Source: a virus | Lineage: Duplodnaviria > Heunggongvirae > Uroviricota > Caudoviricetes | Length of the DNA stretch: 49,193 nucleotides | Direction: 5' to 3' (one strand) | Virus record (IMG/VR): IMGVR_UViG_3300045988_148039 | Shown: in pieces, positions 1 through 49,193 of the stretch | Layout: each line of letters begins with the position of its first letter | Position numbering within the stretch: the first letter of the stretch is position 1 | Notes under the pieces: model-generated | Database searches by the model: none | What the model saw: only the letters and a program-made list of their open reading frames with translations | What the model was told of the DNA's origin: nothing | Made by a program: the position numbers and the translations under genes

Positions 1-77
1 TAATTTTGAAAACCTTGATGCTTCAAAAGTTATTCCATTGAGCGAAAGCATCCCTTCCTTTATGGAAGCAGATAGCC
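1..77. repeat. Terminal direct duplication: 1..77 is identical to 49117..49193 (circular-closure overlap)
   Basis: Exact 77-nt identity of the two window ends read directly; implies a circular molecule of 49116 bp. Confidence 0.9.
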
Positions 78-618
78 GTATTGGTTTTTCAACCTCGTCA
101 GCAAAGCCAAGCTCAACAGCTTCTTCTGCATTTAGCCATGTTTCCTGATCCATTAGTTCAATTAATTTATCCTCAGAAAGCCCTGTTTTCTCCTTATATG
201 CAGATAAAATACTATTTCGTATCTTATCCATCATCTCAGCAATATCACGCAATTCATCCGCATCCCCCATTGCCCATGTCCACGGATTATGGATCATCAT
301 CATAGCATTAGATGGGATAATAATTTTATCACCCGCCATTGCAATAATAGTTGCAGCCGATGCAGCAATGCCGTCGATATAAACAGTAATATTCGCCTTA
401 TGGCGTTTTAATGATGAAAGAATAGCTTGAGCAGTAAAAACAGAACCGCCATAACTATTAATTTTTACGTTGATAGTATTTGATGAAATATCCTTTAACT
501 TATTCACTATATCAGAAGAAGAAACCTCATCAAATTCGCCAATATATCCGTAGATTAAAAGTTCAGCCGGTGAGTCATCTTCACCCGTGCTATTTTTTAT
601 TTCCCACCAATTAGGCAT
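1..618 (-). CDS. Head maturation protease/scaffold (ClpP/S49-like, lambda gpC-like), N-terminal part; gene continues across the junction into 48670..49116
   Basis: Minus-strand ATG at 618 overlapping the portal stop; my translation MPNWWEIKNSTGEDD...INSYGGSVF...AMAGDKIIIPSNAMMMIHNPW stays open to base 1 and is in frame with ORF 48670..49167 through the duplicated 77 bp. Confidence 0.7.
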   Translation of the reverse strand, partial: MPNWWEIKNSTGEDDSPAELLIYGYIGEFDEVSSSDIVNKLKDISSNTINVKINSYGGSVFTAQAILSSLKRHKANITVYIDGIAASAATIIAMAGDKIIIPSNAMMMIHNPWTWAMGDADELRDIAEMMDKIRNSILSAYKEKTGLSEDKLIELMDQETWLNAEEAVELGFADEVEKPIRLSASIKEGMLSLNGITFEASRFSKL

Positions 619-2185
619 CATCTGTCTCCATATTTTGTTCATTTACCTCAGAAACAGGAGGCGTAATCAGCCCTAATTCACGGCGAGCACTCTCCTCCCT
701 GCCACAAATTTGTGCGGTTTCTTCCCAGTTAAGACCTGACATTTCAGCCGCTTCTTTTTCACGGGTAGAGAATGTTTCTTCAACACGCAGTTTTGCAGCT
801 TTGACTTCTTTAAGGGGATCTAATTGACCTTGTGATGGGCCATACCATTGAGCGCCACTCCATGCAGCGCGATATTCTGGCCCATAAAAAAAACCAGGGG
901 CAATAACACGACCTTTAGCAACAGCTTCAGCCAACCATTCCTCATAGATCGGTTGGCAAAATGACTGAACCATCCAGTCACGTCGCATACGGAACATTTT
1001 CCAGGCTTCAAGTAATGCGGCCCTGCTTGCGCTATAACTTGCTGTAAAATGCTTTACCAAGAGTTCGTAAGGGAGTTCTAAAGCAGCCCCAATTTGACGG
1101 CATATGGCGACAACAAAACCATCAAATGCCGTATTTGGTCGCCCGGGATTTGCTGTATCTATCGACTCACCTTCCCCCAAACTTACTATGGAGCCATTCC
1201 CCATTTCTTGGGTGTTATCATCATGGTTATCGATCTGCTCGTACTGAGGGATACCTGATTCACCTACTGGTCCATCAGGAGCGTCTGTTTTAATAAAAAC
1301 TGTAAACATCCCTGACACAACCGCAGCAACCAATTCAGCATCGGTGTATCGTCCTAACTGCTTCAATGCTTCAATTACAGGAGCAAGGACAGGAACGCCA
1401 CGGCGTTGCCCAGGCCTTTCAAAATCCTGCATAACATGCAGAATATTTCTTCTTCCTGTTTTACTCCCATATGCGGGAATACGTTCCCACTTGCGGGTTA
1501 CAAAACCAGAAGTCCCGGCTGGGTGATGTTTTGCAACCCAGTACGCCACAGGCTCGCTAAATTCACCAACCTCTACGCCACCGTAAAGATTTGGTATAAA
1601 ACGATCCTCTGGATTGCAAACACGATCACCTTCAATTAAATAGACGCACAAATCATATATAACACCCTTACGCTTAATAACTGGTAGCGCAGCAAATATA
1701 TCGCCAGATGTTAACGCAGATATTTGGACCAATGATTGCAATTGTCCAAAAGTACACATTCTTGATGCATCACAATTTGGAGAATCAGCCCATAATCTAA
1801 ACTCACGCTCAACATGCTTTTCCCATGCTCGCGCTTCTTCCTGCGTCATCCCCAAGAAATCGGCATCAATGTTCGCATTTAGTTTTAAACCGGAACCAAC
1901 AACGTTTGTCCTGATAGTTTTTATTGCGCCAACCGATAGCGGGTTTCCCATGAAGAGATCACGAGAACGCTCACGCAATTTATCTATATTTTTAACAATA
2001 TCATCATCAGGAGAACCAGCTTTACTAAACCAACCCCTTAATGATTTTTTATGAGTGCTTGCACCATGACGTGAATATCCAAGGTTATTAATACTTTCAA
2101 GTGCTTCTAACCGTTTTCTTGCCAAAGCTCGATTTAATGCCCTCTGAGGTGAAAACGGTGCAATAACTCGATCAAGAATATTCAT
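611..2185 (-). CDS. Portal protein (lambda gpB family)
   Basis: 524-aa ORF between gpW-like and protease genes; sequence resemblance to lambda B recalled from memory. Confidence 0.8.
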   Translation of the reverse strand: MNILDRVIAPFSPQRALNRALARKRLEALESINNLGYSRHGASTHKKSLRGWFSKAGSPDDDIVKNIDKLRERSRDLFMGNPLSVGAIKTIRTNVVGSGLKLNANIDADFLGMTQEEARAWEKHVEREFRLWADSPNCDASRMCTFGQLQSLVQISALTSGDIFAALPVIKRKGVIYDLCVYLIEGDRVCNPEDRFIPNLYGGVEVGEFSEPVAYWVAKHHPAGTSGFVTRKWERIPAYGSKTGRRNILHVMQDFERPGQRRGVPVLAPVIEALKQLGRYTDAELVAAVVSGMFTVFIKTDAPDGPVGESGIPQYEQIDNHDDNTQEMGNGSIVSLGEGESIDTANPGRPNTAFDGFVVAICRQIGAALELPYELLVKHFTASYSASRAALLEAWKMFRMRRDWMVQSFCQPIYEEWLAEAVAKGRVIAPGFFYGPEYRAAWSGAQWYGPSQGQLDPLKEVKAAKLRVEETFSTREKEAAEMSGLNWEETAQICGREESARRELGLITPPVSEVNEQNMETDDA

Positions 2186-2421
2186 AAATCTCTTATCACC
2201 ACTCGTTTAATTCGTGGGCCTCGGCGTATACCTGCTGATAATCTTTCTACTTCATTACGCCAGTAATCCATCTCTTTTCTGACTTCTGATAAATCCGCAC
2301 GAGTTAACTGCCGCGTGCCAAATTTATATGACTGACCGCCAATAGCAATAGCGCGATATGCTTCCCGCCAGACAGATAACATCTCTCTGGCTTCAGTCAG
2401 AGAAAATGCTTCATTGCTCAT
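2182..2421 (-). CDS. Head-tail joining protein, gpW-like
   Basis: 79-aa ORF between large terminase and portal, the position lambda W occupies; ends in RRGP motif like lambda W. Confidence 0.55.
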   Translation of the reverse strand: MSNEAFSLTEAREMLSVWREAYRAIAIGGQSYKFGTRQLTRADLSEVRKEMDYWRNEVERLSAGIRRGPRIKRVVIRDL

Positions 2422-2432
2422 TTATATTTCCT

Positions 2433-4289
2433 CTATATGGTTACGCCTTTACTTATAACTCTACGGCGTCTTCTACGTATACCTGACGAGTTCTGCACAT
2501 ACACATTACCTCGCATTTCCTGTTCAGCAAGCCAGTCAAAATTAGGGTTCAGAATTTCCATCGCGGCAGTTGCATAGTTACGGCAATCAAGAGGCTCGTT
2601 ACGCTCGTAGACTTTCACCCACTTTTCTTTTGTCTGCCCATTTTTATATTCAAATATTTTTTTCTCTGATAATAGCCCTTTAAAATAATCAGTATCATAT
2701 CCTCTGTCAGAATCTAATGGAAAATGCATATAACCAGGACCAGGATCATGTAGCTTAATTCGTGCCATGATGGTCCCTTTACCATCATCAACCCCCAAAT
2801 TAAACAACATAGCGCCTACACGGTTATTATTGCTTGGCTTTCCTATAAACGGTAAACCTACCCCACCACGACCTCTGATAGAATATATTCGCCTTGATTC
2901 TCGCGGCTTAGTAAAGCGATATACCTCTGTCGTAAAATGCCCACCAGAGTCAATACAAACGGAAGAAATCTGTAATTTTCGACCGTCACGAAATGACCAG
3001 CTACGGAGTAAGTATTCATCAAGTTGTTTCCAGACAACATCTTGTGCGGGATCGCCCGGAAATATTTTATATTCAATCCCCCATGATTCCTTACCTTTTC
3101 CCCAACCGACCAATTCACAAACTAAATACGTGTCCTGTACGTCAACACCAGCACTTAACAATAAAACATCATCTGGTAAAAACTCTTCAAACCTTATTCT
3201 GCGTTGCAACAAGTATTCAGGATCGATATCGTCTTTAGCATCCTCTTTCCATGGCTCACCCAGCTTAAGGTTAATAAACTCCATTAATCCATTTTTATCG
3301 CGGTTTCTGGTTGCTTCCGTAAATTCTTCAACCAGCTCTGACAATGCAACCCACGGGGAGTAAAGACTGTTAATATGAAAACCAACAATACCTTTAACTC
3401 CAGTATGTTCAGCTATCCATACCCCCTTCGCCAACCAATCAACGTCTGGTTTACCAGATCCGCGCATAATCCCGCCGCACTCACAGCACTCATATCTGGC
3501 CGTTTCCGGTAACGCCTCACCTGAATCGCTCTTATCCCATCTGACTTGCGACCATTTCATCACCTGCATGGTGCCACAACATGGGCAAGGAACATGGTAG
3601 TAACGCTGATCGGAGAGCTTAAACCACTTGTGGATTTTGCTCGTTTCCTCCAAAACAGGAGTAGAAACAAAAACTTTCTTACGATTATGAAAGTTGGTAG
3701 TACGCTGAATACCTAGTTTTAGTGGGTCGCCCTCCTGCGTCACACCGTAACGATCAATCTCATCAGCTAACAGTATTCGAATTGGCCTGGATGCAAGACC
3801 TGCTGGGGAATTAGCACCAACAAGTGCTATATATCCACCAGCGTAATGCTTCATACGTATAGTCGTGCTGGACTTTTTGGCTGCACCGCGCCCCTCTTTC
3901 CCTTCATGCAGCTTGTGTTTCAAACCAGGGGAATATTTGAACGTCGGATCAATACGCTCTTTTGAAAAAGCCTCAGCCGCCTCTACCGTTGGATAAATCA
4001 TCAACTGAGGAGATGGCTCCTGATCTGCAAAGTAACCCATAACATTTAGCTGTAATTCGGATTTACCAATTTGCGAGCTACATTGCATCACTACTGTTTC
4101 TGTATCAGCGTCACCAATAACATCCATTGGTTCACGCAAATATGGCACTCGGCTTGTACGCCACGGCCCTGGCTCTGGAGACGTTCCCGGCGCTACATGA
4201 CGATACTTATCAGCCCATTCGGAAACAGTTAGCCGTGATTTAGGGCGAAGCGCACGGAAAAAAGCGGTGCTCCATACTGTTTCGCCCAT
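2433..4289 (-). CDS. Terminase large subunit (lambda gpA-like)
   Basis: 618-aa ORF; N-terminal ...VSEWADKY... and overall layout resemble lambda A; followed by W-like and portal genes. Confidence 0.85.
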   Translation of the reverse strand: MGETVWSTAFFRALRPKSRLTVSEWADKYRHVAPGTSPEPGPWRTSRVPYLREPMDVIGDADTETVVMQCSSQIGKSELQLNVMGYFADQEPSPQLMIYPTVEAAEAFSKERIDPTFKYSPGLKHKLHEGKEGRGAAKKSSTTIRMKHYAGGYIALVGANSPAGLASRPIRILLADEIDRYGVTQEGDPLKLGIQRTTNFHNRKKVFVSTPVLEETSKIHKWFKLSDQRYYHVPCPCCGTMQVMKWSQVRWDKSDSGEALPETARYECCECGGIMRGSGKPDVDWLAKGVWIAEHTGVKGIVGFHINSLYSPWVALSELVEEFTEATRNRDKNGLMEFINLKLGEPWKEDAKDDIDPEYLLQRRIRFEEFLPDDVLLLSAGVDVQDTYLVCELVGWGKGKESWGIEYKIFPGDPAQDVVWKQLDEYLLRSWSFRDGRKLQISSVCIDSGGHFTTEVYRFTKPRESRRIYSIRGRGGVGLPFIGKPSNNNRVGAMLFNLGVDDGKGTIMARIKLHDPGPGYMHFPLDSDRGYDTDYFKGLLSEKKIFEYKNGQTKEKWVKVYERNEPLDCRNYATAAMEILNPNFDWLAEQEMRGNVYVQNSSGIRRRRRRVISKGVTI

Positions 4290-4294
4290 GAGGT

Positions 4295-4855
4295 TTATTC
4301 TTCCTGCTTAATAAATCGGGATTCCTGGAGCGCCTGAAGCGCAAAATTAATCTCGTCTTCAATAATGCGTTCGATCTCCCTGGCTGTTTTGCCTTCACAA
4401 CGGGGAGCTGCTCTTGGAGCAATACTAAATAAGCGGCTACGCAATTCATTAGCTGCCAGAAATGCATCATCCCTGACCGCATCTTTAGCGATGAGAGAGC
4501 CTTCCTTTTCTTCAAATTCAAGGCGTTTCAGCTTTGCCTGATAAATTTTTTCTGCGGTCTTAGCCTTGTTGAATTGCACCGCAACACCGGAAGTACCACC
4601 AGCTAATCCGGCATCATCAGCGGGTAACTCTGGTTGTTCCGAAGATATCCCATGCCCTCTTTTTCCGTTTTCAGCAGATACCTCACGACCAACCTGTCGG
4701 CTCGCTTCATAAGCCGCACTAGCTTTATCAAAATCCAGCTTGCCGCTTTTCAGCACTGGAATACGACCGGAACGACAGAGCTTCGTAACCATTGCCGGAG
4801 AAATACCTTTCCGGCGGGCAAACTCTGACTTACTAACGATGGCCATTACTTGCAA
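4295..4855 (-). CDS. Terminase small subunit (Nu1-like, N-terminal HTH)
   Basis: 186-aa ORF immediately upstream of the large terminase; N-terminal HTH-like segment SKSEFARRKGISPAMVTKLCRSGRIP. Confidence 0.6.
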   Translation of the reverse strand: MQVMAIVSKSEFARRKGISPAMVTKLCRSGRIPVLKSGKLDFDKASAAYEASRQVGREVSAENGKRGHGISSEQPELPADDAGLAGGTSGVAVQFNKAKTAEKIYQAKLKRLEFEEKEGSLIAKDAVRDDAFLAANELRSRLFSIAPRAAPRCEGKTAREIERIIEDEINFALQALQESRFIKQEE

Positions 4856-5436
4856 CCATTAGCAAGATACTGAACAAATCCCTCATGCGTTTCATGCGCG
4901 TCGTGGTACTGACGATAAACATCCAGCAACAATGCAATTTCCATATCCGTCGCGGGAATACGTTCTTTATCAATAGCCAGGTACTTAATTTGAACAACAG
5001 GGGAAGAATTATCGTCTTCTTCCCGCGGCTGTTCATCGCTTAACATTTCGTCAAGCTCTGCATCATTAAACCCAAGCAGATCAATATCAAAATCATCATC
5101 CATTAACTCTTTGACTTCTTCGGCCAGAAGCTGCATATCCCAACCAGCATTTAAGGCCAGCTTGTTATCTGCAATCCTGTAAGCCTTCTTCTGTTTTTCA
5201 GAAAGGTTACTCAACCGAATCGCCGGAACTTTATCCATTTCCAGAATTTCGGCTGCTGCAAGCCGACCATGCCCCGCAATCAGTTCATTCTTTTCATCGA
5301 TCAGCACAGGATTAGTGAAACCGAACTCACGGATACTGTTCACCAACTGTTCAACTTGCTCATCTGAATGAGTCCGTGAATTTTTGGCATATCTGAGCAG
5401 CTTACCGACTGGTAAATATTCGATTTTTAGAGCCAT
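4846..5436 (-). CDS. ParB-like nuclease domain protein (paralog 1)
   Basis: 196 aa; ParB N-terminal-domain-like region (...LIAGHGRLAAA...KKAYRIADNKLALNAGW...); overlaps the small terminase start. Confidence 0.65.
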   Translation of the reverse strand: MALKIEYLPVGKLLRYAKNSRTHSDEQVEQLVNSIREFGFTNPVLIDEKNELIAGHGRLAAAEILEMDKVPAIRLSNLSEKQKKAYRIADNKLALNAGWDMQLLAEEVKELMDDDFDIDLLGFNDAELDEMLSDEQPREEDDNSSPVVQIKYLAIDKERIPATDMEIALLLDVYRQYHDAHETHEGFVQYLANGCK

Positions 5437-5993
5437 TTTTTAACCGCCATAACACAACAGGTTAAAGAAAACTGTTTAACTTATTGATACTAAAAGAGAA
5501 AAATGACGATCTTTTTACTCATAAAAAATCACACAAACCAGCATAATTATCTGATTTTATTAAGTTTTTATAAGTAAAAAGGATCTTGCGATGGTGTTTT
5601 GGTTAAAAGATTGGATGTATTTACATGATTTATAACGATTTTTATCAAAACAACATCACATTGGTTAAAGATCTGCACGTATCTTGATGATCTAAAAGAA
5701 AATTTTCTACTTTCTTTTTACCAGCACAAATACAGCAAAAAATCACATTTTCCCGATATTTTTCAACGAGATGAGTAAATTTCTTTTACCGCAACTTTTA
5801 ACCTAACTTTTTTCACGTTTAGCTAGCCGAACATCGGGGTTCGAATGACCCGCATCCAACGCTTTTGGCCAGAAGGACCCAATTCTGCCGGACGATGAAA
5901 CGATGCTCGTGCTCCCCCACAGACAGCCAGCGAGCGACGCTACAGAACACAGTGAATACACTCTGCATAACAACACCATCAACCACACGATGA

Positions 5994-6713
5994 TTAACGA
6001 GAGAAGGTCTTAGAAAGAATGTCATCAATCGCCTTTGTGACTTCATCAGCAAACGCACCCTCACCAGCACGCAGCGCCACGCCATGCCAATCAAGACGCT
6101 GCGAATAGTTAGGTTGCTGGATAAACGTAAGGATCAACGTAGGACGCCGCCCAACGCGCTGCCAGACGCCTGGTTGAAGCGGGTTACTTGTACCAGGTCG
6201 AACAACAAAAAACTCCGTAGGCTTGCCCTGACGGCGATTTTGATGCGCATCTCGCTGAACTCTTAGGCCAGATAAGACCTGCTGTAATTGCCCCCGCGAA
6301 ATATTCCCGTATTTGTCCAGCTTTGCGCCGGGACCAGGAGCAAGCTGCCAGCCGTTAGGCAAATATCCACCAGCCCTTAGCGCCCCTTCTGAGCGTTTGT
6401 ACTGTCGTTGGCCACCTTCGATTTGCGGAGTCAACGTTACAGGGGCTGGCGTTCCTCCCCATTCACGAGCATACACAATGGCTGTAGGATCACTCTTCTT
6501 TGCGGCCAAAACGTAAGTAGAGTTCTGAATCCACGGCGTGGGCCTGTCAAATACCCGATTAATTTCATTCTTAATCGCAGCCTGAGAAGCCTTTGCCGTT
6601 CTGGTTGCCGCAAGCGCCATTGCGAACGGCAATTCGCGTTCTTCAAGGCGCTGGAGTTGTCGTTGAATATCCTGAGAAGAAAAATCCATCTTTATCTCAA
6701 TTCTGTCAGCCAC
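5994..6713 (-). CDS. Hypothetical protein co-oriented with the ParB-methyltransferase
   Basis: 239-aa ORF, 17 bp downstream of the methyltransferase stop; no family recognised. Confidence 0.45.
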   Translation of the reverse strand: MADRIEIKMDFSSQDIQRQLQRLEERELPFAMALAATRTAKASQAAIKNEINRVFDRPTPWIQNSTYVLAAKKSDPTAIVYAREWGGTPAPVTLTPQIEGGQRQYKRSEGALRAGGYLPNGWQLAPGPGAKLDKYGNISRGQLQQVLSGLRVQRDAHQNRRQGKPTEFFVVRPGTSNPLQPGVWQRVGRRPTLILTFIQQPNYSQRLDWHGVALRAGEGAFADEVTKAIDDILSKTFSR

Positions 6714-6729
6714 CAGCGCCTCCTACACA

Positions 6730-8109
6730 CTACTTAATCAACGGCCGGAAAGCCGCCAGCACATCATCAGATCGTCCGATTGTTGAACCACCAGGCAACG
6801 GCAACTCAAACTCAAAACGAACAGCTTTCTCCAGACTCGCCCAACTAAGGGAATCATCGTTAATGACGTGCAAATACCAGCTCTTACAGTTGAATATTGA
6901 CCGCTTAATCCTGAAACCATGTACACGACACAACTGCTTCACTTCATCATCAGAGTGAAACTTCTGGTAAAACCAGTGCCCCTTCCGGTACAACGCGGTA
7001 AAACCGTTATGATCAATAAAATAAAGCCGGCTTTTGGAACTCGCAGCTTGTGTTTGCTTCAGGACTGTTTCCAGCTCTCCACGGCTACGGCCAGAAAAGA
7101 ATATTGACCCACCAGCTTTACACAAGCCTTTCAGAACCGTCAGAACGGACCATTCAGCCTCGACACTATCGACCGAGTTCAAAACGCTATCGCAAATCAC
7201 GTAGTCGTAACGCCCTCGCGTTTTTAAGTCGTCCACCAGCGTATCAATCATCCGGTTTGTTGCGGTCCTATCCAGAGTGTTTCCAGCGCCCTTACGGCGG
7301 AAAAGCTCGAGATCATGCAGGTTATATCCCTTTGCCCTGAGCATTCGCGCGTAGTCTCCCTGCCCCGAACCAAAATCAATTCCTCTTGGCGTCTTGGCAA
7401 TGATCGGGAGGATCAACGACTCATACAGGTTTGATTTCAGGCTGCCACCATTACGCAACCGCATAAGCTGCGCATACGTCTGGATGTATGTTGTTTTCTC
7501 CAGATGAGAATACTCAAATACACCATAAGTTTTATTCAGATAACTTTGGTATTTTTCCTTCTCAACATCAGGGATCACAAACACCGTTAGCGGTGTGCGC
7601 GTCATCTTCGCTGCTAATGCATACTGAGCACAGTGAATAACCTCGCCAGACTGAGTCGCAACACAACCACCCCACGGACCATACTTGATAACCAGTTCCG
7701 CTATGTTCTTTCGAACATATGCCATTTTCGCGCGCATATTGCCTGAGATCTGGCTTGCCGATACCTGAACAAAACCATGCTTATCTTCCAGACCGGACAC
7801 CCTGCAACGCTCATCTCCGCTATCAAAATCCGTTCCGTTATGCAGTTGGTTAAACCGTACTTCGTCGTATACCGTCGTTTCACAGGGCAACACATACACC
7901 GCAGCACGCGTTATTCCCAACTTACGTAGCGCCTTCGTCCTTTGGTGTCCCGCCACCAGCAAATCGCCGCGCACTATCAATGGCTTCACAAGCCCCAGCT
8001 CCCTGACGCTTTCCGCCAGCCTCGCAAGATCATCTTCACCGATAAAACGCGGGTTATATTCCGCGCCGCGTAGGTGCGTTATGTCGTAATTGAGGTGAAG
8101 CATCAGCAC
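6730..8109 (-). CDS. ParB N-terminal domain fused to a SAM-dependent methyltransferase (probable DNA methyltransferase)
   Basis: 459 aa; N-terminal ParB-like region (LVAGHQRTKAL) and central motif-I-like IDFGSGQGDYARML; overlaps the upstream ParB-like gene by 7 nt. Confidence 0.65.
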   Translation of the reverse strand: MLMLHLNYDITHLRGAEYNPRFIGEDDLARLAESVRELGLVKPLIVRGDLLVAGHQRTKALRKLGITRAAVYVLPCETTVYDEVRFNQLHNGTDFDSGDERCRVSGLEDKHGFVQVSASQISGNMRAKMAYVRKNIAELVIKYGPWGGCVATQSGEVIHCAQYALAAKMTRTPLTVFVIPDVEKEKYQSYLNKTYGVFEYSHLEKTTYIQTYAQLMRLRNGGSLKSNLYESLILPIIAKTPRGIDFGSGQGDYARMLRAKGYNLHDLELFRRKGAGNTLDRTATNRMIDTLVDDLKTRGRYDYVICDSVLNSVDSVEAEWSVLTVLKGLCKAGGSIFFSGRSRGELETVLKQTQAASSKSRLYFIDHNGFTALYRKGHWFYQKFHSDDEVKQLCRVHGFRIKRSIFNCKSWYLHVINDDSLSWASLEKAVRFEFELPLPGGSTIGRSDDVLAAFRPLIK

Positions 8110-8726
8110 ACCTCCCCAGCCAGCAATGCGGATACAAATCCGATATAGCTGCCATTATCATCAACATAACGAGACACCGCGCAGTCAAAACGATCCGCTT
8201 CCTCATCCGTTGCCGGGATTTTATGACCTCCAAATGACAGGTACTGAACTTTTACGCCTGATTTGGCCTCATCCTTCTCAAATGGGATATCCATACCCTC
8301 TGTGTCATCGTAGACCGCCGCACTCAATAAGTTATCCAGTTCGCGCTGAGTAAAACCAATTGAGTCCAGAGCAAAATCATCGGCCGCAAGATCTGCAAGC
8401 TCCGCGCTTAACAACTCTTCATCCCAACCAGCATTCAGCGGAATACGGTTGTCGGCCAGACGATATGCCTTCTTCTGATTCTCCGTTAGCCCAGCCAGAA
8501 CAATGCAGGGAACATCATCCATCCCCAACTGAGTGGCCGCAGCAATTCGACCATGACCAGCAATTACAACGTTGTTCTCGTCTATCAGGATCGGATTAGT
8601 CCATCCGTACTCCTGTATGCTGGCAACAATCTGATCTACCTGCTCCACGGAGTGTGTGCGAGCGTTCTTTTCATAACCAATCAACACAGAAAGTGGTAAA
8701 GAAACCACATTAAGTTGTTTTGTCAT
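8103..8726 (-). CDS. ParB-like nuclease domain protein (paralog 2)
   Basis: 207 aa; alignable along its length with the 4846..5436 product (VEQ...IAGHGR...NQKKAYRLADNRIPLNAGW, IPATDEE). Confidence 0.65.
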   Translation of the reverse strand: MTKQLNVVSLPLSVLIGYEKNARTHSVEQVDQIVASIQEYGWTNPILIDENNVVIAGHGRIAAATQLGMDDVPCIVLAGLTENQKKAYRLADNRIPLNAGWDEELLSAELADLAADDFALDSIGFTQRELDNLLSAAVYDDTEGMDIPFEKDEAKSGVKVQYLSFGGHKIPATDEEADRFDCAVSRYVDDNGSYIGFVSALLAGEVC

Positions 8727-8960
8727 GCCGTTTATCCGCTAAAATCCCCTCGCTTGTGCAAGCAAGTGGGCCTCGGTTTGTATCCACGGCACCCTGTGGG
8801 TATGAATGACTGTCGTCAGGTCGCAACTGACGGCGGTCGCCCACCTTCCAGTAATAAAAAAGCCACCAGCATTAACTCCACAATGAGCTGGAGTTAATGA
8901 GGCAGCTTTGGTTTGCGCATTATCGCAGCCCCTGATAAGCACAAGAGCTGCTGTAATGCG

Positions 8961-9674
8961 TTACTCTGGTATCAAACAGATGTGGCCGTTATTTACCTCA
9001 ATGCGAGAGTATCTCGGCTTACCATCCACGATTCCGGTAATGACAAGTTCGCCATCAGGCGACCATTCTTCTTTGTCGTCTTCAAGTACCGCGCCTTCTG
9101 GCAGATCAATACAAGCAAAAACAGGACAGCCAGGATGACGTTTATCCTCCATCGCAATCAGCATCGACTCACCGAACCACTCTGTAGTAGCACGGCCATC
9201 AGCCGCCTGATAGTGAATCAGATACTGGTTTTCGCCATTTGCATACTGAGCACGGGCTTGAACTTCTCCCCATTCGTCACTGATACGCATTGTTACCAGT
9301 TGGGATAATTCAAACTTAAACGGAACAGCCTCGGCACCAATAGATATCGGTGAGTTTTCTCGCTGCTCTGGACCTTCACGCTTCACAATTTGAACATCTT
9401 TGACGAGCCAATCACCTGTGTTATCTACTTTTCGATACTCATCGGTATCAGGTAACTCAATAACACTCATCCCATCCGGGCAAAGCAACGATACATCTTT
9501 CGAAACACTGCGGATAATGCCGTTATTGTCATACATCATCTTTAAAGTGTGAGGCTGAAATTTCTTCTGCTCCTCATACCAATTTCTTCCGTCTTCAGTA
9601 AAAAGCGGTAGCACATCTGGATGTTTGCCGCGGGGATCAATAAGCGGCACACTGATATTTTTTAAATGCATCAT
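8961..9674 (-). CDS. Tail-fiber-assembly-like protein (Tfa-type N-terminal domain, divergent C-terminal half)
   Basis: Starts MMHLKNI...NWYEEQKKFQP...LKMMYD like the two Tfa proteins in the invertible segment; C-terminal 130 aa unrelated to them. Confidence 0.5.
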   Translation of the reverse strand: MMHLKNISVPLIDPRGKHPDVLPLFTEDGRNWYEEQKKFQPHTLKMMYDNNGIIRSVSKDVSLLCPDGMSVIELPDTDEYRKVDNTGDWLVKDVQIVKREGPEQRENSPISIGAEAVPFKFELSQLVTMRISDEWGEVQARAQYANGENQYLIHYQAADGRATTEWFGESMLIAMEDKRHPGCPVFACIDLPEGAVLEDDKEEWSPDGELVITGIVDGKPRYSRIEVNNGHICLIPE

Positions 9675-9851
9675 ATAAATAACCCTACATCTATCTCATT
9701 GACTTGAATGAAACGCACCCTGACCGCAATTGCTCCCGCTTACGCCGAAAAGCTCTCTGCGCCACTAAGATGCGCCACAGGACACCAGCAATAACCACCA
9801 GCGAGATACAAAAACACACGGCCACAACCATCAGAAAAATGCCAACACCAT

Positions 9852-10058
9852 TCATGAAACTATCCATTCTTCAATGAATATCTCCAGTAATGTCAAGAGA
9901 TACGCCGTCCCCAGCGCGGTTCCTACCGATATAGCTAAGACAAACCTCAAAGATAACGAGGTGTCTTTCGCTTTTCTCCAGACGTAAGCGCCAGCCAGAA
10001 ATACCAACAAATCTCTTATTGGAAGCGGAAACCAGAACAAATCACTCGGCAAGTCCAC
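9852..10058 (-). CDS. Small hydrophobic protein
   Basis: 68-aa ORF with two hydrophobic stretches, co-oriented in the minus-strand operon. Confidence 0.3.
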   Translation of the reverse strand: MDLPSDLFWFPLPIRDLLVFLAGAYVWRKAKDTSLSLRFVLAISVGTALGTAYLLTLLEIFIEEWIVS

Positions 10059-10060
10059 GG

Positions 10061-10516
10061 TTATATCCTTCCATTCATTTTTATCGGATGACCAGATAGC
10101 CTTACGCAGTTGAGCTGTAAAGCTCCGGTATCAACTAAATAATCAACTAACATGATTAGAGATTCATATTCAGCCAGACAGCTAACCTGACGCATTCGAC
10201 CGCCGTTGTTCTCCAGAATGTCGGCCACCTTTGCAGCCAACTCGCTTAGACAGGAGAACTTATTCCCATATATCGTTTTATACTCGCGCTTCTGGCATTC
10301 TTCGGCTTGCGGCTGGTTATCGAGAGCTATCAGCGACCGATAACTATCAAGGAAGTCCACAATCTCATTCAGGCACTCTTTGGCTGCCTCATCGTGACTT
10401 TTTCCGTATGCTTCATGGAGGACTTTCATCCTCATAATTGCTCCGTCACACATAATCGAAAGCGCGTAAAGCACATCACTAATCGCCATTTCTTTTTTGG
10501 TGCTTGTCGAAGGCAT
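10061..10516 (-). CDS. Hypothetical protein
   Basis: 151-aa ORF packed tightly in the minus-strand operon. Confidence 0.45.
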   Translation of the reverse strand: MPSTSTKKEMAISDVLYALSIMCDGAIMRMKVLHEAYGKSHDEAAKECLNEIVDFLDSYRSLIALDNQPQAEECQKREYKTIYGNKFSCLSELAAKVADILENNGGRMRQVSCLAEYESLIMLVDYLVDTGALQLNCVRLSGHPIKMNGRI

Positions 10517-10590
10517 CCCATGTTCTCCTTTGTCTGGATGTAAAAAAGCCCCGGCAATTGCCGAGGCTCGTTGTTCGTTATCGTTACGGT

Positions 10591-10788
10591 TTAATGCTCG
10601 CGTCGTCCGGCGACAACTTCGGATTTGTATTTCAGGTCGCCCAGCAAGAATTGCAGTTTAAGCATCTTTGCCGCCGTGTAGTTCCCTGATTCCACAACCT
10701 CTTTCATGAGGTCATAAACGGCCGCTACATCATCAGCCAGGAACTCTTTGCGTTGCTGCTCAGTCGCACGTTTGAAGGAAATACGCAT
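10591..10788 (-). CDS. Hypothetical protein
   Basis: 65-aa ORF whose start overlaps the stop of the upstream gene by 1 nt. Confidence 0.35.
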   Translation of the reverse strand: MRISFKRATEQQRKEFLADDVAAVYDLMKEVVESGNYTAAKMLKLQFLLGDLKYKSEVVAGRREH

Positions 10789-11057
10789 TACTCATCATCT
10801 CCTGCTGCACATACAACCTCACAAAAAACATCAGCGGAATGTTTCTCCTTGAACGAATGACGCTCAAAACCGCACTCAATATCAGGCGCAAAAACATCCA
10901 CCACATACGGTCTTTCAGAATGTTTGTTTTCCCAACGATAAACCGTAGTGACGTTGAAATGTTTTAACGCTTCACGGAACTCAACGCTGCCCGTCAGGTT
11001 TTTTGAGGTCAGGTATTGCAGGAGGTTTTTTACTACTTCACGGTCTTGTACTTTCAT
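10788..11057 (-). CDS. Hypothetical protein (first gene behind repeat cassette A)
   Basis: 89-aa ORF; ATG preceded by GGAGA inside the conserved leader. Confidence 0.45.
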   Translation of the reverse strand: MKVQDREVVKNLLQYLTSKNLTGSVEFREALKHFNVTTVYRWENKHSERPYVVDVFAPDIECGFERHSFKEKHSADVFCEVVCAAGDDE

Positions 11058-11065
11058 CGGGTTAT

Positions 11066-11173
11066 CTCCGGTTTAACCAGGGCGGGTATCGCTCGGTTTC
11101 GGGTATAACCATAGGAAATTTTTTCCCACCTGTAAAGCACTTTTTATATAAATCTATAATTATATAATTCTAT
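11066..11173 (-). promoter_or_regulatory. Conserved promoter/leader cassette, copy A (AT-rich palindromic motif plus ~75-nt leader ending in the RBS)
   Basis: Near-identical to 18236..18345 and 27641..27750; contains TATAAATCTATAATTATATAA and ends ...CCGGAGA just before the ATG at 11057. Confidence 0.7.
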
Positions 11174-11757
11174 GACATTTGCCAGAGAGCATCATGCAAC
11201 TGGATACCTCCGTTGCACTGGTTGCCCCAGCCATGCCAGCCATCAGGTAAATCACCGCGAGCAAACAGCTCAATACGAGGAACATCGCCTAACAGCTTTA
11301 CCAGCTTGTCACGGACCACATCAGGCTTCCGAGAATGCTCCAGACGAGGCGATGTAAACGACTGAATGATCCCCGCATCAAGACGGGTCGGCAGTTTGCC
11401 TTTTACCGCAAACAAGCAGTCTTCACTGTTTGCACGAGTCATATGCCCCATCCCCATCACCAGCTTATCTGGTTGTCGGCTACCACATTTGTTCCATGTG
11501 AAGCCCTTCATGGTCATCAGCCTGAATCCCCATGCTTTCACCACCAGCAACGCTTCTTCTGGCTGAGTCGGAACCCACCACATGGCCAACAAACACGATT
11601 CAGGATTAGCAAGCTGCCAGACAGGAATACGAGCAATCTCCTCAGCTTTCATCGTTGGATACTTAAAACCAGCTCCACGATTCCCATCCTTACACTTGTC
11701 TTTGTATTCCCAGGGGGGATCTGCATAAATCAGATTAAACAATGCAATTTCCTCCAT
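11170..11757 (-). CDS. MT-A70-family N6-adenine DNA methyltransferase
   Basis: 195 aa with N-terminal catalytic DPPW motif (LIYADPPWEY). Confidence 0.75.
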   Translation of the reverse strand: MEEIALFNLIYADPPWEYKDKCKDGNRGAGFKYPTMKAEEIARIPVWQLANPESCLLAMWWVPTQPEEALLVVKAWGFRLMTMKGFTWNKCGSRQPDKLVMGMGHMTRANSEDCLFAVKGKLPTRLDAGIIQSFTSPRLEHSRKPDVVRDKLVKLLGDVPRIELFARGDLPDGWHGWGNQCNGGIQLHDALWQMS

Positions 11758-12065
11758 GTTAATTGTGCCTCCGGCGCTTATCTCCGGCAGTCATAACGCT
11801 GGCCAGCTCTACAGCAAACACAACGAAAAGGGCACTAACCAGACTGATTAATACCCTTGCCTGTTGTGTGCCGGATATCGCCCGACAACGCTGTTTTGGT
11901 AACACGGCTACAGTTCCGTGCCGCTCCAGCTTTTACCCCTTTGCGGATAACAGGCCCTGCCTGTACTCACTAACCAACGGCTTCCCGAAATGTGCACCAG
12001 GCACGCATAAAGATGAGCACGAAGAAGTAACTCCACCGCGCTTATCTTTATGTGTGAGGGTGAAT

Positions 12066-12141
12066 TGGTGGCCCCTACCGGATTTGAACCGATGACCGTG
12101 CGATTATGAGTCGCCTGCTCTAACCACTAAGCTAAGGGGCC
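12066..12141 (-). tRNA. tRNA, anticodon CAT (Met, or lysidine-modified minor Ile2 given resemblance to E. coli ileX as I recall it)
   Basis: Reverse complement folds as a cloverleaf: 7-bp acceptor stem GGCCCCT/AGGGGCC, T-arm with TTCAAAT loop, anticodon loop CTCATAA, encoded 3' CCA. Confidence 0.8.
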
Positions 12142-12270
12142 ATATTTGATTTGTTTGTCTGGTGTGGCGCCGCGCACGAAAATCCCAGCCAATAAATTCA
12201 GGATTTTTGGGCGCGGCGGCATATCAGACAAACATGGTTGATGCGTGCGCCCATGAGAAAAGCGCATAGA

Positions 12271-12310
12271 ATGTTGTAACTATATATTTATATAATTATA
12301 GAAATATATA
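12271..12310. promoter_or_regulatory. AT-rich palindromic motif copy (TTATATAATTATAGAAAT) just downstream of the lysis genes
   Basis: Same motif family as in cassettes A-C, read directly. Confidence 0.4.
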
Positions 12311-12520
12311 TTACTTTCGGCAGTTGATTTCCCATGCCCTGTTATGAGCCAGAATATCTTTCTTTGTCTGGCGGTCCATAACATCGATGTCGTGATCAGT
12401 CAGGTAGATGGGCTTTACCCAATCACAGGCGGTATCAACCACCACCGGGACGCTTCCACGACTCCCGCAGCTCGCGATCAACATCGTCATCAGCCATATG
12501 GTTAACACTCTGCTGTACAT
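12311..12520 (-). CDS. o-spanin (Rz1-like outer-membrane lipoprotein)
   Basis: 69 aa with lipobox-like LIASC after a hydrophobic N-terminus; overlaps the 3' end of the i-spanin gene in another frame. Confidence 0.55.
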   Translation of the reverse strand: MYSRVLTIWLMTMLIASCGSRGSVPVVVDTACDWVKPIYLTDHDIDVMDRQTKKDILAHNRAWEINCRK

Positions 12521-12713
12521 TACCCACCTCTTTTGTCACTTCTATACGCCGCTCCGCAGTGGCTTTTACGGCGGCTGCATTCTCATTAATGCGCTGCTTT
12601 TCAGCTTCATCTTCGGCCTTTTCTCGCCCTTTCATACGACCAAAACCAAACGCGCCGAATGCAACCAATATAATTGTGCCAATAAATGACAACACGGCCT
12701 TCAAACCAGTCAT
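12435..12713 (-). CDS. i-spanin (Rz-like)
   Basis: 92 aa: N-terminal transmembrane segment then charged helical region; directly downstream of the endolysin. Confidence 0.55.
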   Translation of the reverse strand: MTGLKAVLSFIGTIILVAFGAFGFGRMKGREKAEDEAEKQRINENAAAVKATAERRIEVTKEVGNVQQSVNHMADDDVDRELRESWKRPGGG

Positions 12714-13252
12714 ACCACCACTCGCTCTTTCATCCAGCCGTAGACAAACGACTCATTAGCCTCGCGCTTCTCCGCCAACTCCAGATAGCGTTCGCCCTGC
12801 GTACAGTTCAGCGACGTCAGCATCACCCGTTCGCCGTCTTTTCCCCGATTCCCAAGATAAGCACGCAGCGCATTAATGGTACGTGGACCGATTCGTCCGT
12901 CTGCATCCAAATCGGGATACAGCTTCCCGCGCAGGTTGAACACATTCAGCCAGCGTTGAAGCATTTTTGACGCCACTGTTGGCCCCATGTTCACCCCCGT
13001 GTCACACAGCTCTGCGGCAATATCAGAGGATAATGCGGCCACCTGATCAAAGCGTGGTCCGTACCAGTAATCAGCCTCAAGGATTTCCAGTGCCTGTTCG
13101 CGGGTTAAATCGCGCATATCGCCACGGTATCCATGAGCACGGGCAGTGTTCTGAGTAATGCCCCACTTTGTTGGGCCTCCCTTGTCGTCAGGGTGATCCA
13201 CATAGCCGCCCTCTTTTCCAAGAACGCTGTTAAAAATCTCATCTTTGGTCAT
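12710..13252 (-). CDS. Endolysin (glycoside hydrolase family 108-like with peptidoglycan-binding domain)
   Basis: 180 aa with N-terminal EGGYVDHPDDKGGPTKWGIT motif; sits between holin-like and spanin genes. Confidence 0.8.
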   Translation of the reverse strand: MTKDEIFNSVLGKEGGYVDHPDDKGGPTKWGITQNTARAHGYRGDMRDLTREQALEILEADYWYGPRFDQVAALSSDIAAELCDTGVNMGPTVASKMLQRWLNVFNLRGKLYPDLDADGRIGPRTINALRAYLGNRGKDGERVMLTSLNCTQGERYLELAEKREANESFVYGWMKERVVV

Positions 13253-13535
13253 GATTAAACCCTAATGCGTCAACTATCCGCGCCAGATTGCCCCTGAAAT
13301 ACAGAACAACGATGCAGATAATCAGATTTCCAATAACCACCAGCCAGTGGGATTCTTGATAAAGACCGAACACATAACGGAAGGGAACATTGGCGTATAC
13401 AATGACGTAGATATAAGCCAGAAAGGAAACAAATGGACGATGCCTGGAGTCTTTCCGTCGATAAAGCATCAGCGCCATTACTATTACTGTGCAAAGCACC
13501 GCATTAATCAGTGCTGACGGGTCACTGCTTACCAT
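13239..13535 (-). CDS. Holin-like membrane protein (second membrane protein of the lysis cassette)
   Basis: Internal ATG at 13535 preceded by GGAGGGGG; three predicted hydrophobic helices. Confidence 0.45.
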   Translation of the reverse strand: MVSSDPSALINAVLCTVIVMALMLYRRKDSRHRPFVSFLAYIYVIVYANVPFRYVFGLYQESHWLVVIGNLIICIVVLYFRGNLARIVDALGFNHDQR

Positions 13536-13917
13536 TTGAACCCCCTCCACGTAAGCGGGAAAGCATTCCAAAGATGCTACCGAGATCCTGGCTGTTTACG
13601 AACGTGAGGATTTTAATGGTCAATGCAGCCACAATAACCGCACCAAGCGCATCCAGAGGACGATCGTTGTAGCTGGTCCATTTGGCAAGAAATGAGCCAA
13701 CTAACGGCGCTCCAATCACTCCAACAATGAACGATGTAAAGAAATAGCCAATCAGCTTGAGACGGCTAATATTCACCGCTGTAGCAACATAGAAAACAGC
13801 GCCAGCAAATGCCCCGAATACAACGCCGTAATCAATACCAGTTGCAATACCAAAAACACTGGCACCCATCAGGCCACCAGCAGCAACGGCCGTACCGGAA
13901 ATTGGTTCTGCTGACAT
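13522..13917 (-). CDS. Putative holin
   Basis: Start chosen at internal ATG 13917 with GAGGA RBS; Gly/Ala-rich multi-helix membrane protein upstream of the endolysin. Confidence 0.5.
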   Translation of the reverse strand: MSAEPISGTAVAAGGLMGASVFGIATGIDYGVVFGAFAGAVFYVATAVNISRLKLIGYFFTSFIVGVIGAPLVGSFLAKWTSYNDRPLDALGAVIVAALTIKILTFVNSQDLGSIFGMLSRLRGGGSNGKQ

Positions 13918-14106
13918 TGAAATCCTCGTTAAAAAAAAGCCCCGCCGAAAAGGCAGGGCTTCATAAAGCAACAAATTACGCGGTAATCGCTTAACGCAGT
14001 TTTACTACGTTAAATGAAACACTACACCCAGTTACCACCTAAAACAAGGTTTCTCCATAAAAAAAACCTTCAAAACGTGGTTAATCGATCAATAAAAAAA
14101 CAATAC

Positions 14107-14382
14107 TCACAGTAGTGCAGAAAAGAATAGCGGCTTAACTGCTTTCCTCACCTCACTAGCATACATCCCCGCAGCTATCTCAGTTGTGAACAAACGCCCT
14201 CCAACTAGCCATGCAACAGGTGCAGATGCCAGGGATGCCAATGCAATTTCATCGGTAGCAAGCTCTCTTTCAAGATACTCACGAAATCCGGGGTTAATAG
14301 TTACCGTATCCAACATTCTCTGGCGCGCCACCTTACGTTCACGAATATGGGCGATCAATTGCTCTTTGGTAAAAGTAGCCAC
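14107..14382 (-). CDS. Hypothetical protein
   Basis: 91-aa ORF, co-oriented. Confidence 0.35.
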   Translation of the reverse strand: MATFTKEQLIAHIRERKVARQRMLDTVTINPGFREYLERELATDEIALASLASAPVAWLVGGRLFTTEIAAGMYASEVRKAVKPLFFSALL

Positions 14383-14385
14383 AGG

Positions 14386-14886
14386 TTATCCCTTCCCATC
14401 TTTGACTGTGCGATCAGCTTTTTCGCGTTTATGGCTCTCATAAAACCATCGGTGAAGCTCCATTAGCTCTTTATCAATAGGCTCATATTCACGGTCAAAA
14501 TATGCCTGAGCATCTTTTTCATCTTCACTCGGTAACTCACCAGGACCAAACAAAGTGTTATAAATCCACATCAGTGCATTTTCTGCATTACCAGTTTCTC
14601 TCCATTCAATAATGGCAGCGCGCATAACCAGGAGGTTTTTGCCAAAGAACAGATCGAGTTCTTTAAATCGCTTACGAATATATTCGTTTTCGCCTTCAAG
14701 AGCTGCGATGCGCTTATCTTTGCCTTCCTGCTCGTCCAGTAGTGCCAGCATAGCCTCTGGAGTTGCTAAATCCTGCCAGTTATCTGACGTGTCGCTTGCA
14801 GTTCGCAGCATAATTTCTTCTTCTGCTGCCTCACGTAGCGCCAGTGTGTCGATGTTGCTCATTGTGCCTCCTCGATTTCGTCCCAT
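14386..14886 (-). CDS. Ead/Ea22-like protein (paralog)
   Basis: Shares N-terminal ALREAAE...LLALLDE with 15089..15616; assignment to the lambdoid ea22-like family is from memory. Confidence 0.45.
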   Translation of the reverse strand: MGRNRGGTMSNIDTLALREAAEEEIMLRTASDTSDNWQDLATPEAMLALLDEQEGKDKRIAALEGENEYIRKRFKELDLFFGKNLLVMRAAIIEWRETGNAENALMWIYNTLFGPGELPSEDEKDAQAYFDREYEPIDKELMELHRWFYESHKREKADRTVKDGKG

Positions 14887-15092
14887 TCCACCCAGGCATT
14901 CTCTCCATCAGCATCGATTTCACCTTTGTGACCGCATTTGGAACAGACGGCCTCATCACCCGCCCACAAAGAATCTTTGGTTACCGACCATCCTGTTACC
15001 TTGGCTTTGCCGTGCTGGCACTTAGGGCAATCATCAAGCCATTCGACTTCGACTGTTGAAGGACCAAATCCATGTTCAGTTCGGATGCTCAT
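14859..15092 (-). CDS. Small zinc-ribbon protein
   Basis: 77 aa with CPKC...CSKC cysteine pairs. Confidence 0.4.
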   Translation of the reverse strand: MSIRTEHGFGPSTVEVEWLDDCPKCQHGKAKVTGWSVTKDSLWAGDEAVCSKCGHKGEIDADGENAWVEWDEIEEAQ

Positions 15093-15616
15093 AACTGAAC
15101 TCCTTTGCGAATCTGGGCGGCTAACTCGTCACATATGTGCGTCAAAGAGCAAAGTTTGATTGATGGATGTTCGCGCATCATCTCTACCCCCTGTGCCCGC
15201 ACTTCAGACAGGAAAGCATCAGTGGCTGGAATGGGCTTTTGTGGTGATATAGCAATGCGAATTGTCTCAAGGTCTGGATCTGTTTCCGCTGCTGGCACCT
15301 TGATATAACCCATCTGCACCCCATTCATGATGAACCTGCGACGGTCATCACATATCGCCTTTAGCCCCGCATTCTCCGCCACCAGCGCCGCGAGTTTAGT
15401 CTCAAGCTCTGCAATTCGGCACATTGCATCAATATTTGTGTCCTCCAGCCGCTTAATTTCATCCAGTAGCGCCAGCACAACCTGCGGTGTGACCTTCATA
15501 CGAAACGCAAGCAATTTTTGCGGCGTTGCCACGACTTTTATTGCTTCTGCTGCCTCACGCAGTGCCTGGTAATTAATTTCGCTCACTGGTTGCCTCCTGA
15601 ATACGCTTAAACTCAA
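15089..15616 (-). CDS. Ead/Ea22-like protein (paralog)
   Basis: 175 aa with the same N-terminal motif and a coiled-coil-like middle. Confidence 0.45.
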   Translation of the reverse strand: MSLSVFRRQPVSEINYQALREAAEAIKVVATPQKLLAFRMKVTPQVVLALLDEIKRLEDTNIDAMCRIAELETKLAALVAENAGLKAICDDRRRFIMNGVQMGYIKVPAAETDPDLETIRIAISPQKPIPATDAFLSEVRAQGVEMMREHPSIKLCSLTHICDELAAQIRKGVQL

Positions 15617-16211
15617 TTACCCATACCCACGGGTTAGATAGCCAGTTCTCTTGCCCGTAAATACCGCGCCAGATATCACCAAAGCCAACGCGATAAACAG
15701 CTTCCGGCGGTGTAATCTTGTACGTCGCCGGAAATGCGCCTTCCGCTTTAGCATCTGCCTCGCTCATGTCATGCAGCCGTTCCACACGCACGTCGGTAAT
15801 TTCCAGCAAAATACGCGAAGCCCAGCGCGGCATGTGAATCGACGGGGTCCAGCCCTCAGCTGGCTTGCTACTATCTGAGTAATCAGCCTTGTAATCACAC
15901 AGTTCAGAAGCCAGAGAGACACCATCTTTGATTTCCTGAATGACATCGTTATCCAGCCAAAAAGCGTTGAATGTTTCACGGACCCATATGCGATCACCAA
16001 CGTTACCGAACGGGCATAAACCATGTTCCGGTGCATCCATAACGTGGGTATAGACACCATTGCGTTTCTTTGTCGGTTTACGGATAACCAGGCAGTTATC
16101 GGCCCTGACATTTTTTACAGGTCGGCGAGTCTGCGTTTTCCTTCCTTCGAGGATGGCCCGGACCATCTCATCGTTAAAAATCATGCCGCGCTCTTTCACT
16201 CTCCCTCCCAC
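15573..16211 (-). CDS. Hypothetical phage protein
   Basis: 212-aa ORF, no confident family. Confidence 0.45.
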   Translation of the reverse strand: MGGRVKERGMIFNDEMVRAILEGRKTQTRRPVKNVRADNCLVIRKPTKKRNGVYTHVMDAPEHGLCPFGNVGDRIWVRETFNAFWLDNDVIQEIKDGVSLASELCDYKADYSDSSKPAEGWTPSIHMPRWASRILLEITDVRVERLHDMSEADAKAEGAFPATYKITPPEAVYRVGFGDIWRGIYGQENWLSNPWVWVIEFKRIQEATSERN

Positions 16212-16507
16212 GTTTTCAGACTTTCACCACAAAACGGGCAAAATGAGACTCGAATAGGTGATTTAGAAAACTCACCGGAACGCAACATCACCAAATCAGG
16301 TCCACGGGTTAAACTCTCATTCCAGATTTTGTATAGCAGTAAGCCTTTTCTTACTGAGCATTCAGCATCGTGCTCAAGAGACTTTGCCAATGCAGCACAC
16401 GGCTCTATTCGATTGCCATTAATTCGACAATTTGATCCACTCACTTCAACTCCTCCCGACGACGTTCCTGAAGCTCTAGCATTGCGGCTCGGAAATCCTG
16501 CCACCAT
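16196..16507 (-). CDS. Hypothetical small protein with C-terminal CxxC (start uncertain)
   Basis: Only ORF covering the 16212..16440 gap; overlaps both neighbours, so the true start is probably internal. Confidence 0.25.
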   Translation of the reverse strand: MVAGFPSRNARASGTSSGGVEVSGSNCRINGNRIEPCAALAKSLEHDAECSVRKGLLLYKIWNESLTRGPDLVMLRSGEFSKSPIRVSFCPFCGESLKTWEGE

Positions 16508-16806
16508 TCCTCATCTGCAACGGGGGTGTTCCGCTCCAGCACCTTGTCCGCATCGGCGATCAGGTTTGCCAGACTCTTGTCTGAAATCTTCGTTACCGGA
16601 GTCGTTGGTTGCTCAACCTGCCCGATAGGTTTTATCGTGCTCAAAAGGAGGCGACGGCGGGAAAGTGGTGCCCCACAACGACGGCCATCTTCCTTGCGAT
16701 ATGTTTCTTTCGGACCAACACACCAGGTTGTCGGCGTTTCGCGCAACTTCACTCTTTTCTCACCATCATTGGTAATGATTATTCCGGTATGGGTTTTGAT
16801 GCTCAT
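16441..16806 (-). CDS. Hypothetical protein
   Basis: 121-aa ORF. Confidence 0.4.
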   Translation of the reverse strand: MSIKTHTGIIITNDGEKRVKLRETPTTWCVGPKETYRKEDGRRCGAPLSRRRLLLSTIKPIGQVEQPTTPVTKISDKSLANLIADADKVLERNTPVADEEWWQDFRAAMLELQERRREELK

Positions 16807-17105
16807 GCCACAGCCCCTCTCAACGGCTTAACTTTGGCTAATAAGGTGTTAAACAACATGGAGTTAGGATTCATGCCAAATGGCAATTCCGGTTTAGCGG
16901 AGTAGTACAGGCAACCATTTATTTTCCTGGTTGTTATCTGTCCTTCGGCAACCATGCTTCTCAGTCTGCAACGCATAGAGTTCTGCGACACACCAATGTG
17001 CTCCGCGATTACGTCCACTTTTGAACATGGGTGATCGGTCAGGAAATTAATCACATCTTGGGGGTTAATAATTTTGCGTTTCATTGTCGAGGCGTCCTTA
17101 TACAT
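16803..17105 (-). CDS. Putative winged-helix DNA-binding protein
   Basis: 100-aa ORF with HTH-like middle segment; AT-rich motif copy directly upstream. Confidence 0.45.
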   Translation of the reverse strand: MYKDASTMKRKIINPQDVINFLTDHPCSKVDVIAEHIGVSQNSMRCRLRSMVAEGQITTRKINGCLYYSAKPELPFGMNPNSMLFNTLLAKVKPLRGAVA

Positions 17106-17150
17106 TTATATAAATATATAATTCTATATACGGCGGGAGACATCCCGCCG
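17101..17150. promoter_or_regulatory. AT-rich motif copy plus GC hairpin (CGGCGGGA-gaca-TCCCGCCG)
   Basis: Read directly; lies between the stop of 17162..18229 and the start of 16803..17105. Confidence 0.4.
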
Positions 17151-17161
17151 TAGGCTTACTG

Positions 17162-18229
17162 TCAGGCTTTCAATAGCGATTCTTTCAGATATCGGGCATC
17201 AGCCAGGGCGTTTGGAGTAATCTTGCGAACCCATGCATTACGGGTTGGACTCCACTTAAAGGCGCGTGATTTAAGCAGCGAACGAATGTTTGCCTCTGGT
17301 TTGCCAGGGAAATAAAACAGGATGCGGTTATCCTCTGGATCTATCTCCATAGAAAAGCCGTCGTATTCTTCGCGCTGTGCTCCTGTTACAGACTTGACCG
17401 ATTCAAGCTCTTTAATACGGCTCTGTAGTCGTTTGATTTCGGCGTTATTGTTACTCAGTGAGTATGAAGGAAAGCCAATGTGCCCACAGAAATCTCCGGC
17501 CAGTAACTCTTTGGCTTCGCTTTCTGTAAACCTGAGATCGATTAATGCAGAAAGCTGCTGTAATTGGTCTTTTTTGTATTTGCGAATGACCTTATTTGCG
17601 GCCTTCATTTTGATGTGTGACTTCATGCAGCCTTGCAGCTTACGAAGCAACTTAAATAGCGCATCAGGATCATCAGACGAAACTCCATTACGGCCGACAC
17701 CTGCGGCTTTGCTCTCGTAGTGTGATGCTTTACTTTCGCATTCAACAAACGCTTTTCTGAATAACGCATCAGCTTTAGACAAACGGCGGCGATGGCCTTT
17801 CGCGCTATAATGGTCAACTAAAATCGGCTGGCCTAACGGGATCACATCCAACAGGTCATGCGCTCGCTTATGCGCCACCGCACCTTCTTTTCTGGCTTTT
17901 TCTGCACAAGCAATATATCGGGCAAGACGCGCGTTCTGGCGTTCCTGATAGGTATTTACGTAATCATCTCCGCGCTGCTGCTGTTCAAGCCATGCTTTGC
18001 GCAGCTTTTCTGTTACGTCTACCAACTCCGCAGGGATACAACCTGTTTGGGATTCATAAGAGTGACCATCCTCATAAAGACGTCCATCGTCTTCAACAAA
18101 GAAAAAGGTTTCGTGCTCATCGCTTTTGACCATACGGCCATTAACATGACGTAATCTATAGCCAGTATCAGTGCTTAACAGGCTGTTAGGGTTGTTGATC
18201 CAGTCAGAAATAATTACTTGTTTATTCAT
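17162..18229 (-). CDS. Hypothetical protein (first gene behind repeat cassette B)
   Basis: Start taken at internal ATG 18229 (MNKQVII...) preceded by GGAGA of the conserved leader; the longer ORF to 18283 would run into the leader. Confidence 0.5.
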   Translation of the reverse strand: MNKQVIISDWINNPNSLLSTDTGYRLRHVNGRMVKSDEHETFFFVEDDGRLYEDGHSYESQTGCIPAELVDVTEKLRKAWLEQQQRGDDYVNTYQERQNARLARYIACAEKARKEGAVAHKRAHDLLDVIPLGQPILVDHYSAKGHRRRLSKADALFRKAFVECESKASHYESKAAGVGRNGVSSDDPDALFKLLRKLQGCMKSHIKMKAANKVIRKYKKDQLQQLSALIDLRFTESEAKELLAGDFCGHIGFPSYSLSNNNAEIKRLQSRIKELESVKSVTGAQREEYDGFSMEIDPEDNRILFYFPGKPEANIRSLLKSRAFKWSPTRNAWVRKITPNALADARYLKESLLKA

Positions 18230-18235
18230 CAGATT

Positions 18236-18345
18236 TCTCCGGTTTAACCAGGGCGGGTATCGCTCGGTTTCGGGTATAACCATAGGAAATTTTTTCCCAC
18301 CTGTAAAGCACTTTTTTATATAAATCTATAATTATATATTTATAG
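18236..18345 (-). promoter_or_regulatory. Conserved promoter/leader cassette, copy B
   Basis: Near-identical to copies A and C; its AT-rich part extends into a longer near-palindrome ATCTATAATTATATATTTATAGAT. Confidence 0.7.
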
Positions 18346-18400
18346 ATTTTCCGATGTTCCCGATGTCTACAAATCACTAAAACAGCTCAAAATGACACTT

Positions 18401-18778
18401 TCACTCTCTTCTCTTTTTCAAGTAGTCGACAACATACGCCCTGGCCTTTGCCAGCTTCCGGCGATACTGTCTGAGACTAAGAGAAAGGGCGTGGGCTTTA
18501 TCAATATGCGGTGCATTTATGTCGAGGCCCCGAATCTCCCACGCCCCGTATTCAATTCGGACAACCAGCGCCGCAGTCTCATCAACTACCGTGAGGGCCG
18601 TCACCGCTCCCTCTATACTGGTTTCCAGTGAGTCATTTGGTGCACCGCCCCCTCCGGTAAACTGGCAGCGCGTAACCATCATCATTTCTAACATCGACGC
18701 GAAACCGCTACGGGCGTTGCAGCCATTGCGCACCCACAGCGCCCATAGCTCAAACAAGCTATCCAGATCGCGTCTCAC
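18401..18778 (-). CDS. Hypothetical protein (possible antiterminator Q-like, from position only)
   Basis: 125-aa ORF just upstream of cassette B; functional guess is positional. Confidence 0.3.
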   Translation of the reverse strand: MRRDLDSLFELWALWVRNGCNARSGFASMLEMMMVTRCQFTGGGGAPNDSLETSIEGAVTALTVVDETAALVVRIEYGAWEIRGLDINAPHIDKAHALSLSLRQYRRKLAKARAYVVDYLKKRRE

Positions 18779-18781
18779 TGT

Positions 18782-19114
18782 TCAGATCTCCCGTATCGTG
18801 ACGGGATAAAGCGCCTCTACCTGCTTTTTCTTCATGATGTAGACGTCTGTTCGCACACCTTTAGTGTCGACACAATCAATCGTCCCATCGTCATAAAACA
18901 CCATAAAATCAAGTTTATAAACGACACCACCTGGCAGATGAAAAGGCACCTGCATAAGAAACGTCACAACGCGGCCAGCTTTTCTCAGTAGCTTCAGTTC
19001 GCAGTAGTAATCAGCCTCTTTTTTGCTATCAAAAGCGATATCATCGACAACCGTTTTTTTATTGCCGTATTTGCTTTTCCTTGTCGCTGGTTTGCGAAAG
19101 CCGGTATATCTCAT
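18782..19114 (-). CDS. DUF1064-like phage protein
   Basis: 110 aa with KYGNKKT...FDSKKEADYYCELKLL pattern recalled for that family. Confidence 0.45.
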   Translation of the reverse strand: MRYTGFRKPATRKSKYGNKKTVVDDIAFDSKKEADYYCELKLLRKAGRVVTFLMQVPFHLPGGVVYKLDFMVFYDDGTIDCVDTKGVRTDVYIMKKKQVEALYPVTIREI

Positions 19115-19515
19115 TTGGTATCCCCTGGTACTTCACCAAGACTAAGATCAAACCCAATTTCGTCTTTAACTGACTGCGGCAACAGCTCCCACGTCTGCGC
19201 ACACAAAAACTCATCGGTGCCATAACGCTCAACAAAGCGAGCACAATTACTCAGGGGAGGGTGACGAACGGCAATATGCGGAGGCACGCGCCCACCACCA
19301 GGCACAACACCGCGATGATGTGGTGCGCACAATCCAAAGCTATGGAAGTGGCAATTCTCATCAACGCTGCCGTAATCAGGATCGTGATGCAGCTCCGTCC
19401 ACAGCTCTGGATTCTCAATTTCACGACCATCAATAATGCAAGCTATGCAACCCACGTGAGTGAGCACCGCTTGTATATAAAGTTTCTCTTTCTTCGTTGG
19501 TGTACGTCCGTTCAT
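19111..19515 (-). CDS. Hypothetical Cys/His-rich protein (possible nuclease)
   Basis: 134 aa with His/Cys clusters (CHFHSFGLCAPHHRG). Confidence 0.4.
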   Translation of the reverse strand: MNGRTPTKKEKLYIQAVLTHVGCIACIIDGREIENPELWTELHHDPDYGSVDENCHFHSFGLCAPHHRGVVPGGGRVPPHIAVRHPPLSNCARFVERYGTDEFLCAQTWELLPQSVKDEIGFDLSLGEVPGDTK

Positions 19516-19748
19516 CAGCGCCCCTTACCATTGATAAAGAGGTTGAACTCGTTGATTAACTGGACATACATGCTTCTGGCCGCGTAGTTCTTTGCCAGCT
19601 CTTTACGGGATGAGATCCCGCAAAACTCACGCAGAATCACAGAGGCCTCAGAACTGTTTGAAATGTTCTTCCCTGTTTTACTGGTCAGAAAGCGCCAGAA
19701 TTGGGGATTCTGGCAATGCATCGCAGCACCGCGAACATAACCACTCAT
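19515..19748 (-). CDS. Hypothetical small protein
   Basis: 77-aa ORF, co-oriented. Confidence 0.35.
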   Translation of the reverse strand: MSGYVRGAAMHCQNPQFWRFLTSKTGKNISNSSEASVILREFCGISSRKELAKNYAARSMYVQLINEFNLFINGKGR

Positions 19749-20260
19749 TGATGGCCCCCGTCATTTCTGGTGCTTTTCACCGTGCGGCTGCTTAAAAACC
19801 TGCCATTACGAGAAACAGACACATCTCGTTTACCCAACCTCATTTCACGGCGGTAACATTCAGAAAATGCCTCGTCCGGCAGCATATAAATGCGACGCTT
19901 CGCCTCCGTATCCAGAAGAGAACGGCTTGGGGTTACATATAAAAACGACTCATCAATAGGGATAAAACCACGAGCAAGAATTGCTGGCAGAATGCCAGGA
20001 AGAACGCAGAAAACAGCTCCACGATGCAGCAACATCTTGTACTCCATGACCTCCGTTATCCCCGTGACGACTGTTACGGTGTCACGTCTGTTACGGCTGG
20101 CAACCAGTCGCTGCACACGTCCAATTTTCTGCTCTACAGATAGACGTTTACTATCGTTATCAATATGATCGATAACAAATCCTTTAATCGTTTGATCAAG
20201 GTAGTGCACCACCTGCGATTGAATCTGGTGATTATCACCAAAGAAGGCCAGAATCATCAT
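19745..20260 (-). CDS. Hypothetical protein
   Basis: 171-aa ORF immediately downstream of the Cro-like gene. Confidence 0.4.
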   Translation of the reverse strand: MMILAFFGDNHQIQSQVVHYLDQTIKGFVIDHIDNDSKRLSVEQKIGRVQRLVASRNRRDTVTVVTGITEVMEYKMLLHRGAVFCVLPGILPAILARGFIPIDESFLYVTPSRSLLDTEAKRRIYMLPDEAFSECYRREMRLGKRDVSVSRNGRFLSSRTVKSTRNDGGHQ

Positions 20261-20751
20261 TCCTCAAGCCTCCCAAGTGCTGAACGCCGGGCGTTGCTAA
20301 TCTCCTTATGAATCAGCTCGATATCGCTGGAATCTTTATTCTTAAACTCCAGCACGGCAATCGCATCACGAACCTCTGAAACGGTTACGTGTGAGTGTTT
20401 CCAGCGAGCAATGAATCGCGGACCGCGTAGATTGCAACGCTCCGCAGGCATCCCCAGCTCAGAGAAAACCGCTTTCAGCCTTGATAAGCAGTTAACAGGG
20501 AGATTCCCTTTGATCTTGTTCTGCCGAACCGATGTGCCATCGCTACGCTGGCGCTGACGTTCGGCAAAATCTGCCGCCCATTGCTGGACGTTAATCCGGC
20601 CTTCCGAATACGCCACCAGCAGCGTCAGGTTATCCGCACGAGGGAATCTCTCGAAGCGATACCAGGCACCAATCAGTGATGACGTAAAGCCAAACTTTCT
20701 GGCAACACCAATTTGGCCTCCATTTTCGTCAACCCACTCCTGAAAGGTCAT
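20257..20751 (-). CDS. Cro/CI-type HTH regulator, divergent from the cI-like repressor
   Basis: 164 aa; N-terminal HTH-like segment; transcribed divergently across the operator region. Confidence 0.55.
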   Translation of the reverse strand: MTFQEWVDENGGQIGVARKFGFTSSLIGAWYRFERFPRADNLTLLVAYSEGRINVQQWAADFAERQRQRSDGTSVRQNKIKGNLPVNCLSRLKAVFSELGMPAERCNLRGPRFIARWKHSHVTVSEVRDAIAVLEFKNKDSSDIELIHKEISNARRSALGRLEE

Positions 20752-20770
20752 TTAACGAACTCCAGTTAAA

Positions 20771-20888
20771 ACCACGATATGTGGTATTAAAACCACATAT
20801 CGTGAGTTTTTCAATGGGCGAAACAAAAAATAACCTTCTATTTGTGGTCCACCTCTCGTCTTACCATGTGAAAACCACTAAATGTGGT
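20771..20888. promoter_or_regulatory. Immunity operator region with ACCAC-N5-GTGGT palindromes
   Basis: ACCACGATATGTGGT (20771..20785), a 13-bp perfect inverted repeat CACGATATGTGGT/ACCACATATCGTG with 6-bp spacer (20773..20804), and ACCACTAAATGTGGT (20874..20888). Confidence 0.6.
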
Positions 20889-20925
20889 AATGTATAAATA
20901 ACCCACCATTCACGATTGATGAGAC

Positions 20926-21582
20926 ATGAAAAGCAACGACGAGAACATCAAGAAAGAAATAGGTCTGCGCATTCAGACTCTACGGAAACAATCCGGCATG
21001 ACTGCCGGAGATCTCCAGCAAGTCACTGGAATAGGCTTAAGCACCTTGCAGAACTATGAGGCCGGATTAAGACAACCATCTATACCTGCCATCAAGAAAA
21101 TCGCGCACGCCCTGAAAGCATCAGCGCCTTATATCGCGTGCTTAACAGATAACCCGTTCCTACCCCAGAATACTAACGCTCCTGTTATTCCTGGGCTTGT
21201 AGCTATAAAAAATGACATAGCATCGCACGCCGGAGAAAAGCCAGTGCTGGCGATAGAACAGGAGATTCTACGAAGCAAGAACATCAACCCATCGTCTCTG
21301 TCAGTTCTCCAGAGCAACGATGAGTTAATGTCACCAACAATATCCCCTGGCTCCCAAGTCCTGATTAATACAGACGATACAGAGATTCATGAGGGGATCT
21401 ATGCCCTTGAAGACAGAAATGGCCTGGTTGTTTTGAGGCACTGTAGAGTCATACCGGGTGACAATGCTGTTATGCTGTCAACCGAAAGGGATGCTGAAAT
21501 GAACACTAAGCATCTGAATAACGAGGAATTTAAGCGTTATAAAGTTCTTGGCCGCGTAGTTAGTGTTGTCAACTGGTTATGA
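20926..21582 (+). CDS. cI-like repressor (N-terminal XRE HTH, C-terminal LexA/S24-like autocleavage domain)
   Basis: 218 aa; HTH segment GMTAGDLQQVTGIGLSTLQNYEAG; S24-like C-terminal region with candidate Ser (ELMSPT) and Lys (KRYKVLGRV). Confidence 0.75.
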   Translation: MKSNDENIKKEIGLRIQTLRKQSGMTAGDLQQVTGIGLSTLQNYEAGLRQPSIPAIKKIAHALKASAPYIACLTDNPFLPQNTNAPVIPGLVAIKNDIASHAGEKPVLAIEQEILRSKNINPSSLSVLQSNDELMSPTISPGSQVLINTDDTEIHEGIYALEDRNGLVVLRHCRVIPGDNAVMLSTERDAEMNTKHLNNEEFKRYKVLGRVVSVVNWL

Positions 21583-21624
21583 TACACAGCACGGCGAAAG
21601 CCGTGCATTTCTACGCTCAAAAAA

Positions 21625-21639
21625 ACCACATTTTGTGGT
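21625..21639. promoter_or_regulatory. Additional ACCACATTTTGTGGT operator next to a TTGACA -35 element
   Basis: Read directly, downstream of a CACGGC-gaaa-GCCGTG hairpin that follows the cI stop. Confidence 0.5.
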
Positions 21640-21674
21640 TTTGACAACATGTAAAAGTATAAAAGAGGCTACGC

Positions 21675-22049
21675 ATGGAATTACATACAGCCAATAAAAA
21701 CGAAACTCTGATCACTGCTGGAATCGAAATCCAAGCGTTGAACATAGCGATTGAGTGTATGTTATGCCAAATCATTGATAATGAAAAAGATATCGACTGG
21801 ATAGAATCTATCCTTCATCTGGCATCAGAACAAAAAGTCTGCCTCAAAACGGCCTTACAATACGATGTGCCAGCGGTATCGAAGCTGTGCCAGCCATTGA
21901 TGGCATATAACAGGGCTATTATTTCTGTATGCCTCATGATTCTTGATGAAAACACCCCTCTTAGCGACCGCTCAGAAGCTGCTCTAACACTCTCACGTAA
22001 ACAGCGACAGCTAGCAAATCAACTGATATCAACGATAGCTGACCTCTGA
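21675..22049 (+). CDS. Hypothetical protein downstream of cI
   Basis: 124-aa ORF with an AGAGG RBS. Confidence 0.4.
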   Translation: MELHTANKNETLITAGIEIQALNIAIECMLCQIIDNEKDIDWIESILHLASEQKVCLKTALQYDVPAVSKLCQPLMAYNRAIISVCLMILDENTPLSDRSEAALTLSRKQRQLANQLISTIADL

Positions 22050-22075
22050 CTGAAAGCGGGCTAACGCCCGCTTAT

Positions 22076-22180
22076 ATGATTATAGATTTATATAATTATA
22101 TAAAACGCTTTTCATCCGCCAAAAAGTTGGTTATGCTTACCTCGTTCTATAAATATAGATTTATAGAATTATATAACCAA
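22076..22180. promoter_or_regulatory. Two AT-rich palindromic motif copies upstream of the ParA-type gene (candidate centromere/operator)
   Basis: TTATAGATTTATATAATTATATAA and TCTATAAATATAGATTTATAGAATTATATAA read directly. Confidence 0.5.
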
Positions 22181-22184
22181 ACAC

Positions 22185-22853
22185 ATGGAGTCTCGACAAA
22201 TGACTATCTCTGTAGGTATTTTCAACGGAAAAGGCGGCGTAACCAAATCAACAATTGCCCGTGCTTTAGCAGTTGCTTATGCAAAGGCCGGCTGGAATGT
22301 ATGCCTGATCGATATGGATGTGCTTAACGGAACGGTAACGCGTTGGGTACAACGCAGAATGGCCAACAATATCGAACCTGCAATCGCGGCGCAGCCGTGC
22401 GGCACGCCATCACAAGTCCAGAAAATCATCGAATCAGAAGTATACGACCTGGTTATCGTCGATGGCGGTGCCTACGCATCTGAATCAGTACCGAAGCTCT
22501 CTGAATTTCTGGATATGGTTATTTTGCCAACCAGATTCTCTACCGATGACCTGGAAACCACCGTTAACACAGCTCATGGCATCGTTAAAAAGGGTGTGCC
22601 AATCAAGAAAATTTGCATGGTGTTCTCAGGCGCGGCTGAAAACGAAGCCGACTACATTGAAGCCCAAGAGTACCTGGCTAATACGCCATACTTTGTTGTC
22701 GATAAGTACATTCCCCACAAGCCAGCTCTGAGCAAAGCTCAGGATAAGGGCTTAAGCCTCATTGAATGCTCATACGTTGCGCCACGCAAAAAGGCAGACG
22801 ACGTTATTCAGGGGATTATCAACCAGCTTGAGGCTCTGACTACTGCCGCGTAA
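22185..22853 (+). CDS. ParA/ParF-type partition ATPase
   Basis: 222 aa with deviant Walker A NGKGGVTKST. Confidence 0.75.
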   Translation: MESRQMTISVGIFNGKGGVTKSTIARALAVAYAKAGWNVCLIDMDVLNGTVTRWVQRRMANNIEPAIAAQPCGTPSQVQKIIESEVYDLVIVDGGAYASESVPKLSEFLDMVILPTRFSTDDLETTVNTAHGIVKKGVPIKKICMVFSGAAENEADYIEAQEYLANTPYFVVDKYIPHKPALSKAQDKGLSLIECSYVAPRKKADDVIQGIINQLEALTTAA

Positions 22854-22854
22854 T

Positions 22855-22893
22855 ATATAATTATAGTTTTATAGATTTATATAAGAGGGGATA
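22855..22893. promoter_or_regulatory. AT-rich palindromic motif copy between the ParA-type and RHH genes
   Basis: TAATATATAATTATAGTTTTATAGATTTATATAA read directly. Confidence 0.45.
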
Positions 22894-22896
22894 CAC

Positions 22897-23145
22897 ATGG
22901 CCGCACCATCAAAACCACCAAAGAAGAACAGCAAAGGCGTACCGCCATCGATCGAACAACCGCAGGTTTTCGACCCGACTGAAACGCCAGCCAGAACCAA
23001 ATCAGGTGGGGCACAAATGGCGTTTAACGTCGACCCTGAATTTAAACGCGAGTACAAAACGTTCGCCAGCTCAATGGATATGTCATTGAAAGAAGTGCTG
23101 ACAAAATCTTTTGAGTTACTCAAGGCTCAATACAACCAGAAGTAA
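22897..23145 (+). CDS. Ribbon-helix-helix DNA-binding protein (ParG-like partner of the ATPase)
   Basis: 82 aa: Lys/Pro-rich N-terminal tail then RHH-like C-terminus; immediately downstream of the ATPase gene. Confidence 0.5.
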   Translation: MAAPSKPPKKNSKGVPPSIEQPQVFDPTETPARTKSGGAQMAFNVDPEFKREYKTFASSMDMSLKEVLTKSFELLKAQYNQK

Positions 23146-23174
23146 GAGAAGGTGACGGCCTCCAGCGCCAACTG

Positions 23175-23357
23175 TTGGCCGTCGCGACACAACAAGGGGA
23201 ATTTGTTATGTCCGAGCAACAATATACACGGTTACTGAAAACTCGTCTAACCGACCTCAAACGGCTGCAAGCTGGTCGCTTATTTGCCCTGCTATCCACC
23301 AGGCCAGAATGGGTACGTGAAGCAGTTCTGAAAGGCTTAATGCGCTCCAGCGTTTAA
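23175..23357 (+). CDS. Hypothetical small protein
   Basis: 60-aa ORF. Confidence 0.3.
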   Translation: MAVATQQGEFVMSEQQYTRLLKTRLTDLKRLQAGRLFALLSTRPEWVREAVLKGLMRSSV

Positions 23358-23366
23358 ATTCAACCA

Positions 23367-23389
23367 TAAAAAAGGCCCCCGAAGGGGCC
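23367..23389 (-). terminator. Rho-independent terminator (GGCCCC-GAA-GGGGCC with run of T on the minus strand)
   Basis: Perfect GC hairpin preceded on the plus strand by AAAAAAA; read directly. Confidence 0.6.
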
Positions 23390-23395
23390 TAATCG

Positions 23396-23518
23396 CTACT
23401 TGCTGCTAATGTTTATCGTCACATTCAGAGCGTTATCAGTAATCTTCCAACCCTCCCCATGTGGCGTAAACAAAGCTCCAGTAACAACGATAAAAATACA
23501 CATACAGTATTTTTTCAT
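23396..23518 (-). CDS. Small hydrophobic peptide (about 40 aa)
   Basis: Internal ATG at 23518 gives MKKYCMCIFIVVTGALFTPHGEGWKITDNALNVTINISSK; terminator immediately downstream. Confidence 0.3.
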   Translation of the reverse strand: MKKYCMCIFIVVTGALFTPHGEGWKITDNALNVTINISSK

Positions 23519-23916
23519 TGTATGGCCCTTACAGGCCGTTTCACGGCATCCCCACCGACGAAAACAACGCGAGAGCAAGCACGGCTGCTTGTGCTTGCAT
23601 GTACGGCAACGGAGAATCCTCCCCTAAAGTCGGTGCCCGGGTGCGAATCGGCGGGAAGGTCCACAGGTATTTTACGATTATTTTAAGATTAGTAATAGGA
23701 AAGAAATTAAACGAAAAAACTCGTTTATTTTCACAAAATCAGTAACCTACCCACAATCTGTGAGTTTGCAGGCACAACAAGAACCACAATTTTTTGAAGC
23801 ATAATAGTGGACTATTATTACCTTTTGGGTAAAATTAACTTGCTGCTTGTGCTTGCGTGGTTGTTTATACAACAACGTAATGCTGAAAGGACCGCGAATC
23901 CGATCAGCACGAAAGA

Positions 23917-23943
23917 ACCGTCCTCAATAGGGCGGTTTTTTTG
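23917..23943 (+). terminator. Rho-independent terminator-like hairpin (ACCGTCCT-caat-AGGGCGGT then T7)
   Basis: Read directly in an ORF-poor region upstream of the antirepressor. Confidence 0.45.
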
Positions 23944-24034
23944 TTTCTGCCTACCAATAAACCCACGCTATGTGGTTGTCTCTGTTAAAATCCCGCCGTA
24001 TTGACATGAATGCGCCATTGGTGGACACTTTCCG

Positions 24035-24110
24035 AGCCGTAGCAAAATCTACGGTCGGGATTAGCCTCCTGAATAACACGATGGCGCATACCGCGTTAGC
24101 GGTTTTTTTA
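24035..24110 (+). ncRNA. Candidate small antisense RNA (immI/C4-like position upstream of the antirepressor)
   Basis: TTGACA at 24001..24006; about 75 nt with hairpin CCGTAG-caaaatc-TACGG and a 3' hairpin plus T-run at 24090..24109; GATTAGCCTC at 24058 recurs at 24224 next to the following ORF. Confidence 0.3.
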
Positions 24111-24235
24111 TGCGTAGAGCACTGTTACGCCCAAATTATGGTGGGTCGTACAGGGGCGGAGAAATCCGCGCCGGTTCGTCATTGTGTCCGGTAAGGCTAA
24201 CCCTGTACGGCTCACCACCATTTGATTAGCCTCGA

Positions 24236-24463
24236 ATGGCGGTGATAGTTCCATATACTGGAGATATCACAATGACAAACCTACCCCATGACTATTACGT
24301 CAACCTCGTAAAGATCCTTCTCAAGAAAGCCTCATACGCCGATAAATTCCGCCTGGCTGAAATCATCGAGCGCGAAGCTATGCGCATCGCCAGCAACGAT
24401 AACGCTGTTTCTGACGCAAAAATCTCCCTCGTAACCAAAGTAGTTATGGGAGGTGCAAAATGA
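24236..24463 (+). CDS. Small protein upstream of and overlapping the antirepressor start
   Basis: 75-aa ORF; stop overlaps the antirepressor ATG. Confidence 0.35.
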   Translation: MAVIVPYTGDITMTNLPHDYYVNLVKILLKKASYADKFRLAEIIEREAMRIASNDNAVSDAKISLVTKVVMGGAK

Positions 24464-25611
24464 AAACGCTTCGGACCGTTAACACCCTACAGCCTATCCT
24501 GCATAATCAGATTCCAGTAATCACAACTGAGCTACTCGCCCGCCTTTATGGAACAGAAGCAATCCGTATACAGCAAAATCACCATGAAAATAAAACTCGG
24601 TTCATTGAGGGGAAGCACTTCTTTAAAGCTGTTGGTGATGAACTCAAAAATTTGCGACTAGTTTTAAACGAGTCACAAAATGAGGTACAAATTTCCCCCA
24701 AAACTCGCTCTCTCATCCTCTGGACAGAACGTGGGGCTGCACGTCACGCTAAAATGCTCGAAACCGATCAGGCGTGGGATGTGTTCGAACGTCTGGAAGA
24801 CTGCTATTTCAGCCAGAACGCGCAAACGGCCGCGACCGTAACCGTCTCACCAAACAATGCTCGTGAGGTTGTCGATACGCTCAACGCCAAACCAATGTAT
24901 TACGTTAAGGTGTGCAACAACGAGCCACTCACAACCTCAGCCGATGTTGCCCAAGCATTCAGCACCACAAACAATTCCATCGTTATGGCCATCGATGCGT
25001 TACGCATTCCTCGCACGGCTGCGGCGCGTCACTTCTTTAAAGAACAACGACCGCTGGAAGGAAGCGACCGCGAAATAACAATCTATCGCATGACAAAAGA
25101 CGGATTTACCTTGCTCATGGAGAGTATCGACGGTCCAGGCGTGAAAGATATCAAGCTGGCCTACATTGAAGCCTTTAACGCTATCAGCAGCGTGTTAAAA
25201 ACACAGTACGAGCGTGATCTGGCTAAACGACTGTACCAGGAAAAAACGATTATCCGCGCGGCAACAGAGCATAATCGGCTATTAACGGAACCGAACTACA
25301 GGAAGGAACTAATAAAGGAGTTTGACAAGGCAACAGGGAAAACCAAAGCGGCGCTAAATCTGCCAGCAATGACTCAGGAAAATGTGATATCAGCCTTACT
25401 TCTTGATCTGCTCAGAAACGCCAGAGCACTTATCAGCTTTGACGAAAATCTGAACCCTCAGCTCAAACTACTACCACCGACAGGCAAAGTAGTCGACCAA
25501 GCTGATCACAACAGCATACTCAGCGTACTGGATGCAAACCTGCCAGCCAAGACACTACAGGAACTGATAAAAATATCTGCGGATAAACTGGCCGCAGGTG
25601 CAAAACCATAA
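24460..25611 (+). CDS. Antirepressor-like protein
   Basis: 383 aa; domain assignment (KilA-N/ORF6N-like N-terminus, Rha-like middle) is from memory of those families. Confidence 0.6.
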   Translation: MKTLRTVNTLQPILHNQIPVITTELLARLYGTEAIRIQQNHHENKTRFIEGKHFFKAVGDELKNLRLVLNESQNEVQISPKTRSLILWTERGAARHAKMLETDQAWDVFERLEDCYFSQNAQTAATVTVSPNNAREVVDTLNAKPMYYVKVCNNEPLTTSADVAQAFSTTNNSIVMAIDALRIPRTAAARHFFKEQRPLEGSDREITIYRMTKDGFTLLMESIDGPGVKDIKLAYIEAFNAISSVLKTQYERDLAKRLYQEKTIIRAATEHNRLLTEPNYRKELIKEFDKATGKTKAALNLPAMTQENVISALLLDLLRNARALISFDENLNPQLKLLPPTGKVVDQADHNSILSVLDANLPAKTLQELIKISADKLAAGAKP

Positions 25612-25645
25612 AACAAAGCGCCCGATTTGGGCGCTTCTTCAATTC

Positions 25646-26281
25646 TTAATATTTCGGTGTAATCAGTAGCGATACATGCCCTGATTTGTCACGAGAAACG
25701 TAATACTCGCCTCTCTTAGTCTTGAACTCAGCTTTCTGCATATCAGATTTAACAATCTGCTCTAACTGCGCAATCACGGTGTCTCTTTCACTTGACGCAT
25801 CCAAGACTTCAACTGCTACGGCCATAGAAAGCAAGGAATCAGAGTTAGGCTTGGATACTCGCCATAATAACTCAGAAATCTTTCCATCCTTATCAACTCT
25901 AGCCCGACCGTTAACAGATGAGTTGATGGCAAATTCAACGGTGTTGTTACCTTGTTTAACAGACTTAATTCTTATAGTGGAGGTGGCTTTTCCTGATGTA
26001 GCGATGCCTTCAAGGTCATCATTATATAACTGCTTAAACTTATCTACGGTCACACCATCAAAAGCAGCTCCGGTGGTAGCCGTAGTGCTGGAGTCTTCTG
26101 GGATCAAGGTCACAGCCGCAAGAGTATTAACAACTACAAAAGTAGCAATCCCGAGAAAGCCACTCACTAAAACAGCTTTGAACCTACTACCAGAAGACGA
26201 GGCACATTGTTTCCGATATGCGCCACGAACTACGAAGAAACACAAAATCAGGCTAATAATAAACGCCACCAGCATCCCCAT
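25646..26281 (-). CDS. Membrane protein with two N-terminal transmembrane helices
   Basis: 211 aa; hydrophobic segments LVAFIISLILCFFVV and GFLGIATFVVVNTLAAVTLI, then a Ser/Thr-rich soluble domain. Confidence 0.5.
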   Translation of the reverse strand: MGMLVAFIISLILCFFVVRGAYRKQCASSSGSRFKAVLVSGFLGIATFVVVNTLAAVTLIPEDSSTTATTGAAFDGVTVDKFKQLYNDDLEGIATSGKATSTIRIKSVKQGNNTVEFAINSSVNGRARVDKDGKISELLWRVSKPNSDSLLSMAVAVEVLDASSERDTVIAQLEQIVKSDMQKAEFKTKRGEYYVSRDKSGHVSLLITPKY

Positions 26282-26343
26282 AGAAATCTCCTTTTAGATA
26301 TAAGGGTAAAGCAATATCGTATTAGATCTTCCTTTAGACACAA

Positions 26344-26357
26344 CCCCCCCTCCCCCC
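26344..26357. repeat. Homopolymeric tract CCCCCCCTCCCCCC
   Basis: Read directly, 63 to 76 bp upstream of the membrane-protein start codon. Confidence 0.8.
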
Positions 26358-26841
26358 ATACAGGGTGCCCTTTACCGGAGTTCCGGCCCCTTCTCAAAAG
26401 CATCAAAAAAAGCTCGAGATCGAGTACCGGAACTCATGCCACCAGATAGCTCCACATCGTTTCCAATGCTTCGCCGCCGTGTGCGCCCTGTGGCCCACAA
26501 TCATGCCATTGGTCGTCTGATATACCTTCTTCTGCTCATTGAGCACAGGCGAGTTGTCGCACTCCTGCCTTTCTCAGACTCGACTTAGTTTAGATCGCTG
26601 TTCCTGGCTTGCGTCAGCACACTTCCCCCTTGTACGCATACCCGCGCGCCACTTCGCCCAAAAACACCGAACCCAACGAAGTGGCAAAGACAACGACGCG
26701 AGCGTGAGTCTGAAATGGGCACCAGTAAAAAAGGGGTTGCAGGCGCAAAAAGATTTGATTATCTTTAGACGCAAGAAAGCCGCCCCAATCAAGAGGTGTC
26801 TTTTTAAATCCAGCCTACCAAGCAAGATTTAAATTTCAGAC

Positions 26842-26866
26842 TGAAAACCGCCCGGCAAGGCGGTTT
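26842..26866. terminator. Bidirectional terminator-like hairpin (AAAACCGCC-cggcaa-GGCGGTTTT)
   Basis: Perfect 9-bp stem flanked by an A-run and a T-run; downstream of the HTH gene. Confidence 0.6.
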
Positions 26867-26916
26867 TTGTCTTTCTGGCGCTTACATTACACCACCATAA
26901 AACGATCCGTAAAGGA

Positions 26917-27189
26917 TCATTTGATCCCTTGTTCCAATTCTGACGACACTTTAACCTTTTCCCATACAAGGGTTTGCAGCCTTAACAGAATCGCATCTTT
27001 ATCAAGGTGTGAAAGATCCTTAACCATATCGTCAAACGACAGAACGCGAATGGCCATCTCAATGACCCTCGGCGGCTCCCCCTTCTCATATCGCTTATAT
27101 GTAGCCAACGATATCCCAAATTCTTCGGCGGCTCGCTCCTGCGTCCAGTTCATCCCACGACGCCATAATTTCAATTCATAACCCGTCAT
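26917..27189 (-). CDS. XRE-family HTH regulator
   Basis: Start at ATG 27189 with GGAGG RBS; HTH segment WTQERAAEEFGISLATYKRYEKGE. Confidence 0.55.
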   Translation of the reverse strand: MTGYELKLWRRGMNWTQERAAEEFGISLATYKRYEKGEPPRVIEMAIRVLSFDDMVKDLSHLDKDAILLRLQTLVWEKVKVSSELEQGIK

Positions 27190-27218
27190 AGCATCCTCCG
27201 CGCACAATATTAACACTC

Positions 27219-27243
27219 GCAAAGTGTCAAAATGACACTTTGC
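27219..27243. promoter_or_regulatory. Perfect 11-bp inverted repeat GCAAAGTGTCA-aaa-TGACACTTTGC (candidate operator)
   Basis: Read directly about 30 bp upstream of the HTH gene start. Confidence 0.55.
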
Positions 27244-27252
27244 GCATTGTGT

Positions 27253-27633
27253 TTACTTAACGAGGAATAAAAATGGTTTATTGTTAGGCGGTGTAATCGG
27301 GGCTGGCTCGCTTTTGCTCATGCGATCAGTGTACCAGGCCAGCTCCTTGTCAAAGTAAGCCTGATTAAAATAGGCCATGAATGTAGTTTCAAATCCATAA
27401 CGACCGCTAATACGCAGCATCTGATTGCCGTTCTCTGTTTCCAGATATACCTGGGCACGTTCCTGATTCTCCTTCAGCCAGGTTAAAGCCTCGTCGCACG
27501 AGGACACACGATACTCATCATCGTAGCCGTCATCGATGCGGCTTGAAGAAGAACGGCAAATCACGCCAACAGAACCAGCCAGGATAGTTTGAATTTTAAG
27601 GAAAGCGTTTTTGCGGATTTTGATCATGCTCAT
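27253..27633 (-). CDS. Hypothetical protein (first gene behind repeat cassette C)
   Basis: 126-aa ORF; ATG preceded by GGAGA of the conserved leader. Confidence 0.45.
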   Translation of the reverse strand: MSMIKIRKNAFLKIQTILAGSVGVICRSSSSRIDDGYDDEYRVSSCDEALTWLKENQERAQVYLETENGNQMLRISGRYGFETTFMAYFNQAYFDKELAWYTDRMSKSEPAPITPPNNKPFLFLVK

Positions 27634-27640
27634 CGGGTTT

Positions 27641-27750
27641 TCTCCGGTTTAACCAGGGCGACTATCGCTCGGTTTCGGGTATAACCTTAGGAAATTTTTT
27701 CCCACCTGTAAAGCAGTTTTTATATAAATCTATAATTATATAATTCTATG
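27641..27750 (-). promoter_or_regulatory. Conserved promoter/leader cassette, copy C
   Basis: Differs from copy A at a handful of positions over about 105 bp; read directly. Confidence 0.7.
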
Positions 27751-27796
27751 AGCACAAAAAAGCCCCTTTGCAACAGGGGCTTATCATTCGTTCTGA

Positions 27797-28096
27797 TCAG
27801 ATGTTAAACGCTATTCGTTTTCCTGTGGGAAGCTCAACATCCAGGCTTAATTTGCCTCCCATAGATTCAACGTAACGCTTTAATGTCGCCAGCTTTAAAT
27901 CATTTCCGCGCTGCTCCAGCTTTGTTACTGCTGGCTGGCTTATACCCATCGCCTCAGCAACCTGTTTTTGTGATAACTGGAGTTCTTCACGCATCATCTG
28001 CAAGCCGACCTCAAGAATCATCTCATCTGCCATTTCTTTAATTCGCGCCTGGCTTTCAGGTGAACGGCTGGCAATCGCCTCATCTAATGTTCTCAT
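27797..28096 (-). CDS. HigA-like HTH antitoxin
   Basis: 99-aa HTH protein immediately downstream of the toxin-like gene. Confidence 0.6.
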   Translation of the reverse strand: MRTLDEAIASRSPESQARIKEMADEMILEVGLQMMREELQLSQKQVAEAMGISQPAVTKLEQRGNDLKLATLKRYVESMGGKLSLDVELPTGKRIAFNI

Positions 28097-28449
28097 TACT
28101 TGCTCTCCAGTGTGTTCAGATGTGCTGCAAACTCATCCTCAGCTATACGCACCAGTTTTTCATAAAACCGTTTATCGTTACTTTTGTCTCCTGCACAAAG
28201 AACGATGGCCCGGCGAATCGGATCGAACGCATAAAAGGCTCTTATCGGACGGCCAGAAAACTGAACGCGAAGCTCTTTCATATTTTTGTACCGAGAACCT
28301 TTTACGGTATCGGCATATGGCCTGGGTAACTCAGGTCCGTAAACCTGTAGCTTTTTCAAATCAGCCAAAACCTTTTCCTGAAGAGCGTCTTCTTGCTCAT
28401 TTAGCCAGTCGTCAAATCGCTGGCTAAAAAGTACCGTCCACATGCTCAA
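28096..28449 (-). CDS. HigB/RelE-family toxin-like protein
   Basis: 117 aa; toxin-upstream order as in HigBA; stop overlaps the antitoxin start. Confidence 0.6.
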   Translation of the reverse strand: MSMWTVLFSQRFDDWLNEQEDALQEKVLADLKKLQVYGPELPRPYADTVKGSRYKNMKELRVQFSGRPIRAFYAFDPIRRAIVLCAGDKSNDKRFYEKLVRIAEDEFAAHLNTLESK

Positions 28450-28687
28450 TCCTATAACCTGTAGTTTATATCACTAACTATATAACCTGTGAGTTATAAT
28501 TTCAAGAAAAACGGGGCTATTTAACATAATGGACGTTATCGGCACCACCGGATCACCGTTCGTTGTCGGATCTAAAAAATCCGCTCAAAAGATCATGTTT
28601 TCCTGGGCGTTTTCCACCGTTTTTTATGTTGCTTATTTGTTAATGAAATCTCGTTTCCAGTTTCGCCTCATTTTCGACGCGAAAGCC

Positions 28688-28978
28688 CTATTTTTGTGAC
28701 TTTACTCCTGGCATATGGACTTCCCAGCGCCGAATCCCCATAGCTGCGCAAAAATCAGCCACATAATTCAATCCCGCCCATTCGCGGATACCACCACGGG
28801 CTTTTTCAATGAAAACGGCAATCCCTTTTTTATTGAGAGCAAAAAGCCGCCAGCTTTTTGTCACTTCGTCCTGGGTAGCCACAACACAAGTGAAAGCGCC
28901 CATGCGATACAGGTCCAAGAACTCTTTGCGTGTTTTGCGTACAAGTTCCATAACAAACCTCATATTTGCATGTTTCAA
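28688..28978 (-). CDS. Hypothetical protein
   Basis: 96-aa ORF translationally coupled to 28975..29274. Confidence 0.4.
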   Translation of the reverse strand: MKHANMRFVMELVRKTRKEFLDLYRMGAFTCVVATQDEVTKSWRLFALNKKGIAVFIEKARGGIREWAGLNYVADFCAAMGIRRWEVHMPGVKSQK

Positions 28979-29274
28979 ACATCTGTTTTGTCATCAATGA
29001 AGATTAACCCTAACCCAGCGAAGTAACACAGCAGCGCCCAGGCTGCATACGGAATGCTGGATCTGGATGTGGACTCCTTTAACATCTGCCAGTTGCGAAC
29101 ATTGCGACTATCTTTTAAGCCAAGTTTTTTGGCCAACTGCGAGCCGCTCATTCCGGTCAGGCCAATGACTGCCCGAACTTCTCCACATGTAGGAGATTCC
29201 CATTCATCCGCTTTTTTTAAACAAGCCGGATTCAACATTTTTAAAACAGTATCTTTATCCATAACCATCTCCAT
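28975..29274 (-). CDS. HTH protein with C-terminal hydrophobic segment
   Basis: 99 aa; HTH-like MSGSQLAKKLGLKDSRNVRNWQ and C-terminal IPYAAWALLCYFAGLGLIFI. Confidence 0.4.
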   Translation of the reverse strand: MEMVMDKDTVLKMLNPACLKKADEWESPTCGEVRAVIGLTGMSGSQLAKKLGLKDSRNVRNWQMLKESTSRSSIPYAAWALLCYFAGLGLIFIDDKTDV

Positions 29275-29504
29275 TTATTACATCTACGATGGTAGGAAAT
29301 CTTTTCCTATGTGGCAATAGAAATTTACCACATTTCGTATAAGACAAGTTTTCTATACCTAATAGGAAATCATGATTCTTACGTTTTATCGCGTTCTGAT
29401 GGCTACTGTGTGCGTATTTATCGACGTTTATTGATAAGGCTCGCCCTTTCCTCCTGCAAAGCCTGGCCGTAGGCCTTATTTCGGCCTTATATAAATTGAT
29501 TTTG

Positions 29505-29625
29505 TATAGTTCGAAACGCGCCGTTTCGAAAAGGATGATCAGGCTGCTCCATGCCTCCGGCAAGTGCCGGAGGAGGTATATTTGAGCGTAGCGACTCGAA
29601 CCGGCGCGAGCTTTAGCTCGCTGCA
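29505..29625. other. Cluster of perfect hairpins/palindromes
   Basis: TTCGAAACG-cgc-CGTTTCGAA, CCTCCGGCA-ag-TGCCGGAGG and GCGAGC-ttta-GCTCGC read directly. Confidence 0.6.
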
Positions 29626-29639
29626 AGGGCGAACATATT

Positions 29640-29905
29640 CACAGGCAAAGCCTGCGTAAGTTAAATAAAGAAAGTCTTAATAAAAGAAAGTGATTTTGCA
29701 TTTATTTGTTTAGTGCATCTATTATAAAAAACCATTTGCATATACATATCAAAACTGTGGACAACTTAATTAGCCGATGCCTGTAAAGGCGATATTTACG
29801 CTGTGTTCAGGTTTAGAGAAAATTAATTTAGCTTGTTTTTTGAACAGATATTTTATTGCGACGTAGATAATCCTCCGGTAAAACCGGATTCATCATTCAG
29901 GTGGG
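29640..29905. other. AT-rich region downstream of repA with DnaA-box-like TGTGGACAA (candidate origin)
   Basis: AT-rich 260 bp directly 3' of the RepA stop; TGTGGACAA at 29756..29764. Confidence 0.4.
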
Positions 29906-30886
29906 TTAATGTTGGAGTGATTTCCAGGTCTTTCTTAGCCTGTTATAACGCTGCTCAACGAGGGAGCGTAAATATGCAAGGTCAGCTCCAGGATACATGC
30001 CATCAGCAAATTCCTGGCTAACCTCTCTAGTGATTTGATGACGAAGTTCGGCCTCTCCCTTTTCCCGAACAAGACGCGCAGCTCTCTCCGCTGCTTTCTG
30101 TTTTGCCTTTATCTCTCTGGCCGTCTTCCTCTGACGCCATACATTCTCCATCTGCTCCTGAATAACAATACGCTTATAATCAGCCTCCGTTATCGCTTTT
30201 TTAAGCCGTTCGCTATTCTTCGCATTGAAGTAATTAAGTTTCTGGCTAACCGCACGTCTCCATGCTTGTTCAGTAATACCAACGGTTTCCAGCAGTTGAT
30301 CACGAATCTCTATTTTCGCTGGCCAATACTGTTTATTCACCCGATCCCAGCGACGTTCATAATCAATAAAACCTAACGCTTTCAGTTGCGACAACGCCCT
30401 TGTACAGCGCGTTATAGACTTGTTCCCAGCTTCGGATACGGTAGACAGGCCGCAAAAATCAGCCAACGCCTCAGCACTAGCCAGAACCCGCTTAGAAATG
30501 ATGTTTACATGGTGCAAAATCGCAGCGATCACAGCATTAATCGCCCGACGACGATGCTCGTTTATCCGGCGCTTCCGCTCTGACGGTTGATTAACGTAGA
30601 ACGCAACCTCACACGTAAGATCACGCCCATTAATGCGCTGTAAAGCATCAGATAACACCAGCGGCAGCTTGTGCGTATGGTGCTTTGGAGGCTGGAACTC
30701 CGGCGACAAATTACAAACGTAAGCTGAACGTAGAGACGGCATTGGTCTATCCATATGTTCGCTCTTGCGTCCACGGAAAACCAACGTATAATGGGAGTTG
30801 TCGAGGCGCCCATGGATTGTTGTTGTTGGTTTTCCGTGGATGTCGCAAGAAGCCCGCAGATTTATCTGCGGGCTTTTTGTTTCCAT
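29906..30886 (-). CDS. repA: Plasmid replication initiator RepA (IncFII/RepFIIA-type); true start possibly internal (MDRPMPS, about 30754)
   Basis: Central segment NKSITRCTRALSQLKALGFIDYERRWD resembles R100/R1 RepA1 KLSITRATRALTFLSELGLITYQTEYD as I recall it; basic C-terminal half; length about 280 aa from the internal start. Confidence 0.7.
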   Translation of the reverse strand: METKSPQINLRASCDIHGKPTTTIHGRLDNSHYTLVFRGRKSEHMDRPMPSLRSAYVCNLSPEFQPPKHHTHKLPLVLSDALQRINGRDLTCEVAFYVNQPSERKRRINEHRRRAINAVIAAILHHVNIISKRVLASAEALADFCGLSTVSEAGNKSITRCTRALSQLKALGFIDYERRWDRVNKQYWPAKIEIRDQLLETVGITEQAWRRAVSQKLNYFNAKNSERLKKAITEADYKRIVIQEQMENVWRQRKTAREIKAKQKAAERAARLVREKGEAELRHQITREVSQEFADGMYPGADLAYLRSLVEQRYNRLRKTWKSLQH

Positions 30887-31067
30887 ATCTGGTCACTTTC
30901 CAACCAGACACCCACAATCATAACCACGTTACGTGGTTTTAAGAGAACTCTACCACAACACTTTCGGTCATGCACGAAGTCTCTCACTGATCGAACGATA
31001 ATCCACCAGTAAAAGGATCTAAATTGGATCTCGTTTTGCGAGCATCATACTACTGGCCTAACTCCAG

Positions 31068-31622
31068 TCAATGATTCCCAGCCGGAAACCTGCGGTAAAG
31101 CGTGGATAAGGTAACATCGAAGATAATCGCTATCTGCTTACGTGAAACACCATTCGCAATAAGCCTTCCGATCTGTTCCCATTGCTCTGGTGCCAATTTT
31201 GAGCGGCGTCCTCCTATCCTGCCGTTAGCCCTTGCCACCGCCAATCCTGCACGCGTTCTTTCAATCATATTTTCCCGCTCCATCTCTGCGACTGCACTCA
31301 GCATCGTGTAGGCAAAGCGGCCAATTGAAGTGCTAATTTTTATCCCTTCCGTAATCGAAATAAACTCAATGTTGTTTGATAAAAAATAATTAAGTAAATC
31401 AACAAGATGAATCAGAGAGCGCCCCATTCGGTCCAGCTTCCAGACAATAACCGTATCGCCCGGCCGTAACACCTTCAGTAGCTTATCAAGTCCTGGTCGT
31501 TTTGATTTAGCACCGGATATTTTATCTTCAAAAATCCGGTCACATCCTGAACTCCTGAGCGCCTCCAGTTGTAATTCCAAATTCTGGTCAAAAGTTGACA
31601 CCCTCGCATAACCATATTGCAT
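31068..31622 (-). CDS. Serine recombinase, Gin/Hin/Pin/Cin-family DNA invertase
   Basis: 184 aa; MQYGYARVSTFDQNLELQ, VWKLDRMGRS and C-terminal HTH closely parallel Gin as I recall it. Confidence 0.9.
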   Translation of the reverse strand: MQYGYARVSTFDQNLELQLEALRSSGCDRIFEDKISGAKSKRPGLDKLLKVLRPGDTVIVWKLDRMGRSLIHLVDLLNYFLSNNIEFISITEGIKISTSIGRFAYTMLSAVAEMERENMIERTRAGLAVARANGRIGGRRSKLAPEQWEQIGRLIANGVSRKQIAIIFDVTLSTLYRRFPAGNH

Positions 31623-31693
31623 ACTTTCTAAACCGCGATTGTTGCTAAAAGCGGGAAAAAATATCGTTCAGACGACACAGAGGCAATTCGCAA

Positions 31694-31720
31694 AAACCTC
31701 GGTTTACAGGAAACGGTAAA
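31694..31720. repeat. Invertase crossover site, left copy (AAACCTCGGTTTACAGGAAACGGTAAA)
   Basis: Inverted copy of 34751..34775 with one mismatch in the shared core; encodes ...LGLQETVN... in both fiber reading frames. Confidence 0.8.
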
Positions 31721-32720
31721 CAGGGCTGGTAACGCCGTGCAAAAAAATGGCGATACTTTGTCCGGTGGGCTTACTTTTGAAAATGACTCAATCCTTGCCT
31801 GGATTCGAAATACTGACTGGGCGAAGATTGGATTTAAAAATGATGCCGATGGTGACACTGATTCATACATGTGGTTTGAAACAGGCGACAACGGCAATGA
31901 ATATTTCAAATGGAGAAGCAAACAAAGCACCACAACAAAAGACCTGATGAATCTTAAATGGGATGCTTTGTCTGTTCTTGTTAAAGCCCTTTTCAGCAGT
32001 GAAGTAAAAATATCGACAGTCAATGCACTGAGGATATTTAATTCATCTTTTGGTGCCATTTTTCGCCGTTCTGAAGAATGCCTGCATATCATCCCTACAC
32101 GAGAGAACGAGGGAGAAAATGGTGATATAGGGCCACTACGCCCCTTTACGCTTAATCTTAGAACTGGTCGGATAAGCATGGGGCATGGTCTTGATGTTAC
32201 AGGGGATATATTTGCAAACCGTTTTGCAATTAACAGTAGTACCGGCATGTGGATTCATATGCGTGACCAGAATGTTATTTTGGGACGCAATGCGGTATCC
32301 ACCGATGGTGCGCAGGCATTACTTCGTCAGGACCATGCTGATCGCAAATTTATGATTGGTGGGCTGGGAAATAAGCAATTTGGCATCTACATGATTAATA
32401 ACTCAAGGACAGCCAATGGCACCGATGGTCAGGCGTACATGGATAATAACGGGAACTGGCTTTGCGGTGCGCAAGTTATTCCCGGCAACTATGGCAATTT
32501 TGATTCCAGATATGTGAAAGATGTTCGACTTGGTTCACAGCAATATTATGGAGTGAACAACTGGCAAACATGGAATTTCCAGTGCCCGTCAGGTCATGTA
32601 TTGTCTGGTATTAATGTTCAGGATACAGGGTCCAACTCTGCCGATAATATAGCGGGCGTTTATTACAGACCCGTTCAAAAGTATATAAATGGCACCTGGT
32701 ATAATGTAGCGAGCGTTTAA
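31694..32720 (+). CDS. Alternative tail-fiber C-terminal segment (no own start; fused to the constant part after inversion)
   Basis: Frame open upstream to the crossover site with no start codon; C-terminus ...[11 protein letters not shown] matches the current fiber's ...INGTWYNAGSI. Confidence 0.7.
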
Positions 32721-32721
32721 T

Positions 32722-33249
32722 ATGATGCACTTAAAGAACATAAAAGCGGGTAACGCTAAAACACTGGAGCAGTATGAGTTAACAAAGAAGCACGGAGTCA
32801 TCTGGCTTTACTCTGAGGACGAAAAAAACTGGTATGAGGAAGTGAAAAACTTTCAGCCAGACACAATAAAGATTGTTTACGATGAAAATAATATTATTGT
32901 CGCCATCACCAAAGATGCATCCACGCTTAACCCTGAAGGTTTTAGCGTCGTTGAGGTTCCCGATATAACGGCCAATCGTCGGGCCGATGATTCCGGTAAG
33001 TGGATGTTTAAGGACGGAGCTGTGGTTAAACGGATTTATACGGCAGACGAACAGGAACAACAGGCCGAATCACAAAAGGCCGCGTTACTTTCCGAAGCAG
33101 AAAGCATTATTCAGCCACTGGAACGCGCTGTCAGGCTGAATATGGCGACGGATGAGGAACGCGCACGACTGGAGTCATGGGAACGCTACAGCGTTCTGGT
33201 CAGCCGTGTGGATACAGCAAAGCCCGAATGGCCACAAAAGCCTGAGTAA
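32722..33249 (+). CDS. Tail fiber assembly chaperone (for the alternative fiber tip)
   Basis: 175 aa starting MMHLKNI; paralog of 33278..33811. Confidence 0.75.
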
Positions 33250-33277
33250 AAATTAAGGCCCAATATCGGGCCTTCTC

Positions 33278-33811
33278 TCATTCTGGTTGTTCGGGAAACG
33301 TTACTGGCAGGCTGGAGGTGTCTGTGGATTCGACTTTCTGCGCGTAAAGCATCCACTCGGTTAATTTTTGTTTATTCTCGTCGGAAATGATGCCCAGCCG
33401 TAGCTGTGAGTCCCATAGCTGGGTTTTATCCCTGACAAGTTGCAACAGGCTTTGCTTTTCATTCTCTGCCTGCTGCCTCTGTTCCTCCTCGGTATAAGTT
33501 CGCTTTATCACTACGCCATCTTTGAACATCCATTTACCCGAAATATCAGCCCGGCGATTTGCTGTAATATCAGGAACCTCAACGACGCTTGCGCCTTCTG
33601 GATTAATTGCTGAAACATCCTTTTCAATACAAATAATAACGTCGTTGTGGTCATAGACCATTTTCAACGTATCAGGCTGAAAGTTCTTTTGTTCCTCATA
33701 CCAGTTTTTCCCATCCTCTGTATAAAGCCATTTGATGTTAAATTGTTTCGTTAGCTGGTATTGCTCTTTTGTTTTAGGGTTGCCAGCAGTAATATTTTTT
33801 AAGTGCATCAT
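33278..33811 (-). CDS. Tail fiber assembly chaperone (for the currently expressed fiber tip)
   Basis: 177 aa starting MMHLKNI; immediately downstream of the fiber gene. Confidence 0.75.
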   Translation of the reverse strand: MMHLKNITAGNPKTKEQYQLTKQFNIKWLYTEDGKNWYEEQKNFQPDTLKMVYDHNDVIICIEKDVSAINPEGASVVEVPDITANRRADISGKWMFKDGVVIKRTYTEEEQRQQAENEKQSLLQLVRDKTQLWDSQLRLGIISDENKQKLTEWMLYAQKVESTDTSSLPVTFPEQPE

Positions 33812-33813
33812 AA

Positions 33814-36132
33814 TTAAATACTCCCCGCGTTATACCACGTTCCATTAATGCAATACTGAATTGGCCTTGCCTGAGTTGTATCAATTAATTCATCACGGTT
33901 TCCGTTAACTGAACCAGTAACGACATAACCTGACCTGTCAGACCAGCCGGGACCATTCCATGTCTGAACAGATGACAGACCGCCAAGGCGAATACCTGTA
34001 ATAAATCTTGAGTTACATTCTGCCTGCGTGTATGCACCAACATCTCCCGCAGAGGGTTTGCGGGTTGTGGTGTAAAACTCTGACCAGTCAGCTTCAAAGC
34101 CATAACCATCACGCGCTGAACGATAAAAGATACCGCCATTTCTGTAATTCACGCGGAACTGTACAGCAGGGCTGCTCCCCGTATTCATATTGAAGTGGAG
34201 GATTAATGTCGATGCGCCACCAATATTTGCGTTATAGACCCCGCTATTCCAGTTCCAGCCAACAGCTTTATCATTTCCGACAGTGCTTCCTGTCTGCCCT
34301 AAAGCAAATGCAGGCTGCTGGTTTTTCGTATTGTAGTCTCGTCGCCAGCCAGGAGCATAAGCATCACCATGATTAATATAAGTGAATTGAGCGTTAGTAA
34401 TTCCGCCACCGCTGGACGTGCTCGGCGTGGTAACGCGTATGGTCATTGCGCCGCGAGTGCCAATAACTTCTACCACAGCACCTGCAAGACAAATATTTCC
34501 GCAACCTGTATCTGTAATGACCTTATTATTTGCATAAGCCCATGAGCCTTTGCACATCCAGTAAGGATGGTTAAATGCCCCCTGACTCTCCAGCCACGAA
34601 ATGAATTGTGCGGTTGTCCAGGCCTGACTATCGCCACCAATATTCAGCCATGAGCTATATGCGCGGCAGGCCCCAATATTTTTGGTGAAGGTATCTTTTC
34701 CCGGAATATCTGCGCCGTTCTGGTTTTTCTGTAATGCGCCAGAAGCCTGATTTACCGTTTCCTGCAAACCGAGGTATTCGATAACGGCGGCAACGGTAGA
34801 TTTCGCAAGAATATCCCGCCCGACTTTTGTCAGAGTTGCCAGGCTGGCGACATCATTCCCCGTAAAATACGGAAACCTGTCTGCCGCAGTAGCAAGCCCG
34901 GCCAGCGCCGTCAGGGTGGCATCTTTCGGTTGCTTACCCGCAAGCGCGTTAGTCATGGTGGTCGCAAAATTCGGGTCGTTGCCCAACGCCGCAGCCAGCT
35001 CGTTCAGCGTATTCAGTGCGTCAGGCGACGAGTCCACGAGGGCAGCGATCGCAGCCATAACATAAGCCGTGCTTGCGATCTGAGTATTGTTAGTACCTTT
35101 TGGCGCAGTTGGTGTTGTTGGTGTTCCGGTCAGCGCCGGACTGTTCAGGGGCGCTTTCTTGTTCGTTTCATCCATTACCACCTTTACAGCTTTCGATGTC
35201 GCGGCCAGTGTTTCAGACGTGCTGTTGGTGGCACTACTGAGCTGAGTTATTCCCCTTACAGTCAGTGAAGCTACAGGCACATTTGTTATCTGCTCCCACG
35301 AATGCGTGTGATTGGACGGAGCCTTTCCGGCCGCAAGATCATACGCTGCCTTAACAGCCTTTGGTGTTGCTGCTAGCGTTTCAGACGTGCTGTTGGTGGC
35401 ACTACTGAGCTGAACAATCCCTTTTCGCGCTGTGGTAGCGTCCTGTGCGGTGTATTTGGCATTAGCCAGGTCATATGCTGCCTTAACAGCCTTAGGCGTC
35501 GCAGCAAGCGTTTCAGACGTGCTATTGGTGGCGCTGCTAAGTTGAACAAAGCCTTTTGAGGTTAAAGTTGCATCAGGATGATTACGTGATTGTTCATGTT
35601 TCACAATGGCTTGCTTAAGCCGCTTTGCTGAAACAGCAAGGGAATCATCTGTACCGTCATCAATTTCTTGTTCATTGGCAAATCTTGCAACCCCAACAAC
35701 AGTTTCGGTTGCGGGAGGATTAATAAACTCAATATCACCAAATGTAATATTTTTAGTATCAAGAGTCTTGATTGCTATGTCACTTGATATTAAAGCAATA
35801 GTAGATGATGCTTTATTTATTATTGCTTGTTCTTGCGAGTATACAGCAAACAACGTTCCCTTATTTGTATACAATCCTATTGTATGGACAACATACTCAT
35901 CTTTACTATCATCCTTCGCCGTTACATGAATTGTATCAGGGGAAACAACTTTGCCACCTATTGTGGTAAGTCGCTTTATTTCGTTTGTTATATTTGTTTG
36001 TGAGGTTGACGTGACATAATATCTACTACCTAAACCAACAGAAACAATCTCAACTTTATTTGTTCCTGTTTTATTGGCATTAACCAGCTCCTGACGCCCG
36101 GCGTCAGTCATCGTAAATAATAATTTACTCAC
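33814..36132 (-). CDS. Tail fiber protein (constant N-terminal part fused to one of two variable C-terminal parts)
   Basis: 772 aa with three tandem ~30-aa repeats QLSSATNSTSETLAATPKAVK; crossover site lies inside at residues ~454-461. Confidence 0.85.
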   Translation of the reverse strand: MSKLLFTMTDAGRQELVNANKTGTNKVEIVSVGLGSRYYVTSTSQTNITNEIKRLTTIGGKVVSPDTIHVTAKDDSKDEYVVHTIGLYTNKGTLFAVYSQEQAIINKASSTIALISSDIAIKTLDTKNITFGDIEFINPPATETVVGVARFANEQEIDDGTDDSLAVSAKRLKQAIVKHEQSRNHPDATLTSKGFVQLSSATNSTSETLAATPKAVKAAYDLANAKYTAQDATTARKGIVQLSSATNSTSETLAATPKAVKAAYDLAAGKAPSNHTHSWEQITNVPVASLTVRGITQLSSATNSTSETLAATSKAVKVVMDETNKKAPLNSPALTGTPTTPTAPKGTNNTQIASTAYVMAAIAALVDSSPDALNTLNELAAALGNDPNFATTMTNALAGKQPKDATLTALAGLATAADRFPYFTGNDVASLATLTKVGRDILAKSTVAAVIEYLGLQETVNQASGALQKNQNGADIPGKDTFTKNIGACRAYSSWLNIGGDSQAWTTAQFISWLESQGAFNHPYWMCKGSWAYANNKVITDTGCGNICLAGAVVEVIGTRGAMTIRVTTPSTSSGGGITNAQFTYINHGDAYAPGWRRDYNTKNQQPAFALGQTGSTVGNDKAVGWNWNSGVYNANIGGASTLILHFNMNTGSSPAVQFRVNYRNGGIFYRSARDGYGFEADWSEFYTTTRKPSAGDVGAYTQAECNSRFITGIRLGGLSSVQTWNGPGWSDRSGYVVTGSVNGNRDELIDTTQARPIQYCINGTWYNAGSI
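34751..34775. repeat. Invertase crossover site, right copy (TTTACCGTTTCCTGCAAACCGAGGT)
   Basis: Inverted copy of the left site, located inside the fiber gene. Confidence 0.8.
35173..35559. repeat. Three tandem ~75-nt direct repeats encoding the fiber repeat motif
   Basis: Repeated nucleotide blocks (GTTTCAGACGTGCTGTTGGTGGCACTACTGAGCTGA and variants) read directly. Confidence 0.7.
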
Positions 36133-36162
36133 GCTTAATTCCTTGAATAAACAAATTGCGAA

Positions 36163-36744
36163 TTAGCACTCGCCAATTAATCGTATATAAGACACAGGCT
36201 GACAAGCACCAACAATACCGACACCACCAGAAACATTGGCTGCTTGCGAAAATGTAAATAATGTTCTTGCCGACTTTGCGCTCTTGATACTTCTTAACGT
36301 ATCTTCCAACATCTCTTTCGAAGGAACGGCACCATCAAAAGAGTTAATCGAAGCAACAATTGAGGCTGTATATGGTTCGCCAGGTGGTGATGTTTCAAAC
36401 CATTCTGTTATGTTTACCTCTCCACCCAAGCTATTTACTACATCTTCAACCGCTGCCCTTGTACCCTTTATTCGCTTTGTTCGTATTATTGATTTGAAAA
36501 CAGAACGCTTTAACGATACAGGCCAACTATCCCTCCATGTATCAGCATTCCATTGCCAAGCTAAATGATCGAGAACAACTGAGTCAAGGTTATCAACAAC
36601 GCTATATATTTCTGTCTTATATATTAAATTGTTAATTGCTTGTAGTTCATCATCAATAGCTTTCGACATAGCTATCACGTTGGGATCGCTAGCTAAGTTA
36701 GGAGGTAAAACATCCAACAAGCTAACATTAAAGATATCAGCCAT
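36163..36744 (-). CDS. Tail protein, P2 gpI-like (baseplate)
   Basis: 193-aa ORF between the J-like gene and the fiber gene; positional and size match. Confidence 0.6.
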   Translation of the reverse strand: MADIFNVSLLDVLPPNLASDPNVIAMSKAIDDELQAINNLIYKTEIYSVVDNLDSVVLDHLAWQWNADTWRDSWPVSLKRSVFKSIIRTKRIKGTRAAVEDVVNSLGGEVNITEWFETSPPGEPYTASIVASINSFDGAVPSKEMLEDTLRSIKSAKSARTLFTFSQAANVSGGVGIVGACQPVSYIRLIGEC

Positions 36745-37861
36745 CCTCTAACCCCGCATACTGGCAATTTATATTTCTCTCTCTGGCGACCTGTGTCTCT
36801 CCAACCACAGTAAATACAGGACTTGATATTTCTAATCTTTTAGCTCCAGCATTTTTTAAACGTTGAATAATTTCATCTGGATTTATATCTCTTCCCATAA
36901 CTGAACGTTGCCATTGTTTATACTCATCAATAGCTTTCTCAACCTCACCTTGAATTAAAGTTGTTCTGTTTTTGTCCGATGAGTTAATCCAGTATTTAAT
37001 TATTATATCGTATTCAATGCTCTCTGGTTTCTTAACAAGAACTTTATCTGTGAATGGTCGAATATTAGTTGCAGAGAGAACGCTATTTATCTGCTCTAAT
37101 AGTTCATCAGAAGGTATATCTCCGTTCTCTAACAAAGAACGGATTTCTACAGTTCCGGGCGATGGTGTATATACATTCACATCTTTTATATTCTGATTGG
37201 CTGTTCTTGTCCAATATTTATAAGAATCCTCCGGCCCTGCTGTAGACAGTTTTTCCGGCGACAGTTTTATTCTTTCAGCATAATTATCATCTGACTCTGT
37301 ATCAGCACCAGAATTAGATGTTGTTAGATTCCTTACGCTGGAAACATACGGCAACGGAGTCACCAACTCGTTTATTTGCCCAGGTAAAAAGCCATTCCCC
37401 GATAAGCCAGGTATAACAGCATATCCTGAGACTGTACCAACTGTTTTCCCAGCTGGTATTTCCAACAAAACATCTGTTTGGAAAATAACACTATTTCCAG
37501 TTGAAATTTGAGTGCCAGCAGGTATTGTATATATCCCCGATAATTTTGTTGACAGATTAAACTCAAATGTAGTCAAGGCAGATTGAGCTTCCAGCCTAGG
37601 CGTATCCGTCAGATAGCCTATATGGTCGAGATATTCACCTTCACCATATGTAAGAAGGTTTTGTTTTGCAGAAAAATCTATAGCTTTTCTTTGCTGTATA
37701 ATAATCTCACACAATGATAAGATGAATAATCTACGTGGATCAGCAGGTGCTAATGTTTCACCTGTTATACTCTCAAAAGCCCTGATTGAACGAGTTGTTA
37801 TATCAGTCGGGTTAGAATCTGCGAAAGTAATATCTGGCAAACCACCACGCGGCAACGTCAT
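36737..37861 (-). CDS. Baseplate protein, gpJ-like
   Basis: 374 aa, downstream of the W-like gene. Confidence 0.7.
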   Translation of the reverse strand: MTLPRGGLPDITFADSNPTDITTRSIRAFESITGETLAPADPRRLFILSLCEIIIQQRKAIDFSAKQNLLTYGEGEYLDHIGYLTDTPRLEAQSALTTFEFNLSTKLSGIYTIPAGTQISTGNSVIFQTDVLLEIPAGKTVGTVSGYAVIPGLSGNGFLPGQINELVTPLPYVSSVRNLTTSNSGADTESDDNYAERIKLSPEKLSTAGPEDSYKYWTRTANQNIKDVNVYTPSPGTVEIRSLLENGDIPSDELLEQINSVLSATNIRPFTDKVLVKKPESIEYDIIIKYWINSSDKNRTTLIQGEVEKAIDEYKQWQRSVMGRDINPDEIIQRLKNAGAKRLEISSPVFTVVGETQVARERNINCQYAGLEDG

Positions 37862-38178
37862 TCTCTAACTCCTATCACAATTTTTGGCCTAATAAAACCA
37901 TCAGAAACGTCCGTTCTTTCAAAAGTAACAGAATGGATAATCGCTCTAGGCTCAAACTCACTAATTTTTTGAATTATTTCTCGTGTTGCTGTAGCAATAA
38001 AAATTGGACTGGGGCTATCAACAAGACTTGAATTAACTCCTAATTTTCTGGCATATGGTACAGTGCCAATCTGAGTATTAATAATAGTAGAGACATTTTG
38101 CAAAACTTCTTCTACAACTGTTTTGGGCGACCAATCAATCGAGTAAGAAGGTGATGATATGGTAAACGTATTATTCAT
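37858..38178 (-). CDS. Baseplate protein, gpW/gp25-like
   Basis: 106-aa ORF of W size in the W position. Confidence 0.6.
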   Translation of the reverse strand: MNNTFTISSPSYSIDWSPKTVVEEVLQNVSTIINTQIGTVPYARKLGVNSSLVDSPSPIFIATATREIIQKISEFEPRAIIHSVTFERTDVSDGFIRPKIVIGVRE

Positions 38179-38642
38179 AATAATTTACCTAACGCACTTC
38201 TAGTTTTTGACTCTATATTGCCAGCAATATCAACTAATGCTTCTTTCAGAGAGGTCTGTCCGACTTCCTGTAATTTAATGCCGACGATAATCACTCGCGG
38301 ATTCCCAGTTGGACCGAAATAAGTCCATGATTCCTCTATATCTGTAATTATAAAATTACCAAAATACTGAATACCAATTACAACAGGATTTACTTCCTGA
38401 ATTGATTGCATTGTCCTAAGTAATGAAAGCGCAGCCAATGGAACAATGCCAAGTGTTGTATCCAACCGCATATTAAAACTAACTTCATCCAGATCTGGGC
38501 CTATATCCTCCAGAACAGGTTTAAGCCCAATAACATCATGGCGCGCTACACGACGCTTTGACGTCCTTTTAAAATTGTTGAACGTATTCACCACTATTGA
38601 TGAGGCAACAAAAGGCATTGTACCAAGCATACCCACAATCAT
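38175..38642 (-). CDS. Hypothetical baseplate-associated protein
   Basis: 155-aa ORF between the V-like and W-like genes. Confidence 0.4.
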   Translation of the reverse strand: MIVGMLGTMPFVASSIVVNTFNNFKRTSKRRVARHDVIGLKPVLEDIGPDLDEVSFNMRLDTTLGIVPLAALSLLRTMQSIQEVNPVVIGIQYFGNFIITDIEESWTYFGPTGNPRVIIVGIKLQEVGQTSLKEALVDIAGNIESKTRSALGKLL

Positions 38643-39259
38643 GCCTGAGCCTCCGTTGTCGGAGCGTATTCCCCCTGAGCTGTGTGATGGTGGCCTTTAG
38701 ATTTAATCCCATCAACATCTATATCACCACCAACAACCTTAACATCCCCAGAAATTGTAGCTGCAACACCTCCAGCAGAAGATCCTTTCATTCCACCTTT
38801 GAAGGTTAGTAATCCTTCAACTGTAGCATTTCCGGTAATGATGGTTTCTGGAGCATCAATAGTTACGGTTCCTGTGGCCTTAACGGTTACATCTCCGATA
38901 GCATCAACAAGGAGTAAATTAGATTCTCTGTCTATCTCAATACGAGTTCCGTTATTAAATCTAATGACGCGTTTATTAACAGTATTAGATGGCGGCTTCT
39001 GTGTTTCATCATAAAAACTACCAAGAATAAAACCTTGTTGCGGCCCTGCGGGATGAAAGATACACAAAACTTGCTCACCAATATCTGGCATCCAGTAATC
39101 AGCATTCTTATCTGTATTTTTCACAATAACTGATAACTTTGCCGAAGTGACGTTATCCTGATCATCGAAAGTAACTCTTGCTGTAACATCACCATCATCA
39201 ATATCAGAAACAACGCCAACTCTTATAGTCTGACGTAATAATGTTTCTAAATCATTCAT
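38639..39259 (-). CDS. Baseplate spike protein, gpV-like
   Basis: 206 aa with GEQVL and Gly-rich C-terminal region typical of P2 V-type spikes as recalled. Confidence 0.7.
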   Translation of the reverse strand: MNDLETLLRQTIRVGVVSDIDDGDVTARVTFDDQDNVTSAKLSVIVKNTDKNADYWMPDIGEQVLCIFHPAGPQQGFILGSFYDETQKPPSNTVNKRVIRFNNGTRIEIDRESNLLLVDAIGDVTVKATGTVTIDAPETIITGNATVEGLLTFKGGMKGSSAGGVAATISGDVKVVGGDIDVDGIKSKGHHHTAQGEYAPTTEAQA

Positions 39260-39261
39260 AA

Positions 39262-40263
39262 TTAATACCCATTAATTACTCTTCGGACCTCAATCGAGGT
39301 GGTATAACCACTAGCCCCAATTGAATGCACAGCTTTCGATATAAGATATTTTCCAGAAAATGAACCGAATCCGTCCAGATTTATAGTTACACCAGCTACC
39401 AATCTGGTGTCTCCAACCAATACTAAAGATCCGGTATTTTGATATCTATTTTTAAGCCGCAAAGCAGCCTTTGCCTTACGTTTTGCTTCATCTAAATTAG
39501 CGACCAGTTTTCTTATCTTAAGATTCGACCCTTCTTCTACGGATGGATCTACCCAAGTATACGAAAGCGACTTTCTTTTTTTAGGTACGCGATATTTGCA
39601 TGTGCAACTTTTATATAAATCAGTAGATTGTGTGCTAAAGCTATATCTGATTATCTCATCAATACCTAACGTAAGCGTAGCGATAGGATCTTTTTGCTCA
39701 AACATCTCTTGAGCAAATATTATTAATTGGCTATCAGTGACCTTTAACGACAACCCTTCGTCCTGGCAAAGTCGATGGAGAAATTTTAAATCGCTTTCCT
39801 CCATTTGATCTTCACGCGCATAATATGGATTACTATCACCATCAATAAGAAACAACAGCTCAAGGTTAGCTAATTTAGCTATAGAAGTTGCTATATCTTT
39901 AAGAGTTGTTTTCTCCCATGCATTACTTTTTAAATCACGTCTAATGCCTGATGAAACAGGAACAGAAACAGCAGTCACCTCAACAACAGAAGGTGGTCCA
40001 GAGCAAGTTATGCCATCTACCTGGAATTTCCCGCACTCAAGAACGATTTGATTTATAGGCTTAAAGCTCAAATCAATAAAATCACCCTTTTTAGGTGTCC
40101 AGTCTCCAGACCATTTCCCATCATCATTTTTTAATATGATAGAAATATCATCGACCTGACCATCTTCATTATCTGTATAAGACATTGACAAAACATCAGG
40201 TGACATATGAGCGGTAATATTTACATTCTGATATATAACATCAAAAAGCGTTTTACGTAACAC
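39262..40263 (-). CDS. Tail protein, P2 gpD-like
   Basis: 333-aa ORF after the X-like gene; family assignment by position and memory. Confidence 0.6.
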   Translation of the reverse strand: MLRKTLFDVIYQNVNITAHMSPDVLSMSYTDNEDGQVDDISIILKNDDGKWSGDWTPKKGDFIDLSFKPINQIVLECGKFQVDGITCSGPPSVVEVTAVSVPVSSGIRRDLKSNAWEKTTLKDIATSIAKLANLELLFLIDGDSNPYYAREDQMEESDLKFLHRLCQDEGLSLKVTDSQLIIFAQEMFEQKDPIATLTLGIDEIIRYSFSTQSTDLYKSCTCKYRVPKKRKSLSYTWVDPSVEEGSNLKIRKLVANLDEAKRKAKAALRLKNRYQNTGSLVLVGDTRLVAGVTINLDGFGSFSGKYLISKAVHSIGASGYTTSIEVRRVINGY

Positions 40264-40471
40264 TATTGCGTCTCCACGGAGGCAAATTGTTTACTGATAT
40301 TGGCATAACCGGAGCATCAGGAACTTTAAGAATAATTCCCGCAGAAAAAAGCACCGTAAAGCGGTGCTCAGTATTAGCATCAATAAGAAGATAAGACAGG
40401 TACTCATTACCATACAACTTTAACGCGATGCTATCCCATGAGTCCCCTTGAACCGTTCTATAATCATCCAA
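40253..40471 (-). CDS. Tail protein X-like (LysM-like)
   Basis: 72 aa; QGDSWDSIALKLYG...ILKVPD parallels P2 X as recalled. Confidence 0.55.
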   Translation of the reverse strand: MDDYRTVQGDSWDSIALKLYGNEYLSYLLIDANTEHRFTVLFSAGIILKVPDAPVMPISVNNLPPWRRNSVT

Positions 40472-43256
40472 AACTTAATCTCCGTTGTTGGAACATATGA
40501 GCACTCAATTTCTTCTCAAAATCAGAATATCCCGCATCTAATGCTCTTTTAGCTGCCGCCTCAGTTTCCTTTGGTGAGCCAGCCGGAAGATTGATTACAG
40601 GCGAATAGGTTATCCCACCAGTCACTGCGTTAACGTTCTGGCGAGGTCCAGAACTCCCGGCAGCAGAGATCCCGTGAGGTGATAAATTTGATTGCCCGAA
40701 CTGGGTTGCGATTGCATTCTGTAAGCTGTTATTTCTGCTAACACCAGATGCCAGAGTAGTCATTATTGCCCCACCTGACTTTGTTAGCTGTGAGAATGGA
40801 CCTTTTTTCGCATCAGAGAACGGCAAATACTCACGTACAGAAGAAAAAACGCCTTTTACTTCATTGATTAAAGCATTTGCTTTTGATTTTATCCCTGTGA
40901 TTAACGTCTCAATTATTTTTGCACCTGACTCTCTCCAGTTTATTCCAGACAAATAAGCTGTTACAGATTGAAATGCTCTTATAAAGAGTCCAACTGGTGA
41001 AAAACGCATAAAAACAGATACCAGCGTATCTATGATTTTCTTTCCTGTTTCGCTCCAGTTAATGCCAGAAAGGTAATTTGTTGTAAGTTTAAACGCTTTA
41101 ATTAATAACGGAAGCGGAGACATCCATTTAAAAGCACTAATTAATGTATTGTAAATTCTTACTCCTGCCGAACTCCAGTTTATATTGGAAAGATAATTCC
41201 ATGCTTTACCAAACATGGATATAATCCATCCATTGAGATCAAAGTTTAAGATAAAGTTTTTTATAGCCTCAAAAGACTTAACAGTGTACTCCTTAATAGC
41301 AGGCCAAACTTTTGATGCACATTCTTTTATTTTATCCCAATTCTGATACAACAATATCCCCAACGCCACAATGGCTGATATGGCCATCTGAATCCAACCG
41401 AAAGGGGTTAGCTTTGTCGCTACAGATAAAGCCAACATAGCTACCCTACACGCTATAACCACACTTTTCATGGTTAGAAACGCACCTGCCGTCATCACAA
41501 TCTGAGACACAAAATTGGGGTTGTTAGCTACAAATTCACTGATTTTTGTAATTAGCGGAACCAGAACACTAAGCGCGGCATTTAAAGCAGGTTGCAAGGC
41601 CTGACCAAAACTTAATGATGCATTGCTAGCCTGAATACGTAATTGTTTCAATCGCTCCGCATTATCTTTCGTTATGTTGGCAAAATCGCGGTCAATAACA
41701 GCACTTCCAGCACCAAGAGATGTTGCTTTGATTCTCTGGTATTCCTTCCAGTTTTGAATCATCGGACGAACAAAGTTCTGAACCTGCATATCGCCAAATA
41801 GTTCACCAAGTAACTTCTGATCTCCGTTCTTAGTCATTTTCATGACAGAATGCATTGCAGCTTCGAATGGATTCTTCCCTTTTTTCTGCGCTGTTGTGAC
41901 AATTTTATATAAATCTACACCGAAATTTTTCTTTGCTTTTTTCAGGGTTTCAGGGGAAAGTATTTTCGCCAAAAAGTTGTTCATATTATTAGCAGCTTCA
42001 TCCGAAGTTGCGGAACCCTTGCGAGCTATCTGCAAAGCTGCCCCCATCGTCGCGGCGGCTTCTTTACCTCCCATTTTTAATGCCTGGAACTGAGCACCAA
42101 GCACAGGAAGATTTTTGGCCATATCTTTAAATTCAAAGTTTCCCTCTTTCCCTGCCTGAACCAGAATCCCCATTGCAGACTTCATTTGAGATGGATCAAT
42201 CTTCAATGAGTCACTTAATGTAAATGATGCTTTCGATACATCGAGGATATCAGAGCCAGTAGCTGTAGCTGTTCGCCCAATAGTCAGCAGATTCGCCTGA
42301 GCCTCTTTATAATCCTGCCCCGCAGCGACCAGAAACCCCTGAGCGGCCTGAATATCAGATGCAAACTGGTTGGTAGCCGCCCCGGTAACAAGCATCGCCT
42401 GCCCCATCGCCTGAACTTCCTCCGGCTTCATATCTGCCGTAAGACCAATCATTTTGTTTTCACGATTAAAATTTGCTGCATTATTAGCAGCAGCAAATGC
42501 ACCAGCCGCTACAGCACCAGTTTGTAATCCTGACCTTACAAGTTGACTCTTTGCCTCACCAAGATGCTCTCGCTTCAATTCACGTTGCCTTTCCAACGCG
42601 CGGTTTAACTCCTCCTGAGCACGTTTTACTGCAAGAACATTTTTCCGTGCTTCAGCCAACGCATTTTTATAGCTGTTAATTTTATCAATACGTTGTTTTT
42701 CTAATGCCCGGTTAAGTTCCTCCTGCTGTTTTTTCACTTGCTGAACATTTGCTCTGGCTAAAGCCAAAGCCGTTCTGTAGCGGTTAACCTGCTCAACGCT
42801 ACGGACCTGAGCCTCACGATTACGATCAATGCTGGCTTTAAGCTCTTTCTCTCTTGAGGCCAAAGCTCTGGCAGATGTATCAGCTCCCTGATAGGCAGAC
42901 TTTAAAGCGGCCAGTTCTTCACGCTGAGAACGTAGTGATGCTCGTAAATTCGATGAATGTGTTTTTGCCTTCTCAAAGTCACGAAGCATCGCTCTGGTTG
43001 GATTGGCCGTGTTTTTTATTTGCTTCTGTAACTCTTCAACGCGAGCGGCAGCTTTATGATATTCGAGGGCAGTCTGTCCAACCTTTACTTTTACAGATTG
43101 TAGCTTTTGAATTTCCCCATGTTCTTTCGTTAATCCAGCAAGCTCGGCATTTAATTTAGCAACAGCCTGATTAGCTGCAGTAAAACTTTTGGGGAGAGAG
43201 GCGGCAACTTTGCCGCCAATTTCAAAAGCCAGCTTAAAGTTCTTATTGCTGGCCAT
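40464..43256 (-). CDS. Tail tape measure protein
   Basis: 930 aa, coiled-coil-rich with internal tandem repeats (...EELNRALE(K/R)QR...), between chaperone and baseplate genes. Confidence 0.85.
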   Translation of the reverse strand: MASNKNFKLAFEIGGKVAASLPKSFTAANQAVAKLNAELAGLTKEHGEIQKLQSVKVKVGQTALEYHKAAARVEELQKQIKNTANPTRAMLRDFEKAKTHSSNLRASLRSQREELAALKSAYQGADTSARALASREKELKASIDRNREAQVRSVEQVNRYRTALALARANVQQVKKQQEELNRALEKQRIDKINSYKNALAEARKNVLAVKRAQEELNRALERQRELKREHLGEAKSQLVRSGLQTGAVAAGAFAAANNAANFNRENKMIGLTADMKPEEVQAMGQAMLVTGAATNQFASDIQAAQGFLVAAGQDYKEAQANLLTIGRTATATGSDILDVSKASFTLSDSLKIDPSQMKSAMGILVQAGKEGNFEFKDMAKNLPVLGAQFQALKMGGKEAAATMGAALQIARKGSATSDEAANNMNNFLAKILSPETLKKAKKNFGVDLYKIVTTAQKKGKNPFEAAMHSVMKMTKNGDQKLLGELFGDMQVQNFVRPMIQNWKEYQRIKATSLGAGSAVIDRDFANITKDNAERLKQLRIQASNASLSFGQALQPALNAALSVLVPLITKISEFVANNPNFVSQIVMTAGAFLTMKSVVIACRVAMLALSVATKLTPFGWIQMAISAIVALGILLYQNWDKIKECASKVWPAIKEYTVKSFEAIKNFILNFDLNGWIISMFGKAWNYLSNINWSSAGVRIYNTLISAFKWMSPLPLLIKAFKLTTNYLSGINWSETGKKIIDTLVSVFMRFSPVGLFIRAFQSVTAYLSGINWRESGAKIIETLITGIKSKANALINEVKGVFSSVREYLPFSDAKKGPFSQLTKSGGAIMTTLASGVSRNNSLQNAIATQFGQSNLSPHGISAAGSSGPRQNVNAVTGGITYSPVINLPAGSPKETEAAAKRALDAGYSDFEKKLSAHMFQQRRLSFG

Positions 43257-43261
43257 TAGTA

Positions 43262-43444
43262 TTAATCCTCATTAAACACATCAATCCATGCGACGATTCG
43301 CCTCAACCGAAGCGAAAGCCAGTAGGATATAGGTGTTGATTGAGATGATTGAGATAGAGAACTCGCGGCCCTCATTATTTGCTTATCAATAGGTTTTTGC
43401 TCATCAAAACCTACGAGAGCAAAAAATTCTGTACCTTTTGACAA
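43262..43444 (-). other. Minus-1 frame extension of the tail assembly chaperone (frameshift product)
   Basis: No ATG start; opens at the slippery site and runs to the stop at 43262. Confidence 0.45.
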
Positions 43445-43692
43445 ACTTTAACAAAGTCTTTCGCTGGCAATCCATTCAGATACTCTATTGGACGACCAAT
43501 ACAGCGAGCAGCCAAGGCTGCATGGACTTTATTATCAAGTGATGTTTGAACTGAAACATACCCTTGAGATTGCAGTAAGTCCGATACCTCTAAAATATCA
43601 CTGCCTTTTAGGTTGTCTAAATCAAGGTTGAGTTCAGTCACCGGCTCAAAGTCTTCAAAACGATATTCTTTACTTAATTTAACGGTTTCCAT
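43411..43692 (-). CDS. Tail assembly chaperone (gpE-like)
   Basis: 93-aa ORF between tube and tape measure genes; ends just after T TTT TTG. Confidence 0.55.
   Translation of the reverse strand: METVKLSKEYRFEDFEPVTELNLDLDNLKGSDILEVSDLLQSQGYVSVQTSLDNKVHAALAARCIGRPIEYLNGLPAKDFVKVCQKVQNFLLS
43420..43426 (-). other. Candidate -1 slippery heptamer T TTT TTG
   Basis: Read directly; in-frame position near the 3' end of the chaperone ORF. Confidence 0.45.
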
Positions 43693-43701
43693 TTTGTCAC
43701 C

Positions 43702-44223
43702 TTATAAACCTAAATCATCACGAACGCTTTTTAATATATCTTCACCATCAAAGATACAAATAAAGTTCAACTTATCAATTTCCAGGACTTCTTTTCCATC
43801 AATAAATAATTTGATATAGAGAACTTCAAATTCATTCTCTGAATCAGTAGCCTTTGCCACCTGTAGCGAACCTAAATCCAGTTTTTTAGGGTTTAGCTTC
43901 ATTGAAGCCCGAATAGGAACCGTTTTATATTTTCCTGTTCCTGCATCATAAACCTGCTGGCTACCGCGAAAATCTACCTGATGAGATGAGGATAGAAATA
44001 ATTTTGTACCAGCAGAGGTCAGAGTTCGCCATTTAAGAGAGACAGTCATTGGTTTGAAATGCCCCAGCGTTCCGCTCTCAAGCTCTCCAGCGATACCTGC
44101 ACCACTAACAGTTTCTGTCATCATCTCAATTGATGGCAGCTTTGCGTCAGCAACACCGATAATACGGTTTCCCTCACCGTATACTGTAAAGTTAATAAGT
44201 CTCTCAGGAATTTGATTGCTCAA
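43702..44223 (-). CDS. Tail tube protein
   Basis: 173-aa ORF immediately downstream of the sheath gene. Confidence 0.7.
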   Translation of the reverse strand: MSNQIPERLINFTVYGEGNRIIGVADAKLPSIEMMTETVSGAGIAGELESGTLGHFKPMTVSLKWRTLTSAGTKLFLSSSHQVDFRGSQQVYDAGTGKYKTVPIRASMKLNPKKLDLGSLQVAKATDSENEFEVLYIKLFIDGKEVLEIDKLNFICIFDGEDILKSVRDDLGL

Positions 44224-44239
44224 AGCAACCTCCTATTAT

Positions 44240-45703
44240 TTATTCAGAAAACAAGTTCAGCAGATAATCAGGATTATATTCCATGACGAACTCTATATCT
44301 CTGGCAGGTGAGAACGGTGTCATTTTTACATGGAATTTAACAATCCCGTCCATTAATGACGTAATCGTGTTTTCTGACTGATCAAAGGTAACAACACCAC
44401 CTGCAATATCCTGATTACCTGTGAGGCCGTTAAGCCAAATATTCGCACTTGTAACAATCGATTCAATTAATCGACGGTTTGCAGGATTGTCTATTTTTGA
44501 CCAATGCGAAAGAATTAACGTATTACCCACCCAGTTAAACATACGTCGGCAAACACGAAATGCGTCTTTGGGGTCTGTAGATGTTGGATAAATAGCATTA
44601 CGGTTTCCCCATGATTTCCAACCATCAAAATTAAGGCTTGTTACAATCCCCTGTCCATTTAAGTAGTTTGCCTGGCTAATGTTAAGCCATACTTCACTGC
44701 CATCTTTACGTACAGCACCGTCCATCTGTAGTTTTATATTTGACGGAGAACGTGATGGAATATCACCATACTGACTATCCAGCAAGCATGTTGCGGCCGC
44801 TAAATGGGTTGAGTGATGGTAAATATTGTCACCAAGTTTCACCATCGGCCAGCACACTGTCTGGTTAGCGGCCATGTGATTATTGTTCTGTTTCCATTCA
44901 GGAACAGCCGAGTAATCACTGATAGTAGATTTATCGGTCGGCGCATCCGTTATAGCTTCTGCTTTGAACAATTCACTAATCAGCGCGGCTTTAGCCGCCA
45001 TTAGCTGACCAACTTCACTATCAGAACTAAATCCAGGTGCAATCACTTGTCCAGGAACTAACTTGAAGCGGGGATACACATCTGACAGTAACTCAAGCCC
45101 TGTATTGGCTTTAGTGTTGGAATCCACACCACCGATAATGTCATTTTTAGTTACGGCACCGGGATCAAGATGCGTATAACTAACCTTAAGAGTAGCGTCT
45201 TTTTCGGTAATTTTTCCTCCGCTAATAGCTGTAATGACCGTATAGCCATTATCATCCAGCGCCAGCACATAATCGGTATCAACCGTTAACCCAGGTGAAT
45301 CACCATCTGCTTTTTTCACAACAACAGATTTATATAAGACACCATCGTTAGAGAGCGTACCTTTCCCGCCAGAAAGTTTTACTAACTCATCAGTAACGTC
45401 TTTCTTATGCTTTGCTGGATCAAGCACATTGATAAATACAACTGGCGCAACACCATATATTCCAAATGCGACTTTAATTACTTCGCTTAAAGTATATTTC
45501 TCGAAGTTTGTGCTATATCCTATTTTAGATACGGCCTCTGCGTATGTATAAGCAATGATAGGTTTATTTACCGCTGAGGCTGGATCTTCTAACTGATTAA
45601 CAGGAGCCGTACCAAATGCGACAATCAACCCAGCACTAACTTGCACTGGAGGAGTTATAGATGTAGCCAGCTCAGATATATAAATACCGTGGCGATATCC
45701 CAT
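44240..45703 (-). CDS. Tail sheath protein
   Basis: 487 aa; N-terminus MGYRHGIYISE resembles the conserved start of P2 FI-type sheaths. Confidence 0.8.
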   Translation of the reverse strand: MGYRHGIYISELATSITPPVQVSAGLIVAFGTAPVNQLEDPASAVNKPIIAYTYAEAVSKIGYSTNFEKYTLSEVIKVAFGIYGVAPVVFINVLDPAKHKKDVTDELVKLSGGKGTLSNDGVLYKSVVVKKADGDSPGLTVDTDYVLALDDNGYTVITAISGGKITEKDATLKVSYTHLDPGAVTKNDIIGGVDSNTKANTGLELLSDVYPRFKLVPGQVIAPGFSSDSEVGQLMAAKAALISELFKAEAITDAPTDKSTISDYSAVPEWKQNNNHMAANQTVCWPMVKLGDNIYHHSTHLAAATCLLDSQYGDIPSRSPSNIKLQMDGAVRKDGSEVWLNISQANYLNGQGIVTSLNFDGWKSWGNRNAIYPTSTDPKDAFRVCRRMFNWVGNTLILSHWSKIDNPANRRLIESIVTSANIWLNGLTGNQDIAGGVVTFDQSENTITSLMDGIVKFHVKMTPFSPARDIEFVMEYNPDYLLNLFSE

Positions 45704-45993
45704 TATTTAATCTCCATGATAGAAGAAGAAACTCTAGAGTACATTACATACTCGACACTGGTTTTATCAGAAAGTCTTTTTTCTGCATCTGCAAAATCAC
45801 TGGTTGCCACAAACAAACACTTTGCACCAGGAATATGTGATATTAATTTTTCACACTCTGGAGATAAGCCATTCTTAAATAGTTTATGCTTCAAAATTGA
45901 GAGTTGAGGGATTGTTGGTCCTATATATACAAATGTTTGAGCAACATCTTCCTTCTTTTCTATATCTTCTTTACTACTTTTCTTATTAGCCAT
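45703..45993 (-). CDS. Hypothetical protein (head-tail region)
   Basis: 96-aa ORF. Confidence 0.35.
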   Translation of the reverse strand: MANKKSSKEDIEKKEDVAQTFVYIGPTIPQLSILKHKLFKNGLSPECEKLISHIPGAKCLFVATSDFADAEKRLSDKTSVEYVMYSRVSSSIMEIK

Positions 45994-46479
45994 TTAGATA
46001 AACTCCTGAGACTGAATATTCTGAGGCTTTAATACTAGCCACGTTCCAGTTGCTTCCGTTATCCAATATGGATATGGTTGATCATCAAACATTCGCCATC
46101 TGATATCACCCTGAAAGAGAAATTTCTCTTCAAGTAAAGGCTTCTCCTGAAAATGAAACATCATCCTTTCAAGAAGAGCCATTACCCATTCATATCCAGT
46201 ATGGTCCTCACAAAAACCACCTAAAAGAAACTTAACCTTAACTTCATCCGTTTCAGGCTGCATTCCTCCTTCCGTGGGCCTGATAATCACATGAGGAAAT
46301 TCTGGCGGTTTATCTGGAGATGGTTGTGATTTAGGAGGCAAGTACCCTTTAAATATTGTTGGAACAAACAATTTAATATCGCTGTCTGTTTCATCATAAG
46401 GAGGCCCCTGCACTAATAAATCATGGAAAACCTCATGTTCCAACCGATTTTTTATTGCATCTATCAAAAGATTAATCAA
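45994..46479 (-). CDS. Hypothetical protein (possible tail completion/neck)
   Basis: 161-aa ORF between capsid and sheath genes. Confidence 0.4.
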   Translation of the reverse strand: MINLLIDAIKNRLEHEVFHDLLVQGPPYDETDSDIKLFVPTIFKGYLPPKSQPSPDKPPEFPHVIIRPTEGGMQPETDEVKVKFLLGGFCEDHTGYEWVMALLERMMFHFQEKPLLEEKFLFQGDIRWRMFDDQPYPYWITEATGTWLVLKPQNIQSQEFI

Positions 46480-46820
46480 ATCGGCATTCCTCTGTTAGTA
46501 TTAACAGTGAGAGTTATTTCCAATACACCAACATTATCTGATACTTCATCAACAATATAATTTTTACCGTTGATTTTCATTGACTGGTCTTTGACAGGGA
46601 GAACAGGAAAATCTTTTCTTGAAACAAATAATATTATTTGCCCTTGATTTATTCCCTCTGCAAACTCAGCATATGAGCGTTTATTCCGCTCATGAATAAG
46701 GTCTGTATCAATAACGGCAAGGATATCCTTGCCGTCTATGTTATATGTATCGGCAAACTCTTTTTCATTGAGGAATATTGCAGAAATATCTTGCGCTATA
46801 ACCTCTTTGAAGGAGTTCAT
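46476..46820 (-). CDS. Hypothetical protein (possible head-tail connector)
   Basis: 114-aa ORF, positional inference. Confidence 0.4.
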   Translation of the reverse strand: MNSFKEVIAQDISAIFLNEKEFADTYNIDGKDILAVIDTDLIHERNKRSYAEFAEGINQGQIILFVSRKDFPVLPVKDQSMKINGKNYIVDEVSDNVGVLEITLTVNTNRGMPI

Positions 46821-47212
46821 TACTTCTTATTACCTTTTTTTTGCGTTGATTTTTTCGCATTACTGGTATCAGAAGTAGCTACAGATTCAGATGAATCATC
46901 AGCAACCGTTTCCTCATTGCCGCCATCATCCTCAAACTCAACCTCGAATACACAGCTACCCGCCTCCGTTCGCGTAATCAACCCCGCGTCCACAGCATCA
47001 TTAACAGCAGATGCGTATCCATGCTCAAAAGCTAACTTAGCAGCATCATAGCCCCCAGCCGCTGCCAAATCACCATCCTCTTCGGTGGCAATAGCATGTC
47101 CTGACGCAATCAGTTCGGCAATCCTGGAGTTATCCATTAGCCCATTAAGCAAACGGCCCGCTTTTAGCGAGCCGTGGCTTATCGTATCAATGTTTTTAAC
47201 CAGTCTGGCCAT
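46820..47212 (-). CDS. Hypothetical protein with acidic middle and Lys-rich C-terminus
   Basis: 130-aa ORF immediately downstream of the major capsid gene. Confidence 0.4.
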   Translation of the reverse strand: MARLVKNIDTISHGSLKAGRLLNGLMDNSRIAELIASGHAIATEEDGDLAAAGGYDAAKLAFEHGYASAVNDAVDAGLITRTEAGSCVFEVEFEDDGGNEETVADDSSESVATSDTSNAKKSTQKKGNKK

Positions 47213-48256
47213 TTAAACCACCTTAGCCACCAGATAGGCGTCAGCTACACCAGGATTAGGCAGTGGAGATGACTTCATAGCAACATAACGGCCTCCCGCC
47301 TTACGAGATACCCAGGCGTCTGGAACTCGTGGTGACTCAACAATCGTCAGAGACTTTTCAACCTCATCTACAAGTTCTACAGCTCCATACAGCATCGTTC
47401 CCCGCCCCGGAGAGCCAAGGAGAATCTTATCCTCCGGCACTAATGGTTCTGGCTTTCCTGTTTTATCACTGAGAATAAGCTCGTCGTAACCATAAAAATC
47501 GAGTCCCTCAACATTACCATAATGAGTTACGCCTTCTTCTAAGTCCTCTGGCTTAATATACCCAAACTCTTTTCGGCGATTATCAAGATATTTAGTTACT
47601 GCTTCATTTTTAACGAATGCATCAACAACTTTTGCCCCCATTACGGCAACACGAGGAGTAAAACCTGAAGTTAGTGATACACGACGTTTCCAGTTGCGAA
47701 CATTGACCAACGGATCTGATTTTGCTGCACTCCATAAATCATCACCTGTCAGTTCAAGATATGGTTTATCTCCTTCCTCTTCAGGCCAAAAATAAACTGT
47801 GTTATCCACTCCTTCACCAACAATATCAACCTGCCCCGTAAACAAGACTTGTGCACACATCCATTCTTCACGGCGGTTAACCATTTCATCAAGCTCAAGC
47901 AAATCTTTACCTAATTGCTCGGCGGCTCGTTCTGCTGGCGATTTTGCGTTGTAAATATTCTCACCCGGAAGCCTGTTTAAAAGCAGCTCTGCTGTTGTTA
48001 CCAAATCAGGTGCAACAAGTGGTGGCTCCAGAGTTCTCGTTACAAAGCCGCGTCGCTCAACGGTTTTTGAGCCAAAACCTTTACCAACAAACGGAGCCAT
48101 AGTACGGCCACCGCGAACAAAATCCAGATCAACTTTCTTTGAATTAAAGGTCTGAACACCAGGAAAAAAAGTACGAAGAAGAAAACGACGAGCCTTGAAA
48201 TTCTGAATAACAGGCTCAAGCATTGTACGTCGTTCAAAAATATCAATATTCGGCAT
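47213..48256 (-). CDS. Major capsid protein (lambda gpE-like)
   Basis: 347 aa; N-terminal ...RFLLRTFFPG... parallels lambda E ...LFLRLFF...; follows the decoration-like gene. Confidence 0.75.
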   Translation of the reverse strand: MPNIDIFERRTMLEPVIQNFKARRFLLRTFFPGVQTFNSKKVDLDFVRGGRTMAPFVGKGFGSKTVERRGFVTRTLEPPLVAPDLVTTAELLLNRLPGENIYNAKSPAERAAEQLGKDLLELDEMVNRREEWMCAQVLFTGQVDIVGEGVDNTVYFWPEEEGDKPYLELTGDDLWSAAKSDPLVNVRNWKRRVSLTSGFTPRVAVMGAKVVDAFVKNEAVTKYLDNRRKEFGYIKPEDLEEGVTHYGNVEGLDFYGYDELILSDKTGKPEPLVPEDKILLGSPGRGTMLYGAVELVDEVEKSLTIVESPRVPDAWVSRKAGGRYVAMKSSPLPNPGVADAYLVAKVV

Positions 48257-48276
48257 AAAAATACGACCTCTTTATA

Positions 48277-48660
48277 TTATGCAGATGGATTTTGTTGTGC
48301 GGTATTAAGGAATATTCCAACCTTCCGGCAAGCCAGATATACATCGGCAACCTTTGCTGATTCAGGAAGGATAACCGCACGTGCATTGAACATTCCGGTC
48401 AACCATGCTGTTCCTACTTGCGCTGAATCAGTCGCATCAATACTGTGTTGAGCAATACAATACGGTTCTTTTGCCACTCCCTCTCCAGAGAGATTTATCG
48501 GAGCCACAGTGACAACATTTGTTGTCTGATCAATACTGACAAAAGCAAGTAACTCACCTCGTTTTACTTTACCGCTGGCAAGTTTAATACTTGTTGAAAT
48601 TGCTGGCATACCACCAGAAATAATCAGATTATCTGGTTCAAATGAAAAAGACTCTCGCAT
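48277..48660 (-). CDS. Head decoration protein (gpD-like)
   Basis: 127-aa ORF between protease/scaffold and major capsid genes. Confidence 0.55.
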   Translation of the reverse strand: MRESFSFEPDNLIISGGMPAISTSIKLASGKVKRGELLAFVSIDQTTNVVTVAPINLSGEGVAKEPYCIAQHSIDATDSAQVGTAWLTGMFNARAVILPESAKVADVYLACRKVGIFLNTAQQNPSA

Positions 48661-48669
48661 AAACTCACC

Positions 48670-49193
48670 TTAATTTTTATCGCGGTTTTTAAATACTGAT
48701 CCAATAACATTTTTTACTGCTTCAGCTTGTTTATCGCCGTTGTTTTCTGGTTGATTAACATCAACTGAATCATTCACCTCATTTGCGTCTTCTTGACGTT
48801 GATTAAGAAAGTTTTTGTTACGCGCTCGCTCTGCATTCATAATTTCCAAAGCAAGTTCAGCAGCAGAAACACCCGTTTTGAATTTTGCATTCTTAACTAG
48901 GTCGTCATGACCTGGAATCACGCTATTCTCGATTGTCTCAATGCGCTCGCGCTCTGATTTAACGCCCTCGTCTTTACCAGCATTAAAAACCTGATTGTAT
49001 AATTCTGGATGTTTATTCTTTAATTCATCAAGAGTCACAACATCGTCCTCATTTTGTTCATTTAATTCAGTAGATAATTCATTTTTATTTTGTGGCAACT
49101 TTGCGAGCGAATCAGGTAATTTTGAAAACCTTGATGCTTCAAAAGTTATTCCATTGAGCGAAAGCATCCCTTCCTTTATGGAAGCAGATAGCC
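48670..49193 (-). CDS. Head protease/scaffold, C-terminal part of the junction-spanning gene
   Basis: Same frame as the 1..618 fragment through the 77-bp duplication; charged C-terminal half typical of a scaffold region. Confidence 0.65.
   Translation of the reverse strand, partial: LSASIKEGMLSLNGITFEASRFSKLPDSLAKLPQNKNELSTELNEQNEDDVVTLDELKNKHPELYNQVFNAGKDEGVKSERERIETIENSVIPGHDDLVKNAKFKTGVSAAELALEIMNAERARNKNFLNQRQEDANEVNDSVDVNQPENNGDKQAEAVKNVIGSVFKNRDKN
49117..49193. repeat. Terminal direct duplication (copy of 1..77)
   Basis: Exact identity with the window start. Confidence 0.9.

Follow-up and report, generated by a model that had tools for sequence, protein, structure and literature searches.

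As a prophage, phage P1 (Punavirus) is a plasmid that carries genes for partition and addiction, and its immI region is a c4 antisense RNA-icd-ant operon (PMC8546580). P1 also carries a Cin/Gin-type invertible tail-fibre segment, a Ref-family nuclease and tRNA genes, and its repressor operators are dispersed to a replication gene. All of these have counterparts in the window, the whole stretch of DNA analysed here (49,193 nt), where an Rfam C4 match marks the immI-type operon. DNA similarity between P1 and the window was not detectable, and many components differ. The genome in the window is half the size of P1, with a lambda-type head and a P2-type tail. Its repressor is of the CI/HTH_3 type whereas P1 has C1, and its IncFII-superfamily RepA with a predicted antisense RNA contrasts with the iteron-controlled RepA of P1. 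A small ParA with a tiny adaptor is found instead of type Ia ParAB, and a HigBA-like pair instead of Phd-Doc; Cre-lox is absent from the window.

The window very probably holds a complete, apparently intact temperate phage whose prophage is a circular low-copy plasmid (phage-plasmid). Its gene content suggests a myovirus whose head and packaging genes are of the lambda type and whose contractile tail is of the P2 type. A preliminary description had listed complete head, contractile tail and lysis modules, and each gene class that it listed was found by domain or family matches (Table 1). The large terminase is 99.7% identical to that of Yersinia phage vB_YpM_39 and 28% identical to those of lambda-like phages.

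Table 1. Features of the window, with strand and supporting match.
Feature	Position	Strand	Evidence or remark
Terminal duplicate (77 bp) of 49117-49193, assembly overlap	1..77	none	junction collinear with circular relative NZ_CP109878.1
Portal protein, lambda family	611..2185	-	PF05136, 7e-101
Terminase large subunit, lambda gpA type (ATPase and nuclease)	2433..4289	-	domain match
Terminase small subunit	4295..4855	-	phrog_57, 7e-42
ParB/Srx N-terminal-domain proteins (196, 459, 207 aa) and 239-aa unknown	4846..8726	-	ParB_N
MT-A70 family methyltransferase	11170..11757	-	PF05063, 3e-23
Complete tRNA, anticodon CAT (called Met)	12066..12141	-	homologue in ATCC 25922 called Ile by PGAP
Lysis cassette	12311..13974	-	two holins, endolysin, spanin-like ORFs
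Lipobox o-spanin-like ORF, overlapping the i-spanin-like one	12311-12520	-	translation inspected by eye
i-spanin-like ORF	12435-12713	-	translation inspected by eye
GH108 endolysin	12710-13252	-	
Holins	13522-13974 and 13239-13571	-	family matches
Early operon	14107..20751	-	includes Cro-position 164-aa protein, DUF1064, Ead/Ea22-like accessory genes
Ead/Ea22 variable region	14110-16200	-	
DUF3560 protein	17162-18283	-	
Ref-family RecA-dependent nuclease	19111-19515	-	
Divergent switch region	20752..20925	none	ACCAC-N5-GTGGT palindromes at 20771, 20874
CI-like repressor	20926..21582	+	HTH_3 N-terminus, 4.5e-11; weak S24-like C-terminus
Two 32-bp arrays of 8-bp units flanking parA promoter	22072..22176	none	candidate centromere/operator
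ParA partition ATPase, small, without N-terminal HTH	22185..22853	+	CbiA, 1.7e-12; ParA; MipZ
ParA partner, 82 aa	22897..23145	+	Lys/Pro-rich disordered N-terminus; C-terminal strand-helix-helix pattern
ryfA/timP-like RNA with 40-aa hydrophobic ORF (about 23393-23515)	23368..23664	-	RF00126, 142 bits, gathering 80
Putative TimR-like sRNA	23800..23945	+	17/18 nt complementary to ryfA-like RNA; terminator hairpin at end; z = -4.7
isrK-like RNA	24036-24109	+	RF01394, 65.7 bits, above gathering
C4 antisense RNA	24134-24222	+	RF01695, 70.8 bits, above gathering
icd-position 63-aa ORF	24272-24463	+	overlaps antirepressor-like gene start
ORF6N+Rha antirepressor-like gene	24460-25611	+	
211-aa accessory protein, variable slot	25646..26281	-	phrog_23465
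Small HTH protein	26917-27222	-	
126-aa unknown protein	27253-27633	-	
HigBA-like type II toxin-antitoxin pair	27797..28449	-	toxin first
HTH antitoxin	27797-28096	-	HTH_3/HTH_37
HigB-like toxin	28096-28449	-	Gp49 PF05973, 5.7e-23
Candidate ori: DnaA-box-like TTGTCCACA, then AT-rich stretch	29660..29905	none	downstream of repA; by inspection
RepA initiator, IncFII RepA superfamily	29906..30886	-	PF02387, 1.3e-43
Predicted antisense (countertranscript) RNA over repA leader	30762..30895	+	long hairpin and terminator hairpin with U-run
ACCAC-N5-GTGGT palindrome in repA leader	30923-30937	- (leader)	
repA promoter-like site	31071-31044	-	10/12 match
Gin/Cin/Hin-type serine DNA invertase, 184 aa	31068..31622	-	Resolvase 3e-44, HTH_7; Mu Gin PDB 3UJ3, 8e-62
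Invertible tail-fibre segment, ~3 kb	31693..34778	none	bounded by inverted repeats 31693-31747, 34724-34778
Silent alternative fibre-tip/chaperone pair in segment	31737-32720 and 32722-33249	+	
Expressed fibre C-terminus and chaperone inside segment	33278-34723	-	
Tail fibre gene, constant N-terminal part	34779..36132	-	Phage_fiber_2, 9.5e-59; whole ORF 33814-36132
Contractile tail and baseplate block	36163..45703	-	gpI, gpJ, gpW/gp25-like, gpU, gpV spike, gpD hub, assembly chaperone
Tape measure	40464-43256	-	
Tail tube (FII)	43702-44223	-	
Tail sheath	44240-45703	-	phrog_23, 8e-96
Head-tail connector proteins, capsid E and small head protein block	45703..48660	-	
Major capsid protein E	47213-48256	-	PF03864, 1.8e-50
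Small head protein	48277-48660	-	synteny with relatives, including NZ_CP109878.1
3' part of head maturation protease (ClpP-related)	48670..49116	-	PF00574, 1e-31; gene runs over junction to 618/642

The first 77 bases of the window recur as its last 77, with no longer prefix/suffix identity, which leaves a unique circle of 49,116 bp (window 1-49116). These ends had been read as a closed circle, and the junction bears this out. Joining the ends gives one unbroken ORF on the minus strand (48670..618/642, 354-362 aa), whose PF00574 match (1e-31) points to a ClpP-type head maturation protease, and window positions 49116 and 1 fall on the adjacent bases 11495/11496 of the closed circular NZ_CP109878.1. 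For both the circularity and the copy number of this molecule, the basis is the 77-bp overlap together with its relatives. Short direct terminal repeats do occur in some phages, and the genome might then be linear, with the identical ends as physical repeats and not as an overlap left by the assembler. This is scarcely credible here: the repeat sits within the head-protease gene, which is made whole only by closing the circle, and the closed circular relatives continue straight past the junction point. Furthermore, the cos site at which a terminase of the lambda gpA type, as found here, cuts the DNA lies upstream of the terminase genes and not within a head gene, which counts against termini inside the protease gene. 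The reading as an assembler overlap is also supported by 77 being a common de Bruijn k-mer length.

The family of this circular element is not rare and has already been abundantly sequenced, both as plasmids and as phages. About 60 closed ~48-kb plasmids have been deposited at ~98% identity from E. coli (including the standard laboratory strain ATCC 25922), E. fergusonii, E. albertii and K. aerogenes, together with ~80%-identical Salmonella plasmids. The relatives are closed circles of 46-51 kb and are typed as non-mobilizable. Three 49-kb records, Yersinia phages vB_YpM_39/41/44 with host Y. pestis EV76, have the architecture of the window, including repA, parA, higB and hin. The ~48-kb plasmids (for example ATCC 25922 NZ_CP009073.1, pEC488-4 NZ_CP109878.1, pHN68-3 NZ_CP141847.1) and the vB_YpM phages share ~98% nucleotide identity over 85-93% of the window, as well as gene order, RepA, ParA, the HigB-like toxin, CI and the virion genes, and the repA-invertase region of pHN68-3 is 100% identical. 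They differ as mosaics at the Ead/Ea22 block (14.1-16.2 kb), the 25.6-26.3 kb slot and the tail-fibre tips, and about 60% of the relatives lack the invertase and the invertible segment.

We traced no paper to the Yersinia phage records, and the two E. coli 'phage' records of the family are in-silico prophage predictions; the only documentation of particle formation by the family therefore comes from database deposits. The element might be a cryptic plasmid with a defective phage, still maintained as a plasmid but unable to produce infectious particles. In favour of this reading, no experimental work on the family came to light, some relatives carry IS elements in tail or terminase genes (IS5 in NZ_CP109878.1, IS1203 in NZ_CP173475), and some are shortened to 31-39 kb. 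However, the packaging, head, tail, fibre and lysis genes of the window are all full length and without IS, some 70 plasmids keep the structural genes at about 98% conservation, and three genomes of the family were deposited as Y. pestis phages, so we consider a defective phage unlikely.

The distribution of the relatives also bears on how the prophage resides. Among 5,426 complete E. coli genomes, 73 contain matches to the repA region; the 84 places matched are without exception in plasmid records and never in chromosomes, and this agrees with the earlier proposal of lysogeny as an autonomous plasmid, which is still the best reading. The window might alternatively represent an ordinary integrative prophage, sampled as a circle after excision or during replication, or one whose assembly was separated from the flanking chromosome. 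Induced prophages do give circular contigs, and the terminase/portal region has one chromosomal match among the complete E. coli genomes, beside 76 plasmid places. An integrated origin is nevertheless highly improbable given the all-plasmid location of the replicon and the presence of a full plasmid replicon, a partition operon and toxin-antitoxin loci. In addition, one exact window protein was found in 914 assembly blocks, whose contigs peak at 20-50 kb and never exceed 200 kb. A domain scan of the 44 ORFs of at least 150 aa revealed no tyrosine or large-serine recombinase domain, in line with the preliminary description, and neither an integrase nor an excisionase was found among them. That description had also reported no attP-like tRNA fragment; the tRNA at 12066-12141 is a full gene and not such a fragment. 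The one small serine recombinase present is, by its matches, a DNA invertase driving the tail-fibre switch and not an integrase.

In the plasmid state, the IncFII-superfamily RepA would initiate replication at an ori that lies immediately downstream of repA. The replicon resembles that of IncFII plasmids (R1/R100) in three respects: RepA belongs to Pfam PF02387, the long repA leader has a strongly folded countertranscript-like element with a terminator, and an ori-like DnaA box and AT-rich region lie downstream of repA. The earlier label of an IncFII-type RepA holds at the superfamily level (PF02387; NF040977 RepA_IncFII_LM, 231 bits, cutoff 70), but not for the strict incFII equivalog TIGR03474, to which RepA scores 79 bits where 447 are required. 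The true start of RepA is probably an internal Met at 30754 or 30742; gene callers give a 278-aa RepA in some relatives. RepA synthesis would be throttled by the predicted antisense RNA over the leader, which folds strongly (MFE -68.8, z = -8.7) and is kept in Salmonella relatives with 2 compensatory pairs. An Rfam search did not detect CopA in the window, and no CopB was identified in the replicon. At the nucleotide level, the search of complete E. coli genomes found this replicon only in this phage-plasmid family.

The ACCAC-N5-GTGGT palindrome has 4 exact sites against 0.10 expected, and this repressor-type palindrome is common to the immunity region and the repA leader. Lysogeny would be kept by the CI-like repressor on these palindromes, one of them in the repA leader, with a near-match before the antirepressor operon. 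The C-terminus of the repressor matches Peptidase_S24 at 0.0018, below the Pfam cutoff, and a search around the regulators gave no SOS box. Two immunity-type regions had been proposed, and both were recovered, one with the CI-like HTH protein and the other with the C4 antisense RNA and antirepressor. The C4 loop (24173-24186) is complementary at 13/14 positions to 24268-24281, which spans the ATG of the icd-position ORF. This suggests a second, P1 immI-like layer, in which C4 RNA would block translation of the icd-position ORF and of the coupled antirepressor.

Segregation would depend on the small ParA ATPase and its 82-aa adaptor. This arrangement resembles type Ib par systems with regulatory RHH adaptors (TP228 ParF/ParG; pSM19035 delta/omega) in the small ParA, the very small adaptor, and the adaptor's disordered basic tail and C-terminal strand-helix-helix pattern. 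The adaptor differs from ParG and omega in having no sequence or structure match to either; fold and profile searches with it gave no match at all. The ATPase of the previously proposed ParA-RHH pair is confirmed, and an RHH-like fold of the partner is plausible, with a low-confidence structure model. Eight 32-bp arrays are dispersed in the genome, two at the parA promoter and six at other sites, and their positions are conserved in a ~80%-identical Salmonella plasmid. Arrays of short repeat units, placed at the par promoter as well as at further promoters genome-wide, are likewise seen in type Ib par systems and in the dispersed centromeres of phage-plasmid N15. The eight arrays may be centromere/operator sites, to which the adaptor probably binds; their 8-bp AT-rich units could alternatively be promoter elements or sites of another protein. 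The three ParB/Srx N-terminal-domain proteins are not the partition ParB. The 459-aa one also has a methyltransferase domain (Methyltransf_23), and the region matches the N-terminus of the PADLOC MTase_II model.

Plasmid loss would be penalised by the HigBA-like pair, for which a Gp49/HigB-like toxin followed by an HTH antitoxin was found as earlier described, and possibly also by a TimP/TimR-like small-toxin locus (identification of the ryfA/TimP-like toxin draws on PMC7667032). No dimer-resolution system was identified in the window.

Host range may be altered by the Gin-type invertase, which would flip the 3-kb segment and exchange the tail-fibre tip together with its chaperone. Mu Gin and the recombinase align over their full length, and the layout is that of the Mu G segment: ~3 kb between inverted repeats, a crossover inside the fibre gene and two alternative pairs of fibre tip and chaperone. 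The core of the repeats presumably matches the gix sequence. The host element here is a plasmid prophage, whereas Mu is a transposing phage. The segment of pHN68-3 lies in the opposite orientation to that of the window, and inversion of this segment is the sole difference between two assemblies of the ATCC 25922 plasmid.

The first 77 bases of the window are identical to its last 77, which is the longest prefix/suffix match and leaves a non-redundant molecule of 49,116 bp. A length of 77 is also a common assembler k-mer length. Joining the ends produces a single unbroken minus-strand ORF, which encodes a ClpP-type head maturation protease by PF00574 (1e-31). This ORF occupies the slot that it has in the relatives, flanked by the portal gene and by a small head gene, after which the major capsid gene follows. 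Furthermore, in the alignment to the closed circular plasmid NZ_CP109878.1 (pEC488-4), positions 49116 and 1 of the window fall on neighbouring bases, 11495/11496. Because the overlap restores a whole protease ORF in a syntenic slot and the alignment across it is contiguous, it reflects a circle and not chance, as the preliminary description had claimed.

We scanned all 44 ORFs of at least 150 aa (antisense ORFs included) and most smaller ORFs against Pfam, and compared selected proteins with PHROGs, NCBIfam and PADLOC. These matches for packaging, head, tail and lysis support the earlier claim of a full virion and lysis gene set. The small terminase matched phrog_57 (7e-42), and the large terminase is of the lambda gpA type (GpA_ATPase, 7e-76; GpA_nuclease, 2e-84). 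The head genes include a lambda-family portal (7e-101) and a Capsid E match (1.8e-50). The tail genes encode a sheath (phrog_23, 8e-96), an FII tube (3.5e-44), a tape measure, a baseplate set (gpD hub, gpV spike, gpU, gp25/W-like, baseplate J at 5e-55, and gpI) and a 772-aa tail fibre with lambda-gpK-type fibre assembly proteins. Lysis would be carried out by two holins (Phage_holin_8 and Phage_holin_3_7) and a GH108 endolysin with PG_binding_3. By inspection, there is also a spanin-like pair, in which an N-terminally anchored i-spanin-like ORF is overlapped by a lipobox o-spanin-like ORF. No broken gene and no IS element was found in the window; some relatives differ in this respect. A 206-aa minus-strand ORF and the other antisense ORFs of at least 150 aa had no family matches and overlap better-supported genes, and they were treated as spurious. 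Distant from the tail module, a 237-aa protein contains a partial tail-fibre-assembly (Caudo_TAP) domain; it is kept in the Yersinia phage, and it is swapped for other genes in pEC488-4 and in the ATCC 25922 plasmid (NZ_CP009073.1).

Coordinates of the features discussed, in window positions
Feature	Position	Strand	Size or match
Head maturation protease, across the junction	48670..618/642	-	354-362 aa
Three ParB/Srx-N proteins	4846-8726		
ACCAC-N5-GTGGT, one mismatch	8683; 8704; 23962		
Caudo_TAP protein	8961-9674	-	237 aa
122-nt direct repeats	11054-11175; 18225-18346; 27630-27751		76-96% identical
32-bp arrays	11144-11175; 12280-12311; 17098-17129; 18316-18347; 22072-22103; 22145-22176; 22853-22884; 27720-27751		four 8-bp units each
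MT-A70 methyltransferase	11170-11757		
tRNA, anticodon CAT	12066-12141	-	
Stretches absent from relatives	14110-16200; 25593-26330; 31967-32489		
ACCAC-N5-GTGGT, exact	20771; 20874; 21625; 30923		
CI-like repressor	20926-21582	+	HTH_3, 4.5e-11
ParA	22185-22853		222 aa; CbiA, 1.7e-12
Adaptor (ParA partner)	22897-23145	+	82 aa
ryfA-like RNA	23368-23664	-	RF00126, 142 bits (gathering 80)
Structured RNA facing ryfA	~23800-23945	+	z = -4.7
Point of the ATCC 25922 insert	23948-23959		
isrK/C4 locus	24036-25611		isrK family, 65.7 bits (gathering 50)
C4 antisense RNA	24134-24222		RF01695, 70.8 bits (gathering 45)
C4 loop	24173-24186		
Complement of C4 loop	24268-24281		13/14 nt
Small ORF after C4	24272-24463		63 aa
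Start of ORF6N+Rha protein	24460-24463		383 aa
HTH antitoxin	27797-28096		HTH_3/HTH_37
HigB-like toxin	28096-28449		Gp49, PF05973, 5.7e-23
RepA, as annotated	29906-30886	-	IncFII_repA, PF02387, 1.3e-43
Antisense element in repA leader	30762-30895	+	
Sigma-70-like repA promoter	31071-31044		10/12 match
Gin-type invertase	31068-31622		184 aa; Resolvase, 3e-44; HTH_7, 2e-14
Antisense ORF treated as spurious	31628-32248	-	206 aa
Inverted repeats	31693-31747; 34724-34778		

DNA searches revealed about 60 non-mobilizable plasmids, each a closed circle of 46-51 kb, with ~98% identity over 85-93% of the window. Their hosts are E. coli, E. fergusonii, E. albertii and K. aerogenes, and ~80%-identical plasmids occur in S. 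enterica. One member of this family is the 48,488-bp plasmid carried by E. coli ATCC 25922. In the phage collection, the only long matches were to vB_YpM_39/41/44, three Yersinia phages of 49 kb with Y. pestis EV76 as their host, which have the same full architecture including repA, parA, higB and hin. Two partial E. coli 'phages' (vB_EcoM-613R2 and 473R2) also match; a preprint counts them among prophages predicted in silico and does not describe them as plasmid prophages. Otherwise, the phage-database matches were confined to short lambdoid accessory genes, and none was to P1, N15 or SSU5. The terminase is less than 40% identical to that of characterised phages outside the family, apart from eight records at 60-80%. 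Only three stretches of the window are absent from the three relatives compared in full, and they hold Ead/Ea22-like accessory genes, a 211-aa protein of no assigned function and a silent fibre tip.

The distribution of the family points to a free replicon. We searched 5,426 complete E. coli genomes for the repA region and found it in 73 of them, at 84 places, of which 84/84 were on plasmid records. The terminase/portal region was found in 72 of the complete genomes, at 76 plasmid places and one chromosomal place. The single chromosomal record had no replicon match and was not among the matches listed; it may represent a relative of the element that is integrated or degraded. Exact copies of the 211-aa protein were found in 914 assembly blocks; in 6/6 loci inspected the protein occupies the same slot, and its contigs peak at 20-50 kb with none above 200 kb. 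Draft assemblies of a free ~48-kb replicon show just such a distribution. Pfam detected neither a Phage_integrase domain nor a large-serine Recombinase domain nor a protelomerase in any of the 44 ORFs of at least 150 aa, and the PGAP annotation of the relatives contains none of these. Together with the plasmid records and the contig sizes, this argues for lysogeny as an autonomous plasmid, the reading already favoured in the preliminary description. Judged by gene content, the window is a phage-plasmid, carrying the virion, packaging and lysis set together with RepA and ParA on one molecule. The element would also form infectious particles, for which the support comes from the deposits of vB_YpM_39/41/44 with the same genome. 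The window also carries a complete tRNA, which is assigned to Met by ARAGORN and in the Yersinia phage record, and to Ile by PGAP in ATCC 25922.

Phage-plasmids are a well-described kind of element (PMC7969092). Ten types have been curated, namely P1_1, P1_2, N15, SSU5_pHCM2, pKpn, pSLy3, pMT1, pCAV, AB_1 and cp32, and this family falls outside them. We considered pSLy3 as a family name and rejected it, as pSLy3 is a member of the SSU5 supergroup of ~100 kb. Literature searches by accession numbers and phage names found no paper describing the family, with the preprint on vB_EcoM-613R2/473R2 as a partial exception. For a decade the sequences have been publicly available as 'unnamed plasmids', and more recently also as phages. 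The window is one more mosaic variant and adds little beyond that. The element itself would not surprise a specialist, and it is the details of the replicon, the immunity and the par-adjacent circuit that are worth a bench test. Phage-plasmids spread genes both by infection and by plasmid inheritance, and this family is present in ~1.3% of complete E. coli genomes, including ATCC 25922, and also in Salmonella and Klebsiella, outside the types targeted by typing tools. ATCC 25922 is widely used for antibiotic-susceptibility quality control. With its small size and mixed parts (lambda-type head, P2-type tail, IncFII-superfamily replicon, P1-style antisense immunity and Mu-style switch), the element offers a compact model for the way phage and plasmid control circuits are combined.

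It had been stated that the element has no integrase. This held on re-annotation of the ORFs of at least 150 aa, but a serine recombinase of 184 aa had been overlooked. It aligns end to end with Mu Gin (PDB 3UJ3; 8e-62, residues 3-180), whereas its matches to resolvases are far weaker (~1e-30; gamma-delta, 2e-30) and those to large serine integrases cover the catalytic domain only. Inverted repeats with the core AAACCTCGGTTTACAGGAAACGGTAAA, which matches the gix site, adjoin the invertase gene. The minus strand of the segment between them encodes the C-terminal part of the expressed fibre gene and its chaperone. On the plus strand, an alternative fibre C-terminus that has no promoter (Gp34_trimer, 3e-12) is accompanied by another chaperone. 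The ATCC 25922 plasmid has been assembled twice, as CP009073 and CP037450, and the two versions are collinear outside a ~3.0-kb inverted segment whose breakpoints overlap in the repeats. Similarly, the relative plasmid pHN68-3 (NZ_CP141847.1) carries the segment of the window at 93% identity in the opposite orientation, and the junction that we inverted in silico was found intact in 14 deposited plasmids. From these comparisons of deposited sequences, we conclude that inversion of the tail-fibre segment is real, and that the recombinase would serve a host-range switch of the same type as the G segment of Mu and the C segment of P1, not an integration system. The invertase and the invertible segment are absent from ~60% of the relatives.

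RepA had been called IncFII-type, which is correct only at the level of the superfamily. It matches Pfam IncFII_repA with 149.8 bits (cutoff 22.9) and passes the NCBIfam model NF040977 RepA_IncFII_LM (231.5 bits, cutoff 70), but it fails the strict classical incFII equivalog TIGR03474 (78.6 bits, cutoff 446.9). A sigma-70-like promoter lies upstream of repA. Over the interval from this promoter to the conserved part of RepA, the strand antisense to the leader folds into a long hairpin and a terminator hairpin followed by a U-run. The minimum free energy of this element is -68.8 kcal/mol (z = -8.7), and 0/200 shuffles fold as well. In two Salmonella relatives it is near-invariant, with two stem pairs showing compensatory changes, while the surrounding leader is only 75-77% identical. 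This suggests a CopA/RNAI-style countertranscript, as predicted from fold and conservation. Rfam at a permissive threshold around repA returned weak generic hairpin and terminator matches and no CopA-like family. The annotated RepA start at 30886 is probably inside the leader. Some gene callers place the start ~48 codons later, which fits a leader that is non-coding or codes for a leader peptide only; the real start is likely at 30754 or 30742. On the 3' side of repA, inspection revealed a DnaA-box-like TTGTCCACA and an AT-rich stretch, in the position that they have in IncFII-type origins.

Two immunity-type regions had been noticed, and both are borne out. In the first, the CI-like gene and the early operon are transcribed divergently. 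The CI-like protein has an S24-like C-terminus that scores below the Pfam cutoff, and no obvious Ser-Lys dyad was seen in it by eye. A LexA-box search found one site, within a coding region, as chance predicts, and none near the regulators. Induction may proceed through an antirepressor, which seems the likeliest route, and not through RecA-mediated cleavage. The second region can be named P1 immI-like. Here an isrK-family RNA precedes a C4 antisense RNA that matches the Rfam model over its full length. The C4 RNA is directly followed by a 63-aa ORF, whose stop overlaps the start of an ORF6N+Rha protein. The loop of C4 is complementary to a stretch spanning the ATG of the small ORF at 24272. 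In the c4-icd-ant operon of P1, the antirepressor Ant is the product whose synthesis c4 RNA represses (PMC8546580). The window shares the order of C4 RNA, small ORF and antirepressor with P1 immI, with the ORF6N+Rha protein likened to Ant by its position. The overlap of stop and start predicts that the small ORF in the icd position and the antirepressor-like gene are translationally coupled.

The palindrome ACCAC-N5-GTGGT occurs in four exact copies in the window, against 0.10 expected. Two of them are in the switch region between cI and the early operon, the third follows cI and the fourth is in the repA leader. In addition, one-mismatch copies are found just 5' of the antirepressor operon (one copy) and at the 5' end of the 207-aa ParB/Srx gene (two copies). 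In a ~80%-identical S. Weltevreden plasmid, palindromes recur at the same three kinds of position, one of which is the repA leader, and the repA-leader site is kept in the Salmonella relatives. In P1, C1 acts at operators dispersed over the genome, among them that of the lytic replication gene (PMC8546580). In a tentative reading, the CI-like repressor would bind the palindrome in the repA leader, and RepA would be shifted to lytic replication, away from copy control, when immunity is lost. A lytic replicon separate from this was not recognised in the window.

A second dispersed family of sites is connected with the partition locus. ParA is a small Walker ATPase with matches to CbiA, ParA and MipZ. 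The ParA/CbiA match begins at residue 10, and there is no N-terminal DNA-binding domain. The partner of ParA, which we call the adaptor, has close homologues only, a Lys/Pro-rich N-terminus and no Pfam or NCBIfam match. In its AF2 monomer, a model of low confidence (pLDDT 65), an extended stretch is followed by helices at 47-59 and 62-80. The C-terminal pattern of short strand, helix, turn and helix is like that of type Ib ParG-like RHH adaptors. Foldseek against PDB and a profile search against PDB sequences gave noise only. Of the earlier description of this locus as a ParA-type ATPase with an RHH partner, the ATPase is confirmed by its matches to CbiA, ParA and MipZ, and the RHH fold of the partner is plausible, with neither a fold nor a profile match. 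The three ParB/Srx-N proteins, whose genes are close to those of the terminase, are not the partition ParB. They resemble methyltransferase N-terminal domains, one of them is fused to a methyltransferase domain, and they match only the N-terminus of a PADLOC methyltransferase model. Together with the MT-A70 methyltransferase, they are probably involved in DNA modification or anti-restriction, not in partition. PADLOC found no defence system among the accessory proteins of no assigned function.

Eight 32-bp arrays, each made of four AT-rich 8-bp units similar to TTATATAA/ATCTATAA, are scattered over the window (36 pattern matches, 0.21 expected). Three are at the par operon, two of them on either side of the parA promoter and one between parA and the adaptor gene. 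In the ~80%-identical Salmonella plasmid used for comparison of positions, 6/8 array positions are kept. Three arrays belong to a 122-nt direct repeat; in each copy, the array is linked with a minus-strand promoter-like TTTACA-17-TATGGT and with an unrelated gene at its 5' end. By the most economical reading, the arrays are candidate centromeres and operators that the adaptor would bind; alternatively, they may be UP-like elements of promoters or be recognised by another regulator. If bound to the arrays, the adaptor would sit at the par promoter as well as at the promoters of unrelated phage operons, acting both as a centromere protein and as a global regulator; this proposed dual role is like that of omega of pSM19035 and of the scattered parS sites of N15. 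That the adaptor arrays and the CI palindromes together wire the plasmid and phage circuits to each other is a tentative proposal, which we regard as possible and somewhat doubtful.

The element also carries putative addiction functions. The HigBA-like pair reported before is supported by the Gp49/HigB-like match and the HTH antitoxin, which are arranged toxin first with a 1-nt overlap. Besides this pair, a ryfA RNA is present, and it holds a 40-aa ORF (MKKYCMCIFIVVTGALF...) with a signal-like hydrophobic N-terminus. On the plus strand next to it, a stretch that folds well and has a terminator at its end is complementary to the ryfA-like RNA at 17/18 nt. Salmonella ryfA encodes the 38-aa toxic membrane protein TimP, and the repressor of TimP is the divergent sRNA TimR (PMC7667032). 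This suggests that the ryfA-like locus and the plus-strand RNA may form a second addiction or stress module similar to TimP/TimR. Between the par locus and the C4 operon, the ATCC 25922 plasmid has an extra insert of ~800 bp relative to the window (19494-20300 in NZ_CP009073.1), which encodes a 190-aa HTH protein.

What the first reader, a model, noticed from the sequence alone, without database searches (positions are those of the whole stretch)
4846..8726. Two ParB-like nuclease paralogs bracket a ParB-methyltransferase island beside the terminase
The two ParB-like proteins are clearly alignable along their length. Between them sit a ParB-domain/SAM-methyltransferase fusion, a 239-aa unknown protein and a 550-bp AT-rich non-coding stretch (5437..5993). 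This looks like duplication followed by insertion, and it places DNA-modification genes directly upstream of the packaging genes. The AT-rich stretch is also the most likely place for the packaging site or late promoter.
Basis: partly seen in the sequence, partly recalled or inferred. Interest (0 to 1): 0.6.

Follow-up and report, generated by a model that had tools for sequence, protein, structure and literature searches.

The report
Phage cos site and ParB–methyltransferase cassette
This stretch of a common ~48-kb E. coli phage-plasmid holds the DNA-packaging (cos) site, flanked by two anciently diverged ParB-like genes; one of them travels with a ParB-fused methyltransferase as a two-gene cassette that many unrelated phages keep just before their packaging genes, and whose chemistry is still unknown.

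Summary
Two ParB/Srx-fold proteins (196 and 207 aa; 48% identical, E 3e-62) flank a ParB–class I SAM-methyltransferase fusion, a 239-aa protein and a 557-bp non-coding stretch, all on the minus strand upstream of terS and terL.

"Duplication followed by insertion" is not supported. ParB-A and ParB-B are separate, old orthologous lineages (third codon positions 35% identical).
- ParB-B plus the fusion is a mobile two-gene cassette. It abuts a small ParB in 54 of 64 viral loci, and at least four terminase families follow it.
- The core packaging module is 239-aa gene – cos – ParB-A – TerS – TerL. It also occurs without the cassette, which behaves as a clean ~2-kb indel.

The packaging-site guess is well supported. 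A 12-nt cohesive end, GGTCATTCGAAC (5839–5850), is marked by the deposited ends of five phage genomes from three lineages and is conserved in diverged relatives. An enriched array of GGT(T)A3-5G repeats follows it. No promoter was found.

The methyltransferase domain resembles small-molecule and tRNA enzymes, not known DNA methyltransferases. DNA modification is inferred only from association. Interest is moderate.

The parts
8103..8726 (-). ParB-B: a 207-aa orphan ParB/Srx-fold protein. It has an N-terminal NTP-binding-type domain with NxRTHS and AGHGR motifs, a NAGWD helical linker and a conserved ~50-aa C-tail. It is the first gene of the accessory two-gene cassette.
   Evidence: phrog_620 E 4e-74 and ParB_N E 4e-5. 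Its stop overlaps the fusion start (TGATG). It clusters with cassette-type small ParBs. It is absent, together with the fusion, from related phages.
6730..8109 (-). Fusion protein (459 aa from the GTG start, 457 aa from the ATG at 8103). It has a ParB_N domain (~1–75), a conserved middle alpha/beta domain (~100–200) whose secondary-structure order resembles ParB but which lacks the Arg, and a class I SAM methyltransferase (~230–420).
   Evidence: Pfam Methyltransf_23 E 8e-8 and ParB_N E 3e-5. phrog_5475 E 1e-265. AF2 pLDDT 94.3. Foldseek top hits are small-molecule and tRNA methyltransferases. At least 715 homologs of conserved length.
5994..6713 (-). 239-aa protein with an HK97 gp10-like (neck/head–tail joining) fold flanked by long N- and C-terminal helices. 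It is the last gene before cos.
5869..5882 (-). Conserved TTGGGTCCTTCTGG block about 20–30 nt upstream of cosN. It is a candidate cosQ-like or terminase-contact element.
   Evidence: Invariant in relatives that are about 75% identical, while the flanking sequence diverges. Recognisable in L030 and at the MD8 right end.
5839..5850 (-). cosN: the inferred 12-nt cohesive end GGTCATTCGAAC.
   Evidence: vB_YpM_41 and 39 start with it and vB_YpM_44 ends with it. The MD8 right end and the X29 left end align to the same position. It is unique in the window. The 18-mer GGGTCATTCGAACCCCGA occurs in 23 viral contigs, always in the same gene context.
5437..5838 (-). AT-rich cosB-like region. It carries six GGT(T)A3-5G repeats: three proximal on the minus strand (5795, 5783, 5714) and three distal on the plus strand (5663, 5601, 5460).
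   Evidence: GC 0.28–0.31. 6 of the window's 27 motif hits fall here, and 0 of 2000 composition-matched simulations reach 6. Relatives carry the equivalent arrays GGTTAACAA / TTGTTAACC. A 90-bp deletion (5623–5712) is tolerated in vB_YpM_44.
4846..5436 (-). ParB-A: a 196-aa orphan ParB/Srx-fold protein with the same architecture as ParB-B. It is the first gene after cos and is a core gene of the packaging module.
   Evidence: phrog_620 E 9e-75 and ParB_N 33.8 bits, above the cutoff. Its stop overlaps the TerS start (TAATG). Orthologs sit in the same position in every cosN-bearing contig with enough downstream sequence, whether or not the cassette is present. Vibrio phage X29 has the same layout.
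4295..4846 (-). Small terminase subunit (183 aa from the ATG at 4846) with an N-terminal HTH.
   Evidence: phrog_57 E 7e-42. Aligned with the TerS of L029, L030, X29 and MD8.
2433..4289 (-). Large terminase subunit of the lambda gpA type.
   Evidence: GpA_ATPase E 7e-76 and GpA_nuclease E 2e-84.

Best explanation
The region is the packaging end of a ~48-kb myovirus-type phage-plasmid. It combines two units.

(1) A core packaging module: a gp10-like neck gene (239 aa), then cos, then ParB-A, TerS and gpA-type TerL. cos consists of a conserved upstream block, cosN with a 12-nt cohesive end at 5839–5850, and an AT-rich array of inverted GGT(T)A3-5G repeats that most likely bind TerS.

(2) An accessory, horizontally mobile two-gene cassette, ParB-B plus a ParB–(ParB-like)–class I SAM-methyltransferase fusion. 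It is inserted just upstream of the core module, in the same terminase-proximal slot it occupies in many unrelated phages.

ParB-A and ParB-B are ancient paralogs or independent acquisitions. They are orphan proteins with an NTP-binding ParB/Srx fold and no HTH. They have nothing to do with plasmid partition.

Inferred mechanism: both genes are expressed late, with each pair translationally coupled. The small ParB acts as an NTP-dependent partner that loads or activates a DNA-acting enzyme on replicated phage DNA shortly before packaging. The closest experimental precedent is the set of ParB activators of phage T-dioxygenases. In this reading ParB-B serves the methyltransferase fusion, which adds a methyl mark of unknown and probably non-canonical chemistry. 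ParB-A has a cassette-independent, packaging-linked role.

Shown: the gene anatomy, the homologies, the position of cos, the mobility of the cassette and the age of the paralogy. Inferred: DNA as the substrate, the activator role and TerS as the repeat binder.
For: cos:
- Record ends of vB_YpM_39, 41 and 44 differ by exactly the 12-mer.
- The MD8 right end and the X29 left end align to the same site.
- The site and its upstream block are conserved in relatives whose flanks diverge.
- Repeat enrichment: 6 of 27 window hits lie in 402 nt, and 0 of 2000 simulations reach that.
- Relatives carry arrays of a variant motif, and the TerS recognition helix differs in step: SPAM in the window, SRAA in L029 and L030.

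Cassette:
- A small ParB abuts the fusion in 54 of 64 IMG/VR loci and lies within 800 nt in 8 more.
- The next large ORF downstream is a TerL from at least four Pfam families in at least 31 of 44 loci.
- Annotated examples are Bacteroides phage BS-TP3 and E. coli lambdoid prophages.

Accessory status:
- 23 contigs carry the cosN 18-mer in the layout p239–cos–ParB-A–TerS–TerL where the fetched sequence reaches that far. Only 4 of them carry the cassette.
- Homology with cassette-less relatives starts at window 6724. In L109 it resumes at window 9088–9302.
- GC3 is 0.47–0.53 for the cassette and 0.38–0.41 for ParB-A, terS and terL.

Old paralogy: identity matrix and NJ tree; third codon positions 35% identical.

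Not partition:
- TIGR00180 scores 40 and 30 bits against a cutoff of 58.
- No HTH was detected.
- ParA lies at 22185–22853 on the other strand.

Link to DNA modification:
- The small ParBs match the N-terminal module of ParB–DNA-methyltransferase fusions (phrog_498 E 1e-52, PADLOC MTase_II E 3e-40).
- A 61%-identical small ParB in vB_EcoS-613R10 is followed by a TET-associated glycosyltransferase and then terS.
- ParBs that have a nucleotide-binding domain and a C-terminal domain but no DNA-binding domain activate phage T-dioxygenases (PMC13229309). Their published N…R…S…R residue spacing resembles N19/R21/S34/R58 here.
Against: - The methyltransferase domain has no (D/N/S)PP(Y/F) or PC/ENV motif. 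Its 50 best Foldseek matches are small-molecule, peptide or tRNA methyltransferases at 11–17% identity, with no DNA methyltransferase among them.
- No methylation data exist for this element.
- No experiment assigns a function to any phrog_620 protein.
- ParB-A orthologs keep their C-tail in phages that lack the cassette near cos. The tail is therefore not a fusion-specific docking element, and the partner of ParB-A is unknown.
- Assigning the repeats to TerS rests on three sequence types only.
- The genome ends come from database records, not from raw reads.
- The similarity of the fusion's middle domain to ParB is not significant by sequence (hhalign E 0.32 and 0.019).
Confidence: 0.55

Rival explanations
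1. A single ParB-like gene duplicated in place, and the fusion, the 239-aa gene and the AT-rich DNA were then inserted between the two copies, forming an island.
For: The two proteins align along their whole length. They share a C-tail that X29-type ParBs lack. A ~2-kb presence/absence polymorphism does exist in this neighbourhood.
Against: - A and B are as far from each other (49%) as from small ParBs of unrelated phages.
- A groups with the A orthologs and with X29. B groups with the cassette-type ParBs.
- Synonymous sites are saturated.
- The indel comprises ParB-B plus the fusion, not the material between the copies.
- p239–cos–ParB-A is conserved as a block in 23 contigs and, in part, in Pseudomonas and Vibrio phages.
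Confidence: 0.07
2. The ParB-like proteins are packaging accessories. They would be NTP-regulated nickases or clamps that help terminase recognise, cut or hold cos DNA, comparable to the HNH endonucleases that sit next to terminases in HK97-like phages. On this view the methyltransferase is a passenger.
For: - ParB-A is translationally coupled to TerS.
- It is invariably the first gene after cos, with or without the cassette.
- A prophage ParB–methyltransferase of B. cereus, encoded next to terS, has non-specific nicking activity (PMC3592412; PMC5512222).
Against: - gpA-type TerL has its own nuclease domain.
- Small-ParB cassettes precede at least four TerL families, not only the gpA family typical of cos phages. 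That argues against a cos-specific role for ParB-B.
- There is no genetic or biochemical evidence for this role.
Confidence: 0.2
3. The fusion methylates something other than DNA, such as a protein (terminase, portal or a host factor), a nucleotide or a small metabolite. The ParB/Srx domains would then serve only as ATP/CTP-binding regulatory modules.
For: - All the top fold matches are small-molecule, peptide or tRNA methyltransferases such as Trm9, METTL6 and GNMT.
- The motif IV region reads DSVLNSVD, as in Methyltransf_11/23 enzymes.
- Srx and SerK show that the ParB fold can act in non-DNA chemistry (bioRxiv 10.1101/2025.10.10.680097).
Against: - Close relatives of the small ParB are consistently coupled, by fusion or adjacency, to DNA-modifying enzymes: N6_N4 methyltransferases and a TAGT glycosyltransferase.
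- The cassette sits strictly next to the terminase genes and is expressed late.
Confidence: 0.2
4. The ParB-like proteins and the repeat-rich AT stretch form a plasmid partition system, with a centromere-binding ParB and parS repeats, for the prophage-plasmid state.
For: The element is a plasmid prophage with IncFII-type RepA and ParA. The proteins are annotated as ParB. The non-coding stretch carries an array of short repeats.
Against: - No HTH or DNA-binding domain is detected, and TIGR00180 scores fall below the cutoff.
- ParA is 13 kb away on the other strand, with its own small downstream partner.
- The same genes and repeat arrays occur at the left genome end of the linear Vibrio phage X29 record, and the 239-aa gene occurs next to cos in integrated Pseudomonas prophages.
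- The repeats start immediately next to cosN.
Confidence: 0.03

Closest known systems
ParB-CTPase-fold / Methyltransf_23 fusions of phages (catalogued in bioRxiv 10.1101/2025.10.10.680097)
   Same: The same domain pair, PF02195 plus PF13489, in one polypeptide, enriched in phages and prophages.
   Different: The preprint lists the architecture and calls it a predicted DNA methyltransferase without testing it. Shown here in addition: the fusion is obligately paired with a separate small ParB, it sits in front of the terminase genes, it has an extra conserved middle domain, and its fold is not that of known DNA methyltransferases.
ParB–N6_N4 DNA methyltransferase fusions (phrog_498; B. cereus Bce_0392 ParB-MTase)
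   Same: The small ParBs are homologous to the N-terminal ~150 residues of these fusions (E 1e-52). These fusions are also encoded next to terminase genes (PMC3592412).
   Different: Here the ParB module is a free-standing protein with its own C-tail. The neighbouring enzyme has no PF01555 domain and no DPPY-type motif.
ParB activators of phage thymine dioxygenases (5mYOX/ParB176; PMC13229309)
   Same: A ParB with a nucleotide-binding domain, a helical linker, an unstructured segment and a C-terminal domain, but no DNA-binding domain. It is encoded beside a post-replicative DNA-modifying enzyme. It has Asn and His/Asp substitutions in the CTPase motifs, and terminases frequently co-occur with these pathways.
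   Different: There is no dioxygenase here and the partner is a methyltransferase that carries its own ParB domain. Sequence homology to ParB176 could not be tested because its sequence is not held.
Bacteriophage lambda cos (cosQ–cosN–cosB) with Nu1/gpA terminase
   Same: gpA-type TerL, a TerS with an N-terminal HTH, a 12-nt cohesive end, a conserved element upstream and inverted repeats downstream between cosN and the first gene.
   Different: A ParB-like gene lies between cosB and terS. The repeat region is about 400 nt, compared with about 120 nt in lambda (from general knowledge of lambda). The IHF-consensus match is not conserved. The polarity of the overhang is unknown.
HK97 gp10 family neck proteins (SaPI1/80alpha neck, PDB 9mu2 chain P)
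   Different: The protein is twice as long, with 40-residue and 30-residue terminal helices. It has no Pfam match. It is encoded next to cos rather than among the head–tail connector genes.

Membership tests
ParB/Srx (ParB-CTPase fold, PF02195) | Significant match to the ParB N-terminal domain profile | tested here: met
   ParB-A scores 33.8 bits against a cutoff of 26.3. ParB-B (23.9) and the fusion (24.3) fall just below it at E about 4e-5. phrog_620 gives E 1e-74 for both small ParBs. hhalign of the small-ParB profile against fusion domain 1 gives 98.5% probability.
ParB/Srx (ParB-CTPase fold, PF02195) | Conserved Box II (P-motif) arginine and Box I-like motif | tested here: met
   AGHGR, with R58 invariant, and NxRTHS in 11 small ParBs. 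AGHQR is invariant in 56 fusions.
ParB/Srx (ParB-CTPase fold, PF02195) | NTP binding or hydrolysis | not testable with these tools
   This needs DRaCALA, ITC or similar assays. ATP binding has been reported for some bacterial ParB–SAM-methyltransferase fusions.
Canonical partition ParB (ParABS; TIGR00180) | Score above the family cutoff, with HTH DNA-binding and dimerisation domains | tested here: not met
   TIGR00180 scores 40.1, 29.6 and 16.4 bits against a cutoff of 58.45, and only the N-terminal domain is matched. Pfam reports no HTH.
Canonical partition ParB (ParABS; TIGR00180) | Encoded in an operon with parA | tested here: not met
   The ParA-family gene lies at 22185–22853 on the plus strand, 13 kb away. 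The neighbours of the ParB-like genes are terS and the methyltransferase fusion.
ParB–DNA methyltransferase fusion (PF02195 + PF01555) | N6_N4_Mtase domain with a (D/N/S)PP(Y/F) catalytic motif | tested here: not met
   Pfam finds no PF01555 hit. No such motif occurs among the invariant columns. No DNA methyltransferase is among the top 50 fold matches.
ParB-CTPase–Methyltransf_23 fusion | PF02195 and PF13489 in one polypeptide, encoded by a phage or prophage | tested here: met
ParB activators of DNA-modifying enzymes (5mYOX-associated ParB) | Nucleotide-binding domain plus C-terminal domain without a DNA-binding domain, encoded next to the client enzyme | tested here: inconclusive
   The architecture and adjacency fit. 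The client differs, sequence homology to the characterised ParB176 could not be tested, and activation is untested.
Lambda-type cos site | Virion DNA ends at a fixed site with a short cohesive overhang | tested here: met
   The evidence is indirect. Five deposited genomes from three lineages begin or end at the homologous nucleotides, and the Yersinia phage records differ by exactly the 12-mer.
Lambda-type cos site | gpA-family large terminase and HTH small terminase immediately downstream | tested here: met
   A ParB-like gene is interposed between cos and terS.
Lambda-type cos site | cosB: terminase-binding repeats and an IHF site | tested here: inconclusive
   The repeats are enriched and conserved as arrays. 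The binding protein is not identified. The IHF consensus at 5477–5489 is neither enriched nor conserved.
HK97 gp10 family (neck protein) | gp10 fold | tested here: met
HK97 gp10 family (neck protein) | Sequence-family membership and presence in virions | tested here: not met
   No Pfam family matches at E up to 10. Presence in virions cannot be tested here.

The most novel reading that the evidence does not exclude
ParB-B and the ParB–(degenerate ParB)–class I methyltransferase form a two-component, NTP-gated machine. It would install a non-canonical methyl mark (not m6A, m4C or m5C) on phage DNA just before packaging. That would make it a widespread, uncharacterised anti-restriction or epigenetic module carried in front of the terminase genes of phages from Bacteroidota to Proteobacteria. 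ParB-A would be a packaging-coupled paralog that works with terminase at cos.
Probability: 0.3. Interest if true: 0.75.

Novelty: new variant of a known kind. Interest (0 to 1): 0.42.

Why it matters
ParB-fold proteins are now recognised as NTP switches well beyond chromosome segregation, and one phage ParB has been shown to activate a DNA dioxygenase.

This locus offers a compact and very common test case. About 1.3% of complete E. coli genomes carry it, including the reference strain ATCC 25922. It contains two diverged orphan ParBs, one tied to a methyltransferase of unknown substrate and one tied to terminase. Natural relatives that lack the cassette provide built-in controls.

If the cassette modifies DNA, it defines a new enzyme class for phage DNA methylation and a new use of the ParB fold. 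If it does not, it points to late-stage protein or metabolite methylation in phage assembly.

Independently of that question, the cos site defined here is useful for handling this phage-plasmid family, for example in packaging, transduction and re-orienting genome records.

Tried and rejected
- A homolog search with ParB-A returned only proteins at least 98% identical, so it gave no information on diversity.
- I tested whether the fusion's middle domain is an internal ParB duplication. hhalign was not significant (E 0.32, and 0.019 against the small-ParB profile). Only the secondary-structure order supports the idea, so it is reported as a hypothesis.
- I proposed that the shared C-tail of the small ParBs is a docking element for the fusion. 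This was rejected: ParB-A orthologs in phages with no cassette near cos keep a nearly identical tail.
- The IHF site at 5477–5489 matches the consensus, but it is not enriched and not conserved.
- The sigma-70 promoter and intrinsic terminator scans of 5300–6100 found nothing. Rfam found nothing.
- I considered membership of the pSLy3 phage-plasmid group. pSLy3 belongs to the SSU5 supergroup, and I did not pursue a match.
- No paper on the Yersinia phages was found, and the supplements holding the ParB176 sequence are not held.
- PADLOC matched only the ParB module of a Type II methyltransferase model. No defence system was indicated.

Full report
**Observation.** All genes from 2433 to 9674 lie on the minus strand. 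In the direction of transcription they run as follows:
- a tail-fibre-assembly-like gene (9674–8961);
- ParB-B (8726–8103, 207 aa);
- a 459-aa ParB_N plus Methyltransf_23 fusion (8109–6730);
- a 239-aa ORF (6713–5994);
- 557 nt of non-coding DNA (5993–5437);
- ParB-A (5436–4846, 196 aa);
- TerS (4846–4295);
- a gpA-type TerL (4289–2433).

The two small ParB-like proteins align end to end: 48% identity, E 3e-62. GC content drops to 0.28–0.31 only between about 5437 and 5830. The part next to the 239-aa gene has ordinary composition. The description is therefore confirmed, with small corrections.

**What the element is.** The window is about 99% identical to non-mobilizable plasmids of about 48 kb, found mostly in E. 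coli, including the plasmid of strain ATCC 25922. It is equally close to the Yersinia phages vB_YpM_39, 41 and 44. It encodes an IncFII-type RepA (29906–30886), a ParA ATPase (22185–22853, plus strand), a DNA invertase and a contractile tail. It is a phage-plasmid. 71 of 5426 complete E. coli genomes carry the cassette described below, and 75 of the 76 places are on plasmids.

**The packaging site.**
- The records of vB_YpM_41 and 39 begin with GGTCATTCGAAC. The record of vB_YpM_44 ends with the same 12 nt and begins right after them. This places a 12-nt cohesive end at window 5839–5850.
- The right end of Pseudomonas phage MD8 (…GGGTAATTCGAGC) aligns to the same nucleotides. So does the left end of Vibrio phage X29 (CCCCGGCTTTCGTCTAGCT…).
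- The block AGCGTTGGATGCGGGTCATTCGAACCCCGA and an upstream block TTGGGTCCTTCTGG are conserved in relatives that are about 75% identical, and in the more distant L029 and L030. The surrounding non-coding DNA diverges.
- The 12-mer is unique in the window.
- Downstream, the AT-rich part carries six GGT(T)A3-5G motifs. Three near cosN lie on the minus strand and three distal ones on the plus strand. That is 6 of the window's 27 matches within 402 nt, and none of 2000 composition-matched simulations reached six.
- L029, L030 and X29 carry larger arrays of a variant motif, GGTTAACA. Their TerS recognition helix also differs from the window's: SRAA in L029 and L030, SPAM in the window. This fits TerS as the binding protein, but three sequence types are weak evidence.
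- vB_YpM_44 lacks 90 bp (5623–5712), including one repeat, and was still isolated as a phage.
- No sigma-70-like promoter, terminator or Rfam family was found. An IHF-consensus match at 5477–5489 is neither enriched nor conserved.

The guess about a promoter is not.

**The small ParB-like proteins.**
- Both match phrog_620 over their full length (E about 1e-74). Both also match the N-terminal ~150 residues of ParB–DNA-methyltransferase fusions (phrog_498 E about 1e-51; PADLOC MTase_II, N-terminal part only).
- They keep NxRTHS and AGHGR motifs (R58 invariant), a NAGWD…GF helical linker, an acidic unstructured stretch and a conserved ~50-residue tail, …IPxT(D/E)xE…Y…G…GFV.
- They score below the cutoff for partition ParB, show no HTH, and lie 13 kb from parA.
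- They are orphan ParB/Srx-fold proteins, not centromere-binding proteins.

**The fusion.**
- The family has at least 715 members of very uniform length.
- The AlphaFold model is confident (pLDDT 94.3). It shows a ParB_N domain that is homologous to the small ParBs (hhalign 98.5%).
- It then shows a strongly conserved middle domain whose strand–helix order repeats that of ParB_N. This domain lacks the arginine, and its sequence similarity to ParB is not significant.
- The third domain is a class I methyltransferase with an IDFGSGQG SAM motif.
- The 50 best Foldseek matches in the PDB are small-molecule, peptide and tRNA methyltransferases such as Trm9, METTL6 and glycine N-methyltransferase. 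None is a DNA methyltransferase, and there is no DPPY-type or PC/ENV motif.
- The architecture has been listed as phage-enriched and "predicted DNA methyltransferase" without any test (bioRxiv 10.1101/2025.10.10.680097).

**A conserved cassette in front of terminases.**
- In Bacteroides phage BS-TP3, in E. coli lambdoid prophages and in several metagenomic phages the order is small ParB, fusion, an optional small ORF, TerS, TerL.
- One contig, L021, starts with an Illumina adapter 150 nt upstream of the small ParB. There the cassette therefore lies at the physical end of the genome.
- 64 IMG/VR loci carry the fusion (not de-replicated). A small ParB abuts it (−58 to +26 nt) in 54, lies within 800 nt in 8, and was not found in 2.
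- The first ORF of at least 380 aa downstream begins 241–2963 nt after the fusion. It is a large terminase in at least 31 of 44 de-replicated loci, and these terminases belong to four or more Pfam families (GpA, Terminase_6, Terminase_3, TerL_ATPase).
- The cassette is thus tied to the start of the packaging operon whatever the terminase family.

**Evolution of the paralogs.**
- L029 and L030 (fusion 69% and 65% identical) keep the whole layout, including both small ParBs and the long non-coding stretch.
- ParB-A is 65% and 58% identical to its positional orthologs, and ParB-B 62% and 56% to its own. A against B is 49%, no closer than either is to cassette ParBs of unrelated phages (43–50%).
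- In a neighbour-joining tree A groups with X29-type ParBs and B with cassette ParBs. The tree has no bootstrap support values.
- DNA identity is 55%, and third codon positions are 35% identical.
- Vibrio phage X29 has the order genome end, repeats, small ParB, TerS, gpA-type TerL, and no fusion.
- The cosN 18-mer occurs in 23 viral contigs. Wherever the fetched sequence extends far enough, the order is 239-aa gene, cosN, ParB-A, TerS, TerL. Only four contigs carry ParB-B plus the fusion upstream, although at least nine others have 2.8–10 kb of upstream sequence.
- Homology between the window and these cassette-less relatives starts at 6724, just before the 239-aa gene. In L109 it resumes at window 9088–9302.
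- The variable unit is therefore the ~2-kb ParB-B-plus-fusion cassette. Its GC3 (0.47–0.53) also differs from that of ParB-A, terS and terL (0.38–0.41).
- "Duplication followed by insertion between the copies" is not what happened. An accessory cassette carrying its own small ParB sits next to a core module that already has one.
- Whether the cassette was gained or lost in particular lineages cannot be resolved here.

**The 239-aa protein.**
- Homologs in the Pseudomonas phages MD8 and LESphi2 are also the last gene before cos and terS, after the lysis genes.
- The model (pLDDT 86.7) has no significant Foldseek match.
- It is most likely a virion neck or head–tail joining protein that belongs to the morphogenesis genes, not to a modification island.

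**Mechanism.**
- Both gene pairs are translationally coupled: TGATG for ParB-B and the fusion, TAATG for ParB-A and TerS.
- Close relatives of the small ParB are fused to N6_N4 DNA methyltransferases.
- One relative, in vB_EcoS-613R10, is followed by a TET-associated glycosyltransferase and then terS.
- Phage ParBs with the same domain plan (a nucleotide-binding domain and a C-terminal domain but no DNA-binding domain) activate thymine dioxygenases on double-stranded DNA. ParBs and terminases are among the domains that most often co-occur with these dioxygenases (PMC13229309 and its preprint).
- By this association I favour a model in which the small ParB is an NTP-dependent loader or activator for a DNA-acting enzyme that works on replicated DNA just before packaging. 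ParB-B would serve the fusion.
- ParB-A keeps its C-tail in phages with no cassette near cos. It must therefore have a cassette-independent role, probably linked to packaging.
- The main counter-evidence is the fold of the methyltransferase. A protein or small-molecule substrate, or a nickase or clamp role in packaging, remain serious rivals.

**Comparison and novelty.**
- Every component belongs to a known kind: ParB/Srx fold, class I methyltransferase, lambda-type cos, gp10-like neck protein. The fusion architecture has been catalogued.
- What I did not find described in the papers searched: the obligate pairing of a small ParB with the fusion, its terminase-proximal position across phyla, the non-DNA-methyltransferase fold, the coexistence of two old small-ParB lineages around cos, and the cos site of this phage-plasmid family.
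- I rate it a new variant of a known kind, of moderate interest. The value lies in a tractable test of what orphan phage ParBs and this methyltransferase do.

**Limits.**
- The genome ends come from database records.
- The locus counts are not fully de-replicated, and the viral scan may have been capped at 80 loci.
- The tree has no support values.
- No biochemical property was tested.

Noticed in passing
window 11170–11757 (−): A separate MT-A70-family (adenine) methyltransferase of 195 aa (Pfam E 3e-23). The element therefore already carries a conventional orphan DNA methyltransferase about 2.5 kb upstream of the cassette.
   Followed up: partly
window 12066–12141 (−): A single tRNA with a CAT anticodon. 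ARAGORN calls it tRNA-Met, the Yersinia phage record calls it tRNA-Met, and RefSeq calls the ATCC 25922 plasmid copy tRNA-Ile. It may be a lysidine-modified Ile tRNA.
   Followed up: no
window 8961–9674 (−): A 237-aa ORF that combines an N-terminal tail-fibre-assembly domain (Caudo_TAP, phrog_136) with a C-terminal phrog_1935 domain. It lies far from the tail-fibre genes. The ATCC 25922 plasmid has a different, shorter gene at this position, so this is a variable region next to the cassette.
   Followed up: partly
window 5623–5712: vB_YpM_44 lacks these 90 bp of the cosB-like region, including one GGTTAAAG repeat, yet was isolated as a phage. Not all the repeats are essential.
   Followed up: partly
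L024 (Escherichia phage vB_EcoS-613R10) 5031–6705: A small ParB whose N-terminal domain is 61% identical to that of ParB-A. It is followed by a 310-aa TET-associated glycosyltransferase (PF20691, E 1e-34) and then terS and terL, and no dioxygenase is annotated nearby. This is another ParB-plus-DNA-modifying-enzyme pair in the same slot.
   Followed up: partly
L019/L020 5997–6233 and L030 490–774: An Acb2/Tad1-hairpin (anti-CBASS/Thoeris sponge-like) gene lies immediately upstream of the small ParB of the cassette in two unrelated phages. This suggests that the slot is an anti-defence hotspot.
   Followed up: no
L021 1–32: The metagenomic contig starts with an Illumina TruSeq adapter sequence (GACTGGAGTTCAGACGTGTGCTCTTCCGATCT). 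This is untrimmed adapter, and it incidentally marks a physical DNA end 150 nt upstream of the small ParB gene.
   Followed up: partly
window 6725–8730 compared with 4300–6720: Among complete E. coli genomes the cassette is at least 99% identical in 69 of 71 records. The adjacent core region (239-aa gene – cos – ParB-A – TerS) is at least 99% identical in only 42 of 72. The accessory cassette is the more uniform of the two.
   Followed up: no
window 31068–31622 (−) and neighbouring tail-fibre genes 31628–36132: A Gin/Cin-type serine invertase lies next to oppositely oriented tail-fibre and tail-fibre-assembly genes. An invertible host-range segment as in Mu and P1 is likely.
   Followed up: no
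window 22185–22853 (+) and the small ORF downstream: The ParA-family ATPase has only a small (~82 aa) downstream partner in the ATCC 25922 annotation. This suggests a type Ib partition system that is unrelated to the ParB-like genes of the finding.
   Followed up: partly

What the first reader, a model, noticed from the sequence alone, without database searches (positions are those of the whole stretch)
11066..27750. A ~105-bp promoter/leader cassette present three times, plus a dispersed AT-rich palindromic motif
Three near-identical ~105-bp blocks (11066..11173, 18236..18345, 27641..27750) sit immediately upstream of three unrelated minus-strand genes. Each contains TATAAATCTATAATTATATAA followed by a ~75-nt leader that ends in GGAGA and the start codon, so three different proteins would share one 5' UTR. 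The AT-rich motif alone recurs at further intergenic sites (12271..12310, 17101..17130, two copies at 22076..22180, 22855..22893). That layout resembles the dispersed repressor operators of phage P1, or a shared RNA-level control element. Which protein (cI-like, RHH, other) binds is not determinable from sequence.
Basis: seen in the sequence. Interest (0 to 1): 0.85.

Follow-up and report, generated by a model that had tools for sequence, protein, structure and literature searches.

The report
Triplicated lytic promoter cassette with partition-protein arrays
A phage that lives as a plasmid in E. coli starts three of its lytic gene blocks from the same strictly conserved promoter-plus-leader unit, each preceded by an array of 8-bp AT-rich repeats that most likely binds the plasmid's own partition protein, which would tie plasmid maintenance to control of the lytic genes.

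Summary
Three near-identical ~120-bp units sit on the minus strand, ending at start codons 11057, 18229 and 27633. Each unit reads: a 32-bp array of four 8-bp repeats (TTATAKAW), a 6-8 nt A-tract linker, a sigma-70 promoter (TTTACA-17-TA[T/A]GGT), and a ~43-nt leader with one hairpin and GGAG. Five more such arrays occur; all eight are intergenic.

The contig is a circular IncFII-RepA phage-plasmid. The cassette is in 72 of 5,426 complete E. coli genomes, typically three copies.

The cassette is functional. Against a Salmonella relative, four-fold sites differ at 54%, yet the 33 fixed leader positions are identical in every copy.

The arrays are not cI operators. Those are ACCAC-N5-GTGGT, which is itself dispersed. 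The arrays flank the parA promoter. Their unit changes between lineages together with the putative beta-strand of the small ParG-like protein encoded after parA.

The leader's role is not settled. My best inference is a loading site for a 125-aa protein with a phage-21-Q-like fold, encoded just upstream of cassette 2, because strong terminators lie inside the cassette-driven operons. No sigma-dependent pause element is present. An RNA-level role is the main rival.

I rate this a new variant of known kinds.

The parts
11055..11175 (-). Cassette 1: array, promoter, leader and ATG of the 89-aa gene. It heads the ~27-kb late (morphogenesis) operon.
18227..18347 (-). Cassette 2: array, promoter, leader and ATG of the 355-aa DUF3560 gene. 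It lies 53 nt downstream of the Q-like gene.
27631..27751 (-). Cassette 3: array, promoter, leader and ATG of the 126-aa gene. It follows the terminator at 27760-27782.
11144..11175 (.). Array 1 (4 x 8 bp), about -75 to -44 of the cassette-1 promoter. It overlaps the MT-A70 stop codon.
18316..18347 (.). Array 4 (4 x 8 bp), upstream of the cassette-2 promoter.
27720..27751 (.). Array 8 (4 x 8 bp), upstream of the cassette-3 promoter.
12280..12311 (.). Array 2, abutting the stop codon of the Rz1-like gene, about 140 nt upstream of tRNA-Met.
17098..17129 (.). Array 3, between a GC hairpin (17131-17152) and the SD of the MarR-like gene. There is no room for a promoter behind it.
22072..22103 (.). 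Array 5, about -73 to -42 of the parA promoter. Geometry is the same as in the cassettes.
22109..22137 (+). parA promoter, TTTTCA-17-TATGCT.
22145..22176 (.). Array 6, about +1 to +32 of the parA transcript.
22853..22884 (.). Array 7, in the intergenic region between parA and the 82-aa gene, ending just before the SD.
11131..11136 (-). -35 hexamer TTTACA of cassette 1 (c2: 18302-18307; c3: 27707-27712).
11108..11113 (-). -10 hexamer TATGGT of cassette 1 (c2: 18279-18284; c3: 27684-27689, TAAGGT).
11066..11100 (-). Invariant leader core GAAACCGAGCGATA-NN-CGCCCTGGTTAAACCGGAG, starting at the inferred transcription start. It contains the hairpin AACCG-A-GCG/AUANN/CGC-CC-UGGUU and the SD (c2: 18237-18271; c3: 27642-27676).
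22200..22853 (+). Small Walker-type ParA (the ORF is called from 22185; the likely start is 22200).
22897..23145 (+). 82-aa ParA partner, the proposed ParG/omega-like RHH protein that binds the arrays.
18401..18778 (-). 125-aa protein with a sigma-region-4 / phage-21-Q-like fold. It is the last gene of the cI-controlled early operon.
10546..10569 (-). Strong intrinsic terminator about 500 nt downstream of cassette 1, ahead of the rest of the late operon.
13936..13962 (-). Strong intrinsic terminator at the end of the cassette-2 operon, immediately before the lysis genes.
27218..27244 (-). 12-bp hairpin between the first and second genes of the cassette-3 operon.

Best explanation
Each cassette is a composite control unit at the head of one of three lytic transcription units of an IncFII-RepA phage-plasmid.

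(1) The 32-bp array of four 8-bp repeats is a binding site for the 82-aa protein encoded after parA. I propose this is a ParG/omega-type ribbon-helix-helix centromere-binding protein. The same arrays bracket the parA promoter, where they would give autoregulation and centromere function, and they sit at other operon junctions. In the plasmid-prophage state the protein would coat the arrays and damp or insulate the lytic promoters. Binding is inferred. The direction of the effect is inferred by analogy with omega of pSM19035.

(2) TTTACA-17-TA(T/A)GGT is an ordinary sigma-70 promoter. This is read from the sequence and is not mapped.

(3) The invariant leader begins at the inferred transcription start. 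It is a sequence-specific recognition element shared by all three transcripts. It most likely lets the Q21-fold 125-aa protein, made from the cI-repressed early operon, render RNA polymerase termination-resistant. Polymerase could then pass the terminators at 10546-10569 and 13936-13962 and express the lysis and structural genes. This step is the weakest link.
For: Anatomy and non-randomness.

Functional constraint: the window and pAR-0407-1 differ at 54% of four-fold sites (228/423, eight genes), yet the leader core is identical in all copies. Variation is confined to the discriminator, two loop bases and the SD-ATG spacer. The three copies in a genome share that lineage's variants.

Array binder:
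- Arrays flank the parA promoter with the same geometry as in the cassettes.
- The 8-bp period and mixed orientation match ParG sites (PMC3130281).
- The 82-aa protein follows a small ParA, has a disordered tail plus two helices and aligns in register with ParG 1P94 (P=0.0024).
- One homolog gives a weak HicB hit and one an AT-hook hit.
- Six beta-strand variants pair with six array types, including LLLRLD with GATATA..TATATC against LLLQLD with CATATA../..TATATG.
- cI is excluded by its own operators.

Antitermination:
- The gene sits in the lambdoid Q position, after the Ref nuclease and DUF1064 genes.
- Terminators lie inside the cassette operons.
- Relative L002 has an array, promoter, leader and terminator arrangement.
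Against: - No binding, transcript or antitermination data exist.
- Covariation is confounded by shared ancestry. The fast-evolving 124-aa protein next to parA also differs between lineages (58% between L064 and L065).
- The leader lacks a conserved -10-like pause element. Only 8 of 33 copies read GATAGT or GATACT there.
- No QBE-type direct repeat is evident in the promoter spacer.
- Relatives with a 60%-identical Q-like protein do not share the leader.
- The arrays lie upstream of -35 rather than over the core promoter, so repression is not guaranteed.
Confidence: 0.5

Rival explanations
1. The leader acts at the RNA level, independently of the Q-like protein. It could be a 5'-terminal stabilising hairpin, or a translational operator bound by a phage or host RNA-binding protein that co-regulates the first gene of each operon.
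For: - The conserved block begins at the inferred transcription start and ends at the SD.
- It folds into a hairpin that contains a G-U pair, and the tolerated changes fall in the loop.
- No sigma-dependent pause element is present.
Against: - The fold is only modestly better than shuffles: z = -2.3 for the 49-nt transcript, and z = -1.2 to -1.5 for the c2 and c3 stretches tested.
- Despite saturated neutral divergence there is no compensatory change. The stems are invariant, which points to sequence readout rather than structure alone.
- There is no Rfam match at E<=10.
- This reading does not explain the terminators inside the operons.
Confidence: 0.25
2. The arrays are activator or UP-type sites. 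A lytic-phase protein (the 125-aa sigma-R4-like protein, or the 124-aa protein) binds them and turns the cassette promoters on. The cassettes would then be activator-dependent late promoters, as with P1 Lpa or Mu C.
For: - The arrays occupy about -75 to -44, the classic class I / UP position.
- The -10 is imperfect (TATGGT or TAAGGT).
- The 125-aa protein has a sigma-region-4 fold.
- omega2 can activate weakly at low occupancy (PMC4627068).
Against: - The 125-aa protein and its HTH are well conserved (59-61%) across lineages whose arrays differ completely.
- Arrays also lie at +1 to +32 of the parA transcript and directly in front of SD sequences with no promoter behind them.
- The array-to-(-35) linker varies by 6-8 nt between copies, so helical phase is not fixed.
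- The promoter matches 9 of 12 consensus positions and should not need an activator.
Confidence: 0.12
3. One reading: the AT-rich motif is the dispersed operator of the immunity (cI-like) repressor, as with P1 C1.
For: - The motif is dispersed at promoters.
- The genome has a P1-type immI module with c4 RNA and an antirepressor.
Against: - The cI/early intergenic region contains four ACCAC-N5-GTGGT palindromes and no array.
- That palindrome is conserved at the same slots in the Salmonella lineage.
- In L004/L064/L065 the cI HTH and cI operators are unchanged while the arrays differ.
Confidence: 0.04
4. The three copies are merely recent duplications or gene-conversion tracts with no shared function beyond being promoters.
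For: - The triplicated promoter-leader is specific to one lineage. Relatives have arrays but different promoters.
- Copies evolve in concert.
Against: The leader core is identical between lineages whose neighbouring genes differ at 54% of four-fold sites. If each of the 33 fixed positions had the ~46% identity seen at four-fold sites, all 33 matching would have a chance of about 1e-11 per copy.
Confidence: 0.04

Closest known systems
TP228 ParF/ParG with the parH centromere and OF operator (type Ib partition)
   Same: Both have a small ParA-family ATPase followed by a small protein with a flexible N-terminal tail and a C-terminal (strand)-helix-helix. In both, the sites are arrays with an 8-bp period (a 4-bp box plus a 4-bp AT-rich spacer) in direct and inverted orientation, upstream of the par promoter, serving as operator and centromere (PMC3130281).
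   Different: Here the unit is wholly AT-rich (TTATAKAW) and the arrays are fixed at four units. Six of the eight arrays lie outside the par-promoter region (one in the parA/82-aa intergenic, five at phage operon junctions). Sequence similarity to ParG is marginal.
omega (RHH ParB) of pSM19035 / inc18 plasmids
   Same: One RHH centromere-binding protein recognises arrays of short unspaced repeats embedded upstream of several promoters (PcopS, Pdelta, Pomega). Those arrays double as parS sites, giving global co-regulation. The footprint is -72 to -21 (PMC4627068).
   Different: omega uses 7-bp heptads and controls plasmid housekeeping genes in Firmicutes. Here the extra targets are the lytic and late promoters of a myovirus-type phage-plasmid of Enterobacteria.
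Lambdoid Q antitermination at PR' (phage 21 Q; AlpA; BrrG)
   Same: The regulator is encoded at the end of the early operon, immediately upstream of a promoter whose operon contains intrinsic terminators. The fold is sigma-region-4-like, resembling Q21 (PMC6606751; 10.1101/2024.11.20.624540).
   Different: There are three identical loading cassettes rather than one PR'. There is no conserved -10-like pause element and no obvious direct-repeat QBE. The leader runs straight into an SD and start codon rather than into a promoter-proximal terminator. No Pfam Q family matches.
Phage-plasmid N15 with four separate SopB centromere sites (IR1-4)
   Same: Both are phage-plasmids whose partition-protein binding sites occur at several separate places in the genome rather than as one centromere (PMC7205306). 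That the N15 sites are dispersed among phage genes is from my own knowledge.
   Different: N15 uses a type Ia ParB (HTH) and single palindromes. Here the system is type Ib-like with RHH-type arrays positioned at fixed distances from promoters.
P1 C1 repressor with dispersed operators
   Same: In this genome the cI-type operator ACCAC-N5-GTGGT is dispersed: at the early promoter, the c4/ant region and repA. The genome also has a c4-type immI module.
   Different: This applies to a different motif from the one in the finding, and the repressor is LexA/cI-like rather than C1-like.

Membership tests
Type Ib partition system (ParA + RHH centromere-binding protein, ParG/omega type) | A small Walker-type ParA followed immediately by a small partner gene | tested here: met
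   ParA 22200-22853 (CbiA/ParA/MipZ, phrog_164) and the 82-aa gene at 22897-23145. The synteny is conserved in seven lineages.
Type Ib partition system (ParA + RHH centromere-binding protein, ParG/omega type) | The partner protein has an RHH fold with a flexible N-terminal tail | tested here: inconclusive
Type Ib partition system (ParA + RHH centromere-binding protein, ParG/omega type) | Arrays of short (7-8 bp period) repeats in direct and inverted orientation at the par promoter | tested here: met
   Arrays at 22072-22103 and 22145-22176 bracket TTTTCA-17-TATGCT. The same arrangement is seen in relatives.
Type Ib partition system (ParA + RHH centromere-binding protein, ParG/omega type) | [quoted passage not shown] | not testable with these tools
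   The only evidence is covariation of beta-strand residues with the array unit across six variants. This is confounded by the co-diverging 124-aa protein.
Lambdoid Q-type antitermination (Q protein + qut site) | A Q-family protein | tested here: inconclusive
Lambdoid Q-type antitermination (Q protein + qut site) | The regulator gene lies at the end of the early operon, directly upstream of the late promoter | tested here: met
   The gene at 18401-18778 is followed 53 nt later by cassette 2. It is preceded by the Ref nuclease and DUF1064 genes.
Lambdoid Q-type antitermination (Q protein + qut site) | A -10-like sigma-dependent pause element in the initial transcribed region (PMC6606751) | tested here: not met
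   The leader core has no TAnnnT. Only 8 of 33 copies read GATAGT or GATACT at the variable loop.
Lambdoid Q-type antitermination (Q protein + qut site) | A Q-binding element between -35 and -10 (PMC6606751) | tested here: inconclusive
   The spacer GGT(G/A)GGAAAA(A/T)ATTTCC contains an inverted repeat, GGAAA-N3-TTTCC. L004 and L065 have AGGAC-N5-GTCCT-like sequences at the same place. No direct repeat of the Q21 type is seen.
Lambdoid Q-type antitermination (Q protein + qut site) | Terminators downstream that must be read through for late-gene expression | tested here: met
   Terminators at 10546-10569 and 13936-13962, and a hairpin at 27218-27244.
   The cI/early intergenic region holds ACCAC-N5-GTGGT x4 and no AT array.
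Described RNA families (Rfam 15) | A match of the leader to any covariance model | tested here: not met
   There is no hit over any cassette at gathering thresholds, and none at E<=10 for 11030-11190.

The most novel reading that the evidence does not exclude
In this phage-plasmid family the partition centromere-binding protein would be the master silencer or insulator of the lytic transcription units. It would coat eight 32-bp arrays placed at operon heads and junctions, so plasmid copy number and partition status would feed directly into the lysis-lysogeny decision. In the E. coli/Salmonella lineage, escape from that state would use a triplicated antiterminator-loading cassette of a new type: a Q21-fold protein recognising an invariant transcribed leader with a hairpin, without a sigma-dependent pause.
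Probability: 0.3. Interest if true: 0.8.

Novelty: new variant of a known kind. Interest (0 to 1): 0.6.

Why it matters
Phage-plasmids must reconcile two lifestyles. How plasmid maintenance functions communicate with the lytic programme is largely unknown outside P1 and N15.

This work gives a sequence-defined, experimentally tractable case in an element carried by about 1.3% of complete E. coli genomes. It has eight identical-format arrays and a clear candidate binding protein. It also has a natural set of specificity variants, for example R versus Q in the beta-strand paired with G versus C in the box.

It further offers a non-coding leader under extreme purifying selection whose function is unknown. 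If the leader proves to be a loading site for a Q21-fold protein with no sigma-dependent pause element, it would broaden the definition of qut sites. If it acts as RNA, it is an undescribed phage cis-regulatory RNA.

Tried and rejected
1. C4 or isrK antisense RNA targeting the leader. Duplex energy is no better than for 25% of genome windows, and the c4 target boxes are absent from the leader.

2. A phage-encoded antisense partner. No complementarity of 12 nt or more exists, and 9-11-mers occur at chance frequency.

3. Known RNA families. None matched.

4. HK022 put-like or lambda nut-like elements. The leader has one short hairpin, no boxA match that I could see, and no N-like arginine-rich protein. 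This rests on my own knowledge and was not formally tested.

5. cI as the array binder. Rejected. The window-versus-Salmonella comparison did not discriminate, because both the cI operator and the array are retained there.

6. The 125-aa protein as the array binder. Unlikely, since it is 59-61% conserved while the arrays change completely.

8. A promoter-anchored scan of IMG/VR. It returned essentially the same loci as the leader-anchored scan (one extra contig-end fragment), so the promoter and leader never occur apart there.

9. A metagenome scan with loose anchors. It returned only chance matches, so no hairpin variants were obtained and no covariation test of the stem was possible.

10. 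Plasmid p0083-27kb. Its 26-nt match is a cassette-3 remnant truncated by IS26.

Full report
OBSERVATION

The three blocks exist as described. Aligned on the minus strand, they are near-identical from an AT-rich block to the start codon. The repeat finder reports 96% identity between copies 1 and 3 over 122 nt. Copy 2 differs mainly by a 1-nt indel.

The window is a circular contig: bases 1-77 equal 49117-49193. It is 97% identical over about two thirds of the queried 20 kb to three Yersinia myophages. It belongs to a family of 47-52 kb non-mobilizable plasmids of Escherichia, Salmonella and Klebsiella. Of the 65 plasmid records with a match, all but a few partial records carry three copies. 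The cassette is present in 72 of 5,426 complete E. coli genomes, with a median of 3 copies. Of 214 places, 211 are on plasmids, and no feature is annotated under any match listed.

ANATOMY

Reading 5' to 3' on the minus strand, each unit has four parts.

- An array of four 8-bp units, for example TCATAGAA TTATATAA TTATAGAT TTATATAA.
- A linker of 4-6 A followed by GTGC (CTGC or GCGC in a few copies).
- A promoter, TTTACA-17 nt-TA(T/A)GGT. It matches 9 of 12 consensus positions, and the promoter scan picks up the two copies that read TATGGT.
- A 7-8-nt discriminator and then an invariant 35-nt block, GAAACCGAGCGATA-NN-CGCCCTGGTTAAACCGGAG, followed by 7-8 nt and ATG.

By spacing from the -10 hexamer, the invariant block starts at the transcription start. 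This is inferred and not mapped.

The block folds into a modest hairpin, AACCG-A-GCG / AUANN / CGC-CC-UGGUU. For the 49-nt transcript the z-score is -2.3. For the c2 and c3 stretches tested it is -1.2 to -1.5.

The three genes served are unrelated. Cassette 1 heads the roughly 27-kb morphogenesis operon. Cassette 2 heads a roughly 4-kb block that ends at the lysis genes. Cassette 3 heads a short operon containing an HTH protein.

THE ARRAYS

The two-unit pattern occurs 45 times against 0.61 expected. It resolves into exactly eight arrays, each 4 x 8 bp and all intergenic, with none in 20 shuffles.

Three arrays belong to the cassettes. Two bracket the parA promoter TTTTCA-17-TATGCT. One of these is at about -73 to -42, the same geometry as in the cassettes, and the other is at about +1 to +32. 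One array lies between parA and the following 82-aa gene. One lies between a GC hairpin and the SD of a MarR-like gene. One abuts the Rz1 stop codon, upstream of tRNA-Met.

WHO BINDS THE ARRAYS

The cI/LexA-like repressor (20926-21582) does not bind them. Its divergent promoter region contains four 15-bp palindromes, ACCAC-N5-GTGGT, and no array. That palindrome recurs at 21625, 23962 and 30923, with 9 matches against 0.78 expected.

I fetched divergent relatives through homologs of the 125-aa protein. They keep the same gene order, and every one has 8-bp-periodic AT-rich arrays at matching places. The unit is specific to each lineage.

The putative beta-strand of the small ParA partner changes in step with the array unit:

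| Beta-strand | Array unit | Lineage |
|---|---|---|
| QM(A/S)FNVD | TTATAKAW | window, pAR-0407-1 |
| LLTFNID | TACATA/TATGTA | L063 |
| LLFRLD, LLLRLD | GATATA...TATATC | L004, L064 |
| LLLQLD | CATATA.../...TATATG | L065 |
| PLHFSVD | TAAATAAT/TTAATTAA | L005 |
| PLNFNVD | ATTTAATA-type | L002 |

L004, L064 and L065 share the cI helix and the cI operator (TTGTAGTCA/TGACTACAA), while the arrays differ between L064 and L065. That again excludes cI.

The 125-aa protein is 59-61% conserved, with a conserved HTH, across lineages whose arrays are unrelated.

The 82-aa protein has a disordered N-terminal tail and two C-terminal helices in the model. It aligns in strand-helix-helix register with ParG 1P94, at P=0.0024 and probability 12%. 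One homolog gives a weak HicB hit, and one from the L005/L002 lineage gives an AT-hook hit (KRGRGRPRK in the tail).

The anatomy matches TP228 ParG sites: boxes regularly separated by 4-bp AT-rich spacers, direct and inverted orientations, and one RHH dimer per box (PMC3130281). The use of such arrays upstream of several promoters matches omega of pSM19035, whose arrays are both operators and parS sites (PMC4627068).

There is one caveat. Covariation is confounded by shared ancestry, and the fast-evolving 124-aa protein between cI and parA cannot be excluded.

IS THE CASSETTE UNDER SELECTION?

Yes. Between the window and pAR-0407-1 (L029), four-fold degenerate sites in eight neighbouring genes differ at 54% (228/423), and the flanking proteins are 66-96% identical. 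Yet all three copies in both genomes share the leader core.

Across 33 full copies, variation is confined to five places.

- The linker A-tract length.
- The third base of the -10 hexamer.
- The discriminator (TATACCC, AGTAACCA or GACAACCA).
- The two loop bases (CC 23, GT 7, CT 1, AC 1, GC 1).
- The SD-ATG spacer.

Copies within one genome share that lineage's variants. The promoter half and the leader half never occur apart in IMG/VR. Invariant stems with no compensatory change, despite saturated neutral divergence, argue for sequence-specific readout rather than structure alone.

WHAT IS THE LEADER FOR?

Several possibilities are excluded.

- Known RNA families.
- C4 or isrK targeting.
- Any phage-encoded antisense partner.

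One line of evidence is positive but indirect.

- Strong intrinsic terminators lie inside the cassette-driven operons. One is at 10546-10569, about 500 nt after cassette 1. Another is at 13936-13962, just before the lysis genes. A 12-bp hairpin follows the first gene of cassette 3.
- The gene immediately upstream of cassette 2 is the last gene of the cI-controlled early operon, after the Ref nuclease and DUF1064 genes. It encodes a 125-aa protein modelled at pLDDT 77.
- That model's top 10 Foldseek PDB hits are all phage 21 Q (probability 0.63-0.98, E 0.1-0.5).
- Q21 is itself described as a sigma-region-4-like core with an additional helix (PMC6606751).
- Relative L002 has an array, promoter, about 70-nt leader and strong terminator before the next gene, which is a PR'-tR' layout.

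Three things count against a canonical qut site. No -10-like pause element is conserved. No Q21-type direct repeat is visible in the spacer, which instead holds an inverted repeat, GGAAA-N3-TTTCC. No Pfam Q family matches.

The triplicated promoter-leader is also specific to the E. coli/Salmonella lineage. In L004, L064 and L065 the array after the Q-like gene is followed directly by an SD.

VERDICT

The finding is real and functional. Most of it can be explained from known kinds of system. The arrays behave like type Ib partition-protein sites used as dispersed operators, in the manner of omega or ParG. The cassettes are the heads of the lytic operons and have been kept identical because all three must be read by the same trans-acting factor. 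That factor is most plausibly the Q21-fold protein.

Two aspects are new. A partition-type array is placed at phage lytic promoters. A long invariant transcribed leader is triplicated. I found no paper describing either.

Noticed in passing
window 20771-20785, 20792-20806, 20834-20848, 20874-20888, 21625-21639, 23962-23976, 30923-30937: The cI-type operator ACCAC-N5-GTGGT is itself dispersed. Four copies lie in the cI/early region. One lies before the 124-aa gene, one (with 1 mismatch) next to the isrK/C4 promoter region, and one just upstream of repA. This suggests the immunity repressor also controls immI and plasmid replication. The slots are conserved in pAR-0407-1.
   Followed up: partly
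window 24036-25611: A P1-type immI module: isrK-like RNA (24036-24109), C4 antisense RNA (24134-24222), a 75-aa ORF and a 383-aa Rha/ORF6N antirepressor. The c4 target boxes (GATTAGCCTC...) lie on both sides of C4.
   Followed up: partly
window 23368-23664 (-): A full-length Rfam ryfA match (142 bits) lies between the par locus and immI. This may be a small toxin/sRNA locus carried by the phage-plasmid.
   Followed up: no
window 21675-22049 (+): A 124-aa helical protein of unknown function (phrog_7632) sits between cI and parA. It is preceded by a cI operator and is the fastest-evolving protein of the region (17-24% identity between lineages). It could be a lytic-phase antagonist of the array-binding protein, or the binder itself.
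   Followed up: partly
window 22187-22202 and 17084-17100; L004, L064, L065 upstream of parA and after the Q-like gene: A conserved stretch, GGAGTCTCGACAA(A)TG / GAGACCTCGACAATG, lies between an array and the start codon of different genes. It is retained across lineages whose ParA proteins are only about 54% identical. It is more conserved than a plain SD region should be, and I have no explanation for it.
   Followed up: no
window 12066-12141 (-): A tRNA-Met (CAT) gene lies about 140 nt downstream of array 2, between the lysis cassette and the MT-A70 methyltransferase.
   Followed up: no
window 35165-35557: Three 93-nt direct repeats (73-100% identical) lie inside the 772-aa minus-strand ORF (33814-36132), in the tail region near the predicted Hin-type invertase (31068-31622, by synteny with L001).
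   Followed up: no
window 4846-5436, 6730-8109, 8103-8726 (-): By synteny with plasmid NZ_LR130559, three ParB/Srx N-terminal-domain proteins are encoded in the late operon downstream of cassette 1. They are separate from the ParA/82-aa partition pair.
   Followed up: no
L030 (NZ_CP140467.1, p0083-27kb): A conjugative cfr-carrying plasmid holds a HigBA module plus a remnant of cassette 3 (the array end and the -35 region), truncated by IS26.
   Followed up: partly
L004 1-115 and L065 440-560: The cassette-3-slot promoter of another lineage has its own conserved leader, GTCCTATTAT..CTCATCGGCYGGRCACA...TCAAGGCCAC. It has a CTCAT/ATGAG stem and a palindrome (AGGAC-N5-GTCCT) in the promoter spacer. 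A hairpin-bearing conserved leader may therefore be a general feature of this slot.
   Followed up: partly

What the first reader, a model, noticed from the sequence alone, without database searches (positions are those of the whole stretch)
11170..11757. Orphan MT-A70-type adenine methyltransferase in addition to the ParB-methyltransferase
Two DNA methyltransferase genes of different families are present and neither has an adjacent restriction endonuclease candidate. This fits self-protection against host restriction or epigenetic regulation; the GATC cluster near repA is a possible target.
Basis: inference. Interest (0 to 1): 0.4.

Follow-up and report, generated by a model that had tools for sequence, protein, structure and literature searches.

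The report
Orphan MT-A70 methyltransferase of a phage-plasmid
The ORF is a real, intact, stand-alone MT-A70-type adenine methyltransferase carried by a common E. coli phage-plasmid, most likely a phage copy of a Dam-like GATC methylase; it is already annotated as such in many public records, so the finding is correct but ordinary.

Summary
Window 11170-11757 (- strand) encodes a 195-aa protein that is a complete MT-A70 domain: Pfam PF05063 at 2.9e-23, DPPW catalytic motif, and a METTL3/MTA1-like predicted fold. The window is a complete circular phage-plasmid of about 49.1 kb, with an IncFII-type repA, parA and a P2-like myovirus module. It is 98% identical to many E. coli plasmids, including the 48.5-kb plasmid of ATCC 25922, and to Yersinia phages vB_YpM_39/41/44. 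In those plasmids the gene is already annotated "MT-A70 family methyltransferase".

No restriction endonuclease was found next to it, elsewhere in the element, or beside 33 orthologues in other genera, so "orphan" holds.

The closest studied relatives point to GATC. They are the Stx-phage enzyme M.EcoGV/M.EcoPA8orf6770P (73% identity) and PhiBZS1_p32-type enzymes. One report makes the Stx-phage enzyme a 16S rRNA methylase when bound to PNB-2, but PNB-2 is absent here.

Two parts of the finding fail:
- The "ParB-methyltransferase" is a ParB_N plus generic class I SAM methyltransferase with no DNA-methylase motif.
- The "GATC cluster near repA" is three sites, no more than chance gives.

One thing is unexplained: a leader of about 200 nt with a terminator, 94-97% conserved, directly upstream of the gene.

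The parts
11170..11757 (-). MT-A70 family N6-adenine methyltransferase gene (195 aa). The alternative start is TTG at 11742, giving 190 aa. DPPW (motif IV) is at residues 13-16, HSRKP at 141-145, ELFAR at 163-167 and WGNQ at 177-180.
   Evidence: family, motifs, fold. (dN/dS about 0.12 against the Salmonella orthologue). (intact in 69 E. coli plasmids).
11758..11964 (-). Conserved non-coding leader directly upstream of the methyltransferase gene. It is 94% (11865-11964) and 97% (11765-11827) identical to a Salmonella relative whose MT-A70 protein is only 75% identical and whose synonymous sites are near saturation. Its function is unknown.
   Evidence: alignment and identities; pS 0.68; no Rfam family; rydB at 28.9 bits is below the gathering score of 50; found only in this lineage.
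11828..11858 (-). Intrinsic-terminator-like hairpin plus T-tract inside the leader, about 70 nt before the start codon. The stem is kept by a different sequence in the Salmonella relative (GGGCA..TGCCC against AGAGCACAG..CTGTGCTCT, with a 36-nt larger loop).
12066..12141 (-). tRNA-Met (CAT) between the lysis cassette and the leader. It is present in the E. coli and Yersinia forms and absent from the Salmonella relative.
12272..12319 (.). AT-rich repeat block with 8-bp periodicity (one of eight loci in the element). It lies between the Rz/Rz1 genes and the tRNA-Met / leader / MT-A70 unit and may be an operator or promoter element.
11144..11175 (.). Second copy of the AT-rich repeat, starting just 3' of the MT-A70 stop and overlapping its last two codons. 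It is part of a 122-nt unit (11054-11175) repeated at 18225-18346 and 27630-27751 that also carries a sigma-70-like promoter (TTTACA-17-TATGGT) for the next leftward operon. It marks the 3' boundary of the MT-A70 unit.
6730..8109 (-). It is not shown to be a DNA methylase and is listed only as context.
   Evidence: (phrog_5475, unknown function).

Best explanation
The gene encodes a functional, stand-alone beta-class (MT-A70) SAM-dependent N6-adenine methyltransferase of a temperate P2-like myovirus that is maintained as an IncFII-type plasmid.

Most likely it is a Dam-like enzyme that methylates the adenine of GATC in the element's own DNA. It sits in the slot between the lysis cassette and the packaging/head genes, all transcribed leftward. 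It is preceded by a terminator-containing leader.

I infer that it is silent or low in the plasmid state and is expressed with the lytic genes. It would then top up GATC methylation on rapidly replicating phage DNA before packaging, so that virion DNA enters the next cell fully methylated.

- Shown: gene, family, intact catalytic motifs, fold, purifying selection, absence of a partner endonuclease, conserved position.
- Inferred: DNA as substrate, GATC as target, timing of expression, biological benefit.
For: Family and integrity:
- Pfam MT-A70 over the full model.
- The best PDB sequence matches are the Tetrahymena DNA 6mA methylase MTA1 and METTL3, with DPPW, SxKP, ELFAR and GNQ/E aligned.
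- The AlphaFold model (pLDDT 84.5) matches METTL3 and MTA1 at TM about 0.7.

Selection and conservation:
- dN/dS is about 0.12 against a Salmonella orthologue of 75% identity.
- The gene is full-length at 97-99% identity in 69 plasmids among 5426 complete E. coli genomes.
- The order lysis - MT-A70 - ParB genes - terminase is the same in the diverged Salmonella relative.

Orphan status:
- There is no REase model hit among 67 ORFs.
- PGAP annotates no endonuclease on a 98.5% identical plasmid.
- The 33 orthologues in other genera share no conserved neighbour except typical prophage genes: replication protein, RusA, integrase, PerC.

Specificity by bracketing:
- The protein is 73% identical, with the same architecture, to the Stx-phage enzyme.
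- That enzyme's near-identical homologue M.EcoGV methylates GATC in vivo when cloned (Fang 2012 as cited in PMC10810198; REBASE-based table in PMC6602927).
- It is 43% identical to the HK639 enzyme, which is 75% identical to the experimentally GATC-specific PhiBZS1_p32. That enzyme in turn is 41% identical to the GATC-specific M.EfaBMDam of Tn1549 (PMC7556043).
- E. coli ATCC 25922 carries a 97.6% identical copy. Its methylome shows only GATC, CCWGG, RTACNNNNGTG and GGTCTC/GAGACC, all matched to REBASE records for that strain (PMC12679398). So there is no extra motif that this enzyme would have to explain.
Against: - No experiment exists on this orthologue, and 73% identity does not guarantee the same target.
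- In vitro, the Stx-phage homologue alone had only weak activity on DNA, including unmethylated GATC DNA, and preferred 16S rRNA when complexed with PNB-2 (PMC10810198).
- As I recall (not checked here), the element's usual hosts are Dam+, so a second GATC methylase has no obvious necessity. The authors of PMC7556043 themselves state that the role of phage Dam-like enzymes is not understood.
- GATC is depleted (observed/expected 0.62) and not significantly clustered, so no specific target site is evident.
- The ATCC 25922 methylome is equally explained by a silent gene.
- Timing of expression is inferred from position and a predicted terminator only.
Confidence: 0.55

Rival explanations
1. It is a DNA N6-adenine methyltransferase whose target is not GATC. 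The target could be another short motif or a relaxed specificity, which would give broader protection of virion DNA against restriction in new hosts.
For: The protein is a bare 195-aa catalytic core without a recognisable target-recognition domain. The GATC-proven BZS1/HK639 type carries a 23-aa insertion that this protein lacks. Phage methylases with relaxed specificity are documented, although in other families: M.EcoGII (PMC5778455) and Hia5/Hin1523 (PMC3299994).
Against: The closest studied relative of the same architecture, M.EcoGV, gave GATC (PMC10810198, PMC6602927). The ATCC 25922 methylome shows no additional m6A motif (PMC12679398), although the gene could be silent there. All three characterised bacterial MT-A70 enzymes are GATC-specific (PMC7556043).
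Confidence: 0.18
2. It is an RNA methyltransferase, like the Stx-phage M.EcoPA8orf6770P-PNB-2 holoenzyme reported to prefer 16S rRNA in 30S subunits. It would then tune host translation or induction rather than modify DNA.
For: It is 72.6% identical to the PA28/PA8 enzyme over the catalytic domain. Among solved structures, the nearest sequence relative is the Tetrahymena DNA 6mA methylase MTA1, but the RNA methylase METTL3 tops the structure-based search. The Stx-phage enzyme alone acts only weakly on DNA in vitro (PMC10810198).
Against: The specificity subunit PNB-2 (62 aa, encoded immediately upstream in PA28) has no homologue anywhere in the window (tblastn E>1) or beside 33 orthologues. 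The protein also lacks the longer C-terminal tail of the Stx-phage form. The authors link that tail to PNB-2 binding, and they note that short forms occur without PNB-2 (PMC10810198). The rRNA claim itself rests on SAM-consumption assays with no modified base identified (PMC10810198).
Confidence: 0.1
3. It is a silent or functionless passenger gene (moron remnant) with no role in the element's life cycle.
For: Prophage methylases of E. coli are often not expressed in lysogens: M.EcoGI/II (PMC5778455) and M.EcoMIV (PMC4659465). A terminator precedes the gene. No extra methylation motif is seen in ATCC 25922 (PMC12679398).
Against: dN/dS is about 0.12. All catalytic motifs are intact. The gene is full-length in every one of 69 E. 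coli plasmid copies and in three phage isolates. Its position is conserved in a relative with only 75% protein identity.
Confidence: 0.05
4. It is the modification half of an unrecognised restriction or defence system whose nuclease is one of the neighbouring unknown ORFs (89, 65, 151 or 237 aa).
For: The downstream ORFs 10788-11057, 10591-10788 and 10061-10516 have no Pfam match, and their PHROG families are of unknown function.
Against: These ORFs start a separate transcription unit with its own promoter repeat, and three of the four are under 160 aa. They hit no nuclease or PADLOC model. None is found next to any of the 33 orthologous methylase genes. In the Salmonella relative only two of them are weakly conserved (45-49% identity).
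Confidence: 0.03

Closest known systems
M.EcoGV / M.EcoPA8orf6770P (MT-A70 methylase next to the integrase of Stx2 phages such as PA8, PA28, P13771, TL-2011c)
   Same: 72.6-73.1% identity over residues 5-181. It has the same TRD-less single-domain architecture with no insertions, the same DPPW, HSRKP, ELFAR and WGNQC motifs, and is an orphan in a temperate phage.
   Different: The Stx-phage gene sits in the early-left region beside the integrase and is translationally coupled to the 62-aa partner PNB-2. The gene here sits between the lysis and packaging genes and has no PNB-2. Its C-terminal tail is about 19 aa shorter and unrelated, and it has a lineage-specific leader.
phiV10 / TL-2011b / epsilon15-like 'adenine methylase' (PhiV10p33)
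   Same: It is the closest phage relative outside the lineage, at 77% identity over residues 7-188.
   Different: In phiV10 it is preceded by an overlapping PerC-family gene and lies next to the integrase. No PerC homologue is in the window. Its specificity has not been determined, as far as I found.
PhiBZS1_p32 (Serratia phage BZS1) / HK639 gp35, and M.EfaBMDam of Tn1549
   Same: These are bacterial MT-A70 (beta-class) orphan methylases shown experimentally to methylate GATC (PMC7556043). The HK639 enzyme is 43% identical to the protein here.
   Different: They carry a 23-aa insertion after the FTW motif that is absent here, and they lie downstream of the integrase.
Phage Dam-like methylases of other families (P1 Dmt, T4/T2 Dam, VT2-Sa Dam, HP1 Dam)
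   Same: They are a functional analogy only: orphan GATC adenine methylases carried by phages of Dam+ hosts (listed in PMC7556043). From memory, P1 pac cleavage needs methylated GATC.
   Different: They belong to different protein families and motif orders (alpha class or PF05869). No P1-like array of GATC hexamers was found here. The densest GATC group near the packaging genes is 4 sites in 182 bp (5508-5689), and overall GATC clustering does not exceed chance.
METTL3-METTL14 and ciliate MTA1-MTA9 (eukaryotic MT-A70 enzymes)
   Same: Same fold and catalytic motifs.
   Different: The listed structures are METTL3-METTL14 heterodimers or MTA1-MTA9-p1-p2 complexes, that is, multi-subunit assemblies. 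They share 22-25% identity with the protein here, which has no detectable partner gene.

Membership tests
MT-A70 family (Pfam PF05063; beta-class amino-methyltransferases) | Significant full-length match to the family profile | tested here: met
   PF05063 at E=2.9e-23 and 83.1 bits (cut-off 23.9), profile positions 1-172 of 172. The family has 11,413 representative clusters at E<=1e-3.
MT-A70 family (Pfam PF05063; beta-class amino-methyltransferases) | Catalytic motif IV, DPPW, near the N-terminus (beta-class order), plus the C-terminal SxKP, ELF(A/G)R and GN(Q/E) motifs | tested here: met
   DPPW is at residues 13-16, HSRKP at 141-145, ELFAR at 163-167 and WGNQ at 177-180. They align to the same motifs of Tetrahymena MTA1 and are invariant or nearly so in 62 homologues.
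MT-A70 family (Pfam PF05063; beta-class amino-methyltransferases) | METTL3/MTA1-like Rossmann fold | tested here: met
   The model has pLDDT 84.5 and pTM 0.86. Foldseek top hits are METTL3 (E=1e-14, TM 0.70) and MTA1 (TM 0.70, rmsd 2.7).
MT-A70 family (Pfam PF05063; beta-class amino-methyltransferases) | SAM-dependent N6-adenine methylation activity | not testable with these tools
   This needs enzyme assays or a methylome.
Dam-like (GATC-specific) orphan methylases of the bacterial MT-A70 clade | Methylation of GATC | not testable with these tools
   This is inferred only by bracketing between M.EcoGV (73% identity) and PhiBZS1_p32/HK639 (43% identity) (PMC7556043, PMC6602927, PMC10810198). 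It is consistent with the ATCC 25922 methylome having no extra motif (PMC12679398).
Type II restriction-modification system | A cognate restriction endonuclease gene linked to the methylase | tested here: not met
   There is no REase model among 67 ORFs (PADLOC). No nuclease domain is found in the neighbours. None is annotated on a near-identical plasmid. There is no conserved nuclease neighbour in 33 orthologous loci.
M.EcoPA8orf6770P-PNB-2 16S rRNA methyltransferase holoenzyme | Presence of the PNB-2 specificity subunit encoded immediately upstream | tested here: not met
   tblastn of PA28 gp6 (PNB-2) and gp7 (PNB-1) against the window gives nothing below E=0.1. The upstream sequence is a non-coding leader.
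M.EcoPA8orf6770P-PNB-2 16S rRNA methyltransferase holoenzyme | Extended C-terminal tail of the STEC form (the last ~27 aa, linked by the authors to PNB-2 association) | tested here: not met
   The protein here ends 14 aa after WGNQC, against 33 aa in PA28, and the tails are unrelated.
DNA methyltransferase (any class), applied to the 'ParB-methyltransferase' 6730-8109 | An amino-methylase (D/N/S)PP(Y/F/W) or C5 PCQ catalytic motif, and a match to a DNA-methylase family | tested here: not met
   Only ParB_N and Methyltransf_23 match. The sequence has IDFGSGQGDY but no DPPY-type or PCQ motif. The PADLOC MTase_II model is matched only at its ParB part, positions 16-85 of 436. Fold neighbours are generic, small-molecule and tRNA class I methyltransferases.

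The most novel reading that the evidence does not exclude
Expression of the methyltransferase is gated by a previously undescribed cis-acting RNA. This would be the ~200-nt leader (11758-11964), which is 94-97% conserved between lineages whose neighbouring coding sequence has near-saturated synonymous divergence. It contains an intrinsic terminator whose stem is maintained by different sequences. The leader could be an attenuator, a target of processive antitermination, or a metabolite (for example SAM/SAH)-sensing element that couples methylase production to the lytic switch or to methyl-donor supply. Alternatively it could be an independent small RNA that ends at that terminator.
Probability: 0.15. 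Interest if true: 0.5.

Novelty: already known. Interest (0 to 1): 0.2.

Why it matters
The practical value is correct annotation. This phage-plasmid occurs in about 1.3% of complete E. coli genomes (69 plasmid copies among 5426 genomes), including the quality-control strain ATCC 25922, and it also circulates as infectious Yersinia/E. coli phage.

Three points follow from this work:
- It carries one bona fide orphan adenine methylase, probably Dam-like, and not two DNA methylases.
- Its closest studied relative is disputed between DNA GATC and 16S rRNA as substrate. That makes this partner-less orthologue a clean test case for what bacterial MT-A70 enzymes do on their own.
- The conserved leader and the ParB-fused class I methyltransferase beside the terminase are the less ordinary features nearby.

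Tried and rejected
- **Partner subunits.** I searched the window and 33 orthologous loci for PNB-2, PNB-1 and PerC. None is in the window, and PerC occurs in only 8 other loci.
- **Linked endonuclease.** I used Pfam, PHROGs, NCBIfam and PADLOC on the neighbours and on all 67 ORFs, and I clustered the neighbours of the orthologues. Nothing was found.
- **GATC clusters as methylase targets.** Clustering is not above chance. There is no P1-pac-like hexamer array in the intergenic region upstream of the terminase operon.
- **Identity of the conserved leader.** Rfam gave no family. Searches of phages, plasmids, GTDB genomes, IMG/VR and metagenomes returned only near-identical copies plus one Salmonella type. 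That is too little variation for a covariation test, so I built no covariance model.
- **A conserved small ORF in the leader.** This is rejected because frame and stop are not conserved.
- **Antiterminator upstream of the lysis genes.** I looked for a Q-like protein and found only Ead/Ea22-like and unknown proteins.
- **Fang et al. 2012 (PMC3879109).** The paper could not be read. The M.EcoGV specificity is therefore cited second-hand.
- **Literature on this lineage.** Searches for a description of vB_YpM_41 or a named phage-plasmid group found nothing.

Full report
**The element.** The first 77 bases of the window are identical to the last 77. It is therefore a complete circular molecule of about 49.1 kb with an assembly overlap. 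It carries:
- an IncFII-type repA (29906-30886, -), a parA (22185-22853, +) and a cI-like HTH/S24 repressor (20926-21582, +);
- a HigB-like toxin gene (28096-28449);
- a serine invertase (31068-31622) beside inverted tail-fibre segments;
- lysis genes (12311-13974);
- TerS and TerL, and P2-like head and contractile-tail genes.

A 5-kb stretch around the finding (9000-14000) is 98.5% identical to E. coli plasmids such as NZ_CP023368 p48. It is 96-98% identical to Yersinia phages vB_YpM_39/41/44, isolated on Y. pestis EV76. So this is a phage-plasmid that also circulates as virions.

**The observation.** An ORF of 195 aa occupies exactly 11170-11757 on the - strand.
- It matches Pfam MT-A70 over the entire model (E=2.9e-23), phrog_359 'DNA methyltransferase' (3e-102) and a PADLOC Type II methylase model (7.7e-69).
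- The nearest solved proteins by sequence are the Tetrahymena DNA 6mA methylase MTA1 (4e-13) and METTL3 (3e-6). DPPW, SxKP, ELFAR and GNQ/E align.
- An AlphaFold model (pLDDT 84.5) superposes on METTL3 and MTA1 at TM about 0.7.
- These motifs are invariant or nearly so in 62 homologues.
- The start codon is ambiguous: ATG at 11757 or TTG at 11742. The Salmonella orthologue and the vB_YpM_41 annotation use the equivalent of the second, which has a GGAGG 8 nt upstream.

**Is it maintained?**
- Against an orthologue on a 47.5-kb Salmonella contig (75% protein identity), pN=0.19 and pS=0.68, so dN/dS is about 0.12.
- The gene is full-length at 97-99% identity in 69 plasmids among 5426 complete E. 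coli genomes, including the 48,488-bp plasmid of ATCC 25922.
- In the Salmonella relative the gene order is the same: lysis cassette, MT-A70, small ORFs, ParB_N, ParB_N-methyltransferase, 238-aa protein, ParB_N, TerS, TerL. The endolysin family there differs.
- PGAP already calls the gene 'MT-A70 family methyltransferase' in these records.

**Is it orphan?**
- Pfam, PHROGs and NCBIfam find no nuclease in the neighbouring ORFs.
- A PADLOC scan of 67 ORFs covering the element returns no restriction-endonuclease model.
- The 33 orthologues (63-83% identity) fetched from other genera lie in varied prophage contexts. The only recurrent neighbours are a replication protein, RusA, an integrase and PerC.
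- The gene therefore behaves as a self-sufficient single-gene cassette.

**What does it methylate?** No experiment exists for this orthologue, but three studied relatives bracket it.
- *Stx2 phages.* PA28, P13771 and TL-2011c encode a protein 72.6-73.1% identical with the same architecture. Gong et al. (PMC10810198) study it as M.EcoPA8orf6770P and state that the highly similar M.EcoGV methylates GATC in vivo when overproduced (Fang 2012). A REBASE-based table lists M.EcoGV as GATC (PMC6602927).
- *HK639 and BZS1.* The HK639 enzyme is 43% identical to the protein here and 75% identical to PhiBZS1_p32. That enzyme was shown by MboI/DpnI assays in a dam- host to methylate GATC (PMC7556043).
- *Tn1549.* M.EfaBMDam is 41% identical to PhiBZS1_p32 and is also GATC-specific (PMC7556043).
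- *ATCC 25922.* This strain carries the element. Its reported methylation motifs (GATC, CCWGG, RTACNNNNGTG, GGTCTC/GAGACC) are all matched to REBASE records for that strain (PMC12679398). That fits either GATC specificity or silence in the plasmid state.

**The complication.** Gong et al. report that the Stx-phage enzyme alone is weakly active on DNA. They also report that, bound 1:1 to the 62-aa PNB-2 encoded immediately upstream, it prefers 16S rRNA in 30S subunits.
- I extracted PNB-2 and PNB-1 from PA28. Neither has a homologue in the window or beside the 33 orthologues.
- The protein here also lacks the longer C-terminal tail of the STEC form.
- The same paper notes that short forms occur without PNB-2.
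- I therefore rank the RNA reading as a minority rival (about 0.1).

**How it is probably used.** The gene lies in the long leftward transcription direction between Rz/Rz1 and the packaging genes, a classic moron slot. The unit is bounded by two copies of an AT-rich repeat with 8-bp periodicity (12272-12319 and 11144-11175).
- This repeat occurs at eight loci. The 25-mer has 5 matches at up to 3 mismatches against 0 expected.
- At three loci it is part of a 122-nt unit with a sigma-70-like promoter.
- Within the bounded unit lie a long hairpin (12152-12234), tRNA-Met (12066-12141), a conserved leader and the gene.

From the position and the terminator I infer low expression in the plasmid state and read-through during lytic growth. 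The enzyme would then methylate progeny DNA faster than host Dam can. This is inference, and the authors of PMC7556043 note that the role of phage Dam-like enzymes remains unclear.

**The leader.** Between the E. coli and Salmonella forms:
- positions 11865-11964 are 94% identical and 11765-11827 are 97% identical;
- the MT-A70 region aligns at about 75% nucleotide identity with near-saturated synonymous sites;
- the sequence upstream of 11964 is unalignable.

Only the apical part of one hairpin differs (54% identity). There the stem is rebuilt from a different sequence with a 36-nt larger loop, followed in both forms by TTTTCGTTGTG. That is a terminator-like element about 70 nt before the start codon.

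No ORF is conserved in the leader. Rfam gives only a sub-threshold rydB match (28.9 bits against 50). The segment was found only in this lineage, with too little variation to test covariation. It remains unexplained.

- *The 'ParB-methyltransferase' (6730-8109).* It is a ParB_N domain fused to a class I SAM methyltransferase (Methyltransf_23), in phrog_5475 of unknown function. It has no amino-methylase or C5 motif. It matches a PADLOC methylase model only through the ParB part. Its confident model (pLDDT 94.7) resembles generic, small-molecule and tRNA methyltransferases. The family is widespread at 45-99% identity, from enterobacteria to Bradyrhizobium, and sources name it only generically. 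Its substrate is unknown.
- *The GATC cluster near repA.* This is three sites 100-140 bp upstream of repA. Triplets within 45 bp occur 3 times against 0.9 expected (P=0.07), and the tightest triplet lies at 26904-26923 (P=0.14). GATC as a whole is depleted: 134 sites against 185-217 expected, observed/expected 0.62.

**Verdict.** The core observation is correct, and the annotation is already public for near-identical sequences. The kind is known: an orphan phage MT-A70 methylase, probably Dam-like. Interest is low (0.2). The leader and the ParB-fused class I methyltransferase are the features nearby that would repay further work.

Noticed in passing
window 11144-11175, 12272-12319, 17090-17129, 18316-18347, 22072-22103, 22145-22184, 22853-22892, 27720-27751: A dispersed AT-rich repeat with 8-bp periodicity (TTATATAA/TTATAGAT...). 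The 25-mer ATTATATAATTATAGATTTATATAA has 5 matches at up to 3 mismatches against 0 expected. Three copies sit in a 122-nt unit (11054-11175, 18225-18346, 27630-27751; 76-96% identity) with a sigma-70-like promoter at the head of leftward operons. Others flank parA. It looks like a shared operator set for one global regulator (KorB/ParG-like?) that links partition and phage operons.
   Followed up: partly
window 11758-11964 (- strand): A non-coding leader upstream of the MT-A70 gene is 94-97% identical to a Salmonella relative whose flanking coding DNA is about 75% identical. It contains a terminator hairpin whose stem is kept by a different sequence. It matches no Rfam family and occurs only in this lineage.
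   Followed up: partly
window 4846-5436, 6730-8109, 8103-8726 (all - strand): Three ParB_N-domain proteins sit just upstream of TerS/TerL. One (459 aa) is fused to a class I SAM methyltransferase of unknown substrate (phrog_5475). That family is conserved at 45-99% identity from enterobacteria to Bradyrhizobium and Hyphomicrobium. The arrangement is kept in the Salmonella relative. This may be a packaging-associated function.
   Followed up: partly
window 12152-12234: A long, nearly perfect inverted repeat (34-nt arms, 85% complementary, 15-nt loop) lies just upstream of tRNA-Met. The surrounding block 12153-12310 aligns at 78% identity with the Salmonella relative even though the tRNA is absent there.
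   Followed up: no
window 1-77 and 49117-49193: There is an exact 77-nt terminal duplication. The window is a circular contig with an assembly overlap, so the element is about 49,116 bp.
   Followed up: yes
window 31068-34778: This is an invertible tail-fibre region. It has a serine invertase (31068-31622, Resolvase+HTH_7; annotated 'hin' in vB_YpM_41). It has 55-nt inverted repeats at 31693-31747 and 34724-34778. It also has oppositely oriented tail-fibre assembly genes (32722-33249 + and 33278-33811 -) with 271-nt inverted arms. This suggests host-range switching as in Mu or P1.
   Followed up: no
window 14386-14886 (- strand): A 166-aa Ead/Ea22-like protein just upstream of the lysis genes matches the PADLOC DpdH model (1e-41, residues 54-160). 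The meaning is unknown.
   Followed up: no
whole window: GATC is depleted (134 sites; observed/expected 0.62 by a Markov estimate). It is second only to CTAG (0.40) and close to GTAC (0.64) among 4-bp palindromes. GATC-free stretches reach 2.7 kb (32340-35047).
   Followed up: partly
window 5437-5993: A 557-bp AT-rich intergenic region lies upstream of the ParB-TerS-TerL operon and holds 4 GATC sites in 182 bp (5508-5689). The circular vB_YpM_41 record is opened within it, 414 nt upstream of that ParB gene. It is a candidate packaging-site or late-promoter region.
   Followed up: partly
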